Source: Candidatus Woesearchaeota archaeon (lineage in GTDB: Archaea > Nanobdellota > Nanobdellia > Woesearchaeales > UBA12501). Taken from it: a DNA stretch of 64,000 nucleotides. Shown one piece after another: positions 1 to 64,000 of the stretch. Within the stretch, counting starts at the first letter, position 1; each line of letters opens with the position of its first letter. Under the pieces are notes generated by a model, which saw only the letters and a list, made by a program, of their open reading frames with translations, did no database searches and was not told where the DNA came from. The translations under genes were made by a program, and so were the position numbers. Location: positions 184,718-248,717 of the forward strand of contig JAUSFM010000003.1 of NCBI GenBank assembly GCA_030651375.1, in the 5' to 3' direction.

Positions 1-256
1 AGATAGCCATGTCGTGCACCAGACCGGAATCAATGAAAATACCATCAAAAAGCAACGAACGTTCGCCCCGTGCTACTGCTTCAGCGACACGGTCAGCTAA
101 CTGATCACTGCCTTTTACCGCAAGATGTTTGACAAAGGGAATCATAACAGACTCTTGAGGAGCAGAACATTCAATATTGAGAAGAATACCCTGCTCGGGC
201 GAAACCTGCTCTTGGTCAATTCGCTGGATGAGGTCAACGATTTGGTTTTTGTCCAT
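1..256 (-). CDS. Hypothetical protein, 5' part only (runs off window start); translation begins MDKNQIVDLIQRIDQEQ
   Basis: Reverse-complement reading frame open from ATG at 256 to window edge; not in ORF track because truncated. Confidence 0.4.
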   Translation of the reverse strand, partial: MDKNQIVDLIQRIDQEQVSPEQGILLNIECSAPQESVMIPFVKHLAVKGSDQLADRVAEAVARGERSLLFDGIFIDSGLVHDMAI

Positions 257-339
257 AGCACGGTCGCGGGAAGAGAGGGTATTTAAACTTTTCTTCTTTG
301 AGAGTAACATTTATATACAAAAACAGCCTTCCAAAAAGT

Positions 340-570
340 ATGGAAAAACAACACATCAAAGCAGAGGATATCTTGCAGAAAATCAACCAGAAAGAATCAG
401 AAACCAACAAAGGAAAAATAGTGGCTATCGAAACGGAAAGTGAAGACTATTTTGTTGGTTCATCTGAGATTGATGCATACCACAAAGCGGTAAAGAAATA
501 TCCCAAAAAACAGTTTGTTTTCAAGAGAATTGGTTTTCCCGCAACCCATTTTGTTGGTGCGTTGGAATGA
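340..570 (+). CDS. Small hypothetical protein (about 76 aa) translationally coupled to downstream aspartic protease
   Basis: ORF 298..570, likely start MEKQ at 340; stop overlaps next start (ATGA at 567-570). Confidence 0.45.
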   Translation: MEKQHIKAEDILQKINQKESETNKGKIVAIETESEDYFVGSSEIDAYHKAVKKYPKKQFVFKRIGFPATHFVGALE

Positions 571-917
571 AAGGGTTTTTTCAGTTTGGTAATCCAATCA
601 TCATGCTTCTTGTTGGAAAGAAAAACCTGAAAATACTCCTTGATACTGGTTTTAATGGCGAACTTATGATTCCCCAGAAGATTATTGACGAGCTGCATCT
701 TGAACAGATTGGCATTTCAGATTATGTGACTGCGAGTGGTGAAGCCGAAGAAACGAAAGTGTATAAATGTTCTATTGATTTTTTTGACGGAAAGAAGGAA
801 GTTGCCGTGTTAGGAACACAGGCGTCTTTTGCCTTAGCAGGCATGGAGTTGTTTCACGAATGTGAGATACTCATCGAACGCCATAAGAACAGGGTTGAAA
901 TCAGAAAAACAGGGTAG
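567..917 (+). CDS. Retropepsin-like (clan AA) aspartic protease
   Basis: 116 aa; LLDTGFNGELMIP contains the D-T/S-G catalytic motif of retroviral-type aspartyl proteases; size typical of the archaeal single-domain family. Confidence 0.6.
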   Translation: MKGFFQFGNPIIMLLVGKKNLKILLDTGFNGELMIPQKIIDELHLEQIGISDYVTASGEAEETKVYKCSIDFFDGKKEVAVLGTQASFALAGMELFHECEILIERHKNRVEIRKTG

Positions 918-977
918 GCTCGACCAAAACGGCCTCTCCGATGTCGGGGCGCTGCGCGCAAATACGAAGTACAAAAA

Positions 978-1049
978 TGCGCCAGCCGGGATTCGAACCC
1001 GGATCATAGCCTTGGCAAGGCCATATCCTAACCGTTAGACTACTGGCGC
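978..1049 (-). tRNA. tRNA-Gly (anticodon GCC)
   Basis: Reverse complement GCGCCAGTAGTCTAACGGTTAGGATATGGCCTTGCCAAGGCTATGATCCGGGTTCGAATCCCGGCTGGCGCA folds as cloverleaf; anticodon loop TTGCCAA; GGTTCGAATCC T-loop; no encoded CCA; T-tract follows. Confidence 0.85.
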
Positions 1050-1133
1050 GGTTTGCTTTTCAAGAACGCCATTGTTTTATATAGTTTATGGTCAATAACA
1101 ATCTTTTTATTCTCGTCGAGAACAAAAACAGCC

Positions 1134-1547
1134 ATGGACAACGGCTGCGCCCTCTGCGCTGCACAACAGGAAGACTATCGGCTCGTCTATAAAGATAAGC
1201 ACTGCTTCTGCATCGCCAACATCGAGCCGCTGAACCACGGCCATTTTATGGTGCTGCCGACGAGGCATGTTTCTGAACTCGGCTCGTTGACTGCTGAAGA
1301 GGTCCATGCAATCCACCAGCTGTTTCACCGCCTTGAAACGGCAGTCAAGAAGGAGTACGGCCACGACGCGCTCATCGCTTTGAACCGGGGTTCTAACACG
1401 AGCCAAGACCATATCCATTATCACATCCTGCCGGTTCCCCATGCGTTCAGAAAGGTGGTCAGCCGGTCAGAGGGCCTTCCTGAACGGGTACGGGGAACGG
1501 CCGACCAGCTTTCGGCGATGCGGGATAGACTTGTAAAACACCTTTAA
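1134..1547 (+). CDS. HIT-family (histidine triad) nucleotide hydrolase
   Basis: HIHYHILP histidine-triad motif near C-terminus; start at MDNG more plausible than upstream hydrophobic extension (1053). Confidence 0.7.
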   Translation: MDNGCALCAAQQEDYRLVYKDKHCFCIANIEPLNHGHFMVLPTRHVSELGSLTAEEVHAIHQLFHRLETAVKKEYGHDALIALNRGSNTSQDHIHYHILPVPHAFRKVVSRSEGLPERVRGTADQLSAMRDRLVKHL

Positions 1548-1695
1548 AACAGGCTTATAGAGCTTATAACGCCAAACAATCAACATAACCACCACCAAGT
1601 GACGAATAGATAGAAAGGTTTATATAGAAGCGGCGCTTTCATACCTTTAGAAACCATTAAATAGCTCTTACAGTAACCAAAAACGAGGAAACACA

Positions 1696-2532
1696 ATGCC
1701 AGAACCTGATGCACACGCCGGACCTAATGTTCTTGATTATCTTGTAGAGGAAGCACTCACCCCAGAATTAAAAGCACAATTTACCAGATTAGGGGAAGAC
1801 TGGCTTGACATGGACAAACAGAGCCGAGTCACGACTGAATTAGGCGAACGGCTGAATAGAGCATACGAACATACCGCTCACGGAATGGCTGGACTTCATG
1901 AAGGAAAAGACTACGCTGAAGATTTCGGAAAGGAGTCATTCAAAGTTGCAAAACGATTGTTTGAAAACGACAAAACAGATTATATTCACGACCGCAAACA
2001 AGCGAAGGAAACTGTAACCAAATTTATGCTTAATATTCTTCATGAGATGGGAACATCAACTGCCCACGCAATTGCTCACACGTATGACCATACTGAAGGC
2101 AGCAGAACAGACGAAGAACGATTTGAATACCTCAAAACTGCATTTAATAGTGAACTGGGTGTAGGCGGACGAGGCGATGATGATGAAGGAAGTGTTAACA
2201 TCGACGGCCTCATTGCGAGAATGACCGGATCGCACCGCGCAAAACAAACCCTTTTGGATGCTGCAACAAAATTAAAAAGCAAATATGCAGGTGTTGTTGC
2301 GAGCAAAAAACTTAATAGTGTGGTTACTGAAGGTAAGAAAGCCGCGTATAAAGCATTCGTTGAAGAACTTGCTGGAACCCAAAACTTGCACCCATCACAT
2401 GCAAAAACGGCATTTCACGAAACGCCACAATGGGCGGGCATCCATAGCGACTTGTATAACTTTGTGACATATCAGCAGCCGTACCAAGTCGCGCACAAAT
2501 TAGGTATGGAACCCGGCCACGGCCACAACTAA
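1696..2532 (+). CDS. Hypothetical protein (278 aa)
   Basis: Long ORF with good coding character; no recognisable motif. Confidence 0.5.
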   Translation: MPEPDAHAGPNVLDYLVEEALTPELKAQFTRLGEDWLDMDKQSRVTTELGERLNRAYEHTAHGMAGLHEGKDYAEDFGKESFKVAKRLFENDKTDYIHDRKQAKETVTKFMLNILHEMGTSTAHAIAHTYDHTEGSRTDEERFEYLKTAFNSELGVGGRGDDDEGSVNIDGLIARMTGSHRAKQTLLDAATKLKSKYAGVVASKKLNSVVTEGKKAAYKAFVEELAGTQNLHPSHAKTAFHETPQWAGIHSDLYNFVTYQQPYQVAHKLGMEPGHGHN

Positions 2533-2553
2533 ATAATTTTTTATCTTTTCTCT

Positions 2554-3354
2554 TCATTTCTTTAAAGCTAGTAAGAACACTATCCTGCTCCATGCTATAA
2601 CCGGCAGGAACAAAAATAAAAACAACACCAGCGGCAGCCATAAAGCGACAGCGAGCGAATTCTTGACGAGCCACAAGGCAAGGTAGATTTTGAAGAGGAT
2701 AAGCACAAATAGAGGAAACAGTGGAAAGAATTGTTTATACGCAACAACAAACGTTTTTTTAACCATCTTCAGCAGCGGCATGGTAAGCAAGCAGTACGAC
2801 ACAAAACCAAGATAGGTAAGTATGCCAAACACCGCGCCGAAAAAGACTTGAATAATCGTCTGCAGCACGGGAAAGACATTCATCAGCTGATATGATGATA
2901 CTTTTACTGCAAGAATGAGTGTTAATAGGAAAATAACTGACCAGCCGAGTGTCGTGAGAAAAAAGCGACCATAGAACGGCCGCCATGCACCTTTTTTTCT
3001 AGCGATGGCGTAGCTCTTTTTCCATGCAACGCCCTGAAAAATAATCCACAACGCAACGCCAGCAAGAATCAATATCGAAAAGAGTTTGATAACTTCAGCG
3101 AACTGGATAATGAACGTGGTGAGCGGGAACTTTGACAAAAATTCCTGCGCCGCTTCCTGCCCGCTGCCCGTCGGTGTGCCGGCCATGGCAAGCAGCTGGG
3201 AAATGCTCAAAAAAAGAGTTGACAGCTGTTCCTGCAGGAGATAAAAAACGCCGGTGAACGAGAGGAAGAAGAGAAGGTCGGAGAGCATAATCAGCAGAGC
3301 TGATTTTTTGTTGTGCCACAATTTTTTATACGCCCCAAGGCAGTTTTGTATCAT
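2554..3354 (-). CDS. Polytopic membrane protein, hypothetical
   Basis: 266 aa with at least 6 hydrophobic segments; last gene of 3-gene minus-strand chain (5553->2554). Confidence 0.55.
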   Translation of the reverse strand: MIQNCLGAYKKLWHNKKSALLIMLSDLLFFLSFTGVFYLLQEQLSTLFLSISQLLAMAGTPTGSGQEAAQEFLSKFPLTTFIIQFAEVIKLFSILILAGVALWIIFQGVAWKKSYAIARKKGAWRPFYGRFFLTTLGWSVIFLLTLILAVKVSSYQLMNVFPVLQTIIQVFFGAVFGILTYLGFVSYCLLTMPLLKMVKKTFVVAYKQFFPLFPLFVLILFKIYLALWLVKNSLAVALWLPLVLFLFLFLPVIAWSRIVFLLALKK

Positions 3355-3355
3355 A

Positions 3356-3973
3356 TTATTTCACCACATTAAACCTATAGTACTGCTTCTTCAATTCACC
3401 GCCGGCTATCGAGATAAACTTTTTGCCGTCTTTTTCACCAACGTCAACGTCAAACACGCTGTCTAATCTAATGTATGATTCAGGAACACCCGCTGGTTTG
3501 TCACCTGCTTTTAACTCCACGGCTTCTGTGTACATCTCTTTGAACGGAACGTCGAATGTTTCTTTGTATCCTTCCAACAGCGTCTCTGCCTTGTTTTCCC
3601 GCACGCGGATGTCTCCTGCAACCTTTGCTGTTGTTTTTTCTTCCAGCAGCACTTCTGGAACGAGGGTGTTGACTATCAGGTCGTGGCTGACGTGGTTGCT
3701 TTTGAGACAACTGCGTGCGGTGGGAGAATAATACTCAATGCCCGCATCATGCAGGCCGTCGAGACCGGGAATGACCGGCTCGGCTGTTGTGCCGATGCGA
3801 TACACCATGCAGGCCGCTGTTTCACCAAAGCACAGATTGACAAACTGCTGGGCACCCTTGGTTGACGCAGGCAATTGGGTGGTGCCTTGTAATGCAAGCA
3901 CGCCGAAAAAACCGACTGCGAGGACCACCAGTATGCCAACAAAGATAAACACCGCGACTTGTGCCTGTTTCAT
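3356..3973 (-). CDS. Membrane-anchored hypothetical protein
   Basis: Start MKQAQVAVFIFVGILVVLAVGFF (N-terminal TM anchor); ATGA overlap with upstream gene stop at 3970. Confidence 0.5.
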   Translation of the reverse strand: MKQAQVAVFIFVGILVVLAVGFFGVLALQGTTQLPASTKGAQQFVNLCFGETAACMVYRIGTTAEPVIPGLDGLHDAGIEYYSPTARSCLKSNHVSHDLIVNTLVPEVLLEEKTTAKVAGDIRVRENKAETLLEGYKETFDVPFKEMYTEAVELKAGDKPAGVPESYIRLDSVFDVDVGEKDGKKFISIAGGELKKQYYRFNVVK

Positions 3974-5553
3974 TCCTGAAGCACCTCGCTGAAGCTTTTT
4001 AGTTTTGAGGACTCCATTTGCGTACATTGAACAAAACGGCTGTCATAGGACTGCATGAGCTGGCTGAACACGGAGAGCGATGATTGGGGGAAGAGGGTGA
4101 AGAAGTTTCCATTCTTTGACTGTTTCAAGATGCCGTTGGTGAAGGTGATTTCAGCGTTGTTGCTTGAGTATTTGGTTAAAAATGAGGGTGTGTCTTGATG
4201 CTCAAAATCCGCGTAACGTTCCGGTTGATTGTTGTGACAGGTTTCGAGGATGTTAAAATCAGCGTTGTGCAGGGAGAAGAAAATACGGTCAGCTTCGCAA
4301 TTTCCATTGGTGAGTGATAGGTGAGTAGTATCTATGACAACCTGATTTTCTGCTTCGGTTGACTCAAAAATATCGTGGGGAAGCAGGTTTTTGTAGATAC
4401 CGAATGTTATAATACTGTTTAATGCAAAGTAATTTTGCGCGCGGTCAATAAATCCGTTGTATAATGCGAGTGCGGATTCTGCGGACATTTGGTGTGATGT
4501 GGTTGTGATGAAAACGGTGTACGGCGCTTGGCCGGGGTTTAAGAGATAGTAGTTTTTTGTTTCGTCTTGTTCTTGGTGGGAAAACCGTGATTCTGTGCCT
4601 AATGACAGTTCATAGATGCCTTCGGTTTCATCGAGTTTGAATTTTGTTTCTGTCTTCGCGATAATGGTTTGCTGGATGCCGTTGAATTGGATTTTTAAGG
4701 TGGTTAACTTTGTGATAATTTGCTCATTATTGGGACTGATCTCTTGGTATGAAAATTGGGCATTGTCTTGGTCAGCGTTTCCTTGAATGGTGTTGTGCTC
4801 AAAGGTGATATCTTTGTCCATTGTTAAGGACGCGCCTTTTGCAGTGGTGTCTGCCTTCACTTTTGTATTGGGCAGGCAGTTGATTTTAATACTGCCGACG
4901 GTTGACTGGTCTGAACTGGCACAGACGAAAGAGAATTGCGATGCTGTTGGTGTTTTTTGTATTACGACGCTGGTGACTTTTGATAAGAGATTGCCGTTTC
5001 CTGCGACTATTAAATCAGCGCTGATTAATGATACAGTGGATTGTTCACCAACGAAATTTCTGACGTTAGTTGATTCTGTTCCTTCATAGAAAATTCTCTG
5101 TCCTCTAACGACTTTTAAGTTGGTGCCGTCGTAGGTTACTCCTACTGCATTTACAACAACTAGAGAACCATCACTGAACGAGTTGATGGAGGCGCCGGCT
5201 GAATCCAACGTTATTGTTTTGCCTGTTTTGAGATTTATTGAAGTGCCGCCGGGGATGATAAGATTGCCATTCTCGATTTTCGCGCCGATGAAAGAATTGA
5301 TGTTGAGATGGTATTTTTCCCTTAAAACTTTCTTGACTAATTCGGCATTGTTGTTGTATAATGGATTGGAGAAGTCGACGGTGGCGCCACTGTCAACAGC
5401 GGTTTTTAGATTGTCGGTGATTTGGGATTCGGATTTTTGGGAGTCGCCTGCGCCACTTTCAAATCCGAGCGGTGCAGAAAAAACAAGATAAGAAAAAAGA
5501 ATAACAAGGATAGATAACAACATACCCCTTTTAACGTAACTCGCCAACTTCAT
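3970..5553 (-). CDS. Secreted N/T/S-rich surface protein, hypothetical
   Basis: 527 aa; N-terminal signal-like hydrophobic segment LLSILVILFSYLVFSAPLG; low-complexity Asn/Thr/Ser-rich body. Confidence 0.55.
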   Translation of the reverse strand: MKLASYVKRGMLLSILVILFSYLVFSAPLGFESGAGDSQKSESQITDNLKTAVDSGATVDFSNPLYNNNAELVKKVLREKYHLNINSFIGAKIENGNLIIPGGTSINLKTGKTITLDSAGASINSFSDGSLVVVNAVGVTYDGTNLKVVRGQRIFYEGTESTNVRNFVGEQSTVSLISADLIVAGNGNLLSKVTSVVIQKTPTASQFSFVCASSDQSTVGSIKINCLPNTKVKADTTAKGASLTMDKDITFEHNTIQGNADQDNAQFSYQEISPNNEQIITKLTTLKIQFNGIQQTIIAKTETKFKLDETEGIYELSLGTESRFSHQEQDETKNYYLLNPGQAPYTVFITTTSHQMSAESALALYNGFIDRAQNYFALNSIITFGIYKNLLPHDIFESTEAENQVVIDTTHLSLTNGNCEADRIFFSLHNADFNILETCHNNQPERYADFEHQDTPSFLTKYSSNNAEITFTNGILKQSKNGNFFTLFPQSSLSVFSQLMQSYDSRFVQCTQMESSKLKSFSEVLQE

Positions 5554-6127
5554 GTATATTTAAAGTGCCTTCATACCTATAAAGTTTACTGTCTCCATCG
5601 GGACTGCGACGGAATAAATTTTGTTGGATCCAATAGTTAAGAGTATCGATTGCAGGAGATATTTGATCGTCACGTACCGGACCGCCTTTACTCACATCAA
5701 TCTTAAAATTATGCACTGATCTTTGTCCGGTTAATACATCAAATCTTCCGTACATAACTGTCAAGGGTGAAGAATCAGGAACGCCAAAAGCTTTTTCATA
5801 TTCTGAACTGTTCAAAGTGTTATGATCAATCGCCACCCTGAAAAACGCAACCTGCCCTTGATATTTATCAGCCAATGTCTCAACAACTTGTTCCATACGG
5901 TGTGAATATTCAAGTGTCCCATCATTTTTCAAATCTGTGTCTGCTTCGTAAAATAGAACAACAACCGGCTTTGGATTGTGATAAACTTTTTGAGAGAAAT
6001 TGGTAGGTGTCAACTCTTCAAGCGGACGTGCCGCAGCAACACTGGATGCGCCAAAGACTGCGGCGCCGGCTGCCAAAGCTGCGCTAAGGCGCAAAAACTC
6101 ACGGCGAGTAACGTCTGTTAAGCTCAT
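5531..6127 (-). CDS. Tat-signal thioredoxin-like protein
   Basis: N-terminus TRREFLRLSAALAAGAAVFGASSVAAA is a twin-arginine signal; remainder (PVVVLFYEAD...) resembles thioredoxin-fold redox proteins. Confidence 0.55.
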   Translation of the reverse strand: MSLTDVTRREFLRLSAALAAGAAVFGASSVAAARPLEELTPTNFSQKVYHNPKPVVVLFYEADTDLKNDGTLEYSHRMEQVVETLADKYQGQVAFFRVAIDHNTLNSSEYEKAFGVPDSSPLTVMYGRFDVLTGQRSVHNFKIDVSKGGPVRDDQISPAIDTLNYWIQQNLFRRSPDGDSKLYRYEGTLNIHEVGELR

Positions 6128-6271
6128 TTTAAGGGTTTATAAAGCAAGGGGGTTTATAAGACTTGCGGATAGGGAGGATATGGGGGTTTGTTTGATTGTA
6201 GGTTAGGTGCAATATTACTCAGCACGTCCATGTTAGAAACATTTATTAATTTCTTATAAATAGATGATACT

Positions 6272-6961
6272 ATGAAAGATGAAATTTTATCTTATCGTGA
6301 AATGTGTAACAAGATTCAAGTGAATACCATTCAAAGAGGGATGAATTTTCATATAAAAAAAGGCATTTCTGTTATTTTAATGTCAGTCAGACCTGGTGCC
6401 CCATATGATGATGAGATAGACATTGGGAAAAATTTATTGATTTATGAAGGCCATGACGTTCAAAAATCAAAACAAAATCCTGAACCAAAGAAGATTGATC
6501 AACCTAGATGGACAGATAATGGAACATTGACAGAAAATGGCAAATTTGTGAAAGCAGTAGAAAATCATAAAAAAGGATTGATTCCTCCAGAAAAAATACT
6601 GGTTTTTGAAAAGTTAAATTCGGGGATTTGGTCAGAAAAAGGATTATTTTCTTTAATTGATTATGAGACAAGAATTTCAAATGATAGAAAAGTTTTAAAG
6701 TTTATACTCAAACCGATTGATGAAAATATTGATATTCCAAAAGGAAAAGATGATGATGAACATAATAGACTTATACCAACACAAGTTAAAGTAGCCGTTT
6801 GGAAAAGAGACAAAGGTAACTGTGTTCTTTGTGGTTCGACCAAGAACTTACATTATGACCATGATGTGCCATTTTCTAAAGGGGGAAGTAGTATAACTGA
6901 AAAAAATGTCAGAATTTTGTGTGCTAAATGTAATTTGAAAAAGCATGATAAGATAGAATAA
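6272..6961 (+). CDS. HNH endonuclease-domain protein with uncharacterised N-terminal domain (possible type IV restriction-like enzyme)
   Basis: C-terminus CVLCGSTKNLHYDHDVPFSKGGSSITEKNVRILCAKCNLKKH is a canonical HNH/ββα-Me motif; sits in AT-rich island. Confidence 0.65.
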   Translation: MKDEILSYREMCNKIQVNTIQRGMNFHIKKGISVILMSVRPGAPYDDEIDIGKNLLIYEGHDVQKSKQNPEPKKIDQPRWTDNGTLTENGKFVKAVENHKKGLIPPEKILVFEKLNSGIWSEKGLFSLIDYETRISNDRKVLKFILKPIDENIDIPKGKDDDEHNRLIPTQVKVAVWKRDKGNCVLCGSTKNLHYDHDVPFSKGGSSITEKNVRILCAKCNLKKHDKIE

Positions 6962-7026
6962 GAGGTTGTTTTATTTCATTCTTCCTCATTTTTTCTCGGC
7001 CTTTTTTCCTCGTCAAAAAGATCGTG

Positions 7027-7165
7027 TTCCGGCAAAACCGGAATATTTCCGGAATTTCAGTGTTTTTTCGGAAATATTCCGAAACAACCGGATGTTTTTC
7101 CGGTGGCGCCGAAAATCTTCCGGTTTTTTCACAGCAAGGCTTATTAAGCAGAGTATCTGATATTC
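7027..7165. promoter_or_regulatory. Repeated intergenic module copy 1: cluster of TTCCGG-N5-CCGGAA palindromes followed by conserved CAGCAAGGCTTATTAAGCAGAGTATCT (TATA-like)
   Basis: gttccggcaaaaccggaat, atttccggaatt, ttcggaaatattccgaa, ccggatgtttttccggtggcgccg; about 70 percent identical to 49444..49585. Confidence 0.6.
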
Positions 7166-7192
7166 TTGAAACCCGCTGCGCGGAGCGGAACA

Positions 7193-7384
7193 ATGGCAAA
7201 AAATGCATTGCCCCAGTTTGAGGGTTATACAGTCGATCTACGACTTAGACAGTTTAGGAAAATAACAAAAACAAAGATGGAATTTGTTGATTTTTATTCA
7301 GTTAAAGGGGGAAAAATGGTCTCGAGATATATCAACTTTTTGAATGATCAGTTGGAGAGGATTGCCCAATATCAAAAAAATTAA
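7193..7384 (+). CDS. Small hypothetical protein downstream of repeat module
   Basis: ORF 7166..7384; start MAKNALP at 7193 about 30 nt after TATA-like element. Confidence 0.3.
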   Translation: MAKNALPQFEGYTVDLRLRQFRKITKTKMEFVDFYSVKGGKMVSRYINFLNDQLERIAQYQKN

Positions 7385-7404
7385 GAGGAGCTATTAAAGG
7401 GAAT

Positions 7405-9327
7405 TTAAATTTTCATCCTTGATCTAAAATAGTTTTCTACTTCTTTATCTACAAAATAGACATAACATCCTTTAATTCCCCTTGACATCAATACCCTATA
7501 AATGTTTTTTACATATTCATCAAATTTAAGTCTATCCTTCTTTTTTTTCAACATTGGGTCTTTAGTTCCCCCAATATCGGTGATTAGGCACTTATTTTTA
7601 GAATCATATTTAAGATCAGGACCAACAATTACTCCAACATAATCAAATTCAAATCCCTGAACGGTATAGATACAACCAACCTGTTTTATTCCCTCAGGTT
7701 TGTATGCCCATTCATACCAAGGCACATACCCTTGTGGTGGCTTGATATTCCCATGTGTCTCCCAAGGCAAACTAAAATCTTCAATTTTTACATCCCTTAC
7801 CAGATTCCCAGTTTGATCAAGTTCTGTTGACCACGGCCAACAATAACCTGCAACAAGTCTTGCAGTGACTCCTTTTTGAGAATTTTTTTCAGTTATAGTT
7901 TGATAAAGAAGTTTAGGAGAATTAAATATTTGAAAATCGAAGTTATCTTCTTTTGTTAAAATCAGTTTTGTTGAAGTATGACCAAGAACAGATTCGAGCC
8001 AATCCAAATAGTTGTCAGAACCATTGCACCTGAATTGAGATAACAACTCTGTTTCTTCGATTCTTTTCCCAAGTTTTTTTGCTGATTCTCTAATCAGGTT
8101 AGTGTTTCCAACTTCCGCACCCCTAATAACTTGCCGGTCATCAATAAAAAAGATCGATGTTTTCGCACACCTAATCAGTTGTTCTATCTGCGGCATATTT
8201 GTTCTGTACTCTTTTTTGGTAAAACGATGATCTGATTTTTCACCAATTCTATGAGCTTCGTCAACAATCAAAATATCTAGTTCGTTTTCATTAATTCGAG
8301 CAGGAACAAAAGGATTTAAGTTAGTAAATAAAACTTTTGCATTAATGTCCCCCACTTTTTGCCCATGTTCCATCTTATATTTGATTGCTTCAATCAAAGG
8401 TTTAGATCTAGATGCAAAAAAAATCTTATATTTCTTTTCTTTATTTGCTGCAAATTCAGCTAAAATATGCAGTGCAATCACTGTCTTTCCAGTTCCGGGT
8501 GCACCTTTCACTATTATTGCACTGTTTTCTTGGTTATGTTCTGCTTTTTTTACTTTGTCGATGATAAGATTTCTTGCATAAATTTGATCATCAAGCAGAT
8601 TAAAATCAGATTCATTTTTTATAACGTTTGAAGCATTATCTAAAAGTTTTCTTGAAGGTCTTTTAGGAGATTCCATAAATTTGTTAAAAATATCAAATCC
8701 GTCTTTTTTACTAAGTAAAAATTTTAGTCTAGCTGCTAGTATCTCGATGTCACTTTTCGTGTAAATTGGAAACTTTGCTATGAGTTCTTTATATCGGGGG
8801 TCAAATAAACCTTCCATTCCCTCAAAGTTGTAGTTTGGACAATAGACACACCCAACAAGACAAGTATCACTTTCTTCAAATATTTCTACAAACCCGATCA
8901 GATAATTATGATAACCCTGAACCTGTTGCGAAGGGTGTGCAACTTTTCTTTTGTCGCCCCCAGTATAAGTTTCCACAAAGTTTCCTTCTGCAGAAAGCGC
9001 TTCAACTGATTCCCATTGTTTCATCTCAATATGGATGATCATCCCTCTTCCTTCTTCATTTTTTCCAAACAATAAACAATCAATTCTTTTTTGCGTATAA
9101 GGAACTTGATACTCAAAAGAAAGATAAATATCCTGCAATTCACTTAATTCAAGAATGTTTTTGATCTCTTTTCCACTTTCCCTCCACGATCTACGTTCAG
9201 AATCGCCGGGTTTTCGACCATACAATCTCAAAAACTCGTTTTCCATCTTATCTGTGAATTTGTTTAGTACTACGTCTTTAAAGAACTCTTGTTGAGGTGC
9301 ATCATAAAGTAGTTCTCTGTTTAGCAT
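7405..9327 (-). CDS. DUF2075-family SF1 helicase-like ATPase with N-terminal PD-(D/E)xK nuclease-like domain
   Basis: 640 aa; N-terminal IDCLLFG...IIHIEMKQW (D...ExK); Walker A GAPGTGKT; Walker B ILIVDEAHR; C-terminal GIKGCYVYFVDKE typical of DUF2075. Confidence 0.75.
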   Translation of the reverse strand: MLNRELLYDAPQQEFFKDVVLNKFTDKMENEFLRLYGRKPGDSERRSWRESGKEIKNILELSELQDIYLSFEYQVPYTQKRIDCLLFGKNEEGRGMIIHIEMKQWESVEALSAEGNFVETYTGGDKRKVAHPSQQVQGYHNYLIGFVEIFEESDTCLVGCVYCPNYNFEGMEGLFDPRYKELIAKFPIYTKSDIEILAARLKFLLSKKDGFDIFNKFMESPKRPSRKLLDNASNVIKNESDFNLLDDQIYARNLIIDKVKKAEHNQENSAIIVKGAPGTGKTVIALHILAEFAANKEKKYKIFFASRSKPLIEAIKYKMEHGQKVGDINAKVLFTNLNPFVPARINENELDILIVDEAHRIGEKSDHRFTKKEYRTNMPQIEQLIRCAKTSIFFIDDRQVIRGAEVGNTNLIRESAKKLGKRIEETELLSQFRCNGSDNYLDWLESVLGHTSTKLILTKEDNFDFQIFNSPKLLYQTITEKNSQKGVTARLVAGYCWPWSTELDQTGNLVRDVKIEDFSLPWETHGNIKPPQGYVPWYEWAYKPEGIKQVGCIYTVQGFEFDYVGVIVGPDLKYDSKNKCLITDIGGTKDPMLKKKKDRLKFDEYVKNIYRVLMSRGIKGCYVYFVDKEVENYFRSRMKI

Positions 9328-9328
9328 A

Positions 9329-9691
9329 TTAATACTCCGTATATTTTTTGTTTAAACCTTTCACTGTCTCAACTGGATATTTTTGCTCATTTTTCTTCAT
9401 TTTGTGATCAAACTCAGTAGTAAGATCTATATCATATCGTTGTGCCAATCTGAGCAAAAAGTAGAATACATCAGCCATTTCTTCGGTTATTTCCTTTCGT
9501 TTGTTTAAATCATGAAACATACTTTCAACTTCTTTTTCGGATTTAAACCTAAAATGTTCCAGTAGTTCACTGGCTTCAGTTATGATTCCTATTGCTAAGT
9601 CCTTAGCATTATGATATTGATCCCAATCTCGTTCATCACAAAACGTTTTAACTTTTTCTTTTAATTCATTAATATTGGTTTTGTGGTCCAT
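9329..9691 (-). CDS. MazG-like nucleoside triphosphate pyrophosphohydrolase (small all-alpha NTP-PPase)
   Basis: 120 aa from MDHKTNINEL; EASELLEHF and EEMADVFYFLLRLA match MazG/YpjD-type motifs; stop TAA 1 nt before DUF2075 ATG (TAATATG). Confidence 0.65.
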   Translation of the reverse strand: MDHKTNINELKEKVKTFCDERDWDQYHNAKDLAIGIITEASELLEHFRFKSEKEVESMFHDLNKRKEITEEMADVFYFLLRLAQRYDIDLTTEFDHKMKKNEQKYPVETVKGLNKKYTEY

Positions 9692-9871
9692 AAGAGTAGT
9701 TAGATTAAAAGAGAGGTTTATAAAACTTGTCACGCTTCCAAAGCCTAGATTATCTGCTGATTTATAAAGACTAGATTGACAAAATGACAAGATATAAATA
9801 CCACCGAGAGTAGTATAATAAATTAAGAATGAATGTAGAAGAGGTGAAATACTAAATAAGATTCTTTTAGA

Positions 9872-10150
9872 GTGATAGATAAAAGTGATAGCGTGTCTCC
9901 TATGATGAAAACCGAATTTATGCAAGAAACAAAGAGATTTCAAGAGTTTGAAGATAAGGCTCTGAGCCAAGTTATGGAAGTTTCTAAAAGATTATTGGAA
10001 ACGTTTAGGTTTAGAAGGTTTTATGACTTATCTGTTTCTGAAGAGATTAATAAAAAGACACTTGAGGGAATAAGAGAATTCAGAAATAAGAATAAAATAT
10101 CACTCGATGATAGAGAGAGCTATCAAAGATATTTAAAATTAGTAGATTAG
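9872..10150 (+). CDS. Small hypothetical protein
   Basis: 92-aa ORF divergent from MazG-like gene. Confidence 0.3.
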   Translation: MIDKSDSVSPMMKTEFMQETKRFQEFEDKALSQVMEVSKRLLETFRFRRFYDLSVSEEINKKTLEGIREFRNKNKISLDDRESYQRYLKLVD

Positions 10151-10719
10151 AATTTTCTCTTCATCATCCATTGTTTAATTTCGGTTTCTTTTATTCTATC
10201 AGATTTAGCAAGTGGAATGATATTTAAACCTAACTCTTCACACGTCTTTAAAAATCCTGTGTCTCCTGAGTGAACGATGGTTATACCTTCAGCAAGAAAG
10301 CCTGCGATTATTATCACATCGTTCGGACCGATATGAAAACGCTGATTTTGTGTTTTTTCAACTACACGCTGATTATAAGTTTGCACATGTTGTTCTAGAA
10401 GATTATCAGATTCACGAGTGATTTTTTCAAGAAGAAAGGTGTTGCATAGGTTTTGCCAAGCTTCTTTTGCTTCTATTTTTGTAAAATGATACTGGTTAAT
10501 CAGGACACCAATGACCTCAGAAACTGAGATTTCATGATAATAAAATAAGTTTGGAGGAAAAGCAAAATGCCCTTTCTTAAACTGGTTAAAATCTCCTGCA
10601 AAAGCAACAATAATGTTTATAAGGGTACTTGAGTCTAAACCATTTTTTACAATACCCTTGATTGAAAGCTGGCCTGAAAGGACATAATAGGTACTTTCTG
10701 TTTTTTGATTTGTTGTCAT
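10147..10719 (-). CDS. Hypothetical protein (possible nuclease-like)
   Basis: Start MTTNQK; C-terminal DVIIIAGFLAEGITIVHSGDTGF acidic cluster; no firm family assignment. Confidence 0.35.
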   Translation of the reverse strand: MTTNQKTESTYYVLSGQLSIKGIVKNGLDSSTLINIIVAFAGDFNQFKKGHFAFPPNLFYYHEISVSEVIGVLINQYHFTKIEAKEAWQNLCNTFLLEKITRESDNLLEQHVQTYNQRVVEKTQNQRFHIGPNDVIIIAGFLAEGITIVHSGDTGFLKTCEELGLNIIPLAKSDRIKETEIKQWMMKRKF

Positions 10720-10941
10720 AAATTGCCCCTTTAGTATTAAATCAGAAGCAGCCAAGGGATTGCCCACTCCCCTGGACCACCCCTTTATGATACAAAAAAT
10801 GATTAAACTATTTAAAGATTGTGTTTAAAACTCACCTTTTCCATACTGTTCCACACACTTTTATCTTTCCTATTAATCACAATATTTATCCATCCCCCTG
10901 TCCACCACACTGCACACGTTCGCCGCAATCGCCCACACACC

Positions 10942-11151
10942 TCACTTCCCCCACCCTCTTACCTTTGTCCCACAGCCATACATCTTTCTTTCATGCCAGC
11001 AGTCGCAGCAGAGCCGTGCGATTGATTCGTTGACCGCATTACGCGCCTTTGCCCAGGTTAGACCGTGTTTTAACTGAATTCTCTGTTTGAGTAAGAATAA
11101 TTCATCATCAACGTCGGCGAGAATTTGTTGTTTTTGCGTTAGTTTAACCAT
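10942..11151 (-). CDS. Small hypothetical protein, possibly ribbon-helix-helix/antitoxin-like
   Basis: 69 aa; MVKLTQKQQILADVDDELFLLKQRIQLKHGLTWAKARNAV pattern. Confidence 0.25.
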   Translation of the reverse strand: MVKLTQKQQILADVDDELFLLKQRIQLKHGLTWAKARNAVNESIARLCCDCWHERKMYGCGTKVRGWGK

Positions 11152-11258
11152 GCTACCACCTCAAGCTTCGCTCATTGATTATGTGATGGTTATATATCTT
11201 ACGCATATCACGATATTATGCCGACAACGCCACAACAGTTATAAACCTCATAGGTTTT

Positions 11259-11795
11259 ATGATCGAAATGGGGCTTGACATCTTCGAAGATATTGTTGCA
11301 ACTTGGTTACAAACTAACGGATATTTTATGATGAACAATATTAGGTATGGTCATAACCAAGAGATTGATGTTTTAGCAACAAAATTGGGAAAGAATGGAA
11401 TTATTCACATTGAAGTTTCCTGTTCATCAAATCCTAGTGATATTGTGGGAACAAAGAATCACGAAAAAATTGGTTATGAACAAGCAGCAATAAATTTTGC
11501 AGAAAAGAAATTCTTTAATAAAGAAGTCAAGGGAAAAATTCTTGCTTTGTCTGGTCAGGAACCGAAAGAGAGATGGTTTATCCATGCAATAATGGACGAA
11601 CCGAAGCAGTTGGATATACTACGCGAAAAAGGTATTAAACCGATCAACATTAAAGATGTGATAAAAGATATTCAATCATCAGATCTGAGGGATTCTTCAG
11701 GAAATAAGAGGATAAAACAGCTTTTTGATATAATCAAAAAGATTAATGAGCAACAGAGCATCTCCACCCCATCACATCAACATCCACCTTTATGA
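11259..11795 (+). CDS. Hypothetical protein with restriction-endonuclease-like (Hjc-like) core
   Basis: NQEIDVLA...GIIHIEVS resembles PD-(D/E)xK core strand pattern. Confidence 0.35.
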   Translation: MIEMGLDIFEDIVATWLQTNGYFMMNNIRYGHNQEIDVLATKLGKNGIIHIEVSCSSNPSDIVGTKNHEKIGYEQAAINFAEKKFFNKEVKGKILALSGQEPKERWFIHAIMDEPKQLDILREKGIKPINIKDVIKDIQSSDLRDSSGNKRIKQLFDIIKKINEQQSISTPSHQHPPL

Positions 11796-11798
11796 ACA

Positions 11799-12404
11799 TC
11801 ACGCATAGTCCTTTTGATTGAGTATTTTATTCTTGAAATGGGTCAGCGCGCATTTTTTGGAGCAGAAATAAACTTGGCGACCCTTCCAAGTTCTTTCGTT
11901 ACACCTAAACATATAAAAGAGATATAGTTTTTGTGCGTCAGCTTTGCAATTTGCGCATGATATACTTTTTTTCTTTTTTAGGCATACGCCTTCAAAGCAA
12001 GATTGAAGCAATGCAGGAGTAAGTTTTTTCTTTTCTTTGGTGGTGAGGCGAACACCGAGAAACGTGCCGATGCGAGTATTGATATCGGGGTACTTTGAGG
12101 CGTTTAGTTTCTTGATTTGAGGAGAGGAAATCTTGCGAATACAATCGAAAGAGCAGACGCGTTCACCTGTACTGATAGCTGATGAATTGAGAAGATTTTG
12201 TTTATAAAAAGAGAATTCGAATTGTGCACCCTTTTTTCCACAGACAGTACAGGGGTTTGATACGCCATTCTTGGCGAAGGTGATGACTTTATCCCAGTTA
12301 ATATTCAGTTCGTCAAATTCTGTTAAGTTATTGATAGGAGAAGAATCAAAGGGATAAAAAGTAGTATACAAAAAATTTTCAATTTTGTTTTTTAATATAC
12401 TCAT
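11799..12404 (-). CDS. Cys-rich (zinc-finger-like) hypothetical protein
   Basis: Start MSILK; two CxxC...C clusters (CTVCGKKG, CANCKADA...CSKKC). Confidence 0.4.
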   Translation of the reverse strand: MSILKNKIENFLYTTFYPFDSSPINNLTEFDELNINWDKVITFAKNGVSNPCTVCGKKGAQFEFSFYKQNLLNSSAISTGERVCSFDCIRKISSPQIKKLNASKYPDINTRIGTFLGVRLTTKEKKKLTPALLQSCFEGVCLKKKKSISCANCKADAQKLYLFYMFRCNERTWKGRQVYFCSKKCALTHFKNKILNQKDYA

Positions 12405-12728
12405 GCTGCACACCCCCATAAAGTTCCGACAGGGGAAGAGTATAAAAAAGTTTCTTGTCACTGAAAAGGAGGTTGATTAACAGTGATTTAAATAAGGAGA
12501 TAATCCCGTCACAACCTTTAAATTACCCATCCTGTCTTGTCCAGTGGTTGGATGTGCCATCACGCAACCATTCCACACCTCCAGAAAAATATTCAGGGCA
12601 CATTAGGAGCATTGTGATTAGATGATGACCGGGTGTGCAGTGCCACATGCTATGAGGTGGCATGCAGAAAGAGGTATGGGTGAACTACCGCTGGCTGAAG
12701 CCCACGAGTTCAGGCGCTGCCTGCGCCC

Positions 12729-13250
12729 TTAAAGTAATTTCTCCATCTCGAGCATGAATTCTTTCGCTCTGTTCAGGGAAGTGGTTGCCTTGCCATGGAG
12801 TTCAGCTTCTTTCATTTCGTATTGGACATCGCTTCTCTTCTTCCTTTCAAAGTCAAAAGTCTCAATCAAAGCGTCTGTTTTTATGCCGGCGAGCGCCTCC
12901 TGTTGGGCTTTTTCATATTCTTCAAGCAGTGATTTTTTCAGTTTGTTTCTGACAAAGACAATGAGGGCATCGGCAGTTATTTTGTGGGATATCTTTTCCC
13001 CTATTTTGTATCCGAGTTTGTAGAGGACAGCATTGGCACTATAGTACATCGCATAGTAGGACGTAACAATAATCCACAAATCAGATTTCTTGTTTTGAAG
13101 CAGGAAACCAGCAATCTCAAGGCTATCCTTGGCATTTCGGCGCAAGATGGTATAAATAGGTTCCTGAAAGGATTGCTTTTTTAGGAGCCCGTCTTCAATG
13201 TATGCACGGACATTTTTTTCAGCTTCCTTAATTCTTGGTTCATCGAGCAT
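12729..13250 (-). CDS. HEPN-like domain protein, partner of upstream nucleotidyltransferase
   Basis: 173 aa all-alpha; 11-nt overlap with MNT gene; canonical Rx4-6H not clearly visible, call from context. Confidence 0.4.
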   Translation of the reverse strand: MLDEPRIKEAEKNVRAYIEDGLLKKQSFQEPIYTILRRNAKDSLEIAGFLLQNKKSDLWIIVTSYYAMYYSANAVLYKLGYKIGEKISHKITADALIVFVRNKLKKSLLEEYEKAQQEALAGIKTDALIETFDFERKKRSDVQYEMKEAELHGKATTSLNRAKEFMLEMEKLL

Positions 13251-13809
13251 TCGCGATCATCCGGTAATAGTCTTCTATTCCGAACAGAATAATGTTGTTT
13301 TTTATTGCTTCTGAAACAACGGTAAATTCTGTAGACTTGAGCATTGTCTGGAAATCAGCATACGTAATGGACGTGAGATGAATAGGTAAAGGAAGGAGAT
13401 TAGCTTGTTCTTCTATCTGTTCTGGCCGGTCGGTGATGAGAAGCAAGTCAATATCAGAATGGGTTGTTTGCTTTTTTTTCGCATGAGAGCCAAAGAGGAG
13501 TAAAATAAACTGTTGGTTTATTCCTCTGAAGCGGGAGTACAGTACGTTAAAGTTCTTATTGCGCGTTAATTCCTGCAGCCGGTGGTGTTCTACCGTAAAA
13601 ACAGAAGCATTGAAGTTTCGGTTAAAAGAACAGATGATGGTGTTTCCGTGCCGCACGGCGCTGATAACCCCTTCGCCCTGCAGTTTTTGCACGGCACCAT
13701 ACGCTGATTTGTAGTTTATTTTTCGTTTGAGAGCAATCTGCCGGATACTCAAATTGAGCTCTTGATGCTCTATAAGCAGGCGGAGGATGTTCAGTTTTTC
13801 ATTATCCAT
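13240..13809 (-). CDS. Nucleotidyltransferase (MNT) domain protein with N-terminal wHTH
   Basis: LLFGSHAKKKQTTHSDIDLLLI matches minimal nucleotidyltransferase GS-x9-DxD motif; N-terminal HTH-like region. Confidence 0.6.
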   Translation of the reverse strand: MDNEKLNILRLLIEHQELNLSIRQIALKRKINYKSAYGAVQKLQGEGVISAVRHGNTIICSFNRNFNASVFTVEHHRLQELTRNKNFNVLYSRFRGINQQFILLLFGSHAKKKQTTHSDIDLLLITDRPEQIEEQANLLPLPIHLTSITYADFQTMLKSTEFTVVSEAIKNNIILFGIEDYYRMIANAR

Positions 13810-13984
13810 TGTTAACCATACTAGTATGGTTTGTAACCATATATTTAAATGTTTCGGTACTGAAACAGTTAAAAGTGGTGAAATGCATGGCCAAAAAGGA
13901 GGAAATGAGTCGGCTACAGATTGTAGTCAACTGAAAACATATTTAGGAGTGGCAAATAATTCATCCCCGCCCAACTCGTTCTCT

Positions 13985-14398
13985 TCACGCTTCAGCCGCA
14001 CATTCAGTATACGAATCAGCAAGGCCGTAGCGGTCGCTGACGGCGGTTGTTATTTGCTGGGTGAAGTTTTCTGTATGGGGAAGCAAGGATATGAGCTTAT
14101 TCCTCGCTTTTCCAACGAATTTGAGCTGGATCGTGAGCGCATTCTTTTCAAGGCGCGCTTTGAAATCGCAATGGATGATATTTTTGAGGGTGTATTTGAC
14201 GACGCCGAAAATGCGTGAGGCATCAAATATCCGTACGCCGGTGACAAAGCCGAGGTCGTCAATATCCGCGACAAAGTTGTGGAATTCAACGGATTGCTTA
14301 TAGTTCCGATTTTTTATTTTGAAGGTGAGAATATCATGTGCATAATCGTATATAATCTCTCCTTCATCTTTCGCGTCAAGGTGTTTGTTGGTTTTCAT
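13985..14398 (-). CDS. DUF2283-family small protein
   Basis: IIYDYAHDILTFKI...DIDDLGFVTGVRIFDAS resembles DUF2283 N- and C-terminal signatures. Confidence 0.5.
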   Translation of the reverse strand: MKTNKHLDAKDEGEIIYDYAHDILTFKIKNRNYKQSVEFHNFVADIDDLGFVTGVRIFDASRIFGVVKYTLKNIIHCDFKARLEKNALTIQLKFVGKARNKLISLLPHTENFTQQITTAVSDRYGLADSYTECAAEA

Positions 14399-14730
14399 GG
14401 GAGTGTGAAATGAGGAATTTCAACGGTGTCCATAAAGGACACAATAACGATTTTGTTTTTTTCTTTTTCAAGGATGAGCTTTCGATAGCCATCATTTCGG
14501 CGGTAATACGCTGCGTAACGGCCATTTTCTTGGATATATACTTTTCTTGGATTTTCTCGGACTACCATAAAGGTAAGCTCTTCTTCTTTAAAAACTTTTC
14601 TTAGGGCCTCTGACAGATGGTCGAACGCATGAGGCGAAACGATAACAGGGTGATTATGTACGAGCAATTTAAAATCCTTGCTTTCAATCTCTTGTATCGG
14701 TCGTGTAGTATAAAATTTCACATATTTCAC
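14395..14730 (-). CDS. DUF4258-family protein (toxin-like partner of DUF2283)
   Basis: HAFDHLSEALRKV motif; ATGA overlap with downstream DUF2283 gene. Confidence 0.5.
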   Translation of the reverse strand: MKYVKFYTTRPIQEIESKDFKLLVHNHPVIVSPHAFDHLSEALRKVFKEEELTFMVVRENPRKVYIQENGRYAAYYRRNDGYRKLILEKEKNKIVIVSFMDTVEIPHFTLP

Positions 14731-14857
14731 ATTAGTGATTTAATCAAAACAGGTTTATATACCTCACGCGCATCTGTCCAGTGTCCAGTGGGTATGCGTT
14801 TGCGGCTTATAGCTTGCTGTTTGCTGTTTTAATGCAGAATTGGCCTGTCCAGTTGTT

Positions 14858-16315
14858 TTAGTCCTTTCCCACCATCTCCCGTATCTTCTCCACGATCCAT
14901 ATCATGCCTTCGGTATCGCGAGCGCAGTACGTTTCAAGATATTTGCGGGTTTTCCGTTTTTCCTCGTCGCTCATCCCCTTGAATGTCATGATGAAGAACG
15001 CGGCGCTCGCATCGTCGCCTTTGCCAATTTCGAAATCATCATATCCCTTGCCGATGAGTACCGGCATAACTGCCTTGATGGATGCACTTCCTTTCTGGTT
15101 GGGATGGTAGTAATGAAAGCCGCTAAATGGTGCGTAGAGGTCAACAATGCGGCTGATGACTGACCCAACCCATGTGGAATATTCAGGGAACGCCTCGGCG
15201 AGTTTGTTCAGCACTCCTTTTTCAAAGGATTGATTGTACACAACAATGCTTCCGGCGCTGCCCAGCGCTTGTTTCAGTTTTTTCAGAAGCAGTGGCCGCG
15301 GATCCTCTCGGCCATCAGCAAGGAATGAGTGATGGCTTGTTTTTCCGTTGGCCACGACGTGCACAGAAAACTGGAAGGGTATCGCCTGGTACGGCGACGT
15401 GCCATCGTACAACGGCACAGCAGTGCTGAATGTCTCAAAGTCAAAGTAATACAGTGGTTCTTTTAGTTGGGCAAGGAATGATTTTAATTGTTTCGTGTCT
15501 ATGTGGGGTTTATTCGATTGGATGCAGTCAATTTGAATCTTCTGCTTGGCGTTGAGCTTGGTGCCGGCCGGCACATCCATGAGCGATAGAATGTTGGCTT
15601 TGAAAAGCTCGTGCGACGCCTTGCCGCCTCGGTATAAATTAAACACGTTGTGTTCCGGCAGGAAATTCCAGCACTCTTCACACACGCAGTCGTGGCCATT
15701 TTCACAGCCGTTGCCGATGGTTGTTTCCGGCGGCGTTGGACTGTTGATGATTGCAAGAAGCGCCTCCACTTTGCCGGGCACACTCGGTAAACAAAGATCG
15801 ACCTGCGCGGTGATTTCTTCCTGCACAAGCAGTTCCGCAGGATTGATGGCACCGTGTTTCACATAGTCTTTGTTGACGTGCATCAGAAAGCATTTTCGTA
15901 TGGCAATGCCCGCTTGGGTGTAACAATATTTCTGAAAGGAAACATCCTCAATGTGCTCATCCTTTACCGAGCTGGAACTTTTCACTTCAACAATGTCCCA
16001 CTGGTTGTTTTCCACGGGAACAAGAATGTCAGCGCGCGCGTAGAGATTTCCCGCAACAAGACCGGCTTCAAACAGCGGCTTTCTCTGTTTCAGCGCTTCT
16101 GCGGTTTCCTTGATGTTGCGAGCGAATTCTTCAGAAAGCGAAATCCCGCTGGGAAACAATGTTTTAGCGAGATGCCCCACTTCATGCCCTTGGTCAAAAA
16201 TAAGCTGGGTGGCGGCGGTGTGCTTCGGAAGCCGCTCGGGCTGGTGAAACATCATCCACAGATGGCGCGGACAGGCAAGACCAGTTGCATATTTTGATTT
16301 GGTGAGGAAGCGCAT
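14858..16315 (-). CDS. DUF2779-like protein: N-terminal Cas4/RecB-like PD-(D/E)xK nuclease fused to C-terminal DEDD-type 3'-5' exonuclease
   Basis: ADILVPVENNQWDIVEVKSS (D...ExK); LYYFDFETFS (DxE exonuclease I motif); 485 aa. Confidence 0.6.
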   Translation of the reverse strand: MRFLTKSKYATGLACPRHLWMMFHQPERLPKHTAATQLIFDQGHEVGHLAKTLFPSGISLSEEFARNIKETAEALKQRKPLFEAGLVAGNLYARADILVPVENNQWDIVEVKSSSSVKDEHIEDVSFQKYCYTQAGIAIRKCFLMHVNKDYVKHGAINPAELLVQEEITAQVDLCLPSVPGKVEALLAIINSPTPPETTIGNGCENGHDCVCEECWNFLPEHNVFNLYRGGKASHELFKANILSLMDVPAGTKLNAKQKIQIDCIQSNKPHIDTKQLKSFLAQLKEPLYYFDFETFSTAVPLYDGTSPYQAIPFQFSVHVVANGKTSHHSFLADGREDPRPLLLKKLKQALGSAGSIVVYNQSFEKGVLNKLAEAFPEYSTWVGSVISRIVDLYAPFSGFHYYHPNQKGSASIKAVMPVLIGKGYDDFEIGKGDDASAAFFIMTFKGMSDEEKRKTRKYLETYCARDTEGMIWIVEKIREMVGKD

Positions 16316-16358
16316 AGAATATACAGAAGGCAGGGATTATTTAAGGGTTTCCCATATT

Positions 16359-19300
16359 CTACGTCGTGCCTGCGCTGCTCGTCACTTCCCCATAGATCTC
16401 ATCCACGCGTTGGGCAACCAAGTTTCCTAATTCAGTGTAGATGCCGCGGGTAAACGCGTTGTCACATTCAGGAACGTGGTTGCATTGGGCGGCGTATGCT
16501 GAAACTTTTGCAGCAACCTCTGGTTTATGGGCTTGGACGCAGTCAACGGTGATGCCGTTGAGGCAGATAAGTTCCATATCGTTTGCAAATCGCTGGGCAA
16601 GTTGAGTACCATCAGCGGCAGTCGGGAGCGTCGTAACCGCCGGTGGCGCAAGTTTTTTCTCAAGCCGGAGATCGAGGAGCACATCAGAAATCGTGCCGAG
16701 AAGCGTGTCAACTTGAGCGTCATACGCGTCAGTGCACGAAGTGATAGCGGTACAGAGCCCGCGGTATTGGTCGTCTTGCGCAAGGACAAAGTCTTTATTG
16801 GTGTTGAGGCAGTCTTCGGTTATGCCGCCCGGACAAATTCTGCTGACACGCTCGACAAAGCTGCCGGCGTATTGCGCGCCGGCTTCTTCTGGTGATGCGA
16901 CAGCAGCGACAGTTGGTGAGGCAGCAGCATACTGTTCAACCGCCTGCAGCACTGTTGCCTTGAATGTGCACCAGTCAAACAGTGGCCCGGGATCTTCATG
17001 GCCACCATACACGCCGTTGGGTTGGCCAGCGGTAAATCCTTCGCAGGAATAGCCAGAGGTGCCGTCGACATACTGCGGCCTGCCGATGGTGCTGTGGAAA
17101 TAGATGTGGTCAATGCTGATGCCGTAGCGTACCATGATTTCGGCAACGGTTTTTGCCAGTGTTTTCATTTGCGCATCGGGGAATGGTTCCCAGTATCTGG
17201 TCCCGCCAGGATAGCTCCACGCTTTTCCGTGCACCATGTTGAGCTGGTTGCGCACATCAATACATCCAGAACAGGGACTGTTGCCGGCATAATTCGCGAG
17301 GTCGATGCCGATGGCTTGACTGTTAATTCCGGGCTTTGCGCAGGCAGGATTATTGGCGCTGCAGCCTGCATGATACGTGATAATATCTTCTTGTTCGATT
17401 TGGATCATCGATCCATCGCGGTCAATGATGAAGTGCGTACCTACTTTTTCTCCATCGCTGTTAACTCCTTTGAAAAAGATATTTTTGTACGTGTCATACG
17501 CTGACGAACTGCCTGCAGTGATGTGAATAACGATGCTGCTGATTTTGCTACTTGAACGTATGGGCCGATCTACCGTGTCAGCGCGCGCATGGAACGCACA
17601 ATCATCGTCAGGTCCGCAGGCAGTTGCCGGATTTAAGTCGACAGAACCATAGCTTCCGAGTGTCACGATCTGCGGCGTGAATGGCCCTGAAATAACCGGC
17701 CCAATAGTTCCGGGGGTTGGTGTTGATGCGCCGGTGCCTGGAGCAGATGGCCCCGGAGAAACTGGTGGAACACTTGCCGGCCGCTGCGCACAGAGCGTCG
17801 CTGCCTGCGCTGGATTTTTCACAAAGGAGTCTTTGTCAGACACACAGGCATACTGCGCGCTATTCGGCGCAGGGCAGGGCACGCAGAAATTTCCAAATCC
17901 GCATTCCATATCGGTTGCACCGCCGAGCTTGCCGTTGCAGTCGCAAATATTTTGGTTGTTTGACGGGTCAACATACAATCCGTTGTTTTTGTCGGTGGTG
18001 GTGCACGCCTCGTAGCCGATGCACGAACCGGATGCAGAGCAGTAGTTGAGCCCTTGCGCAATGCCGCAGCGGCTTGAGGTAGAGGTACCCACACAATTAC
18101 ATTCTTGGTTCACGAATGCGTTGGATGTGCATGCAGGCAATTCGCCGGTGGCAGTCACTTTACTGCATGCAACTGGAATGTCAATCGCGTCTGCGCCGGT
18201 GAATTCGAGCGCCTTGCCGCCGAACCGCGCGACCGCGTCGCCGGGAATGCAGGTGTCCGGTCCGGGAATGTCGTTTTCAAATCGGGTCTTGCACGGGCGA
18301 AGCTCAAGAGATAATTTCCAGTGCACGGGATTTTGTGCTGTGATGTCGTCGCACTGGGTTGCCGCTGCGCGCTGTTGTGCGAGGAAGGCGATGCCGTCAG
18401 CGTAGAGTTTTCCTGGAAGAACCGAACCGTACTCTGGCTGGATGCGAAGCCCATGGTACGAAATAGTGCCGAGCGCGCTGTCGAAGCGGTAGATATTATT
18501 TTTCAGCAGGGCGGTTGTCGACGGTGAAAGTCCGGACGCGGAAAGTTCTGCGTCAGTGCAGGGGATAGCACCCGGCACAATTTCAAACTGGTAATTTCTG
18601 CTTCCTTCAAGGAGTTTTGCAAGGTCATCGCTCAACGATGCGTGCTGCACACTGTAGCAGAACGCGTCTCTGCCTGCGGCATCTTTGGTCCGGAACATCA
18701 ACAGGCCAACCGCGAGATTTTCGCGTGAAGGGTAACTAACATCAATCGACGGAAGACTGCGCAGGGGAAGTTTATTTCCGCCAGCTTCTGCAAAGTCTGG
18801 ATTGGTGTACGCAACAGTGCGCGCGTATCCTGCGGCGCCGCCGTACATACCGCGAGTGATCATATCTTCAGTCAAGACGACGCTGGGAATGGTGAACCGG
18901 GAAACGCCATCTTCAACAATCGCGCGCACCGCCATGGAGCGCGCGGCAGATGACGCAGCAGACGAACTGGTGGGTGCTGAAATCGTGCTGCCTGCGTACC
19001 GTTCGAGTGGAATGACATTACCGTTCTGGTCGCGCAGTTGGTACATCAGGAAGTACGGCACCTGCTGGCCGGCAAGTGAAAGTGCCTGTGCAACGTCGGG
19101 ACGGATAGTGCCTGCACGGTTGTTCGGGCTGTATTTTTCAAGCTCGACATCGACGTCAATCGGCTCGTTAACCATGAACACCGATTTGACCGGACGGGGC
19201 CGTTTCAGGAACGCTGCGCGCCCGAGTTGGCCGGCTGCGATTTCGCATTGGTATCCAGAAAGTTTGAACTGGCAGGAAAGCGGCGGCTCATCGCCAATCT

Positions 19301-22300
19301 GCTGAATTTCGATTATTTTTTCTTCAGTCTGGAAATTTCCCTGATTGTTCCGCCACTGCCAGTATAAGCGAACACGGTCAAAGCGATACGGAAGTTCTGC
19401 CGGAACATATGCGTCCATGTCGCCGTATTCGCCGGCTGCAAGCACGCCGGTGCCCATGAAGTTGGTGATGGGATAGCGTTTCTCGCCAATCTCTGCGCAA
19501 TCGCATTTGTTGTTGGCAAAGCCGTAGATTTGTTTGCAGTTTGTCGGGCTTGCAGTGCAGATAAGTTCTGCGCCGTAGGTTATTTCAGAGCCGGCGACAA
19601 GTCCGCCGGCGAGATGGTAAATAAATCGCGCGTTGCCGGTCACGGGATTGCTCGTCATGAATCGCCGCGTTTGTTTTGGATACAAAAAGCCCTCGCTCGC
19701 AACCGGCACGCTGCCGATGCCCGTCAAGGCACCTTCGATGTCAAGGTCGAAATCGCCGGTGAATGCGTAGAAGCACGCCGAGTGAATCAGGCTGCGTTCA
19801 TTAAGGATACTGTACAAATTTGATTTTCCATACCGGTCGGAAATCGCCGTGTGCATGTGCTCGCCGGCAGAGGAAACTGCTTTGAAAAAGCCGCTGATGC
19901 CCTGAAGCCGACCGCCGCCACCGCCGCCGGAGCCCGCACCGTAGCGCTGGGCAAAACATTTGACTGCTTCAATCAGGAAATCGCACAGTGTTTCTGAAAA
20001 CGCGCGCCGGCACATGCCGGTACTTCCTTCGCCTGTCAACAAAATGGATTGGAAGCACTGCCGGAACTGGACAAAGACGCGCTGGATAAGTGCAATATAG
20101 GTGTTGATGGCGGGCAGGCACATGCACCGGATTGAATTGACAATGCTGGACGTCGGGTCAACAACATAGTCGCGGTTCACCCGCGGCACGAGTCCGTATT
20201 TTTCCGCTTCTGCGCGTGTCAGGATTTTTTGGGGGAATTCAGGAACAAATTGTTCAAGCCCGCGGTCGTAGCCGACCACTTCGCCGGTTGCCGGATCTTT
20301 TCGCTCTTTCCGGTCAGCGTAGAATGTGCCGAGTTCCCACTGGCCATCTGCAATAAGCCGGAACCAGCGGTCGCGGATGGTGACTCTTTTTTTGTTGAGT
20401 GTTGGCTGGCTGTTGATTGCTTCAGTCACTTCAATGGTGCCATCGCGGGCAGGAAGTGTGCCGCCGTAGCGCACGCTGCCGACTAAGGGACGGACTTCTT
20501 CTTGGCAAATCGTTGAAGCGGATTCAACCGCCTGTCCGATGGGCCCGCCGCAGCTTTGTGCAGCGCGGGAAGATTTGGTTGCAGTGTCATAGATACATTC
20601 AGATTGCCGAAGCTCGTTGGTAAACCAGCACGCGCTGTCCCATTGATTGATGTATTCCTGCGCGCATTGTTTTTCCGGACTTGCGCCGGGCACTGTTGGA
20701 ATTCCAGAAAACGGAGTGAGCATTGACGACGATGAAGAGGAAAGCAATTCATCAGCAGCGTCGTACACTACCCCTTCGTTCATGCCGGGATTGCCGCACT
20801 GCGCTTCTTTTGCGTCGGCATTGGTGCTGCCGAGATCATAGTGCGCAGGATTAGTGGTGCCATCAGACTGAAGCGCGCGTGTCTTTGCCATGCTTGCCTG
20901 CGTGATGTGCACGGCGAGTGTGGGCGCTGCGGGACAGTACACGCGGTCGCATATCCATTTCATGTAGCGTTCGTAGTCCTTGCGTGACTCGCGCGACTGT
21001 ATGCATTGCTGTTTTTCAGGGCTGTCAGCTGCGTCGGCGTAGACGCCGGTGCAATCCAGTTTTTCGATGACAAGCTTGTAGTAGTACGCGGCAAAGCTGC
21101 CGAGGCAGGTTACAAATGTGCCGATCAAGACAAATTTCAGGTACTGCAAAATCTGGTTGAGCGTTTTGATTGCATCATCAAAAAAATGGATGGAATCTTT
21201 GAGCAGCCATGTGGGGAGCCAGCGCTCGTCAAGCTCAAGGTCGAGTGTCGTGACGACGTCAGTGCAGTGGAGTTGGGTGCGCGTAATTTTTCCAGCTCGG
21301 CCACCATACACGCCTGATGTTGAGGAAGGAGAGAGTGGTTGTTGGTAGTTTTGATATGAAGGACGGCCAGACACGCCGGAGATATACTGCGTGCCCGGTG
21401 GCGCCTGCGCTCCTGATGTTGCGGGTATGCCAGTGCCCATGCCGCTGGCGTCTTCGTATTCAAACAGCACTTCCATCTGCAATGGAATTTTTATGAGCAA
21501 ATCTTTTTTCGCGCTGATGTCACTGAGATTTTTTTGGAGGTAGGGAAGCTGGTTGAAGTTCACGACAATGCCGCCGACGGTGTAGTCATCACTCCAGGTT
21601 ACCTGCACGGGCTGACGCACGAGTGTTTCCGGATCAAATGCATAATCACGGCGGGCTTCAGTGCTCTGATGTAGTACGCGGAAACGAGGCGGCGACAAAA
21701 TAGTTGCACGGTCTGCGGGGCCGCGCCATTTCAGCTTGACGTTGAAGCCGAGCTGGGCAATGCCGTTGCGGAGATGCGCGGGGATGACGGTCGATGGAGT
21801 AATTTTTGATTGCTCAACTTCCCAGAAACCGCCGCTGCCGCACTTCGCAAACACAACCGACACCGGACCAGAAGTGGAACTTCTTCCAAGATCGTCCACA
21901 ACAAAAATCTGCAGCCTATTTTCAAACGTGCTGCCAACATCGTATTGCCTGCCGAAGGTGTTTGCCGACGAATCAAGCGGTTGCTGGGGCAGGTACTGCG
22001 TCAGGTTGGTCTGCACAAATTGAGTGAGGAGCACATCAATTGAAAATCTGCCGTCGGGTCCAGCAACAGCAGTATATTCTTTTTGCGGCGCCGCGCGCAC
22101 TGAAAGGCTTTTTACCAGATCGAGCAAGCTTGTGCTCCACGCGGAATTGGGAGTCACTTCATCATTGACGGTCACAAACACAACCGCGCCGGGCGTTGCA
22201 TTGCCGCGCACGGTGACTTTTTGTGTGTAGCTCGGGTTGAGTTCATTGAGGTTGTGCGAAAAGAGCTGGGGAGCAGGGCCGAGAATTTGAATTGTTTTTG

Positions 22301-23150
22301 ATTCCTGTTTTGTGTTGCCTGCTTCGTCTGCAAACACGAAATGAACGTCTGTTTTTTTGCCGATGTTCTGCGCAACGCTTTCAGAAACGGGAACACGAAT
22401 ATCAAATGCTCCGGCAGGCAGCTGCTGTTCGCTGACCGCGCCGCTGACGGTGATGGTCGCGACGATAGTTTCTGATGTTGTTCCTTTCAGCGCCAGCACA
22501 CCTTCAACAATGCTGATGTGCTGATCAAGTGAAACAACCGGCGCCACGGTATCAACCGTGACGTCGAATTCCTTGATGGTTTTCTGCACTGAGGTTTGGT
22601 TTGTTGCTTCATCAACAATTTCTTCAGCGCGGCCTTCGGCGATAACGACGATATGCGAAAGCCCTTCGTTGAGCGTGAAGGTGAGCGCGAATGCTCCTGC
22701 GCTGTCGGCAATGGTGATTGTGTGATACGATGTCGCGTTAGTAATCGGGAGTGCCGGATTGAGGTACGTTTTTACACGAGTGTGTGAATTGGTGGTGCCC
22801 TGCACCGTGAGCGTGCGCTTGTTTGTTTTTTTCGGCAGCTCAAGATTTAGCAGCACGCCGTATGCGCCGCGCTCGGATGAAAAGTTTCCGCCAGCGCCTT
22901 CTGCATCACTCGCGCCGTAGGGTGATGTTGGCAATGTGTCGGAGTATGCAGAAGTAGTTGAGGAGGAAGATGATGAATCAGATACATTTGAAGGGGTAGA
23001 AGAGGAGGATGGAGGCGTGTGCTCGTAGGTTGGCTGCGCGTGCACCACGGGTATGAGAATGACTAGGTACATGAAAAATGCCGCAATAATCTGTACGGTG
23101 TGCGCTGATTTCAGGCTCAAGTTCATGCTCATCCTCTTTTGTGTAGCCAT
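16359..23150 (-). CDS. Giant secreted surface protein (2263 aa) with Ig-like N-terminal region, Cys-rich repeats and a C-proximal N-acetylmuramoyl-L-alanine amidase (Amidase_2/PGRP) domain
   Basis: Signal peptide IIAAFFMYLVILIPVVHAQP; amidase signatures IVIHITAG, THFIIDRDGSMIQ, YHAG, NSQAIGIDL, HIYFHS, EDPGPLFDW at about 16970..17560; duplicated ICPGGITEDC / ICLNGITVDC modules at C-terminus. Confidence 0.8.
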   Translation of the reverse strand: MATQKRMSMNLSLKSAHTVQIIAAFFMYLVILIPVVHAQPTYEHTPPSSSSTPSNVSDSSSSSSTTSAYSDTLPTSPYGASDAEGAGGNFSSERGAYGVLLNLELPKKTNKRTLTVQGTTNSHTRVKTYLNPALPITNATSYHTITIADSAGAFALTFTLNEGLSHIVVIAEGRAEEIVDEATNQTSVQKTIKEFDVTVDTVAPVVSLDQHISIVEGVLALKGTTSETIVATITVSGAVSEQQLPAGAFDIRVPVSESVAQNIGKKTDVHFVFADEAGNTKQESKTIQILGPAPQLFSHNLNELNPSYTQKVTVRGNATPGAVVFVTVNDEVTPNSAWSTSLLDLVKSLSVRAAPQKEYTAVAGPDGRFSIDVLLTQFVQTNLTQYLPQQPLDSSANTFGRQYDVGSTFENRLQIFVVDDLGRSSTSGPVSVVFAKCGSGGFWEVEQSKITPSTVIPAHLRNGIAQLGFNVKLKWRGPADRATILSPPRFRVLHQSTEARRDYAFDPETLVRQPVQVTWSDDYTVGGIVVNFNQLPYLQKNLSDISAKKDLLIKIPLQMEVLFEYEDASGMGTGIPATSGAQAPPGTQYISGVSGRPSYQNYQQPLSPSSTSGVYGGRAGKITRTQLHCTDVVTTLDLELDERWLPTWLLKDSIHFFDDAIKTLNQILQYLKFVLIGTFVTCLGSFAAYYYKLVIEKLDCTGVYADAADSPEKQQCIQSRESRKDYERYMKWICDRVYCPAAPTLAVHITQASMAKTRALQSDGTTNPAHYDLGSTNADAKEAQCGNPGMNEGVVYDAADELLSSSSSSMLTPFSGIPTVPGASPEKQCAQEYINQWDSACWFTNELRQSECIYDTATKSSRAAQSCGGPIGQAVESASTICQEEVRPLVGSVRYGGTLPARDGTIEVTEAINSQPTLNKKRVTIRDRWFRLIADGQWELGTFYADRKERKDPATGEVVGYDRGLEQFVPEFPQKILTRAEAEKYGLVPRVNRDYVVDPTSSIVNSIRCMCLPAINTYIALIQRVFVQFRQCFQSILLTGEGSTGMCRRAFSETLCDFLIEAVKCFAQRYGAGSGGGGGGRLQGISGFFKAVSSAGEHMHTAISDRYGKSNLYSILNERSLIHSACFYAFTGDFDLDIEGALTGIGSVPVASEGFLYPKQTRRFMTSNPVTGNARFIYHLAGGLVAGSEITYGAELICTASPTNCKQIYGFANNKCDCAEIGEKRYPITNFMGTGVLAAGEYGDMDAYVPAELPYRFDRVRLYWQWRNNQGNFQTEEKIIEIQQIGDEPPLSCQFKLSGYQCEIAAGQLGRAAFLKRPRPVKSVFMVNEPIDVDVELEKYSPNNRAGTIRPDVAQALSLAGQQVPYFLMYQLRDQNGNVIPLERYAGSTISAPTSSSAASSAARSMAVRAIVEDGVSRFTIPSVVLTEDMITRGMYGGAAGYARTVAYTNPDFAEAGGNKLPLRSLPSIDVSYPSRENLAVGLLMFRTKDAAGRDAFCYSVQHASLSDDLAKLLEGSRNYQFEIVPGAIPCTDAELSASGLSPSTTALLKNNIYRFDSALGTISYHGLRIQPEYGSVLPGKLYADGIAFLAQQRAAATQCDDITAQNPVHWKLSLELRPCKTRFENDIPGPDTCIPGDAVARFGGKALEFTGADAIDIPVACSKVTATGELPACTSNAFVNQECNCVGTSTSSRCGIAQGLNYCSASGSCIGYEACTTTDKNNGLYVDPSNNQNICDCNGKLGGATDMECGFGNFCVPCPAPNSAQYACVSDKDSFVKNPAQAATLCAQRPASVPPVSPGPSAPGTGASTPTPGTIGPVISGPFTPQIVTLGSYGSVDLNPATACGPDDDCAFHARADTVDRPIRSSSKISSIVIHITAGSSSAYDTYKNIFFKGVNSDGEKVGTHFIIDRDGSMIQIEQEDIITYHAGCSANNPACAKPGINSQAIGIDLANYAGNSPCSGCIDVRNQLNMVHGKAWSYPGGTRYWEPFPDAQMKTLAKTVAEIMVRYGISIDHIYFHSTIGRPQYVDGTSGYSCEGFTAGQPNGVYGGHEDPGPLFDWCTFKATVLQAVEQYAAASPTVAAVASPEEAGAQYAGSFVERVSRICPGGITEDCLNTNKDFVLAQDDQYRGLCTAITSCTDAYDAQVDTLLGTISDVLLDLRLEKKLAPPAVTTLPTAADGTQLAQRFANDMELICLNGITVDCVQAHKPEVAAKVSAYAAQCNHVPECDNAFTRGIYTELGNLVAQRVDEIYGEVTSSAGTT

Positions 23151-23180
23151 GGTTGTTTCGGTTTTGCCCTTTTTATGTTT

Positions 23181-25142
23181 TTATGTGGTAAAGTGAGGAA
23201 CGGCCTTGCTGGTGTGCGCAGGAGCACTGGTGTCTTCAATCATTTTTGCCTGGTCAATCATTGTTGCGGGATGCGGAACATATTCAAGCACGGTAAATTT
23301 CACGCCAGTTCCGGATTTAATGTCGCGCTTGGATGGTGTCCAGTTCATCTCGAGCCGACCGATGAGTTCATCGTTCCCATCAAGAAGCGCCAGTGTTACG
23401 TCGTAGGTAATGCCATTCGCATTAATGATATCAACCGTGCCGAGACGGCCGACACCTGCATCGCCGAGGTCTTCGGCAAGTTTTTTCCCATCCAGCGGGA
23501 AGCGGGTGACGCTGCTGAATGCCGTGACATCTTTTGTGGTGATGAACACGAGCGCTGTTTCGCCGCTGTGCAGGTTTTCTTCTTTGTTGACTTGTTTCTG
23601 GGTGATGGTGCGCTTGACGACGGAAACCGGCAGGTGGCGCACCGGAAGAAGGTTAACGTCAACGCTCTGCTGGCTCCGGTCGAGCTGTTGTTTGGTGGTG
23701 ACATAATCTTCGTGCTCGACAACAACACTGCCCGGTGTGCAGAATTTCGGAAGGAGTGTAGACAACCGCGCAATACCGCCGACTTGGTCAGTTCTGCCGA
23801 GCGGACAGCTGAACAGGTTGACGCAATCAAACGACATATTGGCGCCGTTGATGTACACGCCGCTTTCGTTGTCAAACGTGTAGATAGCGAATGGTTCCTC
23901 TTCCCGGTCGTTGCATACTTCGCGGTCGCGCTCGAAGACCGTGAAAACGCTGGTGTCGAGGTTTCGCCGCTCGCCCTGGTTGTGGTCAATTATCACCGGC
24001 AGGGCAAAGCGGAACACGTAGCCCGCGCCGTTGAATGCTTTGTCGTCGATAATCGTGAACATGAGCGGGTACTGGAGTGTGTAGGTGAAATGGTAGGCGC
24101 TGACGCAGAGGTACTTCAGATATTCCCGCGCACCGCGGCCGAAGCTTGCCTGCATCACATCGCCGACGCTGGGCGTGACGCGGAAGTCAAACGGCCAGTC
24201 TTTGCGGAACGTGACGCCGACGGAAAGGTCTCGATAATTTTTCTCGGATACTTTCCATTCAAAATGGTTGCGCGCGTACGGGTCATCGCGGGGAATCGGC
24301 GGCGTTGCCGTGTTTGAAACACGGATGCGAGGCAGGTTGTGGTAGAGCCGATTCTGTAGGGTGTTGAGCACTGCTTTTCTGCTCCACTGCGGCTTGTCGC
24401 AGGTGAACAACACATCGGTAAACGGAATGTCATCCGGCGGCCTGCCACTGCCGAGTGTCATGAGTTCCATCGTGAGGTCTTCCAAAAACAGTTTTTGGTC
24501 TTCGCTGAAAAAAATATCTTTTGCCAGCTGCGCTATGGTGCCGAGTTTGACGTCGAGCCGGCTGCCGAACGTGGAGAATGTAAAGGTCTGGCCGCCTGTT
24601 GTTGCGGTGAGGGGATAGGTAAATTTCACTGCTACCGCGTCGGTGCCTATGCTGGTTTCAGCACTCATCGTCGCAGGAAATGAAAACGTGAAAGCGCGTG
24701 TAAATTCTTCTGCGTTGAGTCCTTTGAGGCAGGTTTCCATCTGGCGGGTGATAAACGTGGAGAGCTCGGTTTGCATGAAGCCAATAGTTGGCGCGCGGTT
24801 TTCGCCGGCGAAGTACCACAGCGGCATCTTCAGGTCGCCCGCGGGGGTGAGGGAGAGAAAACTTTTTGGGTTGATGGCGATGCGCGGCGGCACAGAAATA
24901 AAGCCGCCTTGGCTGCCGAGCAGCATGATGCCTTGCAGCGCCTGCTCGTCAAGGCATTGTTGGACAAACGTATGGATGCTTTTGAATTCAGTGGGAATAT
25001 TTTTTTCATCGCCCACGCCCGCGAGGAGTTTTTCACGCGAAAAATAAAGCATAAATGCAACGCTAATTAGGAGAAGTATGCCAAGGATTATAAAAAACGT
25101 CACCTGCCCCTTTTTTTGCAACATCAGAGTAAAATGAGGCAT
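23181..25142 (-). CDS. Large type IV pilin-like protein with class III (archaeal prepilin) signal peptide
   Basis: N-terminus MLQKKGQVTFFIILGILLLISVAFMLYF: KG|Q cleavage motif plus hydrophobic helix; paralogous to 35074..37392. Confidence 0.65.
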   Translation of the reverse strand: MPHFTLMLQKKGQVTFFIILGILLLISVAFMLYFSREKLLAGVGDEKNIPTEFKSIHTFVQQCLDEQALQGIMLLGSQGGFISVPPRIAINPKSFLSLTPAGDLKMPLWYFAGENRAPTIGFMQTELSTFITRQMETCLKGLNAEEFTRAFTFSFPATMSAETSIGTDAVAVKFTYPLTATTGGQTFTFSTFGSRLDVKLGTIAQLAKDIFFSEDQKLFLEDLTMELMTLGSGRPPDDIPFTDVLFTCDKPQWSRKAVLNTLQNRLYHNLPRIRVSNTATPPIPRDDPYARNHFEWKVSEKNYRDLSVGVTFRKDWPFDFRVTPSVGDVMQASFGRGAREYLKYLCVSAYHFTYTLQYPLMFTIIDDKAFNGAGYVFRFALPVIIDHNQGERRNLDTSVFTVFERDREVCNDREEEPFAIYTFDNESGVYINGANMSFDCVNLFSCPLGRTDQVGGIARLSTLLPKFCTPGSVVVEHEDYVTTKQQLDRSQQSVDVNLLPVRHLPVSVVKRTITQKQVNKEENLHSGETALVFITTKDVTAFSSVTRFPLDGKKLAEDLGDAGVGRLGTVDIINANGITYDVTLALLDGNDELIGRLEMNWTPSKRDIKSGTGVKFTVLEYVPHPATMIDQAKMIEDTSAPAHTSKAVPHFTT

Positions 25143-25186
25143 TTCGCTTTATAAATATTATGACTGAAAACAGTGCGAAAATGGCG

Positions 25187-26017
25187 CTAAGAAAAAGAGA
25201 GGTACCACGCCCTGTTTATGGTGCTAAAAATAAACAAAAAGGCAAACGCGCCAAGTGTTTTCAGCGGCTCAGGAAGCAACGAAGCGAGTGAACCGACCAG
25301 CATCACGATGACAAAAAAAATGAGCAGAATGCCGAGCGGTTTTGCGAACCGTGAAAATTCGGTGACGCCGGTTTTCAGCGCATCCCACACCGCGCGAAAT
25401 TTCGGCGTGCGAAAAAAGTGGATGTAAAAAAGAGTGGTGAAGTGGCAGTACAGCATCACCAACGCCAGCACGAGTGCCTGAAGGAAAAAAATGTAGGTGT
25501 AGCCGGACGCGCGCGATGCAAGAGAAAACAGCGGCGCGTTGTAGAGGTTCGCAAGATACAGCAGCGCCGAAAACAGGGGAACCAAGGTCAGCGGCACCCA
25601 GACCAAGCTCACGGCGATTAGTTTCAGCCAGCAGTGTACTAGTGAATATTTTTCAGGCAGTTTTTGTTTGCCCTGTTTTTTCAGAAGAGACTTCCAGATA
25701 AGCGCACGGGTAAACGTCCATGCCAAAAAAAGGTACACGGCAAAGACTGCAAGGAGACCAATGATTTGATAGGTGCTATTTCTGACCGCAGTTGCATTGG
25801 CCAGCGCAGCAGCACTGTCGGCAGCGAGTGAGCCAAGATTGAGTGACTGCATCGTTGCCACGATGGATACCTGCAGTTTTTGGACGGCAAACCCACCCAG
25901 TGCCGCAAGGCCAAGAAAGAGCCACTCGGCAAAAAAAGCGTGCAGATGATGCACGTTGAGCTGGCGCATCATGCCAAAAAAATCTGTAAAGCCGACTGTT
26001 CGTTTCATGTGGTTCAA
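25187..26017 (-). CDS. Polytopic membrane protein, hypothetical
   Basis: 276 aa, about 7 hydrophobic segments. Confidence 0.55.
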   Translation of the reverse strand: MNHMKRTVGFTDFFGMMRQLNVHHLHAFFAEWLFLGLAALGGFAVQKLQVSIVATMQSLNLGSLAADSAAALANATAVRNSTYQIIGLLAVFAVYLFLAWTFTRALIWKSLLKKQGKQKLPEKYSLVHCWLKLIAVSLVWVPLTLVPLFSALLYLANLYNAPLFSLASRASGYTYIFFLQALVLALVMLYCHFTTLFYIHFFRTPKFRAVWDALKTGVTEFSRFAKPLGILLIFFVIVMLVGSLASLLPEPLKTLGAFAFLFIFSTINRAWYLSFS

Positions 26018-26031
26018 CTTAATTTTTGATT

Positions 26032-29000
26032 TTAATTCTTAATTTCCGGAATCTGGCCGAGCTGGGCTGTTGCGCTGGTTTGCGCATCAGCAGGTGTGCC
26101 GCCGGTTGGCACTGTGGTGCTTGAAATTTCCGGCGATGACTGCACAATGGTGTTACAGAACATGCCGCCATCAAGCTCGTCGCTGACAAAGCTTTGCAGG
26201 TTACTGGGATTGTGGAACTTGATGCATATTTCAGTGTAGTCCGTCGGCAGCACGCGCACAATTGTTTGCTGGCCGATCATGGTGATGCCGCCGCTGTCGC
26301 ACCGCGGACTGAAAACGTTGTTGTCATTGTTGCCGTCTTTCTGCGGGTCAATAATTGTTTCGCCATTCGGACCGCGGAGCCAGATGGTGAATATGAGGAA
26401 CTCGTTCTTGAATGCTTTTTCAATATCATTCTTCGTCGGGTTTTCTGCTGGTGGTGGATTGTCAATCTGGCACAATCTGCCCGGACTGATTTCGCCGTTG
26501 ATGCGGTAGTACATTCCCGGTTGGTTATGCAGTCCGCCTTCTTCAATCGGCACGGGCATGGGCGCTTTTTCTGCAGCAATCCAGAGTTTGAGTTGGCCGT
26601 CAAGGTCGTACAAGAATCCTTCCTGTCCCTGCTCGGCATTGCTTCGGTCGAGATATTTCCAGCACATGCTTTCTTCCCAGTCACCGGTGAACAAGCCGGC
26701 AAGCACGGGGTCTGTTTTGGTAAGCTTTTTGAGGAATGCTTCGCCGCCGAACCAGTCGCCGAAAATGCCGTCGCATTTCGTTTTGTCAGAGACAAGGCCG
26801 CAGAAGTTTTTGATGTCATTGCCCATTTGCACCCCTTCATTGGCGAGATTGACCATGTCAAAGAAGGTGAGTTTCGGTGAGCCTGCAGAGTCTATTTTTT
26901 CCTTGCAGTCTTTTTCTGACATGCCGCTGGTTTTGCAGAATTCCGCGATTTCAACTTTATTGCCTTTTTCGTCAACAACCATACAGCCCGCGCGTGATTG
27001 AATGGTGCACGCGCCGCCGAGGCGTGAAACCACGCGGCCAGTTGTTTTGCACACGCCGGCGTCATCACATCCGAGCGCAAAGCCGCACTTCACGCCGCCA
27101 TCGCAGTATATCGACGATGTTTTTTCCTCGTGGTCAAATTCTTCAAATACACGCGCGGGTTTGCCATTAAGATCGATGCCCATGTGCGAACTACTTTCTG
27201 CTTTGCCGTCGGTGCCGAGATTAGTGATAATGAGATTCTCGGTATGCGTACGGTCAATTGTTTGGAGGGGTTTTCCATCCGCTCCCAAAACAGTAACAAC
27301 GCCGTCTTTTTCTGTGACCGTTGTTTCTTTCCCCAGTGTCGTCAAAAGTTCAGGAGCGCCGCTCGGCCCGGGTGCCATCAGTGATGTGCTGCCGTCAGAG
27401 TTTTTGACGAGCACAACGCCGGAAATGGATGGAGTTAGTATGGTGCCGTCTTCAAGCTTGAACGTTTTTGTTGCTGGATCATATTTCGCTTCCGCAGGCC
27501 CGCCGCTGCACACCGTAAGAATAATACCGTTTTTACACGAACGCGGACGTTCGAAGGTGACGCTCTGGATATTTCCTGCTGCATCAGTTTTTACTTCTTT
27601 CACGCCCATACTGATGAGGTCGCTGGTGGTGCCATCTTTGGCAACGAATTGTGTCAGCACGTCGCCGTGCCTGACCTCAATGCCTCCATCAGCGCGCTTG
27701 GTAAACGTGGTGCCATCTTCAAGTTTTATTTCATTGCCTGAAACAGTGGCAGAAAGTTTCGTATCTTGGTCAACATCAATAGCGCATTTTCCGTCTTTAT
27801 CACATACAAGTGTGCCTTCGTAGGTTGCTTGCACAAAGTCCTTCAAAGCGCCGGGTGACGTTCCTTTTTTCGACACTGCAGGTTCAAATATCTGTTCGAG
27901 GGTTTTTGCTTCAGCCGCTGCTGCAGCTGGTGTTGGCGCAGGAGTTGGACCGGGTACTGGAGTTGGTGGTGCGACAGGAGGAGGAGTTGGCGGAGTCGAA
28001 GGCGTAGGGACTGGAGCAGGAGATGTTCCGCCGAATACAAATGAGGTAGTGCCGCCGGGAGTTTGTTGTCGAGCACAATTTCCAGCACCGTGATCTGTTT
28101 CACATTGTGTTTTTGCTTTTTCTTCAGAATCAAATCCTCCTGCACCGACCAAGTATCTTTCTGTGGCAGCTGGAACAGGAACTGGCGCAGGCGTTGCGCC
28201 GGGCATTGACCCAGCAGCAGGCGCTCCGGAAGATGGCGCAGGCAACTGATTAGAAAGTTCTTGTACAACACGCATACAATTGATATTTGTCGAGCATTGG
28301 TTAGTTGGATCATGAGCAAGCGTCCGACATTGAGCCGCACTAAATCCGTTCTGTTGACAGTATGTATTAAGATTGATGGCAAGCGCTCCTGCATCTGCAT
28401 TTGATAACGATTGAGGAGGCGTAGAAGCTGCAGTAGGAGAGCCGCGAGAAGGAACTGGAGCAACTGCACCAGGCACGGGAGCAGATCTGGCAGGAGTTGG
28501 AGCAGGTCCACTTGTTGCAAGAAGCCGTGAAAGCGCATTTACACAGTTATTATTTGTGCGGCAATCGCTGATAGTCGTTGCTTGTGAAAGGCAGGTTGTC
28601 GTGTCAATTCCTTGGCCGCGGCAATAATTTGAGATTTCAGTTGCGCGCGTTGCTGCTTGCGCATCATTAAGGGGCGGTGTCGACGGAACAGCAGGCGCCG
28701 GAGTAGGGAGAGTAACAGGACGTGGTGGTTGCGGCTCTGCCGACGGTTCTGTCGGAACGCCTGCTGCACTACCTGGCGGAAGATTGATTGATGGACGCTG
28801 CTGTTGTGCTTGAGCAAGCGCTTGCTGACCAATCGGATTACTTCTAAGCGCGCCAGCGACAACATCATTAGTAATGACCTTTCCGTCAGTGTCATATACA
28901 TTGCCTTCGTAATCAATACTGTACGGAGAGTCTTGCAACGGGACTGCACCGGGAGGAACACGGTTTGGTGGCCGGACAGCAAAACGCGCTGCAGAAGGAG

Positions 29001-31386
29001 GAGATGCCACTGCCGGCAAACCTTGTTGTGTAGTAATTTGTTGAGCGTATTCCGGCACACTGGAAAGTGCACTCACGACTGAATCAGGCGCGGGCTGGCC
29101 ACTCGCCGCATCAATTATTGTTCCACCGGGAATAACATAAAAGTTGGAGTTCGCAAGCCGTCGGCTTCCTGCAGGAGGAGTGTATGCCGGAGTTGGGAGC
29201 GCAACCGGCCGCGGCGGCGCAGGTTCGCGTTCTTGTGCACCAGCAGAGCCAGCAGGCAACGCGCCGCCAACCGGCGCGCCGGCAAGAGCAGGAGTTGTCT
29301 CGACGGATGCACCGCCGATTTGAGCACGTGCTTCCATAATTTGAGCGCGTTGCGCTGCAGGCAACGCCGAATTTTGCAAGAGCTGAGTAAGCATATCAGC
29401 AGGAACACCAATAAACGGATTTGCTTGAGCAGCAGGAGCAGAGGGTGGAGACGTTGCAGGAGTCGGAGCAGAAGCAAAACTATCATCTGGTTCAAAACTA
29501 ATTTCTTCTCGAGCTGCTGGCTGTTGAGCCGGCGGTGCAGGCTGTTGCGCAACAAACGCAGCATAGACTGATGACTGCTGGTTCGGATTTAAAGATTGTT
29601 TAATTGTTTCATCAAATGCAGTCGTGCAGGTCGGATTTTGGAAGCAAGGAGTATTACTAAATTGCTCGACGACATGCGTTACACAATTATTGTTTCTGCA
29701 ATTGTTCACTGCAGTGGACAAATCTTGTGCTGCTGATGTTCCCTGATCGCGCACCCGAAGTTGTTGAACAATCTGTTCCCGCTGGGTGCCACTCGGAAGG
29801 CCTTGCGGAGGACGCCAGGTATTGTGTTGCGTATCATATGTTTGAAGCTGTGGTGTGCCGGATTCATCTCTGCTAATGTAAGTCCACCCGATTTGCTCCA
29901 TATATATTGCGCCTTGCCCGGTGACTGCGGGACCAGCAGCTGGTGGTGGCGTTGGCGCGGTTGGAAGCGGAGCAGGGCGCGGCTGTTGTTGAGGAGCTTG
30001 AGCGGCAACGACAGGAACAGCAGGTACAGATTGCGAAGGTGCAGCAGTTGCTTCTTGCGCAAAGGTGACCAACTCAGGATTCGACTGGCCGAGGAATCGG
30101 GCAAACGCAGTTTTACATTCAGCGGATGCGCATTGCTCTCGTAATCCAACGACTGATCCTTTCTGACAGTTGAGATCCTGACGTGGATCACCTGCATGAC
30201 AATCAGGCAGCCAGAAGGAAGCAAATTCTTCTGCCAAGCGCTGGGCTTGTTTCTGCGGTGTCTCCGGCGCCATGGATGGTGGATGTGCGGGCGCTGCAGC
30301 TGCTGCTGATTCGGACGGAGCATACTTTGAGGGATTATCAAAGTATTTTCTGTATTCGGCGGTGCACGCATCACCCGCAAGAGTGTACTCTAAACAAAAG
30401 TGGTCTTTTCCGACAGGCGGAAACTCTTGAACAGATGGCAAAAGAGCAGGTTGCGCAGCGACTGCAGTTGAAGACGGTGCCGCGCGCGCACGGGCAAGTG
30501 CACTAGCATATTCTGGCCGCATTATAAGGGTACGTTTCCCCTCTTCATTCATTTTGGTACCATCTGGATAATACACATTTCCTTGCGCGTCAACCAAAAA
30601 TCCTAATCCCTGCATCCGCACAGTTTTGGTAACGGCAGGAGAACCTGCTGATGGTGCCGGTTGCACTGCTGACGATGGAGATGTAGCAACCGATGCAGGA
30701 GCTGCAGACGCTACGGGTGCATTCCCCGCAGTGCCGGAAGAAGTTCCACGCGCCTGCTGAACAGCTACAAGGTATTGAGCACTCGTTCCCAATGTTGTTC
30801 TCAAAACGCGCTCAAACTCAGGGGAGATTCTTTGTTTATCATACGTGTAAAAGTTTCCTTCAGTATCAACATGATACAGGATTGGTTCCCCAGTTGCAGG
30901 ACTTATTCCGTATTGTAACGGCACGAGGTTCTGTTGTGGTGTGGGAGAGGGAATAGCCGAAGCACTCGGCGCTGAAGGTTTTTTTGCTGGCGCAGCGACA
31001 GCTCGTGCCTGAGCAGCTGGTGGAGGCGCAGACGCTGCAGGTTCGGGAATATTCCATTTGCCATCTCTATAAGAATAGGTACGACTGCCATAGCGAACAA
31101 AGACACCGTTACGTGGCGCTTGATTATCGTGAAGAAAGGTATATTCATTCATCAAGTCCTGTTGGGTAACTTGGATTTGTGGTGCTGCACTTTGCCGTGC
31201 AACAAACCCAACAAACATCTGATCCCCCATCCTACTCTCCAGTTTCTGGATAGTGACGAGGGAAAACAGCATCAGCAGAATGACAACCAGTGTCACTGAT
31301 AATTTCTGGTGCGGCAGCAGACGCTGTGAGGGAATGGCTGCTGGCTCGAACTCCTCCCAATTCTGTGGTGACCTGGTTTGTTTCAT
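26032..31386 (-). CDS. Giant surface protein (1784 aa), N-terminal membrane anchor, long Pro/Ala/Gln-rich linkers with repeated Cys motifs, structured C-terminal domain
   Basis: TM LSVTLVVILLMLFSLVTI; repeated NCRNNNCV / DCRTNNNCV / NQCSTNINCM motifs; C-terminal Cys-rich globular region. Confidence 0.7.
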   Translation of the reverse strand: MKQTRSPQNWEEFEPAAIPSQRLLPHQKLSVTLVVILLMLFSLVTIQKLESRMGDQMFVGFVARQSAAPQIQVTQQDLMNEYTFLHDNQAPRNGVFVRYGSRTYSYRDGKWNIPEPAASAPPPAAQARAVAAPAKKPSAPSASAIPSPTPQQNLVPLQYGISPATGEPILYHVDTEGNFYTYDKQRISPEFERVLRTTLGTSAQYLVAVQQARGTSSGTAGNAPVASAAPASVATSPSSAVQPAPSAGSPAVTKTVRMQGLGFLVDAQGNVYYPDGTKMNEEGKRTLIMRPEYASALARARAAPSSTAVAAQPALLPSVQEFPPVGKDHFCLEYTLAGDACTAEYRKYFDNPSKYAPSESAAAAAPAHPPSMAPETPQKQAQRLAEEFASFWLPDCHAGDPRQDLNCQKGSVVGLREQCASAECKTAFARFLGQSNPELVTFAQEATAAPSQSVPAVPVVAAQAPQQQPRPAPLPTAPTPPPAAGPAVTGQGAIYMEQIGWTYISRDESGTPQLQTYDTQHNTWRPPQGLPSGTQREQIVQQLRVRDQGTSAAQDLSTAVNNCRNNNCVTHVVEQFSNTPCFQNPTCTTAFDETIKQSLNPNQQSSVYAAFVAQQPAPPAQQPAAREEISFEPDDSFASAPTPATSPPSAPAAQANPFIGVPADMLTQLLQNSALPAAQRAQIMEARAQIGGASVETTPALAGAPVGGALPAGSAGAQEREPAPPRPVALPTPAYTPPAGSRRLANSNFYVIPGGTIIDAASGQPAPDSVVSALSSVPEYAQQITTQQGLPAVASPPSAARFAVRPPNRVPPGAVPLQDSPYSIDYEGNVYDTDGKVITNDVVAGALRSNPIGQQALAQAQQQRPSINLPPGSAAGVPTEPSAEPQPPRPVTLPTPAPAVPSTPPLNDAQAATRATEISNYCRGQGIDTTTCLSQATTISDCRTNNNCVNALSRLLATSGPAPTPARSAPVPGAVAPVPSRGSPTAASTPPQSLSNADAGALAINLNTYCQQNGFSAAQCRTLAHDPTNQCSTNINCMRVVQELSNQLPAPSSGAPAAGSMPGATPAPVPVPAATERYLVGAGGFDSEEKAKTQCETDHGAGNCARQQTPGGTTSFVFGGTSPAPVPTPSTPPTPPPVAPPTPVPGPTPAPTPAAAAAEAKTLEQIFEPAVSKKGTSPGALKDFVQATYEGTLVCDKDGKCAIDVDQDTKLSATVSGNEIKLEDGTTFTKRADGGIEVRHGDVLTQFVAKDGTTSDLISMGVKEVKTDAAGNIQSVTFERPRSCKNGIILTVCSGGPAEAKYDPATKTFKLEDGTILTPSISGVVLVKNSDGSTSLMAPGPSGAPELLTTLGKETTVTEKDGVVTVLGADGKPLQTIDRTHTENLIITNLGTDGKAESSSHMGIDLNGKPARVFEEFDHEEKTSSIYCDGGVKCGFALGCDDAGVCKTTGRVVSRLGGACTIQSRAGCMVVDEKGNKVEIAEFCKTSGMSEKDCKEKIDSAGSPKLTFFDMVNLANEGVQMGNDIKNFCGLVSDKTKCDGIFGDWFGGEAFLKKLTKTDPVLAGLFTGDWEESMCWKYLDRSNAEQGQEGFLYDLDGQLKLWIAAEKAPMPVPIEEGGLHNQPGMYYRINGEISPGRLCQIDNPPPAENPTKNDIEKAFKNEFLIFTIWLRGPNGETIIDPQKDGNNDNNVFSPRCDSGGITMIGQQTIVRVLPTDYTEICIKFHNPSNLQSFVSDELDGGMFCNTIVQSSPEISSTTVPTGGTPADAQTSATAQLGQIPEIKN

Positions 31387-31425
31387 GCGTTGTCTCTTTT
31401 CTTTTTTGTCTCTTAAATGTTTTTC

Positions 31426-34400
31426 TTAATCACTCAACCCGCGCACTTCTTCCTGCGCAGCAGGCCCGGATACCGATGGTGATGCTGACTGTTGAGGAGC
31501 GCCTTGTTGAGTGAACCCGCGCGCGCCGCTGCTTCGTCGCCCGGCTGCCTCGTCAAAGCGCGGATCATTTTTGAGTTTGTTAAGGATATCTTCGCATGCA
31601 TCCGCGGGCGGATTGAACAGCCCTTTGACCGTGTCGATGATATTTCTGATGCTGTCAATAACGCGGAGCAAGTTGAATGGAAGGAAAATAAAATTACAAA
31701 CAGTACGAGTATTGCCTTCTCCAACCGGTGAGATAATAACATATTTACACGCAATAGTCATTCCAGTAGTTGCCAAAGTCATGGGATTGGTAATGAATTG
31801 TTTCATGATCGCACCGATTTGTTTTTGGATGTGCGCAAAGGGAATGAGCGCAAGGAGTTCTCCGGTTTCCACTTTGCAGGTTTCATACTGATAGACGCGG
31901 TCACAGGTGCTTTTCGGCATGCCTTGGCCGACTTGGTTGTAGAGGCAACTAATGTAGCTGCATTCAATTACTCTGCGGCGTTGGAGATTTTCAAAAATGC
32001 CAGGAATGCACATTGTAAGGTAGCTTAGGTAGAGACTGCCCCGCGGGTTTGCCCATGCAGTCCATTGCGCGGCTGTCTGTTTACGTGGGTCAAGAGAAGA
32101 TGCTTCTTTAGCTGCTTCTTTGAACGTACCACCAAGCTGATCAAGGGATGGCTGTTCGAGCCCGAATTTTTTAAATAATGCGCCGGTTGGCGTCCAGGTG
32201 CAGGTAAGAAAATCACAGGCATCTTGGGCATATGATTTTTGGATAGTATCAGTAAATTTGTTTATCGTGCCGCTGATTGAGCCGAGCGCTACCTCTGCGG
32301 GTTTGAGGATTGGAAAGGCATCAGACAAAACAACCATAACACCGTGAACACCGGCAATTGCCAGGCCAACAGAAGTCAGCCCCTGCAAGATACTGCAAAT
32401 GCTCGTCAAAAAGGTAATAACTTTGTTGACCTTCGTCACAAATGTGCCCATGAGATTGTTTTGCTCGACGTGGTCAACAATTTCATCCCACACGCCGTCG
32501 CTGATGTCCTTAACATTGCCGAGCGGAATTTCCAGAACTGCGGTTGCTTTAGTGACGCCGGATACTTTGTTGCCGTTCTTGCTCATGATGGAAAATTCGC
32601 AGGTCACGACAAACTTTGTTTTTGTTTCAGGAATTTTTCCCGGCCGCAGGTTGAAACGGAGCTTGGCAGTATTTGGTGAGCTTGTGCTGAACATGACTTT
32701 GGTTGCGTCCTGCGCAAAGAAGCCGGCGCTATAGTCTTCACCGGAACAGCTCGTCACATCAACGGCAACCGGTGCAGTGCCCGGTGGTGTTCCTGCGTCA
32801 GGATTTATCTGCACATCAAAGAACACGGCGGTGGTTGCAACCGCAGCGCCGCGGGCGTCAACAATAGGCGAGATAAGAATTGGATTGAGCGTATATTTGG
32901 AAGGCGCAAGCCCTTCAAGCACTGTTTTTCCAAGCCAGTCCTGTGGCGCAAGCTCGTGCACATGGCCCTGCGCATCGGTGTACACAAGGAATGGATCCTC
33001 GACGGTAACCGCTGTTTTGTCGCCGTGTACCAGTGCATTGCCGGCAATATCTTTGGTGCCGGTGAAGGTGGCGCGGAAATCTTTGTTCGTGCCAAGATTA
33101 AATATTTCCCAGTCGCACTGCCAGAGGTTCGGCAGGTTTTCGTTCACGCCGTATCCAGTCATGGCAACAAGCGCGCCGGTTCCGGCGTCAAATGTGGGAC
33201 CAGCAGATTCAGCAGCAGGCGTGGTTGGTTGAGCAGACGATGGAACAGGAGCAGCTGGTACTGCTGTTTGCACTGGCGCAAACGGCTGGCATTTCAGTGC
33301 GGGTTTTGGCGTGCTTGGATTTTCTGCATCAAACGGAATGACCGCAACGGCGTTGTGCGTGCCTGCATCATCGGCCATGGCGATATTTTCTTGAACAATG
33401 AGGCGGAGAATCGCGGTGCCGCCTGCAGCAAGCACCGGCGTGTTTGACGACGAGATAATTTGAGCCTTGACCAAACGGGGAGCATCGTGGTCAACCAGAA
33501 TATCAGCACTGCCGGGCTCCATTTGATTGTCAGCAAGGTCTTTGCCGCGCACCGTGACTAAAACTCGATCTGCCTGCACGCCGCTGATGGTGGTGTTGCA
33601 GAGGAACGCGCCTGCTTCCGGCTGGATGCATGCCTCGGGGTTTTTGTTGTTGATGAGTACGGTTTCTTTTGAAACACCGGCGCCGGTTTCGTCAATGACT
33701 GCAATGAGCGTGTTGCTTGCCGGCCCCAGCACGGGCACGCCGCCAAACGCGCGCGTCGCGGTTATCTCGCGCACTGCCGGCGGCACATCATCGATTTGGA
33801 AGGTGAGCGTTTTGGTTGCGTCGAGATGATTTTTCGCTGCGTCTTCCGCAGAGAGGAAAAGGTTTCGCGTTTTGTCGCCGTCAGGATTCAGCTGCGCATT
33901 GCCAACACAGTCAAAGCGGTGATCGGTTGATTGTTCATCGCGCTGTTCCGGAACGCGCTCTGCGCAGTTCAGCACCACGCTCGGTTCGCCGGCATTGAAT
34001 GAGGCAACTGATGCATTGACACGGCCAATCAAATGAGTGTGGGTGAGGATGGTTGCAACGACTTTTACCTCGACAACACGGTTTGCTACAAAGGAAAGTT
34101 CTTTGACAAGCCCGGCGTCCATTGCGGTGAAGTTTTCTATTTCAGGCGCACGATTGTCTTTGGTGATGTTCACGCAATTTTGTGCCGTGGGAGTGAGCGT
34201 GCCCTGCGCATTGACATAAGAAGAATGAATGTTGCCAAACGCATCCTGCGGCACGGCGCATATCTGGGTGGAAGCGCCATTTGGAAGCGCATCAGCGTTC
34301 AATGAAACAACGGTGTTGTTTGCTGCGCACGCACTGCCGGCGGTTGGCCGCGGCTCAACGTCCTGCGCAACCAGTTCTTGTCCATCACGAGTAAAGAGTT

Positions 34401-35040
34401 TTATTTTTGCAACGCCAACACAGCCCTGCTGGCTCGTGCCGGTGGTGTCAACCGCTGCAACCGTCAGATTAACCGTACCGCTGGAAACACCAGTTGCTGT
34501 CGGGGTTATGTGCTGAACCGTCGGACCGAGTTTGTCGACGAGAATACCGGGGAAAACAGAGTACTGGTTGCCGTTTTGCTGGGCAACGGGGCGTGCAGCG
34601 TCGCAGGATTGGGGAAAGTCTCTTCTGCCGTCAACATTGGCAAGGTTGACACACACGCTGTATCGGTCTTTGTCGTCAATTTTGTTGATGGGCAATGTTA
34701 CGCTACATTCGTACGGGTTTGTCGTGGTACATTGAGAAAAGCGCGCAGTGCCGGGTGAGTTTCTCGTCACCCCGTCAGTATCATTCATCACTTCCAAAAA
34801 GGTGGGAAGCACGGGCGAGGGAGAATCAATTTTGACGCGGATGGTGGTGGCGTCGGTTTCTTTGCGGAATGACTCTTTGCCGTCTCCTCCGCTGATGTGC
34901 ACTTCTTGGAAGGAGATTGCAAAGACATTTGCCGTGTAAAAAGGAAGCGTGAGAATAAGGACGCACATGAAGATGGCTAAGAATCGCTCGAACTGGCCGC
35001 AGCCTTTTTTCCCCGAATAGGGTTGCATGGGTGGTTTCAT
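31426..35040 (-). CDS. Giant secreted surface protein (1204 aa), hypothetical
   Basis: N-terminal signal LAIFMCVLILTLPFYTANVFA; Ig-like beta-rich body; Cys-containing C-terminal domain. Confidence 0.7.
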   Translation of the reverse strand: MKPPMQPYSGKKGCGQFERFLAIFMCVLILTLPFYTANVFAISFQEVHISGGDGKESFRKETDATTIRVKIDSPSPVLPTFLEVMNDTDGVTRNSPGTARFSQCTTTNPYECSVTLPINKIDDKDRYSVCVNLANVDGRRDFPQSCDAARPVAQQNGNQYSVFPGILVDKLGPTVQHITPTATGVSSGTVNLTVAAVDTTGTSQQGCVGVAKIKLFTRDGQELVAQDVEPRPTAGSACAANNTVVSLNADALPNGASTQICAVPQDAFGNIHSSYVNAQGTLTPTAQNCVNITKDNRAPEIENFTAMDAGLVKELSFVANRVVEVKVVATILTHTHLIGRVNASVASFNAGEPSVVLNCAERVPEQRDEQSTDHRFDCVGNAQLNPDGDKTRNLFLSAEDAAKNHLDATKTLTFQIDDVPPAVREITATRAFGGVPVLGPASNTLIAVIDETGAGVSKETVLINNKNPEACIQPEAGAFLCNTTISGVQADRVLVTVRGKDLADNQMEPGSADILVDHDAPRLVKAQIISSSNTPVLAAGGTAILRLIVQENIAMADDAGTHNAVAVIPFDAENPSTPKPALKCQPFAPVQTAVPAAPVPSSAQPTTPAAESAGPTFDAGTGALVAMTGYGVNENLPNLWQCDWEIFNLGTNKDFRATFTGTKDIAGNALVHGDKTAVTVEDPFLVYTDAQGHVHELAPQDWLGKTVLEGLAPSKYTLNPILISPIVDARGAAVATTAVFFDVQINPDAGTPPGTAPVAVDVTSCSGEDYSAGFFAQDATKVMFSTSSPNTAKLRFNLRPGKIPETKTKFVVTCEFSIMSKNGNKVSGVTKATAVLEIPLGNVKDISDGVWDEIVDHVEQNNLMGTFVTKVNKVITFLTSICSILQGLTSVGLAIAGVHGVMVVLSDAFPILKPAEVALGSISGTINKFTDTIQKSYAQDACDFLTCTWTPTGALFKKFGLEQPSLDQLGGTFKEAAKEASSLDPRKQTAAQWTAWANPRGSLYLSYLTMCIPGIFENLQRRRVIECSYISCLYNQVGQGMPKSTCDRVYQYETCKVETGELLALIPFAHIQKQIGAIMKQFITNPMTLATTGMTIACKYVIISPVGEGNTRTVCNFIFLPFNLLRVIDSIRNIIDTVKGLFNPPADACEDILNKLKNDPRFDEAAGRRSSGARGFTQQGAPQQSASPSVSGPAAQEEVRGLSD

Positions 35041-35073
35041 GGGTGTTCTTTTTTTATAGTTTATTGTAGTCCA

Positions 35074-37392
35074 TCATCGTGGTTGCAGGAGCTGGCGAAC
35101 ATTCTGATTGTTGCTGGCGTCTTTTTGCATCACATCGTACATCTGGAGGTCAGTCACCATGCGTTCACGTGCAGATCTTGACGCAGTTGCCATAATAAGG
35201 GTGGTGCCGACGACACGCGTATCAGGCACATCGCGCATGTTCAGCACGAGCGTTGATAACGTCAGCTCGTTCGGTGAAGTAAGCATCTGCGGAGTGATGT
35301 CAATGGTTGCAGTAATGACCCCTTCACTAAAGGGCGCGTTGAGTTTTGTTTCATCCATGGGTGTGGGAACAGCACAACCGATAGTTACATCTTCAACACC
35401 GATCGCTTCAAGCACGCCGCTAAACACTCCACCGGGGCCTGAAAACGTGAGTGCCTCGCCGCAACAGTCGGGACATGAGGGGATGCGCATTGATTCAAAG
35501 AGGAGCGTGCTGAACGTGACGGTATATCGTCCGGGAGCAAGTTGTACTGGCGCGCGTTGGGTGCCTGAAACTTGGGCCAACGCAGAATACGGCGCTTCTC
35601 CGTCTGCAGCCACCCGATCAAACGTGACAATTACTTTTTCCGTTTCCAGCAAATCTTTTTGTGTTCGTGAAAGTTCCCATAATGATTCTGGCTTAGTTTT
35701 CGCATTGCGCACGGCAGCAATCCTACCTTCGTTTTTGTCATAGGTGTATTTTTTGACGCGAATAGTTTTCTCGATAAGGGGCAGGAGTTTTACGTCTTTG
35801 GCCACCTGTTTGGTAAGCGAAGAAGTCAGTACCACGCTCGCGCCTAAATAGCCGGGCGCAGAAACTTTAAGATCACCAGAAGCGCGCGGAAATTTCGAGG
35901 TGAGTGTACCATCAGATTTCGATACGCCCATTGAACACGACGTACCGGAATTGAACTGTACTTCGGCGTTCGGTACGCTGCGCCCCGTCGCTGCATCAGT
36001 CACTTTAACGGTCACCGGCGCTGATGTTTTTTGATTTTCATTGCAGAGCAGTGAAAAATCATCAAAGCCATGAATCGGCGACGATGACTTGTATGCTGAA
36101 GTCAACGGCTCATTGTCCCGCACATTCGCTTCCAGCGCAAAGAGGAAATCGTAGCCCTTGTTGTTGAACGCCGTTGAATCAGTGACCTGCGTGAGAATAG
36201 GAACAGAAATATCGTAGGGTGTCTGGTACGTGCGCAGTGTTGTCGGAAGGTCGCTAAGAAGCATCTGCACAATGGAAGCGCCGGGCAGTGAAACTTCATT
36301 GGTCGGGCCAATAGAATCTCCTTTCACGACGTCAAAATAGGATTTCCAGGACGGCAGGTAGTTGAATGTAACGGCGTACCGCTTCGCGTCGCTATCCGGC
36401 CCCGACATATCAAGACTGCTAAGATATGAATACAATCCACGGCGAACCGGATCGTTCAAAATAGTTGGATCTGCCTGTTCAAACGGAATATAATTTTTTG
36501 TTCCCTTGACTGGCACTTTTTGAATTGTGTAGCTCACAATGGATTCAACCGTCGGTTTCAGCGCTGCTTCGCTCCATGTTTTTTTTGTGCCACCGTGCTG
36601 GCTTGCGGAAAATGGCGGCAGGTCGTTATCGAGGCCCGCGCGCGCAGACAGCGCAAGAATAATCACTTTTTCAAACGATTGTCCTTGAGTGATTTTCGAC
36701 GTCAACTGTTGGGCAAACGCAAGGAGTTTTCCCAAGGCAACATCGTGCGTTGCGCGAAAATTTTTCAGGTCATACACCAGATTTTGTTTGGTAACGTGCA
36801 CCGCCAAGGTTACATCCACCACCACGCTGTTCGCCGTGAGAATAGTTGATGCCTTGGGAACACCTGCGGTCGAAACAGTGAGGCCCTGCGATGCAAACGA
36901 GGAGAAATCAAGGCAGCCCTGCAGATTTTTTTCAACATAGGCATTGATTTGGTTTTGAATGTCATCCTGGCTCGGCACCTGATCCTTGAATGAAATTCTG
37001 GACGGAGCGTTATTGGGAGAAGCAAGGTGATGCCAGTAGGGAATGTACCAGTTTGTGCCAAACGTCAGCGCTTCAGAATCAGTTGGGCGTTCATTTGTCG
37101 TGTCAAACTGAAACGCGCGCGGGCTAAAGTCGGTAGACGTCGGATCAATGTAGCCTGCATGCCCGCCCAGTTCAGTGATTGCTTTTTTTGAGATGGTTTC
37201 AACACACTGGGTGATAAATGAATTCAGGGGAGCAAGCTCAAACGGCACTTCCTGCACCAGAGCAGGCGCTTCCTGCGGCGCAAAGGTTTTTTGTTCGCGG
37301 GCTGAAAACAAGAAAATTGCTGCAACAAGAAGGAGTACGCCAATAATTATGAATATGGTGACTTGTCCTCTTTTTGAATGCACGCGATCCAC
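35074..37392 (-). CDS. Large type IV pilin-like protein with class III signal peptide
   Basis: N-terminus MDRVHSKRGQVTIFIIIGVLLLVAAIFLF; homologous to 23181..25142 (FVQQCLDEQ vs FITQCVETI; PLWYF vs NWYIPYW). Confidence 0.65.
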   Translation of the reverse strand: MDRVHSKRGQVTIFIIIGVLLLVAAIFLFSAREQKTFAPQEAPALVQEVPFELAPLNSFITQCVETISKKAITELGGHAGYIDPTSTDFSPRAFQFDTTNERPTDSEALTFGTNWYIPYWHHLASPNNAPSRISFKDQVPSQDDIQNQINAYVEKNLQGCLDFSSFASQGLTVSTAGVPKASTILTANSVVVDVTLAVHVTKQNLVYDLKNFRATHDVALGKLLAFAQQLTSKITQGQSFEKVIILALSARAGLDNDLPPFSASQHGGTKKTWSEAALKPTVESIVSYTIQKVPVKGTKNYIPFEQADPTILNDPVRRGLYSYLSSLDMSGPDSDAKRYAVTFNYLPSWKSYFDVVKGDSIGPTNEVSLPGASIVQMLLSDLPTTLRTYQTPYDISVPILTQVTDSTAFNNKGYDFLFALEANVRDNEPLTSAYKSSSPIHGFDDFSLLCNENQKTSAPVTVKVTDAATGRSVPNAEVQFNSGTSCSMGVSKSDGTLTSKFPRASGDLKVSAPGYLGASVVLTSSLTKQVAKDVKLLPLIEKTIRVKKYTYDKNEGRIAAVRNAKTKPESLWELSRTQKDLLETEKVIVTFDRVAADGEAPYSALAQVSGTQRAPVQLAPGRYTVTFSTLLFESMRIPSCPDCCGEALTFSGPGGVFSGVLEAIGVEDVTIGCAVPTPMDETKLNAPFSEGVITATIDITPQMLTSPNELTLSTLVLNMRDVPDTRVVGTTLIMATASRSARERMVTDLQMYDVMQKDASNNQNVRQLLQPR

Positions 37393-37464
37393 CTATCCCC
37401 TTTTTAACAATTTTATAAATACTACACTTTTTCCTTTTTAAATGTTGTGATAATGGGAGTGTGA

Positions 37465-37974
37465 TTATTTAAAAAGTTTCAGCACCGTAATGCTGATGGC
37501 AAGCAGCAGCACCAGCAGGCAGAGCAGGATATTCACAAACAGCCGGTCGGCAACGCCGAAATGGTCCGTGTAATACGGGTTGGTGAAGTATATTTTTTTT
37601 TGGAACACGTACCAGAGCACCGTGCCGTTCATCAAAAAAGAAAAGAGGGATAGCAGTAAAAATAATTCAAACGGCACCAGCTGAAATTGGAGAAGGTAAT
37701 AATGAAGCACCAAGGAATATACGAGCACAAAGGAAAAACACACCAGCGATGCAGCCCACACCCATGGTTTGCGCGCGAAGAAACCATACAGCACGGCGAC
37801 GAGCCAAACAACCAACACGAGTTCGGCAGCAGGAAGCAGTGGAATTGCACCAAGGGTTGTTGGCGCAGCAGCCATGTAAGCAAGCGTCACAATGCCTGCG
37901 ATAATCAGCAGTGCAGTGTATTCCAACAGGCCGCGCAGGCCTGCGTGGAGCTTTTGAGGAGGAGATTTTTGCAT
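37465..37974 (-). CDS. Small polytopic membrane protein (4 TM)
   Basis: 169 aa; first gene of the minus-strand locus; AT-rich TATA-like stretch (tttataaatttt) about 30 nt upstream. Confidence 0.5.
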   Translation of the reverse strand: MQKSPPQKLHAGLRGLLEYTALLIIAGIVTLAYMAAAPTTLGAIPLLPAAELVLVVWLVAVLYGFFARKPWVWAASLVCFSFVLVYSLVLHYYLLQFQLVPFELFLLLSLFSFLMNGTVLWYVFQKKIYFTNPYYTDHFGVADRLFVNILLCLLVLLLAISITVLKLFK

Positions 37975-38067
37975 GGAGAAAAATAAGGAAAGTGTTTTTA
38001 TAAATTTTGTGTGAAAAATAAGAGAATAATAAAAGAGAGTTGAAAGATAAAAAAAGAAAAGTGAGAG

Positions 38068-40266
38068 TTACTGATTCTCGCTCAACTTCTTCCGCGAGCG
38101 AATCTGGCCAATGATTTTCGGCTGCAACTCTTCCGGCAGTTTCTCAAAGAGCTGATCAACAATTGATGAAGTGCCCCTGCCTTCAGTTGCTGATCGTAAT
38201 TCGGATTCAAAACCGAACATTTCTCCAACCGGCATTTTTGCCTTGACCTGTGCGGTGCCGTATTCGGTCGTCATGTCAAGCATTTGGCCGCGCTTGTTGG
38301 CAATCAGTTTTGAAATTTCACCGACGTATTCTTCAGGCGCGTCAAACATCATAATCTGTTTTGGCTCAAAGATAACCGGCGAAGCAGTCATCATCGCGCC
38401 CTTGATACCCTCGCGAACAGCAGGATACATTTGCCCCGGGCCGCGGTGGATGGCGTCCTCGTGCAGTTTACAGTCGGTGAGCGTGACCATGACATTGACA
38501 CAGGGCTCGCGGGCCAGCGGGCCTTGGTTCATGACGTCCTCGAACATGTCGAGCACAAGCTCCATGATTTCAGTAATGTACACAATGCCGCGCGTGCCGT
38601 CGAGGAACAGATTGCCATGGAAAATGTCCTTGACCTTGTCGGCAACTTTTGTTTCCATGCCGGTGGCGACCAGCTTGTCGCGCATTTCCAGATTTTTCTT
38701 CTTGACGCGGCCTTCAGGAAGATGGCCGTTTCTAATGAGTTCTTGAATTTCCGCAGGCAGTGGTTCTACAATGAAATAAAGCTTGTTGTGCTTGTTGGGT
38801 GATTTTCCCTCGAAGTCCTGCGGCGCTTTTTTCAGAATGGACTCGCGGTACACCACAATCGGCGGGCTGGTCTTGATGGCGAATTTTCGTTCAGTGATGA
38901 TTCTGTTTTCGATGATTTCGAGGTGGAGCTCGCCCATGCCGCTGATGAGGTTCTCGCCGGTTTCCTGATTGATTTCAACCTTGATGGATGGGTCTTCTTT
39001 TGCGACTTTGCGGAGAATTTCAACGAGCTTAGGAATGTCCTGCTGGCTCACGGGCTGAATTGATTTGGTAATGACCGGCTCAAAGATGTGTTTCAGCTCT
39101 TCGAACGGCTGTTCCGGCTCAAGAGTGATTGTTTCGCCGGCATAGCCGGAGACGCCGCCGAGAGCGATAACGTTTCCGGCAGGAGCTTCTTCAACTGATT
39201 CTGGCTTGACGCCCATGTAGGAATACACCTGACTCACGCGCTGATTTGTTTTGGCGCCGTTGAGATACACGGTCATGCCTTCTTTGACCGTGCCGCTAAA
39301 AAGCCGGCCTGCTGAAATTTCTCTGCCGAACTTTGGATCAATAGTAATGCGCGTGATGACAAAGCCGACTTTGCCGTTCGGATTACAGGTAACGAGATCC
39401 TGGCCAAACGGTGAGTCTATTTCACCGCGCCAGATATGGGGAATACGATATGCCTGCGCCTCTTTCGGATTGGGCATGTGCTTGATGACCATGTCGAGCA
39501 CGACTTCAAATAGCGGCGCATTTTTCCAAATCCATTCTTGGCGCTCTTCTTCGCTGACTTCGCCCGAGAAAACGCGGAGAATGTCTTTGAAGGTGACATT
39601 TTTCTTTTTCATGTACGGCAGGGACAACGCCCAGTTTTCGCGCGCAGAGCCAAAGCATACGCTGCCGTCGACAATGTTGACTTTGAATTTTTCCTTGAAT
39701 TCCTGCTCGGCGACACGCTCGACAAGCTGGTTGAAGAGGACAATAAGTTTTGATAAGCGTTCCTGAATTTGTTCCGGAGAAAGTTTCAGCTCGAGAATCA
39801 GCCGGTCGCATTTGTTGATGAACAAAACTGGCTTGACGCGCTCGCGCAGCGCCTGCTTGACGACGGTCTCGGTCTGCGGCATGATGCCTTCAACCGCGCA
39901 GATAAGAACAATAGTGCCGTCGATAGCGCGCATGGCGCGCGTGACATTGCCGCCGAAATCAACGTGGCCCGGCGTGTCAATCATATTAATGAGATAATCT
40001 TGGCCACCAAAGGTGTGGCACATGGAAAGGTTTGCAGCATCAACCGTCATCAGACGTTCCTGCTCGTCGAGGTGGAGCCATGTTGCCATGCCGCCTTCCA
40101 AACTGCCGGCTGCTTTTCTGCTCATGAAGCCGGCTGCAGCGAGAAGATTGTCGGTCAGCGCGGTCTTGCCGTGGTGAATGTGCGCAGAGGTGCAAATATT
40201 TCTGATGTGCTCCGGCTGGTGCATCAGCCGTTTTGCTTTTTCAATGAGTTCGACGTCGGTTGCCAT
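38068..40266 (-). CDS. Archaeal elongation factor 2 paralog A (diphthamide loop retained; variant G1 AHIHHGKT)
   Basis: AHIHHGKTAL, DTPGHVDF, NKCDRL, and domain IV HEDAIHRGPGQ; start at MATD (40266) or 40314. Confidence 0.85.
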   Translation of the reverse strand: MATDVELIEKAKRLMHQPEHIRNICTSAHIHHGKTALTDNLLAAAGFMSRKAAGSLEGGMATWLHLDEQERLMTVDAANLSMCHTFGGQDYLINMIDTPGHVDFGGNVTRAMRAIDGTIVLICAVEGIMPQTETVVKQALRERVKPVLFINKCDRLILELKLSPEQIQERLSKLIVLFNQLVERVAEQEFKEKFKVNIVDGSVCFGSARENWALSLPYMKKKNVTFKDILRVFSGEVSEEERQEWIWKNAPLFEVVLDMVIKHMPNPKEAQAYRIPHIWRGEIDSPFGQDLVTCNPNGKVGFVITRITIDPKFGREISAGRLFSGTVKEGMTVYLNGAKTNQRVSQVYSYMGVKPESVEEAPAGNVIALGGVSGYAGETITLEPEQPFEELKHIFEPVITKSIQPVSQQDIPKLVEILRKVAKEDPSIKVEINQETGENLISGMGELHLEIIENRIITERKFAIKTSPPIVVYRESILKKAPQDFEGKSPNKHNKLYFIVEPLPAEIQELIRNGHLPEGRVKKKNLEMRDKLVATGMETKVADKVKDIFHGNLFLDGTRGIVYITEIMELVLDMFEDVMNQGPLAREPCVNVMVTLTDCKLHEDAIHRGPGQMYPAVREGIKGAMMTASPVIFEPKQIMMFDAPEEYVGEISKLIANKRGQMLDMTTEYGTAQVKAKMPVGEMFGFESELRSATEGRGTSSIVDQLFEKLPEELQPKIIGQIRSRKKLSENQ

Positions 40267-40318
40267 ATAATCCCTGTGAAGAGTTTGATAAACCCTTGAA
40301 TACTCACCGTCCAACGCG

Positions 40319-41071
40319 ATGATTTATAAAGTTTGCGATTGGTTTAAGAAGCTGCCTATTTTTCTGCGGACAATGGCGCCCACACCACCAACCTATGCCG
40401 GCCTTCGCGAACAATACCAATCTGAGTTCGGCCACAGCAGCATAGCAATGGTTGAGCCACTTGATCTTTTTATTTTAGAACATTTTTGCACATCGATATA
40501 CCAGCCATCTGAACATCCACAGGCAATGTTAGTGGGGCCGTTCAGCGTGCGGGAAGGAACCGTGCTGCGGGCATTTCATAAACACATGTATGGACGTCAA
40601 GTAAAAGTTGCAGGATGCAATAATTTTACACCGGCACGCCGACTGAGTGTTCAAAACGATTTAGATGTTGCACTGTTCGACCCGCTTTTTGGCGACGCCA
40701 CATATTCGCACACGTGGATGACGCCATGCGCTGATGGTGATTTTCCAGATGTTCAGTTTGACATGAGTTATATTCGAAATCCTGATTTGGTGAATATGCA
40801 AAAGTGGGCTGCGGTGTTTGCAAAGGCGTACGAATTCACCAAACCCAAAGGGATTGTAGTGACGTTGGTTCGGAAGAATGACGTGGACAAATATAAAGAA
40901 CTGGAACGAGCAGTGAAACATGAGTATGATATGACGCCCATCATCTCAACACCAACAGGGATAGAAAAACTATCGGGAGTGAATAGAGATATTGCGGAAT
41001 TGTGCCATTATCTGGGTGTTTTTAAGAGGGAACCTACTGTTTCTGATGTTGAACAAAGAGACGCTGCGTGA
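40319..41071 (+). CDS. Hypothetical protein between the EF-2 paralogs
   Basis: 250-aa ORF, divergent orientation; weak DPLFG motif only. Confidence 0.4.
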   Translation: MIYKVCDWFKKLPIFLRTMAPTPPTYAGLREQYQSEFGHSSIAMVEPLDLFILEHFCTSIYQPSEHPQAMLVGPFSVREGTVLRAFHKHMYGRQVKVAGCNNFTPARRLSVQNDLDVALFDPLFGDATYSHTWMTPCADGDFPDVQFDMSYIRNPDLVNMQKWAAVFAKAYEFTKPKGIVVTLVRKNDVDKYKELERAVKHEYDMTPIISTPTGIEKLSGVNRDIAELCHYLGVFKREPTVSDVEQRDAA

Positions 41072-41093
41072 ACACTGAATACCCAACACCGAA

Positions 41094-43238
41094 TTAATAC
41101 ATCCCCTTTCTCTTTCGTATCTCTGCAATAAGTTTCTGATGTGCACCGGCGGCAACCGGCTCAAACAATTGTGCAACAACTGCGCTCGTCGCGCGCCCTT
41201 CGGTTGCAGAACGTAACTCCGAGGAAAAACCAAACAGCGCACTCACCGGCAGTTTTGCCGTGATGCGCACCATGCCTTGTTCATGAAACAGCTCAATCAT
41301 TTGGCCGCGCTTGTTGCCTACAATTTTTGAAAGTGTGCCGGTATATTCTTCCGGCGCTTCAAACAACATGACTTGCTTCGGCTCGAGCAGCACGGGCCCG
41401 GCAGCAAGAATCGCCGCGCGAATCCCATCGCGCACTGCAGGATAGACTTGCACCGGACTGTTTTCAGCGTCGGCAGAGACGGTGTAATGAACAAGTGTCA
41501 CGAGCAAATTCGCGCACGGCTCGCTGCACAACGGGCCGGAACGCATCACTTCCTCAAACATATCAAGCACCAGCGGTGCGGACGACGGAAGAAGCGGCTC
41601 ACGGCACACGAAAATGTTGCCGTGAAAAATGGAGGCAATGTGTTCAGCAGCAGATGATTCCATTCCTGCGGCAATGAGTTTTTTTGAGATGTCTTTATTC
41701 TGTGCGGTTACTCGTCCGGGATAAACGCCACCGCTTGTGAGGAGCGCACCAATCGCAGGAGCCAGCGGCTCTACGGTAAAATGAAAAGTGAAATGCTTGT
41801 CCGGCGATATTCCTTCGCCTGATACTGGTAATGTATGGGTAACGGATTCGCGGTGCACCACAATAGGCGGGGACGTGATAACCGTGATGTGCTTGTCCGT
41901 TTTGATGCGGTTTTCAATAACATCAAGGTGCAGTTCGCCCATGCCGCTGATAAGAATTTCACCGGTTTCTTTGTTGATGTCAACTTTGATGCCCGGATCT
42001 TCTTTCTGCACCTGTTCAAGCACTTCAATCAGGTGTGGCAATTCACGCGCAACGCGCGGCTCAATAGATTTTGTTATGACTGGTTCTGCTGGGATCATGC
42101 GCTCAAACGGCTCGCCTGCTTCGCGGTCACTGATGGTGTCGCCGGGATACGCGCTGATGCCGGCGATGCCGACGATATTTCCGGCGGATGCCGAGTCAAT
42201 AAGCTCGCGCTTTGCGCCGTTGTAGATGAAGAGCTGTTGGATACGCGCCTGCTGGTGTGAGTGTACATTCCACACCGTCGCACCGTGACGGAGAGTGCCG
42301 GAAAAAAGCCTGCCTGCAGCAAGGTCGCCGAGCTGGGGATCAACAATTATTTTCGTCACGACAAAACAAACCGAGCCGTTGGAATCGCACGACAAAAGCG
42401 CGCGGCCCTGCGCCGACGACACGTCGCCGTGCCAAATTTTTGGAATCCGGTACGCCTGCGCTGCTGCCGGATCAGGAAGGTGGTGCACGGCCATCGACAA
42501 CACTACGCGGTGCAGCGGCGCCTTGTCAGCAAATGTTTTTACGCTTTCGTTGCGGTACGCGTCAATGACATCCTTGAACGCAAGCCCGTGCTGCTGCATG
42601 TAGGGCAACGAAAGTGCCCATGTGTGCAGCGCACTGCCAAACGCAACGCTGCCATTCTGCACTTGGACATGCCATTGTTCGTTGTACGGCGGCTCGGCAA
42701 TCTGGGAAATGAGGCGGTTGACGTCGCGAATAAGGTGAAGAAAGCGTTCCTGAATCTGCGCTGCAGACAATTGTTGCTGCACAATGAGCCGGTCAACTTT
42801 GTTGATAAAAAGAACGGGTTTCACGCGCTCGCGCAGCGCCTGTCGGAGCACGGTCTCGGTCTGCGGCATCACACCCTCAACCGCGTCAACAAGCACAATG
42901 CAGCCGTCAACCGCGCGCATGGCACGTGTCACATCGCCGCCGAAATCCACATGGCCTGGGGTGTCAAGCAGGTGAATGAGATATTCATCAGTGTCAACCG
43001 TGTGCACCATTGAAACAGCGGCAGCGTCGATGGTAATGCCGCGCGCCTGCTCGTCAGGGCGAAAATCAAGTTGGAGTACTTTGCCGGCGAGCTCTTTGGA
43101 AATCATGCCGGCACCGGCAAGAAGATTATCAGAAAGCGTTGTCTTGCCGTGGTCAATGTGCGCGCAGATGGCGATGTTCCTTATTTTTTTCACGTCAGAC
43201 GCGCAGCGCATGACTTTATCAACCATCTTTTTGGCCAT
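41094..43238 (-). CDS. Archaeal elongation factor 2 paralog B (canonical G1 motif, diphthamide-His loop replaced)
   Basis: AHIDHGKTTL, DTPGHVDF, NKVDRL; domain IV tip reads SADAENSPVQVYPA instead of HxDxxHRG. Confidence 0.85.
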   Translation of the reverse strand: MAKKMVDKVMRCASDVKKIRNIAICAHIDHGKTTLSDNLLAGAGMISKELAGKVLQLDFRPDEQARGITIDAAAVSMVHTVDTDEYLIHLLDTPGHVDFGGDVTRAMRAVDGCIVLVDAVEGVMPQTETVLRQALRERVKPVLFINKVDRLIVQQQLSAAQIQERFLHLIRDVNRLISQIAEPPYNEQWHVQVQNGSVAFGSALHTWALSLPYMQQHGLAFKDVIDAYRNESVKTFADKAPLHRVVLSMAVHHLPDPAAAQAYRIPKIWHGDVSSAQGRALLSCDSNGSVCFVVTKIIVDPQLGDLAAGRLFSGTLRHGATVWNVHSHQQARIQQLFIYNGAKRELIDSASAGNIVGIAGISAYPGDTISDREAGEPFERMIPAEPVITKSIEPRVARELPHLIEVLEQVQKEDPGIKVDINKETGEILISGMGELHLDVIENRIKTDKHITVITSPPIVVHRESVTHTLPVSGEGISPDKHFTFHFTVEPLAPAIGALLTSGGVYPGRVTAQNKDISKKLIAAGMESSAAEHIASIFHGNIFVCREPLLPSSAPLVLDMFEEVMRSGPLCSEPCANLLVTLVHYTVSADAENSPVQVYPAVRDGIRAAILAAGPVLLEPKQVMLFEAPEEYTGTLSKIVGNKRGQMIELFHEQGMVRITAKLPVSALFGFSSELRSATEGRATSAVVAQLFEPVAAGAHQKLIAEIRKRKGMY

Positions 43239-43296
43239 GACAAATAATCAGACGAGGTGATTTATAAAAGTTGTTGAGAAAAGAATCAATAATACT

Positions 43297-43779
43297 TTAT
43301 TCCAGCACATGCACGTCATGTACGCTCTTGTAGGTGTGCAGCTCATTCGGCGAGAACCAGAGCGCGATTTCTGTTTTTGCCGACACCGGGCTGTCGGATG
43401 CGTGAATAATATTTTTCAGCCCGATGTCTTTTGCGTCAGCGTATGCGTAGCTCATGTGGGAGAAGTCTCCTCGAATCGTGCCGGGCGGCGCCGCTTTCGG
43501 CTCGGTGGGGCCGACAATTTTTCGCACGAGCGCAGCGGCCTCAACGCCTTCGAGGACGAGTGCAAAAACGGGGCCTTGGGTGAGCATGGCTTCAAGCGCC
43601 GGATAAAATTTTTTCTGGATGTGTTCAGCGTAATGTTGTTTTGAGAATGCAGCGTCCACCCAGACCATTTTCCCGCCAACAATTTTCAGCCCGGCGTTTT
43701 CAAAGCGTGTGATAATTTGGCCGACGAGGCCGCGCTGGACGCCATCCGGTTTAATGAGCACGAGGGTGCGCTGGATCAT
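43297..43779 (-). CDS. ndk: Nucleoside diphosphate kinase
   Basis: LVLIKPDGVQRGLVGQII...NIIHASDS active-site His motif. Confidence 0.9.
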   Translation of the reverse strand: MIQRTLVLIKPDGVQRGLVGQIITRFENAGLKIVGGKMVWVDAAFSKQHYAEHIQKKFYPALEAMLTQGPVFALVLEGVEAAALVRKIVGPTEPKAAPPGTIRGDFSHMSYAYADAKDIGLKNIIHASDSPVSAKTEIALWFSPNELHTYKSVHDVHVLE

Positions 43780-44090
43780 TGCTTCGCCTGTGGTTGTTTG
43801 TCTTGATCGCTACCGTGTTTTGTATCTTTTTCTTTTTTCGGCGCGGGCTTTTGCTTTTGCTCTTGTTTTTGCTCTTTATTTTTTTCTTTCGATGCCGCCG
43901 CAGTTGCCGCGCTGACACTCTTCGCCTTGCGGTAGGTTTCAGTCCATTTGACTTCCCAGCCTTTGTGCCGAAGCTTCAGCTGGCCTTTCTGGCATTTAGA
44001 AGAACAAAAGTAAAAGATGCGCGCGTCGTTCTGCACATACGTCATGCCGGTGCCGCGGGGTATTTCGTTGCTGCAAAAAGAGCATTTCAT
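43776..44090 (-). CDS. rpl24e: Ribosomal protein L24e
   Basis: CSFCSNEIPRGTGMTYVQNDARIFYFCSSKC zinc ribbon plus Lys-rich tail. Confidence 0.85.
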   Translation of the reverse strand: MKCSFCSNEIPRGTGMTYVQNDARIFYFCSSKCQKGQLKLRHKGWEVKWTETYRKAKSVSAATAAASKEKNKEQKQEQKQKPAPKKEKDTKHGSDQDKQPQAKQ

Positions 44091-44185
44091 AGGTAATCCC
44101 TCAATGGATGGAGTGAATCGAATTTTTAAGTTTTATGGTACACGGTGTGTGCGCCAAGGTACGATGTACGAGTTACGATGTACGA

Positions 44186-44563
44186 TTATGATTTGTCGCT
44201 GCGGCCCTTGCGGTCCAATGGTCGTGCCTCAAATTCAGTCTCGCGCAGCATGAGTATGTCACCGAGGCGAACCGGACCTTTGACGTTTCTTCGGATGATT
44301 TTGTCGTGGTCGCGGCCAGCGAGAATCTTGACACGGACTTGGGTTGCTTCGCCCCGTGCGCCGGTGCGTGCAACAAGCTCTTCAACACGCGCTGGCACTG
44401 CTTCAGTAAAATAGACTTTTCCTTTTGTTACTTCCTCAACAACCGAGCCGCCGTCACGGTGCTTGCCGCGCTCGCTCATCTTTGCAGAAGGCCTTGAGCC
44501 GCCGGCACCTGCGCCTGCGCTGCCGCCTGCACTGCCCATCCGGTTGTCTCGTTGATCAGCCAT
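44186..44563 (-). CDS. rps28e: Ribosomal protein S28e
   Basis: [60 protein letters not shown] matches S28e core. Confidence 0.85.
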
Positions 44564-44588
44564 AGAGTATCACACAGTATCGCACTAT

Positions 44589-44903
44589 TTATTTGAGTTG
44601 GGCAATAAGCTTTTTTGCTTCGCCTTCCTGTACCACAACAACTGCTGCGGTTCCTACCTGAAGCCCTGCTGCTGCGCCGAGCTCTTCCTTGGAAGCAACT
44701 TCAGCGAACGGCACGCCTTTTTCTTTTGCCAGCACCGGAAGGTGCATAACAATTTCAGGCGGAGAAACATCTTTTGCAATCACGACGAATTTTGCCAAGC
44801 CTTTTTCCAGTGCCTTGGTTGCTTCGTTGGAGCCCTTGCGGATTTTGCCGGTGGTCCGTGCAACTTCAATAATTTCTAAGGATTTGTCGCCTTTGTCTGC
44901 CAT
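44589..44903 (-). CDS. rpl7ae: Ribosomal protein L7Ae
   Basis: GSNEATKALEKGLAKFVVIAKDVSPPEIVMHLPVLAKEKGVPF matches L7Ae/L30e fold family. Confidence 0.85.
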   Translation of the reverse strand: MADKGDKSLEIIEVARTTGKIRKGSNEATKALEKGLAKFVVIAKDVSPPEIVMHLPVLAKEKGVPFAEVASKEELGAAAGLQVGTAAVVVVQEGEAKKLIAQLK

Positions 44904-45007
44904 AGTGATTCACCCGTATAAGAAGGAACTATTCCTTCATTCAGGCCATTTGGCCTTCATCAATCATTGGAATGTGACTGCAAAACAGGAGGGGGTTTAT
45001 AAAGGTT

Positions 45008-45862
45008 TTGAATAGGTTTATAAAAACAGCAAAATGCCTTCGAATTATGAAACAAGAAAGTGATATACCACCATTTCCATCCGATATGCCGGTTGATGAG
45101 AGAGTGTATGTGCTTGACCAGAGCCTTGCAGAAGAAAAAACACCAGAGGGAATCATAAACGGCACGACGCCAACGTATACGCTTGAGAGTGTCGTGCACA
45201 ATGTAGAACAAAGCAGCAGCGTCGTTATCAGAGTGTTACGTAACGACAACAGAAAAGGTGGGTACGGAAGCATAGCCCCTGAAATACAGGCGCGCCAATA
45301 TGAGACACTTCTCGCTCGAATTGAGGGATGGAGATTTGATGGTGGTAAAACACCAAAAAAGAAAGTCGCACAACAGATTTTTTTTGTCAGGCACTTCCGA
45401 GAGGGGAAGGGATATATTGTTGACGAAGGGGAAAAGAGTGAGGTGGTGGTGCAACGAATGCGCGCGTATGAGCAAAGAATTGCACGGTACCATCCGCTCG
45501 TGCCCAAGGCATTTTTTATTGAAAAAATTGGCACCACTGCTGCCTTGCCTGCGGAACTTATGGTTCACTATGCGGAGGAATATAGGCAACGCCTCGAGCA
45601 AATTCAGGGCAATGGCGCCCGCTTGAGCCCAGAGGAACAAAATTATTTAGTAGACCAGATTCAACAGCTTACGAAAACATCACAAGTAAAGAGTAATCCT
45701 CCGCATCTCCGCGACGACGGCAGGCTGGTTGCGCTGGCGTACGCACTACCTGCAAAGCAGGTGACGGTGTACAGCCATGACCGGGACATAAAAGCGTTGG
45801 TTATGCTGACGCGCCATCTTGCGCCTGAGCGCGACGTTGATACGGTGTTTCTAAGACAATAA
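45008..45862 (+). CDS. Hypothetical protein (284 aa)
   Basis: Long ORF; no confident motif. Confidence 0.45.
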   Translation: MNRFIKTAKCLRIMKQESDIPPFPSDMPVDERVYVLDQSLAEEKTPEGIINGTTPTYTLESVVHNVEQSSSVVIRVLRNDNRKGGYGSIAPEIQARQYETLLARIEGWRFDGGKTPKKKVAQQIFFVRHFREGKGYIVDEGEKSEVVVQRMRAYEQRIARYHPLVPKAFFIEKIGTTAALPAELMVHYAEEYRQRLEQIQGNGARLSPEEQNYLVDQIQQLTKTSQVKSNPPHLRDDGRLVALAYALPAKQVTVYSHDRDIKALVMLTRHLAPERDVDTVFLRQ

Positions 45863-45938
45863 AAGGCACCAAAAAGACACCAGAATGCAGCATAATTAAT
45901 CATAACAAAAAATATAAACATCCTCGCCATTCCCGCAT

Positions 45939-46697
45939 TTGGTGATAGGTGTGATAGATATAGGTGGTAGAAAAACAACAGTTCTTATTTTCGCCGTTCT
46001 TGCTATTCTTTTTTCTCTCTTCATTTCCGCCTGCACCAACAAAAATCTGGGAGGCATCACTGGCAATGTGGTGCGCGAAGGAGCTGATACGCAGAATGCG
46101 CCGCTCGCACCTACTGTTTACAACCCGCCACCTGCCGCCATAAAAAATGGCTGTGCTGATTCTGACAACGGCGATGAGCCGTCGATGGCAGGGACAACAA
46201 CCGTTGTCATGGACGGCAGCGTGGTGGTGGCAAATGATGTGTGCACCGGCGACGCAGACTTGATGGAACATTATTGTGTTGCACGCAAGGACACGATTCG
46301 CGGCTACACCTGCAAATACGGCTGTCGGGAAGGGCGGTGCCTGACCAGTTCAGACACACCAGGCGCCGTTGACACACAACTTGAAAAAACAGAAAATACG
46401 CCGTCGCAAATCAGCCCGCCGCAGGTGTACACTGAACAAAAAGAAATGGTGGAAGAGCAAATTGCGCAAACCGCTGAACAAAACGAAAAAGAGCAGGAAC
46501 AAAAAACAGAGCAAAGCCAAAATGAAAATTATAACTGTTACAACGGCTTCAAAGACACGTTTGAGTCTGATGTTGACTGTGGCACTGCCTGCCCGCAAAA
46601 ATGTGGCTACGGCAAAATGTGCAGCGAGAGCACGGACTGCGCTGCTGGATTGAAATGCAACCAGCGTATCAGAAAGTGCATGCAGCGGGCGTACTGA
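45939..46697 (+). CDS. Secreted/lipoprotein-like Cys-rich protein (paralog family 1 of 3)
   Basis: Signal peptide VLIFAVLAILFSLFISAC; Cys spacing shared with 47005 and 47532 genes (GCxDSD...DxC...C...GxC). Confidence 0.55.
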   Translation: MVIGVIDIGGRKTTVLIFAVLAILFSLFISACTNKNLGGITGNVVREGADTQNAPLAPTVYNPPPAAIKNGCADSDNGDEPSMAGTTTVVMDGSVVVANDVCTGDADLMEHYCVARKDTIRGYTCKYGCREGRCLTSSDTPGAVDTQLEKTENTPSQISPPQVYTEQKEMVEEQIAQTAEQNEKEQEQKTEQSQNENYNCYNGFKDTFESDVDCGTACPQKCGYGKMCSESTDCAAGLKCNQRIRKCMQRAY

Positions 46698-46833
46698 ACC
46701 GGTATTTTTGTTCGTGGCACGGGTTTGTAGTGTGTTAGTTCTGTATCAGCCAATACAAATAACGGGAACGTACAAGAAACGAATTGTTAAGGAACTGTTT
46801 CGGTGCAGCGGCACCTTCAATTATTCCATCAGG

Positions 46834-46861
46834 GGCGAAAATCGGGCGCCCGATTTTCGCC
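46834..46861. terminator. Perfect 28-nt palindrome GGCGAAAATCGGGCGCCCGATTTTCGCC (hairpin)
   Basis: 14-bp perfect inverted repeat about 135 nt downstream of 46697 stop; no T-tract, so it may be a protein-binding site rather than a terminator. Confidence 0.4.
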
Positions 46862-47004
46862 GCGCGAGAAAAACAAAATGTGCAGACCGCATTTTTTCTT
46901 GCCCCGTTCTTGCCGACTAAAGCGTATGCAAGTTTGTTATACTCCTTTGTTTGAATTCCAAAAGTAAGAAAGATTTATAAATCACAAAACGAATAAAGAA
47001 TCAC

Positions 47005-47433
47005 ATGGCGCGCACTGAACGAAACAAAAGCGAAGAAAGCGAATTCAGCACGTTTGCCAACGTACTCGTGCTTATCGGTGTGTTTGTCTTCCTCATTTTC
47101 TACAGTCCCTTAAACAGTTTCAACGGCTTTGCTGTGCATACCCAGCCGAAAACCGTGACGTACAATACGCACAATATTCCGCTGGAAGGCATGCCGGAAA
47201 CTGGCTGTTATGATTCAGACGCGCCATCGGGAGTTGAACTGCTCAAGACGCAAATCTACACCGCCGGCCTTGTTGACTCCAACGGTATACCGCATTATGA
47301 CGCCTGCGACCCGGCCAGCGAAAACCGCGTGCAGGAGAATGTATGTTCCAAGACAACCAGCGGTGACCAGCGCGAAGAGCGGCTGGTTGAATGCCCAGAA
47401 GGGATGATGTGCACCCAAGGAAAATGTGCGTGA
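47005..47433 (+). CDS. Membrane-anchored Cys-rich secreted protein (paralog 2)
   Basis: TM FANVLVLIGVFVFLIF; GCYDSDAPSG...HYDACD...ECPEGMMCTQGKCA. Confidence 0.5.
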   Translation: MARTERNKSEESEFSTFANVLVLIGVFVFLIFYSPLNSFNGFAVHTQPKTVTYNTHNIPLEGMPETGCYDSDAPSGVELLKTQIYTAGLVDSNGIPHYDACDPASENRVQENVCSKTTSGDQREERLVECPEGMMCTQGKCA

Positions 47434-47531
47434 AACCCGCGGCATTTTGAAAAAATAACAAACCACAAACGTTTTAAATAACTCTTTCTTGTGCTCCACC
47501 AAAAAGAGCGGGCAAAAATTGGTGATAGATA

Positions 47532-48167
47532 ATGCGGCATGAACGGGAAGTAGTTCTTATTGGGCTCATGGCACTTGTGCTGATTCTTGCGCTCCAGAAC
47601 GAGCGGGTAGTTATTACGGGCCACGCTGTTGCCGAGCAAACTGCCGGCGAAACAACAGAAACTGAAGCCAGCACCGTGGCAAGCAACGTCGAAGCCATCA
47701 AGGACATTGTTGAAGAAGAACAAAAAAAAGACACGTTCTGCAGCAATGAATGCACACCACACGGGAGCACCTGTAAAAACACTATTCTTAGCGAGTGCCG
47801 TGATTTTAATTTTGATGGATGCCTTGAATTCCGGCAAACCAGCTGCATGAACGGCTGTGACGGAACCCGCTGCAACCCCGAGCCGCGCCCCATCAAAAAA
47901 TCCCAGTCAGACATTATCAAAGAGCGCAGCAGTATCATCACCGACGAACTGTGCACCGGAAAAATCATCGGCACGATCCAATGGAACCCGCATGGTTCGC
48001 TGTGCAGAAAAGCTGAACAAGCAACACGGTCGGGCGGCCTGTTCAAGCCGCTTGACTGCTGCAGCAAATTTTATTATGAAGCAGAATGCACACAAAATCT
48101 GGGCATCATACACCGCGGGCCGCTGGAATATTCGCAGTTTTTTGTGATTGGCTGTTATGAGCCATAA
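47532..48167 (+). CDS. Membrane-anchored Cys-rich secreted protein (paralog 3)
   Basis: TM VVLIGLMALVLILAL; many Cys in conserved spacing. Confidence 0.5.
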   Translation: MRHEREVVLIGLMALVLILALQNERVVITGHAVAEQTAGETTETEASTVASNVEAIKDIVEEEQKKDTFCSNECTPHGSTCKNTILSECRDFNFDGCLEFRQTSCMNGCDGTRCNPEPRPIKKSQSDIIKERSSIITDELCTGKIIGTIQWNPHGSLCRKAEQATRSGGLFKPLDCCSKFYYEAECTQNLGIIHRGPLEYSQFFVIGCYEP

Positions 48168-48179
48168 AAAGGAAAACAC

Positions 48180-64000: not shown

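Follow-up and report, generated by a model that had tools for sequence, protein, structure and literature searches.

A variable chromosomal segment carrying predicted defence genes in a Woesearchaeota archaeon

Introduction

The closest described counterparts of the locus reported here are cDHS1 and cDHS2 of Pseudomonas aeruginosa, which are hotspots flanked by core genes and for which transfer by homologous recombination has been proposed (PMC10250203), and the defence-island hotspots of E. coli (PMC10121019). A segment within a 64,000-nucleotide stretch of DNA (the window) from a Woesearchaeota archaeon, a tiny symbiont, shares with them conserved core flanks and cargo that varies between genomes, and its cargo is likewise compositionally atypical, rich in predicted defence genes and not assignable to any single class of mobile element. 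Unlike those hotspots, it belongs to a small-genome DPANN archaeon, is small (5-10.6 kb) with secreted proteins as part of the cargo, has no adjacent tRNA or tmRNA, and shows a GC gradient that suggests a preferred entry side; the comparison here is also across species or genera rather than among strains of a single species. Classical genomic islands and integrative elements at tRNA genes show the same atypical composition and accessory content. The present segment, however, lacks an integrase and att direct repeats, and neither of its edges has a tRNA; six syntenic core genes lie between it and the tRNA-Gly, at a distance of 5.1 kb. It also forms a mosaic of differently aged layers.

Among the cargo genes, one recalls Nhi of S. 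epidermidis and the Nhi-like anti-phage proteins, which have been described as single-gene systems (10.1101/776245; 10.1101/2022.05.11.491447).

Results

Conserved flanks bracket a variable segment

Comparison with related genomes delimits a segment (Table 1) that is probably the cargo of a chromosomal variable hotspot rather than a self-mobile element. The limits of the island in the preliminary description, 6150-16320, match those from the comparison almost exactly. The presence/absence check in relatives proposed there was run and finds no conservation of the block: all four related genomes have other genes between the same two flanks. On the left, the thioredoxin-like (Trx-like) gene opens a syntenic block (198, 527, 223, 266 and 278 aa, then HIT) that is kept in relatives, with synteny seen in L003 and L014 and Trx-like orthologues at 50-69% identity. 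Homology among relatives stops at the promoter of this gene, which is thus the left limit of the variable segment; DNA homology of the window ends at 6181 against L003 and at 6164 against L004. On the right, orthologues of the amidase-domain protein show 74, 73, 62 and 52% identity, and synteny of this flank, a run of giant surface-protein genes, is seen in L011-L014.

Table 1. Features of the variable segment and its flanks (positions in the window)
Feature	Position	Strand	Remarks
Left flank (core): TAT-signal thioredoxin-like protein, 198 aa	5531..6127	-	Pfam TAT_signal and Thioredoxin, weak
Conserved promoter of Trx-like gene	6128..6171	-	two TTTATAAA-type archaeal TATA-like boxes (alignments among relatives)
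Variable hotspot cargo (probable)	6172..16358	.	10,187 bp; gene content different in every related genome
Strongly AT-rich layer	6172..12600	.	GC 0.348 vs 0.50 baseline
SRA-HNH protein, 229 aa	6272..6961	+	HNH E 8e-8; SAD_SRA E 0.01
Palindrome-rich repeat, ~140 nt	7021..7159	+	CCGGAA/TTCCGG motifs; ends in TATA-like GGCTTATTAAG ~35 nt before small ORF
Small conserved protein, 63 aa	7193..7384	+	convergent with DUF2075; third gene of cassette in some hosts
Nhi-like nuclease-helicase (predicted), 640 aa	7405..9327	-	PF09848 E 1.4e-88
MazG-like all-alpha NTP pyrophosphohydrolase (predicted), 120 aa	9329..9691	-	PF12643 E 6e-14
ORF, 92 aa (82 aa in Logan assembly call)	9872..10150	+	no family match
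206-aa protein (190 aa in Logan call), possibly PIN-like	10147..10767	-	PIN E 0.015, below cut-off
69-aa ORF preceding 206-aa gene	10942-11151	-	open reading frame
YraN/UPF0102/Mrr-like protein, 178 aa	11259..11795	+	UPF0102 E 8.7e-4; Mrr_cat 0.0088; NCBIfam YraN 9.1e-5, far below cut-off
Cys-rich protein, 220 aa	11799..12461	-	13 Cys; five C-x2-4-C motifs
HEPN-domain protein, 173 aa	12729..13250	-	PF05168 E 1.1e-4; PDC-M05B 2.9e-6
wHTH + minimal nucleotidyltransferase (MNT), 189 aa	13240..13809	-	Polbeta 8.8e-8; PDC-M05A 1.5e-11; MntA 4.9e-6
DUF2283 protein, 137 aa	13985..14398	-	PF10049 E 1.7e-5, above cut-off
111-aa protein, presumed DUF2283 partner	14395..14730	-	75% identity to L012
DUF2779 protein, 485 aa	14858..16315	-	PF11074 E 1.3e-43; Cas4 HMMs 2e-5
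Right flank (core): 2263-aa giant protein, Amidase_2 domain	16359..23150	-	last gene of conserved giant-gene run

The four comparators (52-74% protein identity) are different species or genera, not strains; because sampling stops at these four, without strain or species level, the rate of turnover and the order of events are inferred. L012 and L004, which come from the same sample, were taken as the two ends of one genome, the middle of whose segment is unseen. Next to the left flank, L003 carries a HaeIII-like restriction endonuclease, a C5-methyltransferase, Vsr and PDDEXK_1, and L004 a PLD-like protein and a 143-aa protein. The most distant relative, L014, holds paralogous secreted proteins at the site and not defence genes, and the giant-proximal cargo of L011-L013 also consists of secreted proteins. 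These observations suggest that the site is a general variable region, with defence genes enriched chiefly toward its Trx-like end. That the host is archaeal is indicated by the annotation of the source as a Woesearchaeota MAG, by two aEF-2 genes scoring above the curated cut-off and by the archaeal TATA-like boxes.

The cargo is a mosaic of layers

Sliding GC and tetranucleotide analyses show that composition is not uniform. Against a baseline of 1-kb windows outside 6-16 kb (mean GC 0.496, sd 0.037), GC at 6-12 kb is 0.32-0.37 (z -3.5 to -4.8; 1-kb windows), a drop that is real and far beyond chance. The genes of this part have GC3 values of 0.22-0.41 vs 0.43-0.64 for most flanking genes, and GC-normalised tetranucleotide distance there reaches z 5.6-7.8. 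The part at 12.6-14.8 kb is only mildly low (GC 0.42, z about -2), near the left-flank GC of 0.444; its tetranucleotide z is 1.4 for 12001-15000 and 4.1 for the overlapping 10501-13500, which takes in low-GC sequence. The DUF2779 gene is host-like (GC 0.50, GC3 0.58, z 0). The AT-rich island previously described is therefore retained for about 6172-12600 and withdrawn for the remainder. A few genes of the left flank have GC3 values of 0.33-0.41.

The cargo is a mosaic of layers of different age, not one acquired block. The right third is compositionally native, and most of it is common to the closest relative, L012, at core-like divergence, but rearranged. This older shared layer comprises the DUF2779 gene, the 111-aa gene, the first ~57 nt of the DUF2283 gene and the wHTH-MNT gene, with amino acid identities to L012 of 83% (MNT), 79% (DUF2779) and 75% (111-aa protein), compared with 72-78% for core genes. 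DNA mapping places window positions 14342-16351 collinear with L012 at 77%; the stretch includes the start of the DUF2283 gene, where the L012 contig ends. The DUF2779 copy of L012 is placed elsewhere in its segment, and the gene is absent from L013 and L014. The AT-rich layer is peculiar to the present genome: it gave no tblastn match in L003, L004 or L011-L014, and in the loci compared only its MazG-DUF2075 cassette has a counterpart, in L015-L019.

A MazG-DUF2075 cassette recurs among DPANN archaea

The MazG-like and DUF2075 assignments of the preliminary description are borne out by strong profile matches (Table 1). The 640-aa protein combines an N-terminal PD-(D/E)XK-type domain with a DUF2075/Schlafen-group-3 SF1 helicase, and D83, E101-x-K103, the Walker A motif and DEAH are invariant across 50 homologues. 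It matches PDC-S41 (4.8e-21), AbiO and Nhi in PADLOC, and NERD below threshold (E 0.0085). In its AF2 model (pLDDT 77) the N-domain has the order a-bbb-a-b, and Foldseek returns SLFN11 (1.2e-9), RecD, Dna2 and Upf1. The MazG-like gene, with ExxE...ExxD motifs, ends 1 nt before the DUF2075 start, as in an operon, and lies directly upstream of DUF2075 in all five contexts found (L015-L019). A listed 213-aa ORF with a TTG start was rejected for it as an over-extension, homologues being 120-123 aa long. ORFs in the corresponding place in L015, L016 and L019 are 44-57% identical to the 63-aa protein, with 22 invariant alignment columns.

The DUF2075 protein has more than 4,500 homologues, the top ones (60-78% identity) coming from Woesearchaeota, Nanoarchaeia, Aenigmarchaeota and Formosa. 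At the DNA level, a cassette of 2.3-2.5 kb recurs at 73-75% identity in unrelated DPANN genomes (L015-L019); the homology is limited to window positions 7217-9693, the neighbours differ in every context, and the cassette is always AT-rich (GC 0.31-0.34 in hosts at 0.42-0.48). The MazG-DUF2075 pairing also occurs on Halalkalicoccus and Priestia plasmids, and an IMG/VR contig encodes a 64% DUF2075 homologue. Sequence comparison thus points to a MazG-DUF2075-small protein cassette that circulates among DPANN archaea.

Nhi and the Nhi-like proteins share with the DUF2075 protein the fusion of an N-terminal PD-(D/E)XK-type nuclease domain with a DUF2075 SF1 helicase, the structural neighbours Upf1 and Dna2 (with RecD in addition here) and a defence neighbourhood. 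Unlike these single-gene systems, the gene here stands in a conserved operon with the MazG-like gene, often with the small convergent gene alongside; the protein matches the PADLOC Nhi model only partially and, unlike S. epidermidis Nhi, is archaeal with a predicted activity. Together with its MazG-like partner, such a nuclease-helicase would attack replicating invader DNA or starve it.

An SRA-HNH protein predicted to act on modified DNA

The HNH endonuclease noted earlier holds, and its N-terminus can now be assigned as an SRA domain. SAD_SRA is matched in 11 of 30 family members (best E 1.2e-6), and the family profile matches the SUVH5 SRA structure 3q0b (E 0.0025). Foldseek with the AF2 model (pLDDT 89.8) places SUVH5/6 SRA-mC DNA complexes at the top (TM 0.65), followed by AspBHI, MspJI, ScoMcrA, AbaSI and PvuRts1I, and the motif residues comprise two CxxC pairs, H194/H197 and N212. 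The fold confirms the assignment as a predicted methylcytosine-dependent (type IV) restriction endonuclease, which would cleave foreign DNA containing methylcytosine. The modification-dependent enzymes TagI, ScoA3IV/Sco5333 and TbiR51I (PMC4333417, PMC6212794) have the same N-terminal SRA fold and C-terminal HNH, and resemble it in the two CxxC pairs, a length of ~230 aa and defence context. One difference is that TagI was not among the solved structures found with the family profile; the nearest structures are the plant SUVH5/6 SRA domains. The base recognised may be 5mC, 5hmC or another.

Putative toxin-antitoxin modules and remaining genes

The previously noted HEPN-like/MNT pair is recovered by family matches. 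As in the HepT/MntA type VII toxin-antitoxin system and the PADLOC candidate PDC-M05, the MNT gene precedes the HEPN gene and overlaps it (by 11 nt at the MNT stop), the MNT carries GS-x10-DxD, and the two proteins match the PDC-M05A/B models. Unlike in HepT/MntA, motif checking of the HEPN protein finds no Rx4-6H RNase motif (R139-SDVQ-Y is present), and the MNT has an extra N-terminal wHTH. In L012 the genes after this MNT encode a 69-aa protein and a GNAT protein in place of HEPN, of which L012 has no homologue. For the proposed DUF4258/DUF2283 pair, the DUF2283 half stands and the DUF4258 label falls, since the 111-aa protein has no match in Pfam, NCBIfam or PHROGs; the two genes overlap by 4 nt. 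Both pairs would work as toxin-antitoxin-type modules. The DUF2779 identity of the proposed nuclease-exonuclease fusion is upheld, with a Cas4-like PD-(D/E)XK N-domain and an RNase-H-like C-domain.

The protein formerly called Hjc-like is a candidate PD-(D/E)XK nuclease-fold protein on sub-threshold matches only (UPF0102/YraN, Mrr_cat). The Cys-rich protein is as described; neither it nor three small proteins could be assigned to a family in profile searches. New to the gene list are three small ORFs and the possible PIN domain of the 206-aa protein, which has no other match in Pfam, NCBIfam, PHROGs or PADLOC.

Discussion

The reading of the locus as a defence and addiction island is supported by cargo made up mostly of nucleases and toxin-antitoxin-like pairs, by non-uniform composition and by its variation among relatives, the defence role being predicted from family membership. 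As noted before, no integrase or transposase occurs in the segment (profile searches of Pfam, PADLOC, NCBIfam and PHROGs) and no flanking direct repeat exceeds chance; the interval also contains no RNA gene. The tRNA-Gly earlier placed 5 kb upstream is indeed there (tRNA-Gly(GCC), 978-1049) and is irrelevant to the island, with six syntenic core genes between.

Loss of the integrase from a single integrated element (provirus, integrative plasmid or ICE-like) could leave the segment, or its AT-rich 6.4 kb, with the sharp GC and tetranucleotide anomaly observed, and phage relatives of the HNH and MazG-like proteins and the IMG/VR homologue would fit. Yet profile searches find no replication, capsid or packaging gene either, a tRNA junction and flanking repeats are lacking, viral-contig scans are empty apart from that one match, and other genomes share only the cassette, each time among different neighbours; we give this origin little probability. 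Native, vertically inherited sequence made AT-rich by local mutational bias or relaxed selection is very improbable: no AT-rich gene has a counterpart in any relative's hotspot, the closest cassette homologues are scattered over several DPANN lineages in unrelated contexts, and the tetranucleotide signature still differs after GC normalisation. The cassette does keep its GC in every host despite ~25% DNA divergence, a hint that these genes, or the gene pool they come from, are to some extent AT-rich by nature. An AT-rich fragment of another organism might also have been joined to the contig in assembly or binning, and the Logan assembly, made independently from the same sample, does break at 14762-14780, close to the composition edge on the right. 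The Logan contig, however, runs unbroken over the left junction and the whole AT-rich block (window 1-14780, 100% identity), the collinear homology with L012 spans the broken spot, and AT-rich cargo also occupies this site in relatives, making an artefact extremely unlikely.

Cassettes might instead have been inserted site-specifically beside the palindrome-rich repeat, or the Trx-like promoter, through a recombinase whose gene lies in another part of the genome, loosely like integron attC/attI. The repeat sits exactly at the junction of the SRA-HNH gene and the MazG-DUF2075 cassette, folds stably (RNA fold z -3.7 / -3.3) and has at least three copies in ~68 kb of the host genome (the others at 49438-49575 and at L001 17991-18128), one of them beside tRNA-Val; the duplication in L004 described below would also fit. 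Against this, the island has a single copy and its other cassette junctions have none, the repeat is absent from the relatives, their hotspots included, and from viral contigs, no recombinase is seen in the window, and the repeat, which ends in a TATA-like box just upstream of a gene, may be no more than a promoter/operator module or a MITE-like insertion. No Rfam family matched the repeat, and we regard such insertion as unlikely.

For the preferred reading, a variable hotspot, new cargo would most likely enter piecemeal by recombination at the Trx-like side, next to the 5' end of the Trx-like gene. GC declines steadily toward this gene in the window and in L013, the two genomes that show the gradient in full; in the short L004 contig, too, the sequence beside the gene is AT-rich. 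An inserted gene in L004 is flanked by a truncated second copy of the Trx-like promoter and 5' end (~26 codons); the window has no second copy of this 5' end. The route is thus drawn from GC gradients and one footprint in a 2.1-kb contig. The conserved flanks would also permit exchange of the whole segment by homologous recombination.

The defence island is therefore real yet fairly ordinary, probably assembled piecemeal rather than as one mobile element, and its genes would give the archaeon modules of innate immunity and addiction. Features of this kind are already known; the new details are the lineage in which it occurs and the MazG-DUF2075 pairing.

A variable segment between conserved core genes

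Comparison with relatives indicates that what the preliminary description called a defence/addiction island is a genuine accessory island in a Woesearchaeote, namely the cargo of a variable hotspot flanked by core genes, rich in defence and addiction genes, layered, and without visible mobility machinery. Four comparators were found through orthologues of the Trx-like gene on the left flank (50-69% identity) and of the giant protein on the right flank (74, 73, 62 and 52%); the nearest genome found has about 74% protein identity, and the comparators are not strains of one species. Species-representative genomes gave a single match (29%, in KSB1), and JGI metagenomes held, from relatives, contigs of 2 kb or less only. 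The giant-gene and Trx-like blocks are both syntenic in L003/L013 (one relative's contig) and in L014, the loci L011 and L012 show the giant-gene block only, and L004 covers no more than the Trx-like gene and the beginning of its neighbour. On the Trx-like side, homology among relatives runs out ~45 nt upstream of the start codon (window about 6171); on the other side it begins again inside the giant gene, at about 16378. These limits define a variable segment of 6172-16358, in near-exact agreement with the interval first proposed (6150-16320).

Between these flanks the block is not conserved: no window gene from 6272 to 13250 has a tblastn match in any comparator, and the cargo is distinct in each of L013, L012, L004 and L014 (see table). 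Recognisable defence systems, at least two per hotspot being the usual criterion, are represented in the window by the SRA-HNH protein, the Nhi-like DUF2075 protein (PDC-S41) and the MNT/HEPN pair (PDC-M05). Defence-type cargo in relatives includes a restriction endonuclease (REase) with C5-methyltransferase and Vsr in L013, MNT and GNAT in L012 and a PLD-like gene in L004; the L014 segment contains no defence system. We further note that the C5-methyltransferase, HaeIII-like REase and Vsr module of L013 and the predicted methylcytosine-reading SRA-HNH nuclease of the window, which occupy this one hotspot, look like alternatives with opposed functions.

In the conserved run of giant genes on the right flank, the 2263-aa protein has a domain of the Amidase_2 (peptidoglycan amidase) type, notable for an archaeon, which may relate to interaction with bacteria. 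Within the same run L011 has a two-gene insertion of GC 0.42 in a background of 0.54-0.58. The corresponding spacer in the window is just 44 nt long (25143-25186), and the site is a possible second micro-hotspot.

Features of the window and of related loci (positions are those of the window unless a locus is named)
Feature	Position	Strand	Length	Support or content
Trx-like gene, left core flank	5531-6127	-		
SRA-HNH protein (HNH)	6272-6961		229 aa	family scan E 8e-8
~140-nt repeat	7021-7159	+		palindrome-rich, dispersed; CCGGAA/TTCCGG motifs; between SRA-HNH gene and cassette
~140-nt repeat copy	49438-49575	+		just after tRNA-Val
~140-nt repeat copy	L001 17991-18128			same genome, about 3.2 kb left of window start
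Cassette	7193-9691		2.3-2.5 kb	MazG-like, DUF2075 and small convergent protein
MazG-like	9329-9691		120 aa	family scan E 6e-14
DUF2075/Schlafen-group-3 helicase				family scan E 1.4e-88
HEPN				family scan E 1e-4
Polbeta/MNT				family scan E 9e-8
DUF2283				family scan E 1.7e-5
DUF2779				family scan E 1.3e-43
Giant-gene run	16359-37392	-	2263, 653, 276, 1784, 1204, 772 aa	conserved in relatives
EF-2 paralogues	38068-40314; 41094-43238	-; -		archaeal; about 0.8 kb apart
Bacterial-type sigma-70	51063-53285	+	740 aa	regions 1.2, 2, 3, 4 and C-terminal HTH
L003/L013 segment	one 39-kb contig		about 10.6 kb	between same flanks: two secreted Cys-rich proteins, PDDEXK_1, several unknowns, HaeIII-like REase, C5-methyltransferase, Vsr
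C5-methyltransferase, HaeIII-like REase, Vsr	L013 24477-26801 / L003 8715-9632			
L012 segment				giant gene, then 712-aa secreted, 181-aa, MNT, 69-aa, GNAT, DUF2779, 111-aa gene, contig end
MNT with 69-aa protein and GNAT	L012 11994-13314			
L004 segment (L012's sample)				143-aa and PLD-like genes precede Trx-like gene
Trx-like 5' duplicate and intact copy	L004 752-863; 1363-1500			
L014 segment			about 4.9 kb	paralogous secreted proteins
Two-gene insertion	L011 5173-5710		68 aa; 106 aa	zinc ribbon in 106-aa protein; between 276-aa and 650-aa core genes
DUF2075 protein	L020 4602-6485			IMGVR_UViG_GVMAG-S-1041346-124_000001

An AT-rich block and an older, native layer

In a 1-kb profile GC falls to 0.32-0.37 at 6-12 kb, compared with 0.50-0.57 over 16-45 kb and 0.43-0.51 in the rest of the window. 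Relative to windows outside 6-16 kb (mean 0.496, sd 0.037), z is -3.5 to -4.8 at 6-12 kb, about -2 at 12-15 kb and 0 at 15-16 kb. Third-codon-position GC is 0.22-0.31 in the genes from 6272 to 11795 and 0.41 in the Cys-rich gene, then 0.36-0.53 in the genes from 12729 to 14730 and 0.58 in the DUF2779 gene; flanking genes mostly have 0.43-0.64, with a few on the left lower, at 0.33-0.41. After base-composition normalisation, tetranucleotide usage is also deviant at 6-12 kb (z 5.6-7.8) and not at 12001-15000 (z 1.4), while z is 4.1 at 10501-13500, an overlapping interval that takes in low-GC sequence. In GC the middle block (0.423) is close to the left flank (0.444), and the DUF2779 gene is native in composition. 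Sliding-window GC and tetranucleotide analysis thus agree that composition is anomalous at 6-12 kb. The AT-rich island of the preliminary description is real in this respect, and its extent shrinks to about 6172-12600, leaving the middle block and DUF2779 outside.

The genes shared with L012 are diverged to the same degree as core genes, with identities of 83% (MNT), 79% (DUF2779) and 75% (111-aa protein) next to 72-74% for the giant protein and 78% for the 653-aa protein; they are native in composition and stand in a different order. In L012, downstream of an MNT 83% identical to that of the window, a 69-aa protein and a GNAT acetyltransferase (together a TA-like pair) take the place of the HEPN gene; the partner has been swapped directly after a conserved MNT.

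The MNT/HEPN pair of the window matches PADLOC PDC-M05A/B. Both the MNT motif GS-x(n)-DxD (G107-S108...D119-x-D121, with a Polbeta/NTP_transf_2 match) and the gene arrangement, with MNT encoded upstream of HEPN and an 11-nt overlap, are like those of the HepT/MntA type VII TA system. The window HEPN differs in that no R-x(4-6)-H RNase motif occurs anywhere in the protein, the expected position reading R139-SDVQ-Y144. As for the 'DUF4258/DUF2283 pair', the DUF2283 half stands; DUF4258 found no support for the 111-aa protein, which matched no Pfam family with E allowed up to 5, nor any in NCBIfam or PHROGs.

Most of the other families first listed for the interval were likewise recovered in family scans. 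The 'Hjc-like' 178-aa protein has sub-threshold UPF0102/YraN and Mrr_cat matches only, and a 206-aa protein matches PIN at E 0.015. Family scans gave no match for the Cys-rich protein and three small ORFs, a single-protein sequence search of solved structures was uninformative for the 206-aa, 178-aa and DUF2075 proteins, and PHROGs returned only generic HNH and MazG families.

A predicted modification-dependent endonuclease

The 229-aa protein is a predicted SRA-HNH modification-dependent (type IV) restriction endonuclease. It belongs to a populous family of ~230-aa proteins whose profile can be aligned with the SRA domain of SUVH5 (E 0.0025), and 11/30 family members individually match Pfam SAD_SRA. 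This assignment is consistent with its AF2 model (pLDDT 89.8), for which Foldseek retrieves the SRA domains of SUVH5/6 bound to methylated DNA (E 1.5e-6 to 1e-5, TM 0.65) and further matches the modification-dependent enzymes AspBHI, MspJI, ScoMcrA, AbaSI and PvuRts1I. The C-terminal HNH domain (PF01844) has two CxxC motifs, with C184, C187 and C217 invariant and H197 nearly so. The N-terminal SRA fold (a base-flipping 5mC reader) and C-terminal HNH (beta-beta-alpha-Me) with zinc-binding cysteines that characterise SRA-HNH modification-dependent enzymes are thus both present, an architecture that is that of type IV enzymes (PMC4333417, PMC6212794). No relative of the protein was found in viral contigs.

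The repeat that follows this gene occurs in three copies in about 68 kb, with ~71% identity between copies and an RNA fold z of -3.7. It terminates in a TATA-like GGCWTATTAAG about 35 nt before a small ORF; a promoter/operator module, a MITE-like insertion and a recombination site are all possible readings. It was not found in relatives' loci, viral contigs or Rfam, and an Rfam search at 6900-7250 gave nothing credible. The 21 viral-contig matches to a 17-mer of its core (best partial match E 0.016) were treated as chance because none carried the full element.

A circulating MazG-DUF2075 cassette

The AT-rich block has no counterpart in relatives, and outside them DNA homology (73-75%) is confined to window 7217-9693, in five loci on unrelated DPANN contigs. 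In all five a 120-123-aa MazG-like gene directly precedes a 640-aa DUF2075 gene, as in the window; a small convergent ORF is present in 3 of them (44-57% identity, 22 invariant residues), and the other neighbours differ in every case. A 213-aa MazG-like ORF in the ORF listing was rejected in favour of 120 aa, a length supported by an independent gene call and within the range of the homologues (120-123 aa). The GC of the cassette is 0.31-0.34 in every host, with host flanks at 0.42-0.48 and DNA divergence of about 25%. Because GC stays in this range across hosts despite the divergence, low GC may belong to the gene pool in which the cassette circulates rather than signal recent arrival alone. 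The DUF2075 protein has >4,500 homologues, the best of which (60-78% identity) come from Woesearchaeota, Nanoarchaeia, Aenigmarchaeota and even Formosa, a spread over several lineages that indicates horizontal circulation.

The DUF2075 protein (PF09848) has invariant Walker A GPGTGKT and DEAH motifs, and its Foldseek neighbours are SLFN11, RecD, Dna2 and Upf1. The N-domain is a candidate PD-(D/E)XK nuclease domain: it has an a-bbb-a-b unit in which D83 and E101-x-K103, all invariant, sit on successive strands, and a below cut-off NERD match (E 0.0085). The whole resembles the architecture of Nhi and Nhi-like proteins, which protect bacteria from phages (10.1101/776245; 10.1101/2022.05.11.491447). 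The window protein shares with them the DUF2075 SF1 helicase with Walker A/B; Nhi and Nhi-like systems are described as stand-alone single genes, whereas the window gene has a MazG-like gene beside it. MazG-like lies directly upstream of DUF2075 in 5/5 close contexts and 2/4 distant plasmid contexts, the pairing recurring in Halalkalicoccus and Priestia plasmids. It is not universal, being absent or IS-disrupted in Bacillus and Spartinivicinus plasmids, and MazG is missing beside the Hymenobacter and Methanosphaera DUF2075 genes. In the literature searched we found no paper naming DUF2075 and MazG together.

It is possible, with a likelihood we would place somewhat below even, that the cassette is an undescribed multi-gene anti-virus module in which a MazG-like partner acts with the nuclease-helicase, circulating among DPANN archaea and with its pairing recurring in Halobacteria and Bacillota plasmids. 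The MazG-like pyrophosphohydrolase would then help the nuclease-helicase, for example by clearing (d)NTPs on which invaders depend, whether modified or in excess. If its genes do act together, the cassette would add a variant to a defence that has already been validated.

DUF2075 occurs in 4 records of a phage collection, at 35% identity or less. The viral-contig search returned one contig (L020, from IMG/VR), labelled a giant-virus MAG ('GVMAG'), whose DUF2075 protein is 64% identical to that of the window; a DPANN fragment placed in the wrong bin would explain this, as would a genuinely viral copy.

Host and assembly

A flank protein is identical to one on a 262-kb contig of an NCBI 'Candidatus Woesearchaeota archaeon' MAG. 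The window encodes two paralogous archaeal aEF-2 (910 and 845 bits, curated cut-off 738) and an archaeal-type AMP/thymidine phosphorylase, and the conserved promoter of the Trx-like gene carries TTTATAAA boxes. A bacterial host, suggested by sigma-70, was rejected, as aEF-2 and AMP phosphorylase are archaeal and sigma-70 is a documented peculiarity of Woesearchaeota (PMC8204110). This sigma-70 also scores, below cut-off, on the NCBIfam model of MzaA, an anti-phage-associated sigma factor.

An independent assembly of the same sample (Logan) recovers positions 1-26315 of the window as two contigs, 1-14780 and 14762-26315, both 100% identical to it; the first of them runs without a break through the left junction and all of the AT-rich block. 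The 19-nt overlap of the two (14762-14780) falls in the spacer that separates DUF2779 from the 111-aa gene. A chimera at this break is very unlikely because homology to L012 (window 14342-16351, 77%) runs collinear across the spacer, and this collinearity makes population heterogeneity or a coverage effect the more likely cause.

How the cargo was assembled

A genomic island in the strict sense would be an integrative mobile element with an integrase or recombinase and att repeats, often at a tRNA. As the preliminary description had noted, there is no sign of such machinery: family scans found no integrase, transposase or viral structural gene in the interval, and direct or inverted flanking repeats are short, chance-level matches with no pair above chance. 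No tRNA, tmRNA or Rfam family lies in the interval or at its edges, an Rfam scan of the whole window yielding three tRNAs only. The nearest, tRNA-Gly, was rejected as island edge, being 5.1 kb off behind six syntenic core genes. The absence of mobility genes, together with the conserved flanks, argues instead for piecemeal gain of cargo at the Trx-like side, with possible exchange of the whole segment by homologous recombination; this is the best-supported picture, and such exchange has been proposed for bacterial core defence hotspots (PMC10250203).

In both the window and L013, GC declines steadily as one moves from the giant genes toward the Trx-like gene, and the short L004 contig is AT-rich beside the Trx-like gene; the most foreign-looking DNA therefore adjoins the Trx-like promoter. 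L004 also carries a truncated duplicate of this promoter and about 26 codons of the Trx-like gene. The duplicate shares 85% identity with the intact copy in L004 and, over 46 nt, 98% with the promoter in the window; one inserted gene (143 aa) separates the two copies. The arrangement resembles a recombination footprint at the entry side of the hotspot, of the type that single-crossover or partly illegitimate recombination in the Trx-like 5' end would leave. The window has no second copy of the Trx-like 5' end. A truncated Trx-like ORF in another locus, L008, was rejected as a second insertion footprint, since it belongs to a distant lineage.

Implications for DPANN immunity

DPANN genomes are tiny. 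They are reported to be poor in CRISPR and R-M systems and enriched in compact candidate systems (PMC12988326). The locus overturns no current concept; it is a concrete, comparatively anchored case of where a DPANN archaeon keeps and exchanges immune genes without visible mobile-element machinery. It offers three testable items: a predicted archaeal SRA-HNH enzyme, a conserved MazG-like/Nhi-like operon that builds on a validated defence known in bacteria as a single gene, and a hotspot shared by a predicted methylcytosine-dependent nuclease in the window and a C5-methyltransferase R-M system in a relative.

Follow-up and report, generated by a model that had tools for sequence, protein, structure and literature searches.

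What is the function of an intergenic block of short inverted repeats that recurs at 7.0 kb and 49.4 kb of the window (the whole stretch of 64,000 nucleotides analysed here), each time ahead of a small gene? An earlier note, made from the letters alone, had described the block as a module of about 140 nt and had offered two readings: a promoter with an operator array for a dimeric regulator, or a non-autonomous repeat element. The duplication itself was confirmed by blastn, which aligned positions 7004-7158 with 49421-49574 on the same strand over 155 nt with 73.5% identity (E=4e-21). The extent had been set slightly too short; the left edge lies approximately 17 nt further out, at TCGTC(GAY)AAAAA, a boundary determined from the orthologous copy L010, whose gene further upstream differs. 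The two copies are designated A (7.0 kb) and B (49.4 kb), and no third copy was found within the 64-kb window by a profile search. Copy A is situated within a low-GC island (33-36% G+C).

The repeat TTCCGG-N5-CCGGAA, which had been singled out as the building block of the module, matched five times in the window with at most one mismatch (starts at 7027, 7098, 49444, 49494, and 49514). All five matches fell in copies A and B, compared with 0.16 expected in the window, and none of 100 shuffled sequences reached five. The two copies were also the two top 120-bp stretches of the window in CCGG density (6 versus a mean of 0.62). CCGG as such was not depleted in the window (observed/expected 1.18), and a link with CCGG avoidance or methylation was dropped for lack of support from this ratio.

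Ten copies of the module are known at present: A and B, a third one in the same genome (L009), the orthologs L003 and L010, and L004 to L008 from other MAGs or metagenomes. The third copy of this genome was located with an eight-copy profile (E=2.3e-27) at L009:224-359 (-), approximately 3.3 kb left of the window start, and the genome holds at least three module copies inside about 57 kb. L003 is the syntenic locus of a relative, in which the flanking proteins are 57-76% identical and the module stands at the same place. Five extra loci were retrieved with a gapped pattern composed of the first palindrome (P1) and the tail of the module, namely L004 and L005 from GTDB genomes and L006 to L008 from metagenomes; L004 belongs to a Woesearchaeota MAG and L005 to a MAG labelled Methanosarcinales. 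This pattern combines 25 specified bases with 27 gap lengths, for which an estimated 0.03 or so chance matches would occur in 1.2e12 bases. The invariance of P1 and the tail in L004-L008 is by construction, as the search pattern demanded both, and the pattern would miss the third copy of this genome (L009), in which the tail contains GGAAGGC. A tail-only pattern (GCAAGGCNTATTAAGNAGAGTATC) gave no matches in genome contigs or viral contigs, and a head pattern gave none in viral contigs. L005-L008 showed no synteny with copy B. Orientation and distance to the downstream gene were constant in 10 of 10 copies. The ten copies share descent, and the counts and p-values reported here are thus not independent.

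Analysis of the repeats revealed a lattice of nine half-sites, in which TTCCGG alternates with CCGGAA at one half-site per DNA turn (Table 1). The half-sites start at offsets 0, 11, 20, 41, 50, 61, 70, 81, and 90 from the first T of P1, and these offsets were the same in all well-preserved copies. Most half-sites contain at most one mismatch, a tenth lattice position near offset 31 is empty, and the last half-site ends approximately 10 bp ahead of the BRE-like AGCAAGGC. The G+C periodicity of the lattice was 10.0 bp (summed spectral power of 19.3, versus a maximum of 6.9 in 1000 shuffles), which places all sites on one face of the helix. Two parses of the lattice are available, either three TTCCGG-N5-CCGGAA palindromes with three single half-sites or four CCGGAA-N3-TTCCGG boxes, with centre-to-centre distances of 30, 20.5, and 20.5 bp in copy A. 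The N3 centres were 68% A/T and the N5 spacers 47% (Fisher p=0.0015, an approximate value since the copies are related). A ttccggtggcgccg...ttccgg core, previously noted as shared, is indeed present in both copies, but its place in the lattice differs (palindrome 3 in A, palindrome 2 in B), and it is therefore a coincidence of the spacers and not a homologous block.

Table 1. Features of the two module copies and of the adjacent genes in the window (positions in the window; strand as assigned)
Feature	Position	Strand	Remarks
Module copy A, whole	7010..7159	+	TCGTC and A-tract, nine-site lattice, BRE/TATA-like tail; blastn and nhmmer against copy B and 8 external copies
Copy A, P1 TTCCGGcaaaaCCGGAA, sites 1-2	7027..7043	.	
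Copy A, site 3 TTCCGGAA	7047..7054	.	
Copy A, box I CCGGAA-TAT-TTCCGG	centre 7045		P1 right half and site 3
Copy A, sites 4-6	7068..7093	.	box II TCGGAA-ATA-TTCCGA (centre 7075); P2 TTCCGAaacaaCCGGAT
Copy A, box III CCGGAT-GTTT-TTCCGG	centre 7095.5		
Copy A, sites 7-9	7098..7123	.	P3 TTCCGGtggcgCCGAAA, then box IV CCGAAA-ATC-TTCCGG (centre 7116)
Copy A, BRE-like CAGCAAGGC and TATA-like TTATTAAG	7132..7148	+	
Copy A, conserved block AGAGTATCT	7150..7158	+	between TATA box and predicted start; presumed role
5'-UTR hairpin CCGCT-gcgcgg-AGCGG with GGAG Shine-Dalgarno-like motif	7173..7188	+	identical in L010
63-aa orphan ORF, downstream of copy A	7193..7384	+	
Module copy B, whole	49424..49575	+	blastn, profile search
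Copy B, sites 1-3	49444..49469	.	P1 TTCCGGcacatCCGGAA, then TTCCAG
Copy B, sites 4-9	49485..49539	.	TCAGAA, P2 TTCCGGtggcgCCGGAT, P3 TTCCGGattcgCCGGAA, TTACGA
Copy B, tail CAGCAAGGC, ATATTAAG, AGAGTATCT	49548..49574	+	
'up' segment of copy B	49602..49652	+	GGCGAT, hairpin TGCAGG..CCTGCA (49608-49623), AGAGACTAAGAACC, hairpin AGCTT..AAGCT
Second canonical TATA box TATAAATA	49661..49668	.	28 nt before tRNA 5' end
Class-II tRNA-Leu(AAG)-like gene	49689..49806	+	putative T-loop BHB intron of 34 nt, ~49760-49793

Conservation was compared between the half-sites and the DNA that separates them. The identity of alignment columns between copies was 72-89% in the half-sites and 33-65% in the spacers, and fourfold-degenerate sites of the genes flanking the window/L003 pair were 55% identical. 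The half-sites are thus above and the spacers about at neutral identity, which indicates that the half-sites and their spacing are under purifying selection. Such a pattern is the signature of protein-binding sites, and binding of a protein to the half-sites is predicted from it.

The tail of the module was examined in the context of the host. The 179-aa protein encoded downstream of copy B is identical to one assigned in NCBI to a MAG of a "Candidatus Woesearchaeota archaeon" (DPANN). The window genes encode a prepilin peptidase of the archaeal type, two EF-2-like GTPases, and the archaeal ribosomal proteins L7Ae, S28e, and L24e. Most window genes carry TTTATAAA upstream, at a distance of approximately 25-35 nt from the start codon, as is usual for archaeal promoters of leaderless mRNAs. 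As the host is an archaeon, the TATA-like tail was read as an archaeal BRE/TATA element; readings as a bacterial promoter (TTGACA-N17-TATAAT or sigma-54 GG-N10-GC) fitted poorly and were dropped. The conserved tail CAGCAAGGC(T/A)TATTAAG(C/A)AGAGTATCT was found in both copies as previously described (7132-7158 and 49548-49574). Its core GC(A/T)TATTAAG was invariant in the five copies free of search-pattern constraint (A, B, L003, L009c, and L010), ATATTAAG was found in all copies, and the block after the TATA box (AGAGTATCTTA) was recognisable in 7 of 10. Transcription is predicted to start at approximately 7166-7170 in copy A and would start near 49584 (GGGAAAAAAAG...) in copy B. In L005, which lacks any other TATA box, the mature tRNA 5' end follows the start of TATTAAG by 30 nt; the other tRNA genes, in the window, have a TATA box at a distance of 28-34 nt. 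The tail thus stands at the position expected of a promoter, and in L005 it is the only plausible promoter of the tRNA. ATATTAAG departs from TTTATAAA, the usual TATA box of this genome, and is therefore probably a weak or sub-optimal TATA box.

Archaeal repressors usually act at the BRE/TATA element or at the transcription start, and sites located upstream are typical of activators. In the module, the BRE/TATA element and the predicted start are free of half-sites, all of which lie further upstream. The proposal of a promoter with an array for a dimeric regulator stood up in most respects, given the fixed lattice, the purifying selection, the lack of covariation described below, and a TATA box at promoter distance. 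Since every site is upstream of the TATA box, the description as an upstream activating array fits better than the term operator in the sense of a repressor.

Next to the module, a hairpin and a small ORF or RNA gene had been reported downstream of each copy, and both were found again (Table 1). The RNA gene of copy B, which had not been recognised as a tRNA, is an intron-containing tRNA-Leu gene and is followed by an oligo-T run at 49809-49818. Class-II (long variable arm) tRNA-Leu-like genes are preceded by the module in 7 of the 10 copies, and the remaining three copies precede ORFs; in copy A and L010 this is the 63-aa orphan ORF, and in L004 it is an ORF after the EF-1alpha and S10 genes. 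The 63-aa ORF gave no Pfam match and has a single homologue, that of L010, with 84% identity and the module upstream there too.

The tRNAs linked to the module were missed by ARAGORN and Rfam because of an insert of 22-34 nt in the T loop. When the insert was removed in silico, five of six genes were called by ARAGORN, compared with none of six before removal. The calls were Leu(aag) for the window, Leu(cag) for L006, Leu(gag) for L005, Leu(taa) for L008, and "Phe(gaa)" with a long variable arm for L003; L007, which has a CAG loop, gave no call, and the gene at L009 has a GAG loop. In the fold of the insert, the T stem is followed by a 3-nt bulge, a 4-bp UUCA:UGAA helix, another bulge, and finally an intron hairpin, the sequence of which differs at every locus. 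On this modelled fold, the insert is most likely a non-canonical BHB intron. The module-linked tRNA-Leu genes comprise five or six anticodons in unrelated contexts, and tRNA-Gly, tRNA-Thr, and tRNA-Val of the window and tRNA-Arg of L006 are without the module. The association with tRNA-Leu may partly reflect co-duplication of the promoter and the tRNA gene; the selection seen on the half-sites argues for a function of the array in each copy.

In summary, the module is probably an archaeal promoter cassette, in which an oligomeric regulator bound to nine phased sites stimulates a weak TATA box and co-regulates tRNA-Leu genes and a few small genes. The weak BRE/TATA element (G)CATATTAAG would be preceded by approximately 100 bp holding the nine half-sites, and a sequence-specific dimeric protein would occupy these cooperatively on one helix face and probably bend or wrap the DNA. 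At the site nearest to the promoter, approximately 10 bp upstream of the BRE, the regulator would help TBP and TFB to load on a poor TATA box, and the tRNA-Leu family and a few small protein genes would thereby be controlled as one regulon. An Lrp/AsnC (FFRP) protein is the leading candidate for the binder, on architecture alone.

The optimal sites of FFRPs have the form abcdeWWWe'd'c'b'a', and FL11 prefers CCGAAA[AAT/ATT]TTTCGG (PMC2715240). In operators of Lrp-like proteins, the sites lie on one helical face at distances of 2 or 3 turns with approximately 100 bp wrapped, and for Lrp-like activators a dimer site lies upstream of the BRE at a distance of a few bp (PMC2995911). The module resembles such archaeal arrays (the three-box operator of Ss-LrpB, FL11, and Ptr2 at fdxA/rb2) in the placement of its boxes on one helical face over approximately 100 bp, in the distances between them (30, 20.5, and 20.5 bp), and in a proximal box closely upstream of the BRE/TATA element. 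The boxes of the known arrays are palindromes of 13-15 bp, to which the CCGGAA-N3-TTCCGG boxes of the module correspond in part; the FL11 optimum CCGAAA[W3]TTTCGG differs from them by one base per half-site. However, the centres in the module deviate from strict A/T, half-sites are packed more densely, at one per turn and with two overlapping parses, and tRNA genes were not found among the listed targets of Lrp. The assignment to Lrp is thus a weak one, because the N3 centres are only 68% A/T and the parse as TTCCGG-N5-CCGGAA is equally possible. The coincidence of a "leucine-responsive" family with tRNA-Leu genes is suggestive at the level of speculation, and many archaeal FFRPs answer to other ligands or to none (PMC2995911). 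No AsnC/Lrp domain (AsnC/HTH_24) was detected among the 50 window ORFs scanned, an absence of little weight as it covers 64 kb, and no candidate regulators were found near the module copies. The window also encodes, at 58589-59245, a 218-aa protein with two Fis-type HTH_8 domains, which nothing ties to the array.

Three other systems share parts of this architecture. Fis of E. coli binds phased upstream activating sites at rRNA and tRNA promoters with tandem P1/P2 promoters. As in the module, helically phased sites stand before a stable-RNA promoter, and a regulated upstream promoter is in tandem with a second, gene-proximal one; however, the Fis system belongs to bacterial sigma-70 promoters and has another motif, whereas the basal machinery of the module host is TBP/TFB. 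In methanogens, NrpR operators (GGAA-N6-TTCC) and MsvR boxes (TTCG-N7-8-CGAA) are likewise short inverted repeats of the TTC/GAA type near promoters for dimeric archaeal regulators, but their spacing and core are different, the repressor sites lie on or after the promoter, and they number one to three, compared with nine in the module. The parC centromere bound by ParR has iterons flanking a promoter, with approximately ten repeats at a phasing of 10-11 bp that are bound cooperatively on one face. The module has a similar repeat number, helical phasing, and an adjacent promoter; in contrast to the direct iterons of plasmids next to partition genes, its half-sites are inverted, chromosomal, and beside tRNA genes. 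The literature yielded nothing directly relevant on TTCCGG in archaeal promoters or on upstream activating sequences of archaeal tRNA genes. A phased transcription-factor array before an archaeal promoter is of a known kind, and the tRNA-Leu target set is unusual and coherent.

The same array could also act negatively, as the site of a repressor or chromatin-like protein that coats approximately 100 bp and shuts the promoter off by wrapping or occlusion, or as the seat of an archaeal histone particle positioned by the alternation of G/C and A/T every 10 bp. Repression or dual regulation is described for some Lrp-like proteins (PMC2995911). The 10.0-bp G+C periodicity is, moreover, a classic signal for DNA wrapping or nucleosome positioning as well, but what is conserved in the module is the exact hexamer TTCCGG and not merely G/C-richness. 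No site lies on the BRE/TATA element or the predicted start, the usual place for an archaeal repressor, and a weak TATA box would fit dependence on an activator. Negative action of the array is accordingly considered rather unlikely, and activation of the tail promoter is preferred.

In six loci (copy B, L003, L006, L007, L008, and L009), the module is separated from the tRNA by a segment of approximately 50-70 nt, here termed 'up', and by a second, canonical TATA box 28 nt ahead of the tRNA. The 'up' segment is a partial and degenerate copy of the 5' half of the adjacent tRNA, in which a stable hairpin of its own replaces the D arm. In copy B, AGAGACTAAGAACC at 49625-49638 is identical to positions 49716-49729 of the tRNA (5' anticodon stem and loop), and the 'up' segments of the other loci contain a stretch identical or nearly so to the 5' anticodon stem and loop of their adjacent tRNA. 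At the five loci scored, 'up' gave scores of 28-46 against its own tRNA and 11-22 against other tRNAs, and six differences in the anticodon region between the window and the close relative L007 were mirrored exactly in 'up'. From these matches, 'up' and the tRNA appear to be kept in step by either gene conversion or selection. RNAalifold returned no consensus structure for 'up' from a poor alignment; the hairpin is present at each locus individually. A leader peptide in the A-rich leader of copy B was rejected, as L006 and L008 lack the ATG and the frame is not maintained between the window, L003, and L007.

After the second TATA box, whose sequence is nearly a palindrome, comes a conserved (C/T)TTTCG; on the reverse strand this reads CGAAA(A/C) and is BRE-like. 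A bidirectional role of the box is possible, as speculation, and it is an idea only that a reverse transcript from it would be antisense to the anticodon arm and stop at the oligo-T run complementary to the A-rich leader. At the five loci where the tRNA has its own canonical TATA box, the module would drive 'up', perhaps with read-through, and not necessarily the tRNA. In a more far-reaching version, module, 'up', and tRNA would constitute one regulatory cassette specific to Woesearchaeota, in which an Lrp-like, amino-acid-responsive array drives a mimic of the tRNA-Leu 5' half that stays identical to the cognate anticodon arm, and the mimic or an antisense RNA from the second TATA box modulates the maturation, modification, cleavage, or use of the isoacceptor. 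We regard this version as a long shot. The tRNA-half mimic is nevertheless the part most likely to hold something new.

The second reading of the earlier note, a non-autonomous repeat element, was not supported, whether as a MITE-like mobile repeat or as an arm of an integrating element next to tRNA genes, with half-sites that serve a recombinase or transposase. The module is dispersed, with at least three copies in about 57 kb, one of them (copy A) in the low-GC island, and six copies, B among them, stand beside a partial tRNA copy. A partial tRNA copy marks the integration of a mobile element in Caldiarchaeum (PMC3293823). The phylogenies of tRNA and module also disagree, suggesting shuffling of cassettes. 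However, neither terminal inverted repeats nor target-site duplications were found, and the boundaries TCGTC..AAAAA (left) and ATCTTA (right) are unrelated. The constant orientation and gene distance of all ten copies also speaks against mobility, no integrase or transposase was present among the 50 ORFs scanned, the approximately 35-50 bp between 'up' and the tRNA leave no room for an element, and in L005 the tail seems to be the only plausible tRNA promoter. Mobility is thus very unlikely as the explanation of the module.

The palindromes could in principle form hairpins, and the module could then be transcribed as a structured RNA of several 6-bp hairpins, such as a leader or a small RNA. 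In the eight-copy alignment, no covariation was detected in the palindromes, with a single double change compared with a shuffle mean of 1.3. P1 never varies in this alignment, partly by construction, and the second palindrome is paired in only 56% of cells, where each departure breaks the pairing. In the absence of compensatory changes, the half-sites are DNA sites and not RNA helices. A search of the whole window with Rfam at the gathering threshold returned three standard tRNAs and nothing else, and the weak sub-threshold matches around both copies (E up to 10) were noise only. In addition, the module is located upstream of its TATA element and downstream of oligo-T runs that would end incoming transcripts. 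A structured RNA is therefore extremely unlikely. We give the least credence of all to a replication-origin or partition iteron array (ORB-like or parC-like), to which the phased repeats and a TCC-GTGG-like core that resembles ORB elements would correspond, as the genome has at least three copies in the same orientation beside tRNA genes, no orc1/cdc6 or par genes are adjacent among the window ORFs scanned, the GC skew has no inflection at either site, and no AT-rich unwinding element with inverted ORBs flanks the module.

The activating array ahead of a weak promoter, the preferred reading, bears on several aspects of these archaea. Genes for tRNA-Leu with T-loop introns escape standard annotation, which affects estimates of the tRNA complement and of the completeness of such genomes. 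As far as we could find, regulated, isotype-specific transcription of tRNA genes has not been described for archaea, and the cassette with the tRNA-half mimic, if true, would mean that an archaeon whose genome is reduced controls its tRNA supply isotype by isotype. The regulation of transcription in DPANN archaea is essentially uncharted, and the module provides a searchable cis-element with a profile, a nine-site lattice, and defined targets. It allows the regulon to be defined across Woesearchaeales, the regulator to be searched for, and the question to be asked why leucine tRNAs are co-regulated.

Downstream of the module, the roughly 150-bp array of TTCCGG half-sites with a BRE/TATA-like tail, class-II tRNA-Leu-like genes were found in the window, in L003 (the relative's locus syntenic with copy B), in L005 (a GTDB genome locus), in the metagenome loci L006, L007 and L008, and in L009, where a third copy in the same genome lies about 3.3 kb left of the window. 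These genes contain a T-loop BHB intron of 22-34 nt, and the intron-containing genes of all these loci were undetected by ARAGORN and Rfam. The discriminator base of tRNA-Leu is usually A73; G73 was present in all of these genes. The anticodon loops of several were odd: the window gene has A34 (anticodon AAG), and position 37 is a pyrimidine in the genes of L003 (CUGAACA) and L009 (UUGAGUU).

Features of the window and of related loci
Feature	Position	Strand	Remarks
Class-II tRNA-Leu-like gene	49689-49806	+	window
Class-II tRNA-Leu-like gene	L009:1-115	-
Class-II tRNA-Leu-like genes			L003, L005, L006, L007, L008
'up', partial copy of tRNA 5' half	49602-49652		between module and second TATA box
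Second TATA box	49661-49668		window, 3' of 'up'
Low-GC island genes	~6000-14700		HNH endonuclease, Schlafen-group-3-like helicase, MazG-like protein, HEPN/nucleotidyltransferase pair
Three giant ORFs (2263, 1784, 1204 aa)	16359-35040	-
Adjacent EF-2/EF-G-family paralogues	38068-40314, 41094-43238	both -
Sigma-70 homologue, 740 aa	51063-53285	+	regions 1.2, 2, 3, 4 and C-terminal HTH_3
218-aa protein with Fis-type HTH_8	58589-59245	-	Pfam match at C-terminus

Equivalents of 'up' and the second TATA box were present in L003, L006, L007, L008 and L009, and 'up' co-varies with the anticodon arm of the cognate tRNA. One candidate mechanism is gene conversion; another is selection on 'up' for a role as decoy or as antisense RNA. 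The L003 tRNA showed 85% identity to that of L009 versus 65% to the copy-B tRNA of the window, unlike the L003 module, which was closer to copy B and L007. Because tRNA and module thus differ in their nearest relatives, the 'up'-tRNA unit seems to have been exchanged between loci.

The module and intron-containing tRNA-Leu of L005 (CAYPAC010000014.1) lie on a contig labelled as a Methanosarcinales MAG, indicating either that the contig is mis-binned or that the module is present outside Woesearchaeota. The L003 orthologue of tRNA-Thr(GGU) (L003:3368-3453), wrongly called tRNA-Pro by ARAGORN, contains an anticodon-loop intron, whereas the window copy (49116-49187) does not.

Copy A and its 63-aa orphan ORF both lie within the low-GC island (33-36% versus approximately 50% GC), a region resembling a defence or accessory island. 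The giant-ORF stretch has a higher GC content (50-55%). Across the whole window, GATC and CTAG were strongly under-represented (observed/expected 0.42 and 0.45, respectively); CCGG was not (1.18).

This archaeal genome encodes a sigma-70 homologue that is conserved, with 40% identity, in L003; earlier work had already reported such genes from Woesearchaeota (PMC8204110). No link to the module was seen for the HTH_8 protein, a possible candidate for a putative binder of paired half-sites. By eye, a second helix-turn-helix was recognized in the middle of its sequence, and since this resembles the C-terminal HTH_8, the protein may be a pseudo-dimeric DNA binder.

Follow-up and report, generated by a model that had tools for sequence, protein, structure and literature searches.

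A MazG-like pyrophosphatase gene recurrently coupled to a nuclease–DUF2075 helicase gene: a candidate mobile defence operon of archaea and bacteria

Introduction

Nhi (SERP2475) of Staphylococcus epidermidis and AbiO of Lactococcus each carry a PD-(D/E)xK nuclease and an SF1B helicase of the DUF2075/SLFN_3-like kind in one protein, and phage restriction by Nhi requires both the nuclease and the helicase activities. Toxicity has been noted for AbiO at high copy and for one Nhi homologue. The Nhi-like protein SG141 of Bacillus cereus FSL H8-0482 has an N-terminal nuclease with the motif FEY..R.D..L...IE.K, followed by a DUF2075 P-loop helicase, and was verified as a single gene. Nhi and AbiO are likewise single-gene systems with no NTP pyrophosphatase partner, and no MazG partner has been described for SG141. 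The combination of a nuclease with DUF2075 is therefore a kind of defence protein that already bears names.

A MazG-like protein encoded beside a DUF2075 protein appears in Table S2 of Millman et al. 2022 (bioRxiv 10.1101/2022.05.11.491447) as the candidate system 'Pyrophosphatase', which was among 45 candidates enriched in defence islands. One representative, SG192 from Bacillus firmus LK28, was placed in E. coli and B. subtilis with its own promoter and gave no defence against 26 phages, while cloning of another, SG193 from B. thuringiensis Lr3/2, failed (Millman et al. 2022). The pair was given no system name in that study and is absent from the discussion in its text. A literature search of incomplete coverage found no paper that treats DUF2075 and MazG together; one paper containing both 'Schlafen' and 'MazG' was set aside, as it deals with cancer and is irrelevant to the pair.

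Three further groups of proteins are relevant. DCTPP1 (RS21-C6) is a stand-alone eukaryotic house-cleaning enzyme of the all-alpha MazG-like fold family that stops misincorporation of modified dCTPs, and its cytosine pocket consists of a Trp47/Trp73 sandwich and a His38/His51 selectivity filter (PMC13291643). The dCTP deaminase and dGTPase depletion defences (Tal et al.) also place a dNTP-removing enzyme in defence islands; each consists of one large, regulated enzyme with a different fold, and the dNTPs depleted are canonical. Finally, the bacterial Schlafen defences of 2025-26 concern the RNase domain and not DUF2075.

Results and discussion

The gene pair and its junction

The stretch of DNA analysed, 64,000 nucleotides of a Woesearchaeota metagenome-assembled genome (the window), contains a MazG-like gene at 9329..9691 and a DUF2075 gene at 7405..9327, both on the minus strand. 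The former encodes a 120-aa all-alpha NTP pyrophosphatase resembling DCTPP1/RS21-C6, and the latter a 640-aa protein made up of a PD-(D/E)xK nuclease and a DUF2075/SLFN-g3 SF1 helicase, an architecture like that of Nhi and AbiO. The MazG-like stop codon lies 1 nt before the ATG of the DUF2075 gene, and the resulting TAA-T-ATG junction (9325..9331, minus strand) is of a kind that points to translational coupling. Both genes and the TAATATG junction are exactly where an earlier, sequence-only reading of the window had placed them. The 640-aa protein is 100% identical to P0001, a 'DUF2075 domain-containing protein [Candidatus Woesearchaeota archaeon]'.

Because homologues of the MazG-like protein are ~120 aa long, the ATG at 9691 was taken as its correct start. 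A TATA-box-like element, TTTATAAA, was read at 9717..9724 of the minus strand, 26-33 nt upstream of this ATG, and is a possible archaeal promoter of a leaderless bicistronic mRNA. A sigma-70 promoter scan was set aside, as the model does not cover archaeal promoters.

The MazG-like pyrophosphatase

The upstream protein matched Pfam PF12643 (1.5e-14; 54.4 bits, cut-off 27) and had 3508 homologues at E <= 1e-5, the best 120 of which were 119-143 aa long. Its E-x-x-E ... E-x-x-D motif provides the putative metal-binding carboxylates E39 and E42 (9566-9577, minus strand) and E71 and D74 (9470-9481, minus strand), and these four residues were kept in 98-99% of 147 homologues. The best matches in the PDB were mouse and human DCTPP1 (2a3q and 6sqw, E 2.6e-17). 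The alignment was ungapped over 112 residues (8-119) and paired the four carboxylates with E63, E66, E95 and D98 of DCTPP1, the two proteins thus having their metal ligands in common. Around the substrate pocket, W47 and H51 of DCTPP1 correspond to W23 and H27, which are retained (98%), and the equivalents of F41 and Y129 are retained as well; Trp73 is replaced by F49, which is still aromatic, and the selectivity residue His38 by V14.

The product of the upstream gene is an all-alpha NTP pyrophosphatase of the DCTPP1 type (house-cleaning of dCTP and 5-modified dCTP) with an intact catalytic site, the activity itself being predicted, and differs from DCTPP1 in being prokaryotic and paired. The sequence-only reading went further than this in offering depletion of dNTPs or alarmones as a possible function. 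The near-complete conservation of the catalytic residues argues that the protein acts as an enzyme rather than as a degenerate inhibitor, and a Pfam search found no DNA-binding or antitoxin-like domain in it. A PADLOC scan gave no match at E <= 0.01, so the protein belongs to no PADLOC 2.0.0 system.

The nuclease–helicase

The N-terminal domain of the downstream protein (aa 1-236; 8620..9327, minus strand) bears the residues E72, D83, E101-M-K103 and Q135..Y139, and E72, D83, E101, K103, Q135 and Y139 were invariant among 72 homologues of 33-100% identity. The catalytic positions D83 and E101-M-K103 fall at 9079-9081 and 9019-9027 of the minus strand. A model of the domain, calculated from the 72-sequence alignment, displayed the restriction-endonuclease-like alpha-beta-beta-beta-alpha-beta fold. 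By motif and modelled fold the domain is a member of the PD-(D/E)xK superfamily, and nuclease activity is predicted.

The rest of the protein is dominated by the DUF2075/SLFN group-3 SF1 helicase domain (7447..8520, minus strand), which matched Pfam PF09848 (SLFN-g3_helicase) at 1.4e-88 over residues 270-627, equivalent to profile positions 3-354 of 354. Walker A (GAPGTGKT, residues 275-282; 8482-8505) and Walker B (DEAH, residues 356-359; 8251-8262), both on the minus strand, were invariant across the homologues. The motifs QGFEFDY and YRVLMSRG lie close to the C terminus, and the helicase motifs in general were invariant or nearly so. The gene thus encodes a nuclease and a helicase in a single polypeptide, which is the architecture of the validated Nhi, Nhi-like and AbiO proteins.

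The restriction-endonuclease-like N terminus, the D...EMK motif and the Walker boxes had all been proposed in the sequence-only reading and are borne out here. Its description of the protein as Schlafen-like holds for the helicase domain, but not for the remainder: the window protein shares the group-3 helicase domain with the group III Schlafens SLFN5/11/13, but the AlbA_2-type RNase core had no Pfam match in it even at E <= 1. A whole-protein AlphaFold model based on a 20-sequence alignment was dropped, having a mean pLDDT of 57.7 and an unreliable helicase part; a Foldseek search of the PDB with this model returned generic P-loop matches only. Searches of PDB sequences with the protein or its profile gave nothing except Walker A matches.

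Relationship to described defence systems

Over window residues 18-419 the protein aligned with the verified Nhi-like SG141 at an hhalign probability of 97.3% (E 2.6e-11), and BLASTP gave 22% identity at 1e-10. Judged by these comparisons it is a distant homologue of SG141, whose sequence is very divergent. When the protein was compared with PADLOC models, that of AbiO matched at 6e-15 (53 bits, profile positions 177-365 of 468) and that of Nhi at 1e-12 (45 bits, positions 185-332 of 470). Neither match was full length, and each was confined to the N-terminal half of the helicase. PDC-S41, a paralogous nuclease-DUF2075 protein, adjoins the MazG-DUF2075 pair in eight loci (Bacteroidales and others). 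The match of its model to the window protein was again not full length (72.7 bits in three fragments, against E 1e-288 for true members), and the window protein is only 21% identical to the PDC-S41 paralogue at locus L022. The defence-database check advised in the sequence-only reading therefore returned partial matches to PDC-S41, AbiO and Nhi for the 640-aa protein and none for its partner.

ATP-dependent restriction enzymes that combine a nuclease and a motor in one protein (the Type ISP enzymes LlaBIII/LlaGI, HsdR and SauUSI) and the type IV McrBC systems differ from the window protein, whose motor is of the SF1 DUF2075 kind and which lacks both a methyltransferase and a target-recognition domain. 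The depletion defences differ too, as the window locus joins a small pyrophosphatase of the house-cleaning type with a nuclease-helicase. The closest counterpart is the candidate of Millman et al. 2022, in which the same two families are adjacent and of similar size (a ~100-aa MazG-like and a ~620-640-aa DUF2075 protein). SG192 and the window share 52% identity in MazG (E 9e-29) and 28% in the DUF2075 protein (E 7e-54), the latter two sequences being collinear from residue 6 onwards. SG192 is, however, a distant bacterial orthologue, whereas the window copy is archaeal (DPANN). The earlier statement that this is not a named system is consequently correct in that the pair is still unnamed and unvalidated, but it overlooks the 'Pyrophosphatase' entry and the fact that its nuclease-DUF2075 half belongs to a named kind.

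Recurrence and coupling of the pair

The pairing was examined from both sides. A set of 80 DUF2075 loci (relatives of 38-74% identity) included 14 without a MazG gene, three of which had no upstream sequence, leaving 77 assessable loci; of these, 66 have a MazG gene immediately upstream in the same orientation. The paired loci come from DPANN, Euryarchaeota, Thermoproteota, Bacteroidota, Patescibacteria, Omnitrophota, Bacillota and others. Starting from MazG, 56 of 76 assessable loci had a DUF2075 gene as the next gene downstream. Of 119 pairs, 111 had a stop/start junction between -14 and +6 nt; a 4-nt ATGA overlap (43 pairs) was the commonest form, followed by a 2-nt gap (37 pairs). Even at 31-35% identity the two genes were still adjacent, on plasmids of Halalkalicoccus and Priestia.

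This pairing is far beyond chance, and in hundreds of archaea and bacteria the two genes are inherited together and coupled in translation. The conserved pairing suspected from the window alone is amply confirmed, and the observation that was said to count against it, a failure of the two genes to occur together elsewhere, was decisively not made, since MazG and DUF2075 adjoin across archaea and many bacterial phyla. In 11 of the 77 loci the nuclease-helicase stood without MazG, including close relatives of paired copies, and the partner is hence dispensable for carriage. No MazG-DUF2075 fusion protein was present among the homologues listed. Decayed copies of either gene were seen in some loci.

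A mirror-tree test of MazG against DUF2075 yielded a matrix correlation of r = 0.23. Simple co-divergence was rejected on account of this weak correlation, and shuffling of modules is favoured instead. That MazG subtypes are shuffled among DUF2075 clades and yet remain adjacent to them argues for selection on the pairing itself.

At least 554 DUF2075 relatives were encoded among the 600 pattern matches listed from 185,579 species genomes, and the family comprised 588 clusters at 50% identity with E <= 1e-30. The distribution is patchy, and archaeal and Bacteroidota copies can be 61% identical.

Genomic neighbourhood

The window has a GC content of 0.32-0.37 over 6-12 kb, compared with ~0.47-0.57 in most of its length, in agreement with the AT-rich island described earlier. 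The convergent neighbour of the pair (6272..6961, plus strand) is a 229-aa HNH endonuclease (HNH 8e-08) with an N-terminal SAD_SRA match that is nearly full length but below the cut-off (E 0.009). Homologues of this protein adjoin the pair in L049, L056, L072 and L138, the L072 copy being 48% identical. The neighbour is more likely to be a separate, type IV-like enzyme than part of the module. Profile matches also substantiated the HEPN, MNT and DUF2283 neighbours named in the sequence-only reading, the HEPN/MNT genes corresponding to PDC-M05, and its Cas4-like/exonuclease neighbour proved to be Cas4-like plus DUF2779/UU173. The reported DUF4258 gene at 14395-14730 had no Pfam match.

Elsewhere the flanks of the pair are variable, with RadC, McrB/McrC-like, YhcG, Cas4-like, HNH, HipA and HEPN genes frequent. 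A raw listing of the 140 nearest neighbours of the 80 loci includes PDC-S01/S02/S41, Cas4, RmrA, McrC-like, YhcG, RadC and HipA. The defence-like company noted around the window copy is therefore a feature of other loci too. Neighbourhoods are not conserved and no universal third gene was found across the loci; some subclades have an extra gene beside the pair, namely a second DUF2075 paralogue, an RNase_T exonuclease, a TPR-peptidase or a Cas4-like protein. The DUF2075 family also contains fusions with an N6-MTase, a Type ISP specificity domain, a caspase, PNP_UDP_1 and an S24 peptidase. DUF2075 relatives were encoded on 112 plasmid records, and the copy on the Priestia plasmid lies alongside a type I RM island. 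An origin in viruses was rejected, as a relative was present in only 7 of 2.9 million IMG/VR viral contigs and 4 of 50,697 phage records.

Proposed function

On balance, the pair is probably a horizontally mobile two-gene operon that acts against invading DNA, be it viral or plasmid. The two genes would be co-transcribed from a promoter upstream of mazG, giving the proteins in fixed proportion. The helicase-nuclease would then load on foreign or replicating DNA and degrade it with ATP, while the pyrophosphatase would hydrolyse non-canonical, probably cytosine-derived, dNTPs to dNMP and PPi. Such hydrolysis could deprive a virus of the modified nucleotides required for protected DNA. Alternatively, MazG may keep modified nucleotides, including those released from degraded invader DNA, off the host chromosome, and the nuclease would thereby not turn on self. 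Such a role for MazG is suggested by its kinship with DCTPP1 enzymes and the retention of most of their pocket residues, by the McrB-like proteins that follow the same MazG clade in L095 and L156, and by the MrcB_N protein that precedes the pair in Priestia. McrB/McrC-like, SRA-HNH or MrcB_N genes lie within 5 kb of the pair in 10 of 80 loci (raw count), and this link to modified-base readers could simply reflect defence-island company. The replacement of His38 by Val and of Trp73 by Phe, the 11 loci without MazG and the lack of a fusion protein among the homologues listed count against the proposal.

If the pair is a working defence, the Nhi/AbiO class of nuclease-helicases gains a nucleotide-pool enzyme, and dNTP sanitation, a DCTPP1 function known from mammals, becomes linked to antiviral restriction. 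It would also add to the small number of defence modules known from DPANN archaea, and it is widespread. That the coupling is kept despite the shuffling of MazG subtypes raises the question of what service the pyrophosphatase renders the nuclease. The value of the finding is tempered by the earlier shortlisting of the pair and by the negative outcome of the single completed test (Millman et al. 2022).

A role in housekeeping genome maintenance is unlikely, but is the best placed of the other explanations. Here MazG would sanitise the dNTP pool, the helicase-nuclease would process aberrant-base DNA or stalled forks, and the pair would be an accessory repair module that is mobile by chance. DCTPP1-type enzymes are classical house-cleaning enzymes, a MutT gene lies near the pair on the Priestia plasmid, RNase_T/DnaQ-like exonuclease genes follow the pair in seven loci, and the negative phage test of SG192 fits as well. 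A housekeeping function does not, however, sit well with the patchy distribution (at least 554 relatives in 185,579 species genomes), with high identity across domains together with atypical GC content, or with the plasmid-borne relatives and the changing neighbourhoods. The family fusions to RM, caspase and S24 domains and the antiviral activity of the validated relatives also speak against it.

Ranked just after this, and likewise improbable, is a toxin-antitoxin-like or regulatory pair, in which MazG restrains or licenses a potentially self-destructive nuclease-helicase, for example by binding it directly or by controlling a nucleotide that serves as cofactor or signal, and abortive infection follows because the latter fires only on infection. 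As in type II toxin-antitoxin operons, the small gene leads and its stop codon overlaps or abuts the next start codon, and the toxicity of AbiO and of the Nhi homologue, the failure to clone SG193 and the decayed copies of either gene can all be read in the same way. Nevertheless, the catalytic residues of MazG are kept at 98-99%, and the protein has no DNA-binding or antitoxin-like domain. Moreover, the nuclease-helicase is encoded alone in 11 of 77 loci, close relatives of paired copies among them, and so is not lethal on its own. Members of this MazG clade also stand ahead of unrelated effectors, namely McrB-like proteins in L095 and L156 and a DUF4268 nuclease.

A mobile-element cassette, with the helicase-nuclease and nucleotide-pool enzyme serving replication or maintenance, or used as a weapon against competing elements, would suit the plasmid records, the few viral contigs and phage records and the RadC, transposase and integrase fragments near the pair, but is very unlikely given the rarity in viruses, the lack of a conserved element backbone with the pair and a window island whose borders showed no integrase, convincing att-like direct repeats or adjacent tRNA.

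A narrower version of the proposed defence operon can be offered as a tentative and rather doubtful suggestion: MazG may be a dedicated pyrophosphatase of virus-made modified dNTPs (5-methyl-, 5-hydroxymethyl- or otherwise substituted dCTP), and the operon a two-pronged defence. Modified nucleotides would be stripped from the invader or barred from host DNA, and the coupled nuclease-helicase would destroy the invader genome. Such dependence on modified dNTPs would account for a standard phage panel giving no phenotype. To our knowledge, immunity that couples restriction to the selective removal of modified nucleotides from the pool is undescribed, and it would be common to DPANN archaea and many bacteria.

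The gene pair and its neighbours

The two genes lie on the minus strand of the window, where the MazG-like gene (9329-9691; 120 aa) is followed by the DUF2075 gene (7405-9327; 640 aa). The ATG at 9691 was favoured as the start of mazG because homologues are ~ 120 aa in length. On the coding strand the stop/start junction reads TAA-T-ATG (window 9331-9325), leaving 1 nt between the genes, and a TTTATAAA element, read as a putative promoter, is located 26-33 nt 5′ of the mazG ATG. Pfam searches matched the small protein to MazG-like (PF12643, 1.5e-14) and the large protein, over residues 270-627, to SLFN-g3_helicase/DUF2075 (PF09848, 1.4e-88). A database entry named as a DUF2075 protein from a Candidatus Woesearchaeota MAG matches the large protein at 100% identity, which places the host among the DPANN archaea. 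The large protein carries a Walker A sequence (GAPGTGKT, residues 275-282), a DEAH box (356-359) and a D83/E101-M-K103 motif. The GC content was 0.32-0.37 over 6-12 kb, compared with roughly 0.5 in the rest of the window. The adjoining genes, the nuclease motif with its Walker boxes, and the AT-rich island, all claimed in the sequence-only reading, were therefore recovered. Most of the neighbours it had named were also found, namely an HNH protein (6272-6961, plus strand) and, by family matches, HEPN (12729-13250), nucleotidyltransferase (13240-13809), DUF2283 (13985-14398) and a Cas4-like + DUF2779/UU173 protein (14858-16315); the exception was DUF4258 at 14395-14730, which the domain search did not confirm.

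The N-terminal half of the HNH protein gives a weak SAD/SRA match of nearly full length, and the protein is therefore probably a modification-dependent SRA-HNH enzyme. Its homologues adjoin the MazG-DUF2075 pair at four loci from elsewhere (L049, L056, L072, and L138), with the L072 protein being 48% identical.

Just upstream of the operon, two small ORFs on opposite strands (9872-10150, plus; 10147-10767, minus) overlap by 4 nt. Of these two, the ORF of 206 aa matched PIN weakly (E 0.015), and the ORF of 92 aa matched no family in the domain search. Also within the island are genes for a small nuclease resembling YraN/UPF0102 or Mrr, in which HARE-HTH was matched weakly (11259-11795, plus), and for a Cys-rich protein of 220 aa that matched no family (11799-12461, minus). 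Three very large minus-strand ORFs lie directly past the island, at 16359-23150 (2263 aa), 26032-31386 (1784 aa), and 31426-35040 (1204 aa).

Linkage of MazG and DUF2075

One genome per species was scanned with an alignment of 20 DUF2075-protein sequences, giving at least 600 pattern matches, with at least 554 encoding a relative, and the best 80 loci (38-74% identity to the window protein) were taken. Among the archaea, DPANN and other lineages are both represented, and the remaining loci belong to Bacteroidota, Patescibacteria, Omnitrophota, Bacillota, Acidobacteriota, and other phyla. In 66 of the 80, a same-strand MazG-like ORF immediately precedes the DUF2075 gene; three of the 14 loci without MazG have no upstream sequence, giving 66/77 assessable loci (86%). 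In the reverse test, a MazG-seeded metagenome scan, DUF2075 was immediately downstream in 56/76 assessable loci, with 12 of the 20 negatives having < 600 nt of downstream sequence. Co-occurrence in other genomes, which the sequence-only reading had left to be checked, is thus strongly established.

The genes form a coupled operon: the junction fell between −14 and +6 nt in 111/119 pairs, most commonly as a 4-nt ATGA overlap (43) or a 2-nt gap (37). The pair is retained at 31-35% identity on plasmids of Halalkalicoccus jeotgali and Priestia aryabhattai, where RefSeq labels the products 'nucleotide pyrophosphohydrolase' and 'DUF2075 domain-containing protein'. Culturable organisms that carry orthologous pairs include Gaetbulibacter sp. 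M235, Christiangramia crocea, and Rufibacter glacialis. The distance matrix for MazG correlated only weakly with that for DUF2075 (r = 0.23, Mantel p ≤ 0.001), and MazG subtypes ~ 40% and ~ 70% identical to the window copy each accompany DUF2075 proteins that are close and others that are distant. Reshuffling of the modules, with adjacency preserved, is therefore indicated, and argues that the linkage is functional and not merely historical. No universal third gene was found among the pair loci compared.

Assignment of the two proteins

The best solved relatives of the MazG protein were mouse and human dCTP pyrophosphatase 1 (RS21-C6/DCTPP1; E 2.6e-17), with an ungapped alignment across 112 residues; the small protein is assigned to the DCTPP1 type. 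The metal-binding carboxylates E39, E42, E71, and D74 are 98-99% conserved among 147 homologues. When the published DCTPP1 pocket residues (PMC13291643) were mapped onto the MazG protein by way of this alignment, the equivalents of W47, H51, F41, and Y129 were kept, W73 was replaced by Phe, and the selectivity residue His38 was replaced by Val. This makes a substrate of the pyrimidine or cytosine type plausible. Judged from their motifs, both enzymes are predicted to be catalytically intact. The DUF2075-protein family comprises 588 representatives of 50%-identity clusters at E ≤ 1e-30, and 2085 at E ≤ 1e-10.

Relationship to known defence systems

Three single-gene phage-resistance proteins share the nuclease + DUF2075 architecture of the window protein: Nhi of Staphylococcus epidermidis, for which nuclease and helicase activities are both needed, Nhi-like of Bacillus cereus (Millman et al. 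2022), and AbiO of Lactococcus. The window protein is 22% identical to the verified Nhi-like protein and aligns with it over residues 18-419 (hhalign probability 97.3%), indicative of a distant but real homologue, and comparison at this level places the large protein as homologous to validated antiviral nuclease-helicases. The Nhi, AbiO, and PDC-S41 models of PADLOC, a set of defence-system models, match it only partially; true PDC-S41 proteins form a paralogous clade, 21% identical to the window protein, and adjoin the pair in some loci. Recent papers on 'bacterial Schlafen' defence deal with the RNase domain of Schlafen, which the domain search did not find in the window protein.

The pair has a precedent in Millman et al. 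(2022), where 45 candidates were chosen by defence-island statistics and, expressed from native promoters, were challenged with 26 phages in E. coli and B. subtilis, 21 of the 45 being protective. Table S2 of that study, whose columns include construct, system name, and observed defense, lists a candidate system 'Pyrophosphatase'. Construct SG192 (Bacillus firmus LK28) encodes a 98-aa pyrophosphatase and a 643-aa DUF2075 protein, with observed defence given as 'x', and SG193 (B. thuringiensis) is marked 'Cloning failed'. The SG192 MazG protein is 52% identical to that of the window (E 9e-29), and its DUF2075 protein is 28% identical and collinear (E 7e-54). The pair had therefore already come to attention and undergone one trial, which gave no effect, and was left without a name, discussion, or characterization. 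Among the papers searched, none mentioned both DUF2075 and MazG, and the sole paper found for 'Schlafen' with 'MazG' was an unrelated cancer study.

The sequence-only reading had proposed the pair as a candidate novel defence module outside any system known by name, an interpretation that the analysis supports in part. The pair does lack a name, but it had been shortlisted by Millman et al. and its architecture is of the Nhi/AbiO kind. A defence module remains plausible, as a variant of that known kind with one prior test that gave no effect. What the analysis adds is how widely and tightly the genes are coupled in both prokaryotic domains, the shuffling of the modules, the assignment of MazG to the DCTPP1 type together with the pocket mapping, and modified-base readers as recurrent company of the pair.

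Genomic context and alternative roles

The family behaves as conflict systems do, being patchy, mobile, prone to decay, variably flanked, and given to fusion. Its distribution is patchy, with archaeal and Bacteroidota copies ~ 61% identical, and 112 plasmid records carry a member. Viruses are nearly without it (seven IMG/VR contigs; 4/50,697 phage records). Flanking genes vary and include RadC, TPR-peptidase, McrB-like, McrC-like, YhcG/DUF1016, Cas4-like PDDEXK_1, HNH, HipA, HEPN, and Fic, together with the PADLOC candidates PDC-S01, PDC-S02, and PDC-S41. In Priestia, the plasmid-borne pair is flanked by genes for a restriction endonuclease, MutT, an ABC-three-component protein, and a type I RM system, with an MrcB_N-domain gene directly 5′. 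Fusions join family members to N6 DNA methylase (N6_Mtase), the Type ISP C-terminal specificity domain, caspase, PNP_UDP_1 phosphorylase, or PIF1 helicase (proteins P0386, P0479, P0496, P0440, and P0467). This distribution, mobility, and fusion record is at odds with a role in housekeeping repair, a reading that fits in part, agreeing with the house-cleaning class of the enzyme and with the negative phage test.

A toxin-antitoxin or regulatory unit would agree with the gene order and with the reported toxicity of relatives. Against that reading stand the conservation of the MazG active site, the 11 loci at which the nuclease-helicase is kept alone, and the service of the same MazG clade to other effectors, as it precedes a non-DUF2075 gene at three loci (L095:4613-6298, L156:992-3808, and L148:4460-5398). 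In L148 this gene encodes a DUF4268 nuclease and is followed, as read from the sequence, by a type I methylase-like gene. An element-maintenance cassette is likewise made less likely by the rarity of the family in viruses and by the absence of a conserved backbone among the pair loci compared.

Some copies are interrupted or truncated, consistent with gene flux: L008 has a split MazG, and in L025, L036, L050, L051, L058, and L010 DUF2075 is either split or truncated at its N terminus. In a sister clade (~ 35-40% identity) a C-terminal LexA-like Peptidase_S24 domain is very often present (L015, L017, L029, L060, L078; many of the proteins P0241-P0360), which hints at activation or release via RecA/DNA-damage signalling. 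An RNase_T/DnaQ-like 3′-5′ exonuclease gene lies directly 3′ of DUF2075 at seven loci (L007:2657-3235, L009:6894-7472, L108, L111, L114:6253-6870, L137, and L145), and may be a subclade-specific third component. Tandem DUF2075 paralogues also occur: a PDC-S41-type protein lies 3′ of the pair in Bacteroidales (L022, L024, L027, L029, L032, and L058; about 6900-8940), Rufibacter (L070) has MazG with two DUF2075 genes, and a Hymenobacter plasmid (L162) has two DUF2075 genes without MazG. On the H. jeotgali plasmid (L161), an endonuclease/exonuclease/phosphatase-family gene is directly 3′ of the pair (7921-9060).

Proposed mechanism and a possible link to modified cytosine

As a defence module, the pair would be transcribed from the promoter just 5′ of mazG (the TTTATAAA element), and coupled translation would set a fixed stoichiometry of the two proteins. 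By analogy with Nhi, the helicase-nuclease would attack invading or replicating DNA, and the pyrophosphatase would clear non-canonical dNTPs. Two versions of this last step agree with the data. In one, viruses would be starved of the modified dNTPs needed for protected genomes; in the other, modified nucleotides would be excluded from host DNA, such that the nuclease spares self.

Several observations are suggestive of a link between the pair and modified cytosine. The DCTPP1 relationship was counted as circumstantial support. Also counted were the McrB-like AAA_5 protein that follows MazG in L095 and L156, with a weak EVE match in the L156 protein; the MrcB_N gene 5′ of the Priestia pair; the DUF3883/NOV_C gene adjoining DUF2075 in Streptomyces, as Lutz et al. 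had remarked for modification-dependent enzymes; and the probable SRA-HNH enzyme beside the pair in the window and four other loci. Modified-base-reader genes lay ≤ 5 kb away in 10/80 loci, a raw count that is suggestive only. On the Bacillus cereus plasmid pb1 (L164, 3211-6803), a PRA-PH-type all-alpha NTP pyrophosphatase and an HNH_4 protein precede a distant DUF2075 clade (25% identity). This NTP-PPase is of a different type, and the theme therefore apparently recurs independently.

Follow-up and report, generated by a model that had tools for sequence, protein, structure and literature searches.

Two proposed anchor-plus-giant modules, one with a predicted wall amidase, in a surface-protein locus of Woesearchaeota

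Large surface proteins in described systems

For large extracellular murein transglycosylase proteins of Woesearchaeota and Pacearchaeota, binding or degradation of bacterial walls has been proposed (PMC8204110, PMC9723730). Bacteria can also be killed by peptidoglycan hydrolases of archaea (PMC12352652). Such proteins, fam00969 (Castelle et al. 2021, PMC8204110; see also Vigneron et al. 2022, PMC9723730), share several features with g2263, one of the giants of the locus analysed here. Both come from the same lineage, both are very large (fam00969 up to ~3000 aa) and predicted to be extracellular with a bacterial-type peptidoglycan hydrolase domain, and the role proposed for them, binding or degrading bacterial walls, is alike. 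However, the enzyme of g2263 is an Amidase_2 domain, a type directed at the MurNAc-L-Ala amide bond, whereas that of fam00969 is an SLT/GH23 glycosidase. No SLT/GH23 lytic transglycosylase domain was found in g2263 in Pfam and NCBIfam searches, in which Amidase_2 was the sole enzymatic domain detected. Pairing with a class-III-signal protein, a two-module locus, and a Cys-rich domain are not described for fam00969 in the portions of the two papers considered (PMC8204110, PMC9723730). In our best reading, the amidase-armed module adds to a theme already known in Woesearchaeota, that of large murein hydrolase proteins. The locus is less unprecedented than the sequence-only reading had rated it, since large surface proteins with murein hydrolase domains were already described in this lineage (PMC8204110, PMC9723730). 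No homologous characterised system had been evident to that reading, and none was found in Pfam, NCBIfam, PHROG, and PDB searches.

The class-III-signal (prepilin-like) proteins of the locus, g772 and g653, resemble the Sulfolobus bindosome substrates (PMC3047682) in their large non-pilin ectodomains, prepilin-type signal, and A24 processing, which is predicted for g772 and g653. The Sulfolobus proteins are retained at the surface by an N-terminal hydrophobic helix and linker, as part of the envelope rather than as a long fibre (PMC3047682), and g772 and g653 would be retained likewise. In contrast to them, g772 and g653 do not resemble substrate-binding proteins in sequence or fold, the locus is flanked by neither ABC transporter nor Bas assembly genes, and the partners are giant Ig-domain proteins. 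SlaA and SlaB are likewise encoded by adjacent genes, for a membrane-anchored beta-sandwich stalk and a large outer protein, but have no sequence homology to the gene pair described here. The anchor of g772 is N-terminal and of class-III type, whereas that of SlaB is a C-terminal transmembrane helix; N-glycosylation sequons are depleted in g772 and g1784, whereas SlaA/SlaB are heavily N-glycosylated; and the present locus has extra modules and hydrolase domains.

Among episymbiotic/predatory CPR bacteria, Vampirococcus lugosii (PMC8080830) is, as here, a small-genome episymbiont with several membrane or surface proteins of >1000 aa. Its giants are found alongside secreted peptidoglycan hydrolases, and a role in recognising and attacking the host has been ascribed to them (PMC8080830). 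However, it belongs to another domain of life and is linked to the present locus by no shown homology; its hydrolases are encoded as proteins of their own, and a conserved pairing of anchor and giant genes is not described for it (PMC8080830).

Architecture and conservation of the locus

We analysed a 64-kb stretch of DNA (the window). Its proteins match, at 100% identity, proteins encoded on a 262-kb contig of a Candidatus Woesearchaeota MAG; the organism is thus a DPANN archaeon, and the earlier reading had likewise taken it for an archaeon. Seven minus-strand genes spaced 14–72 nt apart had been described, and the ORF listing of the window returned all seven intact, with exactly the same coordinates and sizes and with gaps of 72, 33, 39, 14, 44, and 30 nt from g169 to g2263. 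Orthologues in independent assemblies are of near-identical length (2262, 2260, 2266, and 2141 aa for g2263; 1203, 1205, 1202, and 1229 aa for g1204), which indicates that the ORFs are neither chance nor frameshift artefacts. The predicted location of the proteins is extracytoplasmic or in the membrane. The features ascribed to the giants were also recovered: signal or anchor sequences, Pro/Ala-rich linkers, repeated Cys modules (detected as 4-Cys repeats), and Ig-like regions, the last as a weak Ca_tandemer match and as Big_3_3/Big_13 matches in at most 7 of the 40 giant-A family members scanned.

The seven genes are not unrelated: they form two copies of a module that is based on a gene pair very widespread in Woesearchaeota, and each of the two modules comprises a membrane protein, a class-III-signal protein, and a giant. 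Module A, which we take to be the widespread ancestral form, contains g169 (37465–37974; 169 aa), a small polytopic membrane protein with ~4–5 hydrophobic helices; g772 (35074–37392; 772 aa, GTG start), class-III-signal protein A; and g1204 (31426–35040; 1204 aa), giant A. It is associated with g1784 (26032–31386; 1784 aa), a signal-anchored protein. Module B, taken to be a divergent paralogue of module A, contains g276 (25187–26017; 276 aa, TTG start), a polytopic membrane protein with 5–7 helices; g653 (23181–25142; 653 aa), class-III-signal protein B; and g2263 (16359–23150; 2263 aa), giant B. Orthologues of g169 (53–74% identity), which had no family match in Pfam or NCBIfam, were found at the equivalent position in loci L001/L006 and L005. 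Orthologues of g276 were present in L002 and L005, and weaker similarity was detected to a 287-aa protein at the equivalent position in L014 (blastp 2.7e-5) and to a 281-aa 7-TM protein in L011 (hhalign P 0.001).

The gene pair was conserved across related loci. When fetched loci were scanned with family HMMs, a giant-A gene abutted a class-III-signal gene in 13 of the 14 giant-A-domain loci with readable flanks: L001/L006, L002, L003, L004 (both pairs), L005, L007, L009, L011, L012, L013, L014, L015, and, in reversed order, L010. The exception was L008, in which the pilin-like gene lies two genes downstream of the giant-A gene. A synteny check had been proposed earlier, and the six-gene order was kept in L002 (757-1229-1107-269-650-2266, the last with Amidase_2) and L014 (MetRS-729-1142-586-287-655-at least 1699). 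The order is preserved in a relative only ~25–30% identical. The last L014 protein (at least 1699 aa) is 28–31% identical to g2263. In several loci there are at least two divergent modules, and in L011 an S9/S15-type alpha/beta hydrolase gene follows the giant gene. In related loci the pair sits among housekeeping genes (EF-2, NDK, and MetRS). Because it is widespread and located among such genes, it may belong to the general make-up of the envelope and not be a specialised weapon.

The giants, their partners, and the predicted amidase

Giant A (g1204) consists of a Sec-type signal (..TANVFA before and I after the cleavage site), Ig-like repeats, a Pro-rich linker, and a conserved C-terminal domain (31546–32559, minus strand; aa 828–1165). 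This domain is predicted to be all-helical with ~10 conserved Cys, and its core motif is SLxLSxxTLCxPGI...C.Y..CL....G.P...C......C...GEIF.LIPF. Homologues of g1204 were found (P0010–P0016), and the family HMM scored 345 bits on g1204 itself. A profile search of 1.84 billion representatives recovered 1197 clusters at E ≤ 1e-3, of which 921 also passed E ≤ 1e-10, and the domain (~335–340 aa) had no match in Pfam, NCBIfam, PHROGs, or the PDB. As judged from these profiles, it defines a large unannotated family, new here. The named members sampled were annotated as 'hypothetical protein' of Woesearchaeota/Nanoarchaeota, apart from one Bacteroidota-labelled record, which was taken to be mis-binned.

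Each of the ~10 conserved Cys is shared by at least 84% of the family, as would suit an extracytoplasmic disulfide-bonded domain. The hydrophobic helix of the domain has a family mean of only ~1.1 on the Kyte-Doolittle scale; giant A therefore lacks a conserved membrane anchor of its own. In g1204, aa 877–912 form a Gly/Ala-rich hydrophobic stretch of ~36 residues within the predicted all-helical domain. N-glycosylation sequons are not depleted in the g1204 family. Structure prediction, suggested earlier as a check, gave a low-confidence AlphaFold model for this domain (pLDDT 50).

The two pilin-like proteins had been said to start with K(R/K)GQ and a hydrophobic helix, and both indeed have conserved class-III-type leaders. 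In each, a short basic leader precedes ~20 hydrophobic residues: SKRG is followed by QVTIFIIIGVLLLVAAIFLF in g772 and QKKG by QVTFFIILGILLLISVAFML in g653, the full leaders being MDRVHSKRG and MPHFTLMLQKKG, each ahead of Q. The two proteins are paralogues (blastp 4e-29), and leader residues K7 and Q10 are invariant in 10 sequences. The leader K(K/R)(G/A)Q(V/I)TxF is retained down to ~23–26% identity, and the motif is present in most of the more distant loci. Orthologues of g653 lie directly before the g2263 orthologue in L002 and L014. Beyond its hydrophobic helix, g772 has a ~400-aa alpha/beta domain, which had no PDB match, and tandem beta-sandwich domains; no sequons were found in g772 or in any of its six close orthologues. 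In the AlphaFold model of g772, a helix (8–36) and a low-confidence linker (31–42) are followed by separate globular domains. Because this linker parts the helix from the globular part, the modelled N-terminal region seems closer to a membrane tether than to the core of a pilin.

An archaeal prepilin/preflagellin-type peptidase had been placed ~10 kb from the locus (48180–49064, plus strand), and this assignment was upheld by a Peptidase_A24 match (E 1.1e-13) and by the presence of both catalytic Asp contexts (YTDIK and GGGDSK). The ORF also matched Arc_PepC_II (E 1.4e-4), at 22.8 bits, under the Pfam cut-off of 29.9. It is the candidate processing enzyme for g772 and g653, and may be the cognate one.

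The signal-anchored protein g1784 contains Pro/Ala-rich linkers, repeated '(V/I)DxxGNVY' motifs, and, by internal repeat analysis, about five 4-Cys modules of the form C-x9-C-x9-10-C-x5-C. Orthologues occupy the equivalent position in L002, L005, and L014, in all of which jackhmmer detected its conserved C-terminal domain (26035–27189, minus strand; aa 1400–1784). It has no N-x-S/T sequons, against 10.5 expected, and its orthologues have 0, 0, and 1. The giant-A family member P0118 of L010 ends in this same domain (hhalign probability 95%, E 3.6e-8), a Rosetta-stone fusion that links giant A to the g1784 domain.

Giant B (g2263) comprises a Sec signal (..PVVHA, then Q), an Ig-like region, a version of the giant-A core motif that is divergent and expanded, an EGF-like Cys-rich region, Amidase_2, and two C-terminal 4-Cys modules, and an identical protein is labelled N-acetylmuramoyl-L-alanine amidase at NCBI. 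Its core Cys motif (19971–20177, minus strand; aa 992–1060) reads DPTSSIVNSIRCMCLPAI...C...C...C. The giant-A family HMM matched g2263 in two colinear pieces (E 1.7e-5, 13.7 bits; hmmsearch of 11 sequences) and its L014 orthologue with an i-E of 3.8e-7. Direct comparison of the g2263 core with the giant-A domain gave an hhalign P of 0.0018, or 5.6e-4 with the L014 orthologue added, at a probability of 15–30%. This weak similarity is suggestive, not conclusive, of a core motif that is probably homologous to the giant-A domain core.

The Amidase_2 domain (17085–17549, minus strand; aa 1868–2022) matched PF01510 at 67.4 bits (cut-off 26; E 2e-18), and the region also matched PHROG amidase/endolysin families. 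With the periplasmic/secreted zinc amidases AmiD and AmpDh2 and phage T7-lysozyme-type endolysins, all of the Amidase_2 type, it shares His/His/Asp zinc motifs and DPGPLF. The g2263 domain could be aligned with AmiD and AmpDh2, with HS..(H) and (E/D)DPGPLF among the aligned motifs, but DPGPLF (aa 2052–2058) lies past a ~25-aa insertion relative to these enzymes. The zinc ligands H1876 (IVIHIT), assigned by motif, and H2019 (YFHS) and D2053 (EDPGPLF vs DDPGPLF), assigned by alignment to AmiD/AmpDh2, are invariant in five orthologues. PF01510 was found in all five, so the domain was demonstrated in the close clade only. At the position of the catalytic Glu, g2263 has Asp (IGID vs IGIE in AmpDh2), and two residues before the DPG Asp it has His in place of the transition-state Lys (GGHEDPG vs G-R-K-V-DPG). 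Because of these two replacements, the domain might bind rather than cleave its substrate, and the predicted amidase activity is plausible, not assured. The catalytic domain is followed by two 4-Cys modules (16419–16838, minus strand; aa 2105–2244; internal repeat E 2.5e-7), which end in C-x5-C-xxA(F/Y), like some g1784 modules, a likeness by motif only. This arrangement of small C-terminal repeats recalls endolysins, but here the domain forms part of an archaeal surface protein of 2263 aa, close to the C-terminal end, and is only ~24% identical to its single phage match. The earlier idea of cell-wall attack is directly supported by this domain, which had been missed.

Proposed mechanism and competing explanations

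We give an even chance to the reading that the locus encodes a Woesearchaeota-specific surface complex built from two copies of one anchor-plus-giant module, in which the module B giant carries a wall amidase; the gene block is probably a cell-surface device to hold on to, or open, bacteria. The 650–790-aa class-III-signal protein of each module would probably be cleaved by the A24 peptidase and remain tethered through its N-terminal hydrophobic helix. It might then hold the Sec-exported giant, with the conserved Cys-rich helical domain as the docking part, a guess because that domain could not be modelled (pLDDT 50). The giant would point its Ig-like domains outward, and in module B it would add a zinc N-acetylmuramoyl-L-alanine amidase and small 4-Cys modules. 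We know of no archaeon with murein, so the amidase would most plausibly act on, or bind, the peptidoglycan of a contacted bacterium (host, prey, or competitor). Anchoring of the giant by its partner, surface exposure, enzymatic activity, and a bacterial target are all parts that we only infer.

Part of these data would also fit an envelope structure. It is possible, though somewhat unlikely, that module A, perhaps the whole locus, is the Woesearchaeal envelope, a two-component S-layer-like coat to which the amidase paralogue is an add-on; by analogy with Sulfolobales SlaB/SlaA, the class-III-signal protein would then be the membrane stalk and the giant the canopy. The extreme spread of the pair in the lineage (1197 clusters), its place beside the EF-2, NDK, and MetRS genes, and its make-up of a smaller anchored protein and a ~1000–1350-aa protein are consistent with such a coat, as is the typically lineage-specific, unannotated nature of S-layer proteins (PMC5744192). 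SlaB was also the top Foldseek PDB match of the g772 model (E 2e-6), but this match covers generic beta-sandwich repeats only (TM-score 0.10–0.16). Neither the seven proteins nor 40 giant-A family members matched known S-layer families in Pfam or NCBIfam; the near absence of sequons from the g772 and g1784 families is atypical of archaeal S-layer glycoproteins; and multiple divergent modules with attached hydrolases (Amidase_2; the L011 alpha/beta hydrolase) are unexpected for a simple lattice protein.

The extracellular fibre favoured by the sequence-only reading was not supported. No type-IV-filament ATPase (PilB/ArlI) or platform (PilC/ArlJ) genes were found among the scanned ORFs of the window, nor any small major pilin or small class-III-signal ORF, and the called genes of 13 related loci included no filament ATPase, platform, or small-pilin genes. 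The g772 model is, moreover, tether-like, with a predicted N-terminal helix of only ~29 residues that runs into a flexible Pro-rich linker and does not pack on a pilin sheet. These observations make it quite unlikely that g772 and g653 are modular pilins in or at the tip of a filament, with the machinery encoded elsewhere and the giants as tip adhesins, in the manner of PilY1 with minor pilins or the modular pilins of Streptococcus sanguinis. Such an arrangement would account for the invariant K and Q flanking the predicted cleavage site and for the A24 peptidase 10 kb away; type-IV-filament systems, some with PilY-like adhesins, occur in DPANN/Nanoarchaeota (bioRxiv 10.64898/2026.04.22.720090), and episymbiotic Saccharibacteria attach through type IV pili (PMC9894109). 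However, class-III signals are also used by non-filament surface proteins, such as the sugar-binding proteins of Sulfolobus (PMC3047682). A further idea, which we consider very improbable, is that the Cys-rich helical domain with its hydrophobic hairpin is a pore or fusion device that enters the partner membrane after the amidase has acted; insertion would give the archaeon access to the host cytoplasm. The hydrophobic stretch of g1204 and the co-located wall hydrolase would suit it, and 'vampiristic' Woesearchaeota with pore-forming toxins have been proposed (PMC9723730). But this idea draws on composition, the helix is only moderately hydrophobic as a family average, the model is unreliable, and Pfam and PDB searches gave no similarity to known pore-formers or fusogens.

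A known archaellum or S-layer operon would have countered the sequence-only reading, but the window has no archaellum or pilus ATPase or platform genes, and no known S-layer family matched. Of that reading, the extracytoplasmic or membrane proteins, class-III signals, wall attack, and an archaeal (DPANN) source were supported, the fibre was not, and the weapon role may have been overstated. Beyond the two-module surface complex that we prefer, it is conceivable, but rather doubtful, that the anchor-plus-giant pair is an unrecognised Woesearchaeota-wide apparatus for docking on bacteria, with the amidase and possibly a membrane-active domain acquired in this clade. If true, this would be machinery for cross-domain (archaeon-on-bacterium) episymbiosis or predation, without a homologue among characterised adhesion, secretion, or pilus systems.

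To our knowledge, Woesearchaeota have neither been cultured nor been assigned hosts. Giant surface proteins with bacterial-wall hydrolases are among the few genomic clues that some Woesearchaeota live on bacteria rather than archaea. Such a hydrolase is now linked to a two-gene surface module that is conserved, very widespread, and unannotated, and to a six- to seven-gene locus. This provides concrete targets: the new domain family (~1200 clusters), the predicted interaction of anchor and giant, and a candidate amidase. Through them it may become easier to recognise which structure forms the cell envelope, or makes contact with the host, in a major archaeal lineage.

The locus and its surroundings

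We located seven minus-strand ORFs, named here by protein length in amino acids, exactly where the sequence-only reading had placed them: g169 (37465-37974), g772 (35074-37392), g1204 (31426-35040), g1784 (26032-31386), g276 (25187-26017), g653 (23181-25142), and g2263 (16359-23150), separated in that order by gaps of 72, 33, 39, 14, 44, and 30 nt. The K(R/K)GQ sequence and hydrophobic helix on which g772 and g653 had been called pilin-like are visible at both N-termini. Hydrophobicity analysis bore out the signal or anchor sequences attributed to the three giants (g1204, g1784, and g2263) and revealed several hydrophobic helices in each of g169 and g276. The proposed cognate peptidase (48180-49064) is indeed an archaeal A24 peptidase, with a Peptidase_A24 match (E 1.1e-13) and both aspartate motifs; its match to Arc_PepC_II fell under the family cut-off. 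The locus ORFs are real genes: the identical proteins have been annotated on a 262-kb contig of a Candidatus Woesearchaeota MAG, and orthologues in other assemblies have almost equal lengths.

A gene for a 485-aa DUF2779 protein (14858-16315, minus strand; E 1.3e-43) immediately follows g2263 in the same orientation, after a 43-nt gap. Two archaeal EF-2 paralogues (38068-40314 and 41094-43238, both minus strand; 50% identical by blastp) enclose a plus-strand ORF of 250 aa (40319-41071) without a family match; in two related loci (L001 and L005), too, the upstream neighbour is an EF-2 gene. Known systems were rejected as follows: an archaellum or type IV pilus operon, whose ATPase and platform genes are absent here; a Gram-positive-type conjugation system, as there are no VirB4 or VirD4 ATPases; and known S-layer families, with zero matches. 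No pilus genes were found among the genes called on ~4 kb upstream of the window start, taken from an exact-match Logan contig.

Elsewhere in the window, positions ~6000-14000 form a low-GC island (33-36% vs ~48-53% elsewhere), seemingly of defence or mobile character, that encodes an HNH endonuclease (6272-6961), a Schlafen-group-3-like helicase (7405-9327), a MazG-like protein (9329-9970), and a nucleotidyltransferase/HEPN pair (12729-13809). A plus-strand gene (51063-53285) encodes a 740-aa bacterial-type sigma-70 factor with regions 1.2, 2, 3, and 4 and a weak C-terminal HTH match; such genes (fam00359) are reported to be common in Woesearchaeota (PMC8204110). The 498-aa product of 55726-57222 (plus strand) matches the thymidine/AMP phosphorylase families (Glycos_trans_3N, Glycos_transf_3, PYNP_C), in keeping with descriptions of nucleotide-salvage metabolism in small DPANN genomes.

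The amidase giant and the giant-A domain family

Searches of the locus proteins against Pfam, NCBIfam, and PHROGs gave one solid match, Amidase_2 (N-acetylmuramoyl-L-alanine amidase) at residues 1868-2022 of g2263 (67.4 bits vs a cut-off of 26). The alignment of this domain to AmiD and AmpDh2 takes in the second zinc histidine and, after an insertion of ~25 residues, the (D/E)DPGPLF motif. H1876, H2019, and D2053 are invariant among five orthologues. Since an Asp occupies the position aligned with the catalytic Glu and a His stands for Lys ahead of the DPG motif, catalysis by this domain is, on sequence grounds, plausible rather than certain. A tblastn search of phage genomes with the amidase returned a single match, 24% identical, and a recent phage origin is therefore not evident.

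The g1204 family is best conserved in its last ~340 residues, referred to here as the giant-A domain. A profile of this C-terminal region, run over 1.84 billion representative proteins, recovered 1197 clusters at E ≤ 1e-3 and, at the stricter threshold of E ≤ 1e-10, 921. Members are mostly 1000-1350 aa long, with the domain at the C-terminus. The named members sampled are all recorded as 'hypothetical protein' from Woesearchaeota or Nanoarchaeota, save one labelled Bacteroidota that we take to be mis-binned, and Pfam found nothing beyond Ig-like domains in a minority of 40 diverse members. The domain has ~10 conserved cysteines and the motif SLxLSxxTLCxPGI...C.Y..CL...G.P...C...C..GEIF.LIPF. 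Its single hydrophobic helix is only moderately hydrophobic (~1.1 averaged across the family) and is therefore not regarded as a conserved membrane anchor. Structure prediction of this part of g1204, which the sequence-only reading had suggested, was unproductive: the AlphaFold2 model, built on a 6-sequence alignment, reached a mean pLDDT of 50 and was unfit for fold search.

g2263 probably holds a copy of the giant-A core motif that has diverged and been expanded by insertions, as indicated, short of proof, by profile comparisons: hmmsearch found the motif in two colinear pieces (E 1.7e-5), hhalign against the giant-A domain gave P 0.0018, improving to 5.6e-4, and the orthologue in the distant locus L014 matched the family HMM at i-E 3.8e-7. 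Sub-region comparisons were required, as whole-protein profiles of the g1204 and g2263 families shared signal peptides only. Self-BLAST revealed internal repeats only after each protein had been divided into windows. Two 4-Cys modules at the end of g2263 share a closing C-x5-C-xxA(F/Y) pattern with modules of g1784.

A conserved gene pair within two modules

The two class-III-signal proteins, g772 and g653, are paralogous to each other (blastp, E 4e-29), and most of the corresponding genes in the related loci encode the conserved K(K/R)(G/A)Q(V/I)T leader. The AlphaFold2 model of g772 (mean pLDDT 74) comprises an N-terminal helix (residues 8-36), a low-confidence linker, an alpha/beta region of ~400 residues, and several beta-sandwich domains; fold searches matched the beta-sandwiches alone (transthyretin-like and CnaB-like domains and the SlaB S-layer stalk). 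N-glycosylation sequons (N-x-S/T) are strikingly scarce: they number 0 in g772 (5.5 expected) and in 6/6 close orthologues (P0002-P0007), and 0 in g1784 (10.5 expected), with 0, 0, and 1 in its orthologues from L002, L005, and L014. Orthologues of g2263 are likewise sequon-depleted, unlike the g1204 family.

Each related locus retrieved was searched with HMMs for the class-III-signal family and the giant-A domain. Scans of genome and metagenome collections contributed 4 and 6 loci, respectively, a low yield that reflected reliance on short degenerate patterns. In 13 of the 14 domain-bearing loci with enough flanking DNA to judge, which are few and not phylogenetically independent, the giant-A gene is adjacent to a class-III-signal gene (L001/L006, L002, L003, L004 twice, L005, L007, L009, L011, L012, L013, L014, L015, and, in reverse order, with the class-III-signal gene after the giant, L010). 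L008 is the exception: its pilin-like gene is found two genes downstream of giant A, past two small genes. The pair's neighbourhood is a housekeeping one, formed by EF-2 and NDK or by methionyl-tRNA synthetase.

The synthetase gene (with tRNA_bind) lies within ~5 kb upstream of the pair in L003, L008, L010, L011, L013, and L014, from distant Woesearchaeal lineages, and EF-2/NDK genes take its place within the window's own clade. L008, from a Black Sea Woesearchaeote, also encodes a 1942-aa beta-helix surface protein (706-6534; NosD, Beta_helix, Big_7, CARDB) beside the synthetase and just upstream of the giant-A gene. The MAGs of L006, L007, and L009, which carry this Woesearchaeal module, were deposited as 'uncultured Methanosarcinales archaeon', apparently a generic or incorrect taxonomic label.

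The locus consists of two modules, g169, g772, and g1204 with the associated g1784 (module A) and g276, g653, and g2263 (module B), and the whole gene order is old. Of the seven-gene synteny proposed as a check, the order of six genes was found in L002, which reads 757-1229-1107-269-650-2266 (Amidase_2) in protein lengths, and in the much more distant L014, which reads MetRS-729-1142-586-287-655 followed by a protein of at least 1699 aa. In L014, the 586-aa protein matches the C-terminal domain of g1784 (4e-7), the 287-aa protein matches g276 (2.7e-5), and the last is 28-31% identical to g2263. Beyond the close clade, conservation of the small membrane proteins g169 and g276 is at most weakly hinted at, and for g276 alone.

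g1784 itself combines Pro/Ala-rich linkers, ~5 4-Cys modules, and a conserved C-terminal domain. In P0118, the giant of L010 (10001-14098), the giant-A domain sits mid-protein (aa 551-863), and the C-terminal end (~last 155 aa) is homologous to that g1784 domain (hhalign 95%, E 3.6e-8), a fusion which argues that the two domains act together. At g1784's position after giant A, L011 instead encodes a 1025-aa protein (14059-17136) with a C-terminal S9/S15/DLH-type alpha/beta hydrolase, and thus a degradative enzyme in place of g1784; the next gene encodes a 7-TM protein with weak similarity to g276.

A candidate surface complex

The most economical reading, to which we give an even chance, is that of a surface complex: the class-III-signal protein would serve as its membrane tether and the giant as its exposed part. 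The complex would be duplicated in this locus, with the second giant bearing a peptidoglycan amidase. Archaea are without murein, and the g2263 amidase therefore points to contact with bacteria. An S-layer-like envelope would suit both the ubiquity of the gene pair and its housekeeping context; it is nevertheless unlikely, given the lack of a match to any S-layer family, the sequon depletion, and the attached hydrolases.

The leader sequences could also belong to the tip complex of a type IV filament. We consider this improbable, as no assembly genes were seen in the window or ~4 kb upstream and the N-terminal helix appears tether-like in the model. A membrane-active device, suggested by composition, is very improbable.

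Several features of the locus have published precedents. Woesearchaeota and Pacearchaeota are described as encoding extracellular proteins of very large size that bear murein transglycosylase domains (PMC8204110, PMC9723730), and archaeal peptidoglycan hydrolases can kill bacteria (PMC12352652). Class-III signals occur on non-pilin surface proteins in the Sulfolobus bindosome (PMC3047682), and giant surface proteins are known in episymbionts (PMC8080830). New, as far as we could find, are the Amidase_2 form of the Woesearchaeal giant, the giant-A domain family (~1200 clusters) together with its near-obligate pairing to a class-III-signal protein, the conserved two-module arrangement of the locus, and the fusion that links the g1784 domain. 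Our reading of the locus extends the published observations on giant murein hydrolases and archaeal peptidoglycan hydrolases.

Follow-up and report, generated by a model that had tools for sequence, protein, structure and literature searches.

Archaea have no murein. Why should an archaeon encode a giant protein with an N-acetylmuramoyl-L-alanine amidase near its C-terminus, and what would such an enzyme cut? The question is raised by a gene for a protein of 2263 aa in the 64-kb stretch of DNA that was analyzed here (the window). GenBank holds an identical protein on a 262-kb contig, named ‘MAG: N-acetylmuramoyl-L-alanine amidase [Candidatus Woesearchaeota archaeon]’, and the locus was recovered again in an independent assembly. 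All coordinates refer to the window (Table 1); the codon of residue r starts at 23150-3(r-1) on the minus strand.

The initial annotation had described residues 1867-2062 (given as positions 16970-17560) as a near-textbook Amidase_2 domain including its zinc-ligand positions. The interval computed for these residues, 16965..17552, agrees, and the peptides quoted for it (IVIHITAG, THFIIDRDGSMIQIEQEDIITYHAG, NSQAIGIDL, FPDAQMKTLAKTVAEIMVRYGISIDHIYFHS, and EDPGPLFDW) are all found in the translation. The family assignment stands as well. PF01510 (Amidase_2) matches residues 1868-2022 with 67.4 bits (E=2e-18; gathering cut-off 26; profile positions 3-122/131), and the isolated 231-aa segment reaches E=5e-20. 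PHROG amidase and endolysin families match the domain at 1e-13 to 1e-8, with phage lysis families as the best PHROG matches. Sequence matches in the PDB are AmiD (4.6e-5), AmpDh2, and AmpD, while Foldseek returns AmpDh2 and AmiD (E~3e-4). The domain has the mixed alpha/beta fold of T7 lysozyme, with an AlphaFold model of low confidence (pLDDT 35-70).

The triad is likewise as annotated, but the closeness of the match was overstated. Short alignments with AmiD and T7 lysozyme show about 24-36% identity, and the NCBIfam AmpD model gives only a partial match of 34.5 bits against a cut-off of 143, so the domain is not an AmpD equivalog. Close to its active site, the domain also has two inserted segments of about 22-24 aa each. 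The first lies between H2019 and D2053, which are separated by 33 residues compared to nine in AmiD; this stretch explains why the PF01510 match ends before the third zinc ligand. The second (~22 aa) follows GIDLAN and contains an invariant CxxC. The amidase domains of five orthologues are 48-74% identical. Both cysteines of the HAGC...PxC loop are lost together in one of them, P0005, as a disulfide would predict. A word-indexed search with the amidase domain alone gave no match, and a metagenome scan with the domain alignment retrieved ordinary small amidases only (21-27% identity); neither identified a close donor of the domain.

The three zinc ligands (H1876, H2019, and D2053) are invariant in 5/5 orthologues, despite divergence of the domain to 48% identity. 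D2053 is part of a D-P-G-P-L-F-x-W motif and aligns with the zinc-binding Asp of both AmiD and AmpDh2. Other active-site positions deviate. The general-base Glu of AmpD/AmiD is replaced by an Asp (D1950) that is invariant in the orthologues, as is a YHAG motif. Two positions ahead of the zinc-binding Asp, Lys is replaced by His2051 and, in the most distant orthologue (P0005), by Arg, which means that a basic residue is kept at -2 as His or Arg. The position of Tyr46 in T7 lysozyme is taken by Thr1905. Judged from the alignment, these Asp, His-or-Arg, and Thr replacements are chemically plausible, though they are not the canonical residues. The family of the giant includes a second, unrelated Amidase_2 domain (P0039), which likewise reads GIDLEE.

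Such non-standard residues at the Glu, Lys, and Tyr positions could also belong to a non-catalytic, PGRP-like domain that merely binds murein and thereby anchors the archaeon on a bacterium. The adhesin-like character of the scaffold family, whose relatives contain fn3 and Ig domains, would agree with recognition or adhesion only. Non-catalytic PGRPs, however, have typically lost the third zinc ligand, whereas here all three ligands are invariant across deep divergence, and sister lineages possess bona fide hydrolases with their catalytic motifs. We therefore regard a purely adhesive domain as quite improbable. The domain is a true Amidase_2 with an intact metal triad and, as far as its residues tell, apparently an active murein amidase.

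The contig is archaeal, in line with the initial annotation, and the organism belongs to the DPANN group. The aEF-2 equivalog TIGR00490 (cut-off 738) is matched by two EF-G-like genes, at 38068..40314 (910 bits) and 41094..43238 (845 bits). Together with an AMP phosphorylase gene on the same contig, they are located within 15-40 kb of the giant gene. The GenBank record is labeled Woesearchaeota, and all named relatives that were checked are Woesearchaeota or Nanoarchaeia.

The same 64-kb window contains a sigma-70 RpoD-like gene, and a low-GC island is found at 6-14 kb. These two features, along with the phage lysis families among the PHROG matches, could be taken as signs of a bacterial, viral, or chimeric contig, with the amidase being an ordinary autolysin or phage lysin. 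A bacterial (CPR) origin, which was suspected from the sigma-70 gene, is ruled out by the two aEF-2 equivalogs and the Woesearchaeota labels of the GenBank record and the relatives; moreover, sigma-70 genes of Woesearchaeota have been documented with mis-binning excluded (PMC8204110). An origin from a phage or mobile element is ruled out too: no relatives of the giant were found in viral contigs, and the only match in a search of phage genomes is a weak one to the amiD gene of E. coli within a phage record. The independent assembly also shows the same locus, and an artefact of origin is effectively refuted. The DUF2779/Cas4-like nuclease gene next to the giant gene adjoins it in L001 too, with a similar-sized ORF downstream in L002. 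This nuclease is probably not part of the surface system.

Table 1. Features of the giant gene and its surroundings, with coordinates in the window.
Feature	Position	Strand	Basis
DUF2779/Cas4-like nuclease gene, directly downstream of the giant gene	14858..16315	(-)	
Giant gene, 2263 aa	16359..23150	(-)	ORF translation
Two tandem helical repeats, ~75 aa, four Cys each	16383..16898	(-)	
Amidase_2/PGRP-fold domain, aa 1860-2065, with two lineage-specific insertions	16956..17573	(-)	
D2053 codon, zinc ligand 3, DPGPLFDW motif as in AmpD/AmiD/AmpDh2	16992..16994	(-)	
H2019 codon, zinc ligand 2, aligned to T7 lysozyme His122 and the AmiD His	17094..17096	(-)	
H1876 codon, zinc ligand 1, aligned to T7 lysozyme His17	17523..17525	(-)	
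EGF/knottin-like, Cys-rich stretch plus Pro-rich linker, aa ~1660-1835, preceding the enzyme domain	17646..18173	(-)	
Family-defining Cys-rich core, aa 991-1345	19116..20180	(-)	
Conserved hydrophobic helix, aa 670-692, YLKFVLIGTFVTCLGSFAAYYYK	21075..21143	(-)	
N-terminal beta-rich region, aa ~95-620, nearly Cys-free	21291..22868	(-)	
Sec-type signal peptide at the N-terminus, aa 1-39, then a Ser/Thr-rich linker	23034..23150	(-)	hydropathy
g653, prepilin-like (class III-type) N-terminus MLQKKG/QVTFFIILGILLL, paralogue of g772	23181..25142	(-)	motif
g276, polytopic membrane protein, about 5-6 hydrophobic helices	25187..26017	(-)	
g1784, giant, N-terminal membrane anchor, 39 Cys	26032..31386	(-)	
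g1204, giant, Sec-type signal peptide (VFA/I)	31426..35040	(-)	
g772, prepilin-like N-terminus HSKRG/QVTIFIIIGVLLL, weak CarboxypepD_reg/Fn3_arc matches	35074..37392	(-)	

The giant had been annotated as extracellular, and its predicted features support this. The signal peptide has a hydrophobic core at aa 18-36 (KD 2.44) and a putative cleavage site VHA/QP. With its Ser/Thr-rich linker, 62 Cys, Pro-rich linkers, and the Ig/fn3-like domains of its relatives, the protein looks exported. Those domains (of fn3, Big_13, and Glucodextran_B type) occupy the relatives’ equivalent of aa ~95-620, a region in which the giant itself has no Pfam match. Some doubt on the topology comes from the conserved hydrophobic helix at aa 670-692, which is found family-wide with a F.TC..SW-like motif and lies within a predicted helix of 54 residues. 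Its KD is 1.61 here and 0.75-2.44 in the relatives, in many of which it scores as transmembrane (KD >2.1). The helix could anchor the protein in the membrane, or it could be buried or insertable; if it spanned the membrane after signal cleavage, the C-terminal 1570 aa including the amidase would be cytoplasmic.

Behind the amidase, the two C-terminal repeats (aa ~2085-2163 and ~2178-2256) share 33% identity (E=4e-11) and are modeled as all-helical with pLDDT 75-90. The most distant orthologue has a single copy. A structural search with the repeats matched nothing specific, and no wall-binding Pfam domain was found in the giant at E<=0.1. As a module, the repeats may serve in targeting or binding.

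Within the protein, conservation is highest in the Cys-rich core of ~350 aa, which is 75-87% identical among orthologues and has no known fold. We found this core in at least 522 protein cluster representatives, and these relatives are mostly 1500-3000 aa long. A word-indexed homology search with the family alignment was dominated by fn3/Ig adhesins and added no information; a separate alignment of the family comprised 31 sequences.

About ten lineages carry differing murein hydrolases at the C-terminal end of the shared scaffold. The tails contain Peptidase_M74 (P0006), SLT (P0012), SLT and VanY (P0076), M23 (P0018), M15 (P0025, below cut-off), glucosaminidase (P0057), M15_4 (P0058), NlpC/P60 (P0100), or an Amidase_2 that is unrelated to the one in this giant (P0039). 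Amidase_2 has thus been gained twice, independently, in this family. Overall, nine hydrolase Pfam families (eight above threshold) and a trypsin-like peptidase occur in the tails of core-sharing proteins, each module type in just one or two representatives. Catalytic motifs are kept in the sister lineages (M23 HxxxD/HxH, NlpC/P60 Cys-His, SLT Glu-Ser). No hydrolase was recognizable in at least 90% of the family representatives examined, indicating that wall cutting is an accessory and not a core function of the scaffold. In other lineages, different hydrolases fill the position of the amidase; the wall-cutting tip is therefore interchangeable as a module, and its type plausibly fits the partner’s wall chemistry. 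The presence of seven other murein-hydrolase families at this C-terminal position also strengthens murein as the target, and with it the earlier suggestion that the amidase acts on bacterial cell walls.

Alternatively, the amidase could act on an amide bond in a polymer of an archaeal envelope, either the producer’s own or that of an archaeal host (pseudomurein, methanochondroitin, or glycoprotein). Two related contigs carry Methanosarcinales labels in their records, which would suit such a substrate, and the active-site substitutions and insertions could mean an altered specificity. Yet eight independent murein-specific hydrolase families on one scaffold would be hard to explain in this way, and the 64-kb window, a small part of the genome, holds no gene for murein or pseudomurein synthesis. 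Pseudomurein is also not known to have a MurNAc lactyl-L-Ala bond. Its known hydrolases have a different fold (PMC12352652). A non-murein substrate thus appears highly improbable.

The giant gene is the last of a conserved cluster of six genes for secreted giants (Table 1), the order of which is kept in three other contigs with identities from 62% down to 29%. All large partners in the cluster have N-terminal hydrophobic segments. No Pfam pilin domain was detected in g653 and g772, even at E<=10, so that their prepilin-like signal is defined solely by the KG/Q-hydrophobic motif. A PHROG search with the five partners gave no matches. We saw no pore-forming toxin or obvious lytic partner in the cluster, and no adjacent immunity gene or cassette-like orphan effector fragments at the locus.

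On balance, we favor a role as an exported giant surface scaffold with a wall-cutting amidase tip, aimed at bacterial hosts or prey. The signal peptide suggests that the giant would be exported via Sec, and the conserved synteny that it would be displayed on or near the cell surface with the five other cluster products. There, the amidase would cut stem peptides off the glycan strands in the murein of a neighboring bacterium. Through such a local opening in the wall, the archaeon may gain access to the bacterial membrane for attachment, episymbiosis, or predation, or the bacterium may be weakened or killed. Sequence does not distinguish predation from episymbiosis, warfare, or scavenging. A partnership of Woesearchaeota with methanogens, which lack murein, has been proposed as well and speaks against a bacterial target.

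In the case of scavenging, the amidase would digest free murein fragments or the walls of dead cells for peptides and amino sugars, and no living bacterial partner would be involved. The evidence from the Amidase_2 domain fits this equally well. DPANN archaea are described as relying on scavenged compounds (PMC8204110; PMC10936187), the AMP phosphorylase in the window is typical of nucleotide salvage, and the cluster has neither a pore-forming toxin nor an obvious lytic partner. However, an enzyme that forms the tip of a scaffold of 2263 aa and is encoded in a conserved cluster of anchored giants suggests contact-dependent action instead of diffusible digestion. Full digestion would also need several activities per organism, whereas the diverse bond specificities of the family are singly present, which resembles targeting. 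We consider scavenging unlikely.

Beyond the wall-cutting surface scaffold that we favor, the giant family and its cluster partners might together form a contact-dependent apparatus that breaches bacterial envelopes, although we propose this only tentatively. The hydrolase would be its exchangeable, host-matching warhead, analogous to a polymorphic toxin but without an immunity protein, and the core with the long hydrophobic helix would serve membrane insertion or host bridging. Polymorphic toxins (CdiA, Rhs, MafB; Zhang et al., 2012, PMC3482391) similarly combine a large exported N-terminal scaffold with a lineage-variable C-terminal effector. The effectors of the giants, in contrast, are wall hydrolases and not intracellular toxins, the system is archaeal, and no pre-toxin demarcation motif, orphan cassettes, or immunity gene was identified in the family. 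An archaeon without murein does not need an immunity protein.

Among characterized enzymes, the closest are those of the AmiD/AmpD group. AmiD, AmpDh2, and AmpDh3 are periplasmic Amidase_2 lipoproteins of Gram-negative bacteria. They and AmpD share with the giant the fold, the family, the His/His/Asp triad with its Asp in DPGP(L)F.W, and a helical C-terminal module after the catalytic domain; AmiD and AmpDh2 are the best matches. The differences are an identity of about 25%, the conserved Cys in the two insertions, the Asp in place of the general-base Glu and the His/Arg in place of Lys, and helical repeats that are not recognizable as PG_binding_1. Furthermore, the amidase starts at residue ~1860 of an archaeal giant, while the bacterial proteins are 180-280 aa long and recycle the cell’s own wall. 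T7 lysozyme has a Cys as third ligand and uses Tyr46/Lys128 for catalysis; at these positions the giant has Asp, Thr, and His, respectively. Unlike T7 and other phage Amidase_2 endolysins or animal PGRPs, the giant has no phage context: it has no viral relatives, and its neighbors are housekeeping genes.

Giant extracellular proteins with lytic-transglycosylase domains are known from Woesearchaeota and Pacearchaeota, reportedly also from work by Castelle in 2015. For giant proteins with SLT from these two groups (fam00969), Castelle et al. (2021; PMC8204110) proposed that they bind or degrade bacterial walls, and ‘vampiristic’ Woesearchaeota have been proposed by Vigneron et al. (2022; PMC9723730). 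The giant described here resembles fam00969 in taxon, size class (up to ~3000 aa), proposed extracellular location, and proposed role. The published description of fam00969 mentions only SLT, which acts on the glycosidic bond; this giant has no Pfam match to SLT but an Amidase_2, predicted to cut the peptide off the glycan. Both probably belong to the same family, an indirect link drawn via the core-sharing SLT relatives P0012 and P0076.

A catalogue of peptidoglycan hydrolases from archaea by Strock et al. (2025; PMC12352652) shows them to be enriched in Nanoarchaeota and partly Sec-secreted, and lists Amidase_2 architectures such as LysM+Amidase_2 and PG_binding_1+Amidase_2; two haloarchaeal M23 enzymes of this kind killed a bacterium. 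The giant does contain a catalytic murein-hydrolase domain from their Pfam list (PF01510). Their enzymes are small or medium-sized and defined by a Pfam wall-binding domain, however, and the giant, having none, falls outside the definition of their screen. Its amidase instead forms the terminal module on a huge scaffold, the gene of which belongs to a multi-gene cluster. The ‘Archaeovorin’ of predatory Omnitrophota (West-Roberts et al., 2023, bioRxiv 10.1101/2023.11.21.568195) is another giant of ultrasmall, host-dependent cells. Archaeovorins combine many domains with envelope degradation, occasionally with SLT, and are read as predation tools, but there the predator is bacterial and the prey archaeal, and the proteins are larger by a factor of ten and unrelated in sequence.

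The idea of a bacteria-directed lifestyle is thus not new, as both giant SLT proteins of Woesearchaeota/Pacearchaeota and archaeal peptidoglycan hydrolases have been published. What is added here is a core family of at least 522 clusters with varied C-terminal murein hydrolases, as well as a conserved six-gene cluster. A murein amidase with an intact triad on a predicted exported giant supports bacterial partners, an inference that the SLT domains had already given. The useful addition concerns the family as a whole: murein hydrolases of at least eight kinds have been acquired independently by a single archaeal scaffold.

DPANN archaea are for the most part uncultured, and no host is known for any of the Woesearchaeota. 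If the giants and their partners do form an envelope-breaching apparatus, the type of warhead, be it an amidase, a glycosidase, or a DD- or LD-endopeptidase, would predict for each uncultured DPANN lineage the wall chemotype and hence the range of its bacterial hosts. The variety of hydrolases on one scaffold makes the question of bacterial targets experimentally approachable, and their short C-terminal modules also offer diverged antibacterial enzymes. The machinery by which DPANN archaea contact their hosts may include the conserved core and the cluster partners.

All of the peptides on which the initial annotation based an amidase (Amidase_2/PGRP) domain are present in the translation of the woesearchaeal giant (2263 aa), at residues 1867-2062. 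Pfam assigns residues 1868-2022 significantly to Amidase_2 (PF01510; E = 2e-18, 67.4 bits, with the gathering cut-off at 26 bits) and finds no further family in the whole giant. PHROGs phage lysis families match this stretch as well (1e-13 to 1e-8). Among solved structures, E. coli AmiD, P. aeruginosa AmpDh2 and AmpD come nearest in sequence. Residues 1840-2263 were modelled with AlphaFold from only five sequences, and the enzyme part of the model is poor (pLDDT 35-70); even so, its top Foldseek matches are Amidase_2 structures and little else, AmpDh2 and AmiD scoring E ~ 3e-4. GenBank already carries the domain annotation.

When T7 lysozyme (from NC_001604) and E. coli AmiD are aligned to the domain, H1876 pairs with His17 and H2019 with His122 of T7 lysozyme, while HMMER alignments place D2053 (HEDPGPLFDW) on the zinc-binding Asp of AmiD and AmpDh2. 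These three residues are invariant across five full-length orthologues, as are H1906, Y1926-H1927-A1928, N1943 and G1948-I-D1950. The PF01510 match and the metal triad thus confirm the proposed domain, and by its Asp ligand and DPGP motif the AmiD/AmpDh group is closest. It is not a near-textbook match, however. Where AmpD/AmiD have their general-base Glu, the giant has Asp; the Lys at -2 from the zinc-binding Asp is replaced by His, or by Arg in the most distant orthologue; the T7 Tyr46 position is Thr; and GIDLAN is followed by an insertion of ~22 residues that contains an invariant CxxC. In addition, the spacing between H2019 and D2053 is 33 residues versus 9 in AmiD, which is why the Pfam match stops at residue 2022. 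Within Amidase_2 the domain is divergent. With 48-74% identity among orthologues, versus 75-87% for the core, it changes more quickly than other parts of the giant, yet the triad and the other invariant residues are kept. PGRP-like binding of murein without catalysis is improbable in our estimate. Both Cys of the HAGC...PxC loop are missing together in one orthologue, which fits a disulfide and hence an extracellular location.

A word-indexed database yielded only four further full-length orthologues (52-74% identity). An exhaustive HMMER search with residues 620-1800 as query retrieved 522 cluster representatives at E <= 1e-3 (259 at <= 1e-30), nearly all of them giants of 1500-3000 aa, and each representative with a named source belongs to Woesearchaeota or Nanoarchaeia. 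The common region corresponds to residues ~991-1345 of the giant (the core). Beyond this scaffold, Pfam scans of relatives revealed C-terminal tails in which the murein hydrolase differs by lineage: Peptidase_M74 (MepA-like endopeptidase; P0006, 2e-19), SLT (P0012, 4e-11), SLT with VanY (P0076, 6e-11 each), Peptidase_M23 (P0018, 2e-14), Peptidase_M15_4 (P0058, 1.5e-11), a weak Peptidase_M15 (P0025, 2e-4; 21.4 bits, below the 27-bit cut-off), Glucosaminidase (P0057, 9e-9), NlpC/P60 (P0100, 1e-15) and a second Amidase_2 (P0039, 1.5e-21), which is unrelated to that of the giant and was missed by phmmer and jackhmmer seeded with the giant's domain. One tail carries a trypsin-like peptidase. Each module type has only one or two carriers among the 154 representatives examined, and most family members have a short tail (median 421 aa past the core) without a recognisable enzyme. 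As judged from these sequences, a common scaffold has been armed independently with murein-specific enzymes at least 10 times, and the giant's amidase is one of these cases. Taken together, the enzymes address glycosidic, amide as well as peptide bonds in the wall. This variety on one scaffold supports a murein target far better than a single domain would, and it speaks against a non-murein archaeal substrate, a reading that we rate as even less probable than mere binding. Besides its murein hydrolase, the tail of P0012 gives weak GDSL-lipase matches; by eye, the tail of P0006 (2816 aa) contains metallophosphatase-like and alpha/beta-hydrolase-like stretches and that of P0058 an esterase-like one. 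Such regions point to tips with several enzymes, which might act on lipids or teichoic acids too.

The giant is encoded by the last of six co-directional genes with intergenic gaps of 14-44 nt. The gene order is kept in the contigs of the family members P0004 and P0005, and partly in a 29%-identical relative. Every large cluster product starts with a hydrophobic segment. The paralogous g653 and g772 (650-770 aa) show in all four contigs the N-terminal pattern [KR]G/Q[VI]T.F.I.G..LL (KKG/QVTFFIILGILLL in g653, KRG/QVTIFIIIGVLLL in g772), which resembles archaeal class III (prepilin) signals in form. Pfam detects no pilin domain in either, and Pfam and PHROG assign nothing to the cluster partners beyond weak Ig-like matches. 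Going by their N-termini, both may be unusually large pilin-like subunits of a surface apparatus. Housekeeping genes (aEF-2) adjoin the cluster, its GC content is that of its surroundings, and it was not found in viral contigs. A FlaK/PibD-like peptidase gene lies 11 kb away. Directly downstream of the giant, a DUF2779 gene with weak Cas4/RecB-like nuclease similarity recurs in the independent assembly L001, with a similar-sized ORF at the same place in the related contig L002; nothing evident ties it to a surface apparatus. Further on, a low-GC island (33-36% versus 46-55% elsewhere) holds defence-type genes.

Features of the window, with cluster partners of the giant named by length in aa
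Feature	Position	Strand	Remarks
Low-GC island	~6000..14000		
HNH endonuclease	6272..6961		low-GC island
Schlafen-like helicase	7405..9327		adjoins MazG-like gene
MazG-like gene	9329..9970		low-GC island
HEPN/nucleotidyltransferase pair	12729..13809		low-GC island
DUF2779 gene	14858..16315	-	
Giant	16359..23150	-	sixth in cluster
Hydrophobic helix of giant	21075..21143	-	aa 670-692
g653	23181..25142	-	fifth
g276	25187..26017		fourth; 5-6 membrane helices
g1784	26032..31386		third
g1204	31426..35040		second
g772	35074..37392	-	transcribed first
EF-G-like gene	38068..40314	-	aEF-2, 910 bits
EF-G-like gene	41094..43238	-	aEF-2, 845 bits
FlaK/PibD-like prepilin peptidase	48180..49064	+	
Sigma-70, RpoD-like	51063..53285	+	740 aa; regions 1.2, 2, 3, 4
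AMP phosphorylase/archaeal thymidine-phosphorylase family	55726..57222	+	604 bits

The archaeal premise of the initial annotation was right. Both EF-G-like genes exceed the aEF-2 equivalog threshold, a FlaK-like peptidase is present, and the AMP phosphorylase belongs to a family typical of the nucleotide-salvage pathway in DPANN with form III Rubisco. GenBank holds the identical giant, as a woesearchaeal N-acetylmuramoyl-L-alanine amidase, on a 262-kb contig, and an independent assembly reproduces the locus. The paralogous aEF-2 genes are separated by 0.8 kb, which holds a 250-aa ORF on the other strand. The sigma-70 gene scores 461 bits with the RpoD model (cut-off 555) and 355 bits with the MzaA anti-phage sigma model, and its product has an extra C-terminal HTH. 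It prompted us to consider a bacterial origin, against which aEF-2, AMP phosphorylase, the FlaK-like peptidase, the GenBank record and the second assembly speak. Bacterial-type sigma-70 genes are documented in Woesearchaeota, with mis-binning excluded (Castelle et al., 2021; PMC8204110). Against these documented genes, the archaeal markers and the second assembly, a mis-assigned contig is extremely improbable. Two related contigs from GTDB genomes, L002 (CAYFJX010000015.1) and L003 (CAZXME010000008.1), are titled ‘uncultured Methanosarcinales archaeon’; the other named relatives are Woesearchaeota/Nanoarchaeia. Either label or binning is wrong, or DPANN contigs were co-binned with a methanogen, which would hint at physical association.

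The giant starts with a Sec-type signal peptide (hydrophobic core at residues 18-36, putative cleavage at VHA/QP) and a Ser/Thr-rich linker, followed by a beta-rich region, almost without Cys, to about residue 620. Next come the conserved hydrophobic helix, inside a predicted helix of 54 residues, and a central part rich in Cys; between this and the amidase lie an EGF-like Cys-rich stretch and a linker rich in Pro. C-terminal to the amidase, a helical unit of ~75 aa containing four Cys occurs twice; the two copies share 33% identity (E = 4e-11) and represent an internal duplication. The hydrophobic helix keeps its position family-wide, with an F.TC..SW-like motif, and ranges from amphipathic (KD 0.75) to clearly transmembrane (KD 2.4); many relatives show a transmembrane-type score. 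It could be an anchor, an insertion element or a partner of the 6-TM protein g276.

The best-supported reading, which we hold to be fairly probable, is an exported surface scaffold with an amidase tip acting on the murein of a neighbouring bacterium. The evidence establishes the domain's family, its metal triad, the archaeal origin, the size of the family, the variety of tail modules and the synteny; export, enzymatic activity and a living target are inferred. The main uncertainty of the reading is topology: a membrane-spanning helix would put the C-terminal part in the cytoplasm. Evidence against such an arrangement comes from the make-up of this part, which holds 61 of the giant's 62 Cys and has linkers rich in Pro and in Ser/Thr, and from the Ig-like/EGF-like domains in relatives. 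The surface-associated scaffold would probably act jointly with its cluster partners, and the tip would strip stem peptides from the neighbour's murein, whereby the wall would be opened for attachment or feeding, or a competitor damaged. Scavenging of wall debris by the amidase is rather unlikely; it is the likeliest of the rivals, followed by PGRP-like binding, a non-murein substrate and mis-assignment.

The giant resembles those of Woese- and Pacearchaeota (up to 3000 aa) whose domain is a lytic transglycosylase and which were proposed to bind and degrade bacterial walls (Castelle et al., 2021; PMC8204110), a proposal echoed by Vigneron et al. (2022; PMC9723730) and in an oxygen-deficient-zone study (PMC10936187). 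The initial reading, action on bacterial cell walls, is supported by the varied murein hydrolases of relatives but is already in the literature. Archaeal peptidoglycan hydrolases, Amidase_2 architectures included, have been catalogued (Strock et al., 2025; PMC12352652) under a definition that demands a Pfam wall-binding domain, which the giant lacks. Like polymorphic toxin systems, the family has a conserved scaffold whose C-terminal effector varies, but it has no immunity genes; since the archaeon has no murein, such a weapon would carry no immunity cost. In the literature searched, neither the amidase version of the giant, nor the breadth of swappable murein hydrolases on a single archaeal scaffold, nor the conserved cluster with prepilin-like giants is described. 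The main new result is that murein hydrolases vary by lineage on a common archaeal scaffold.
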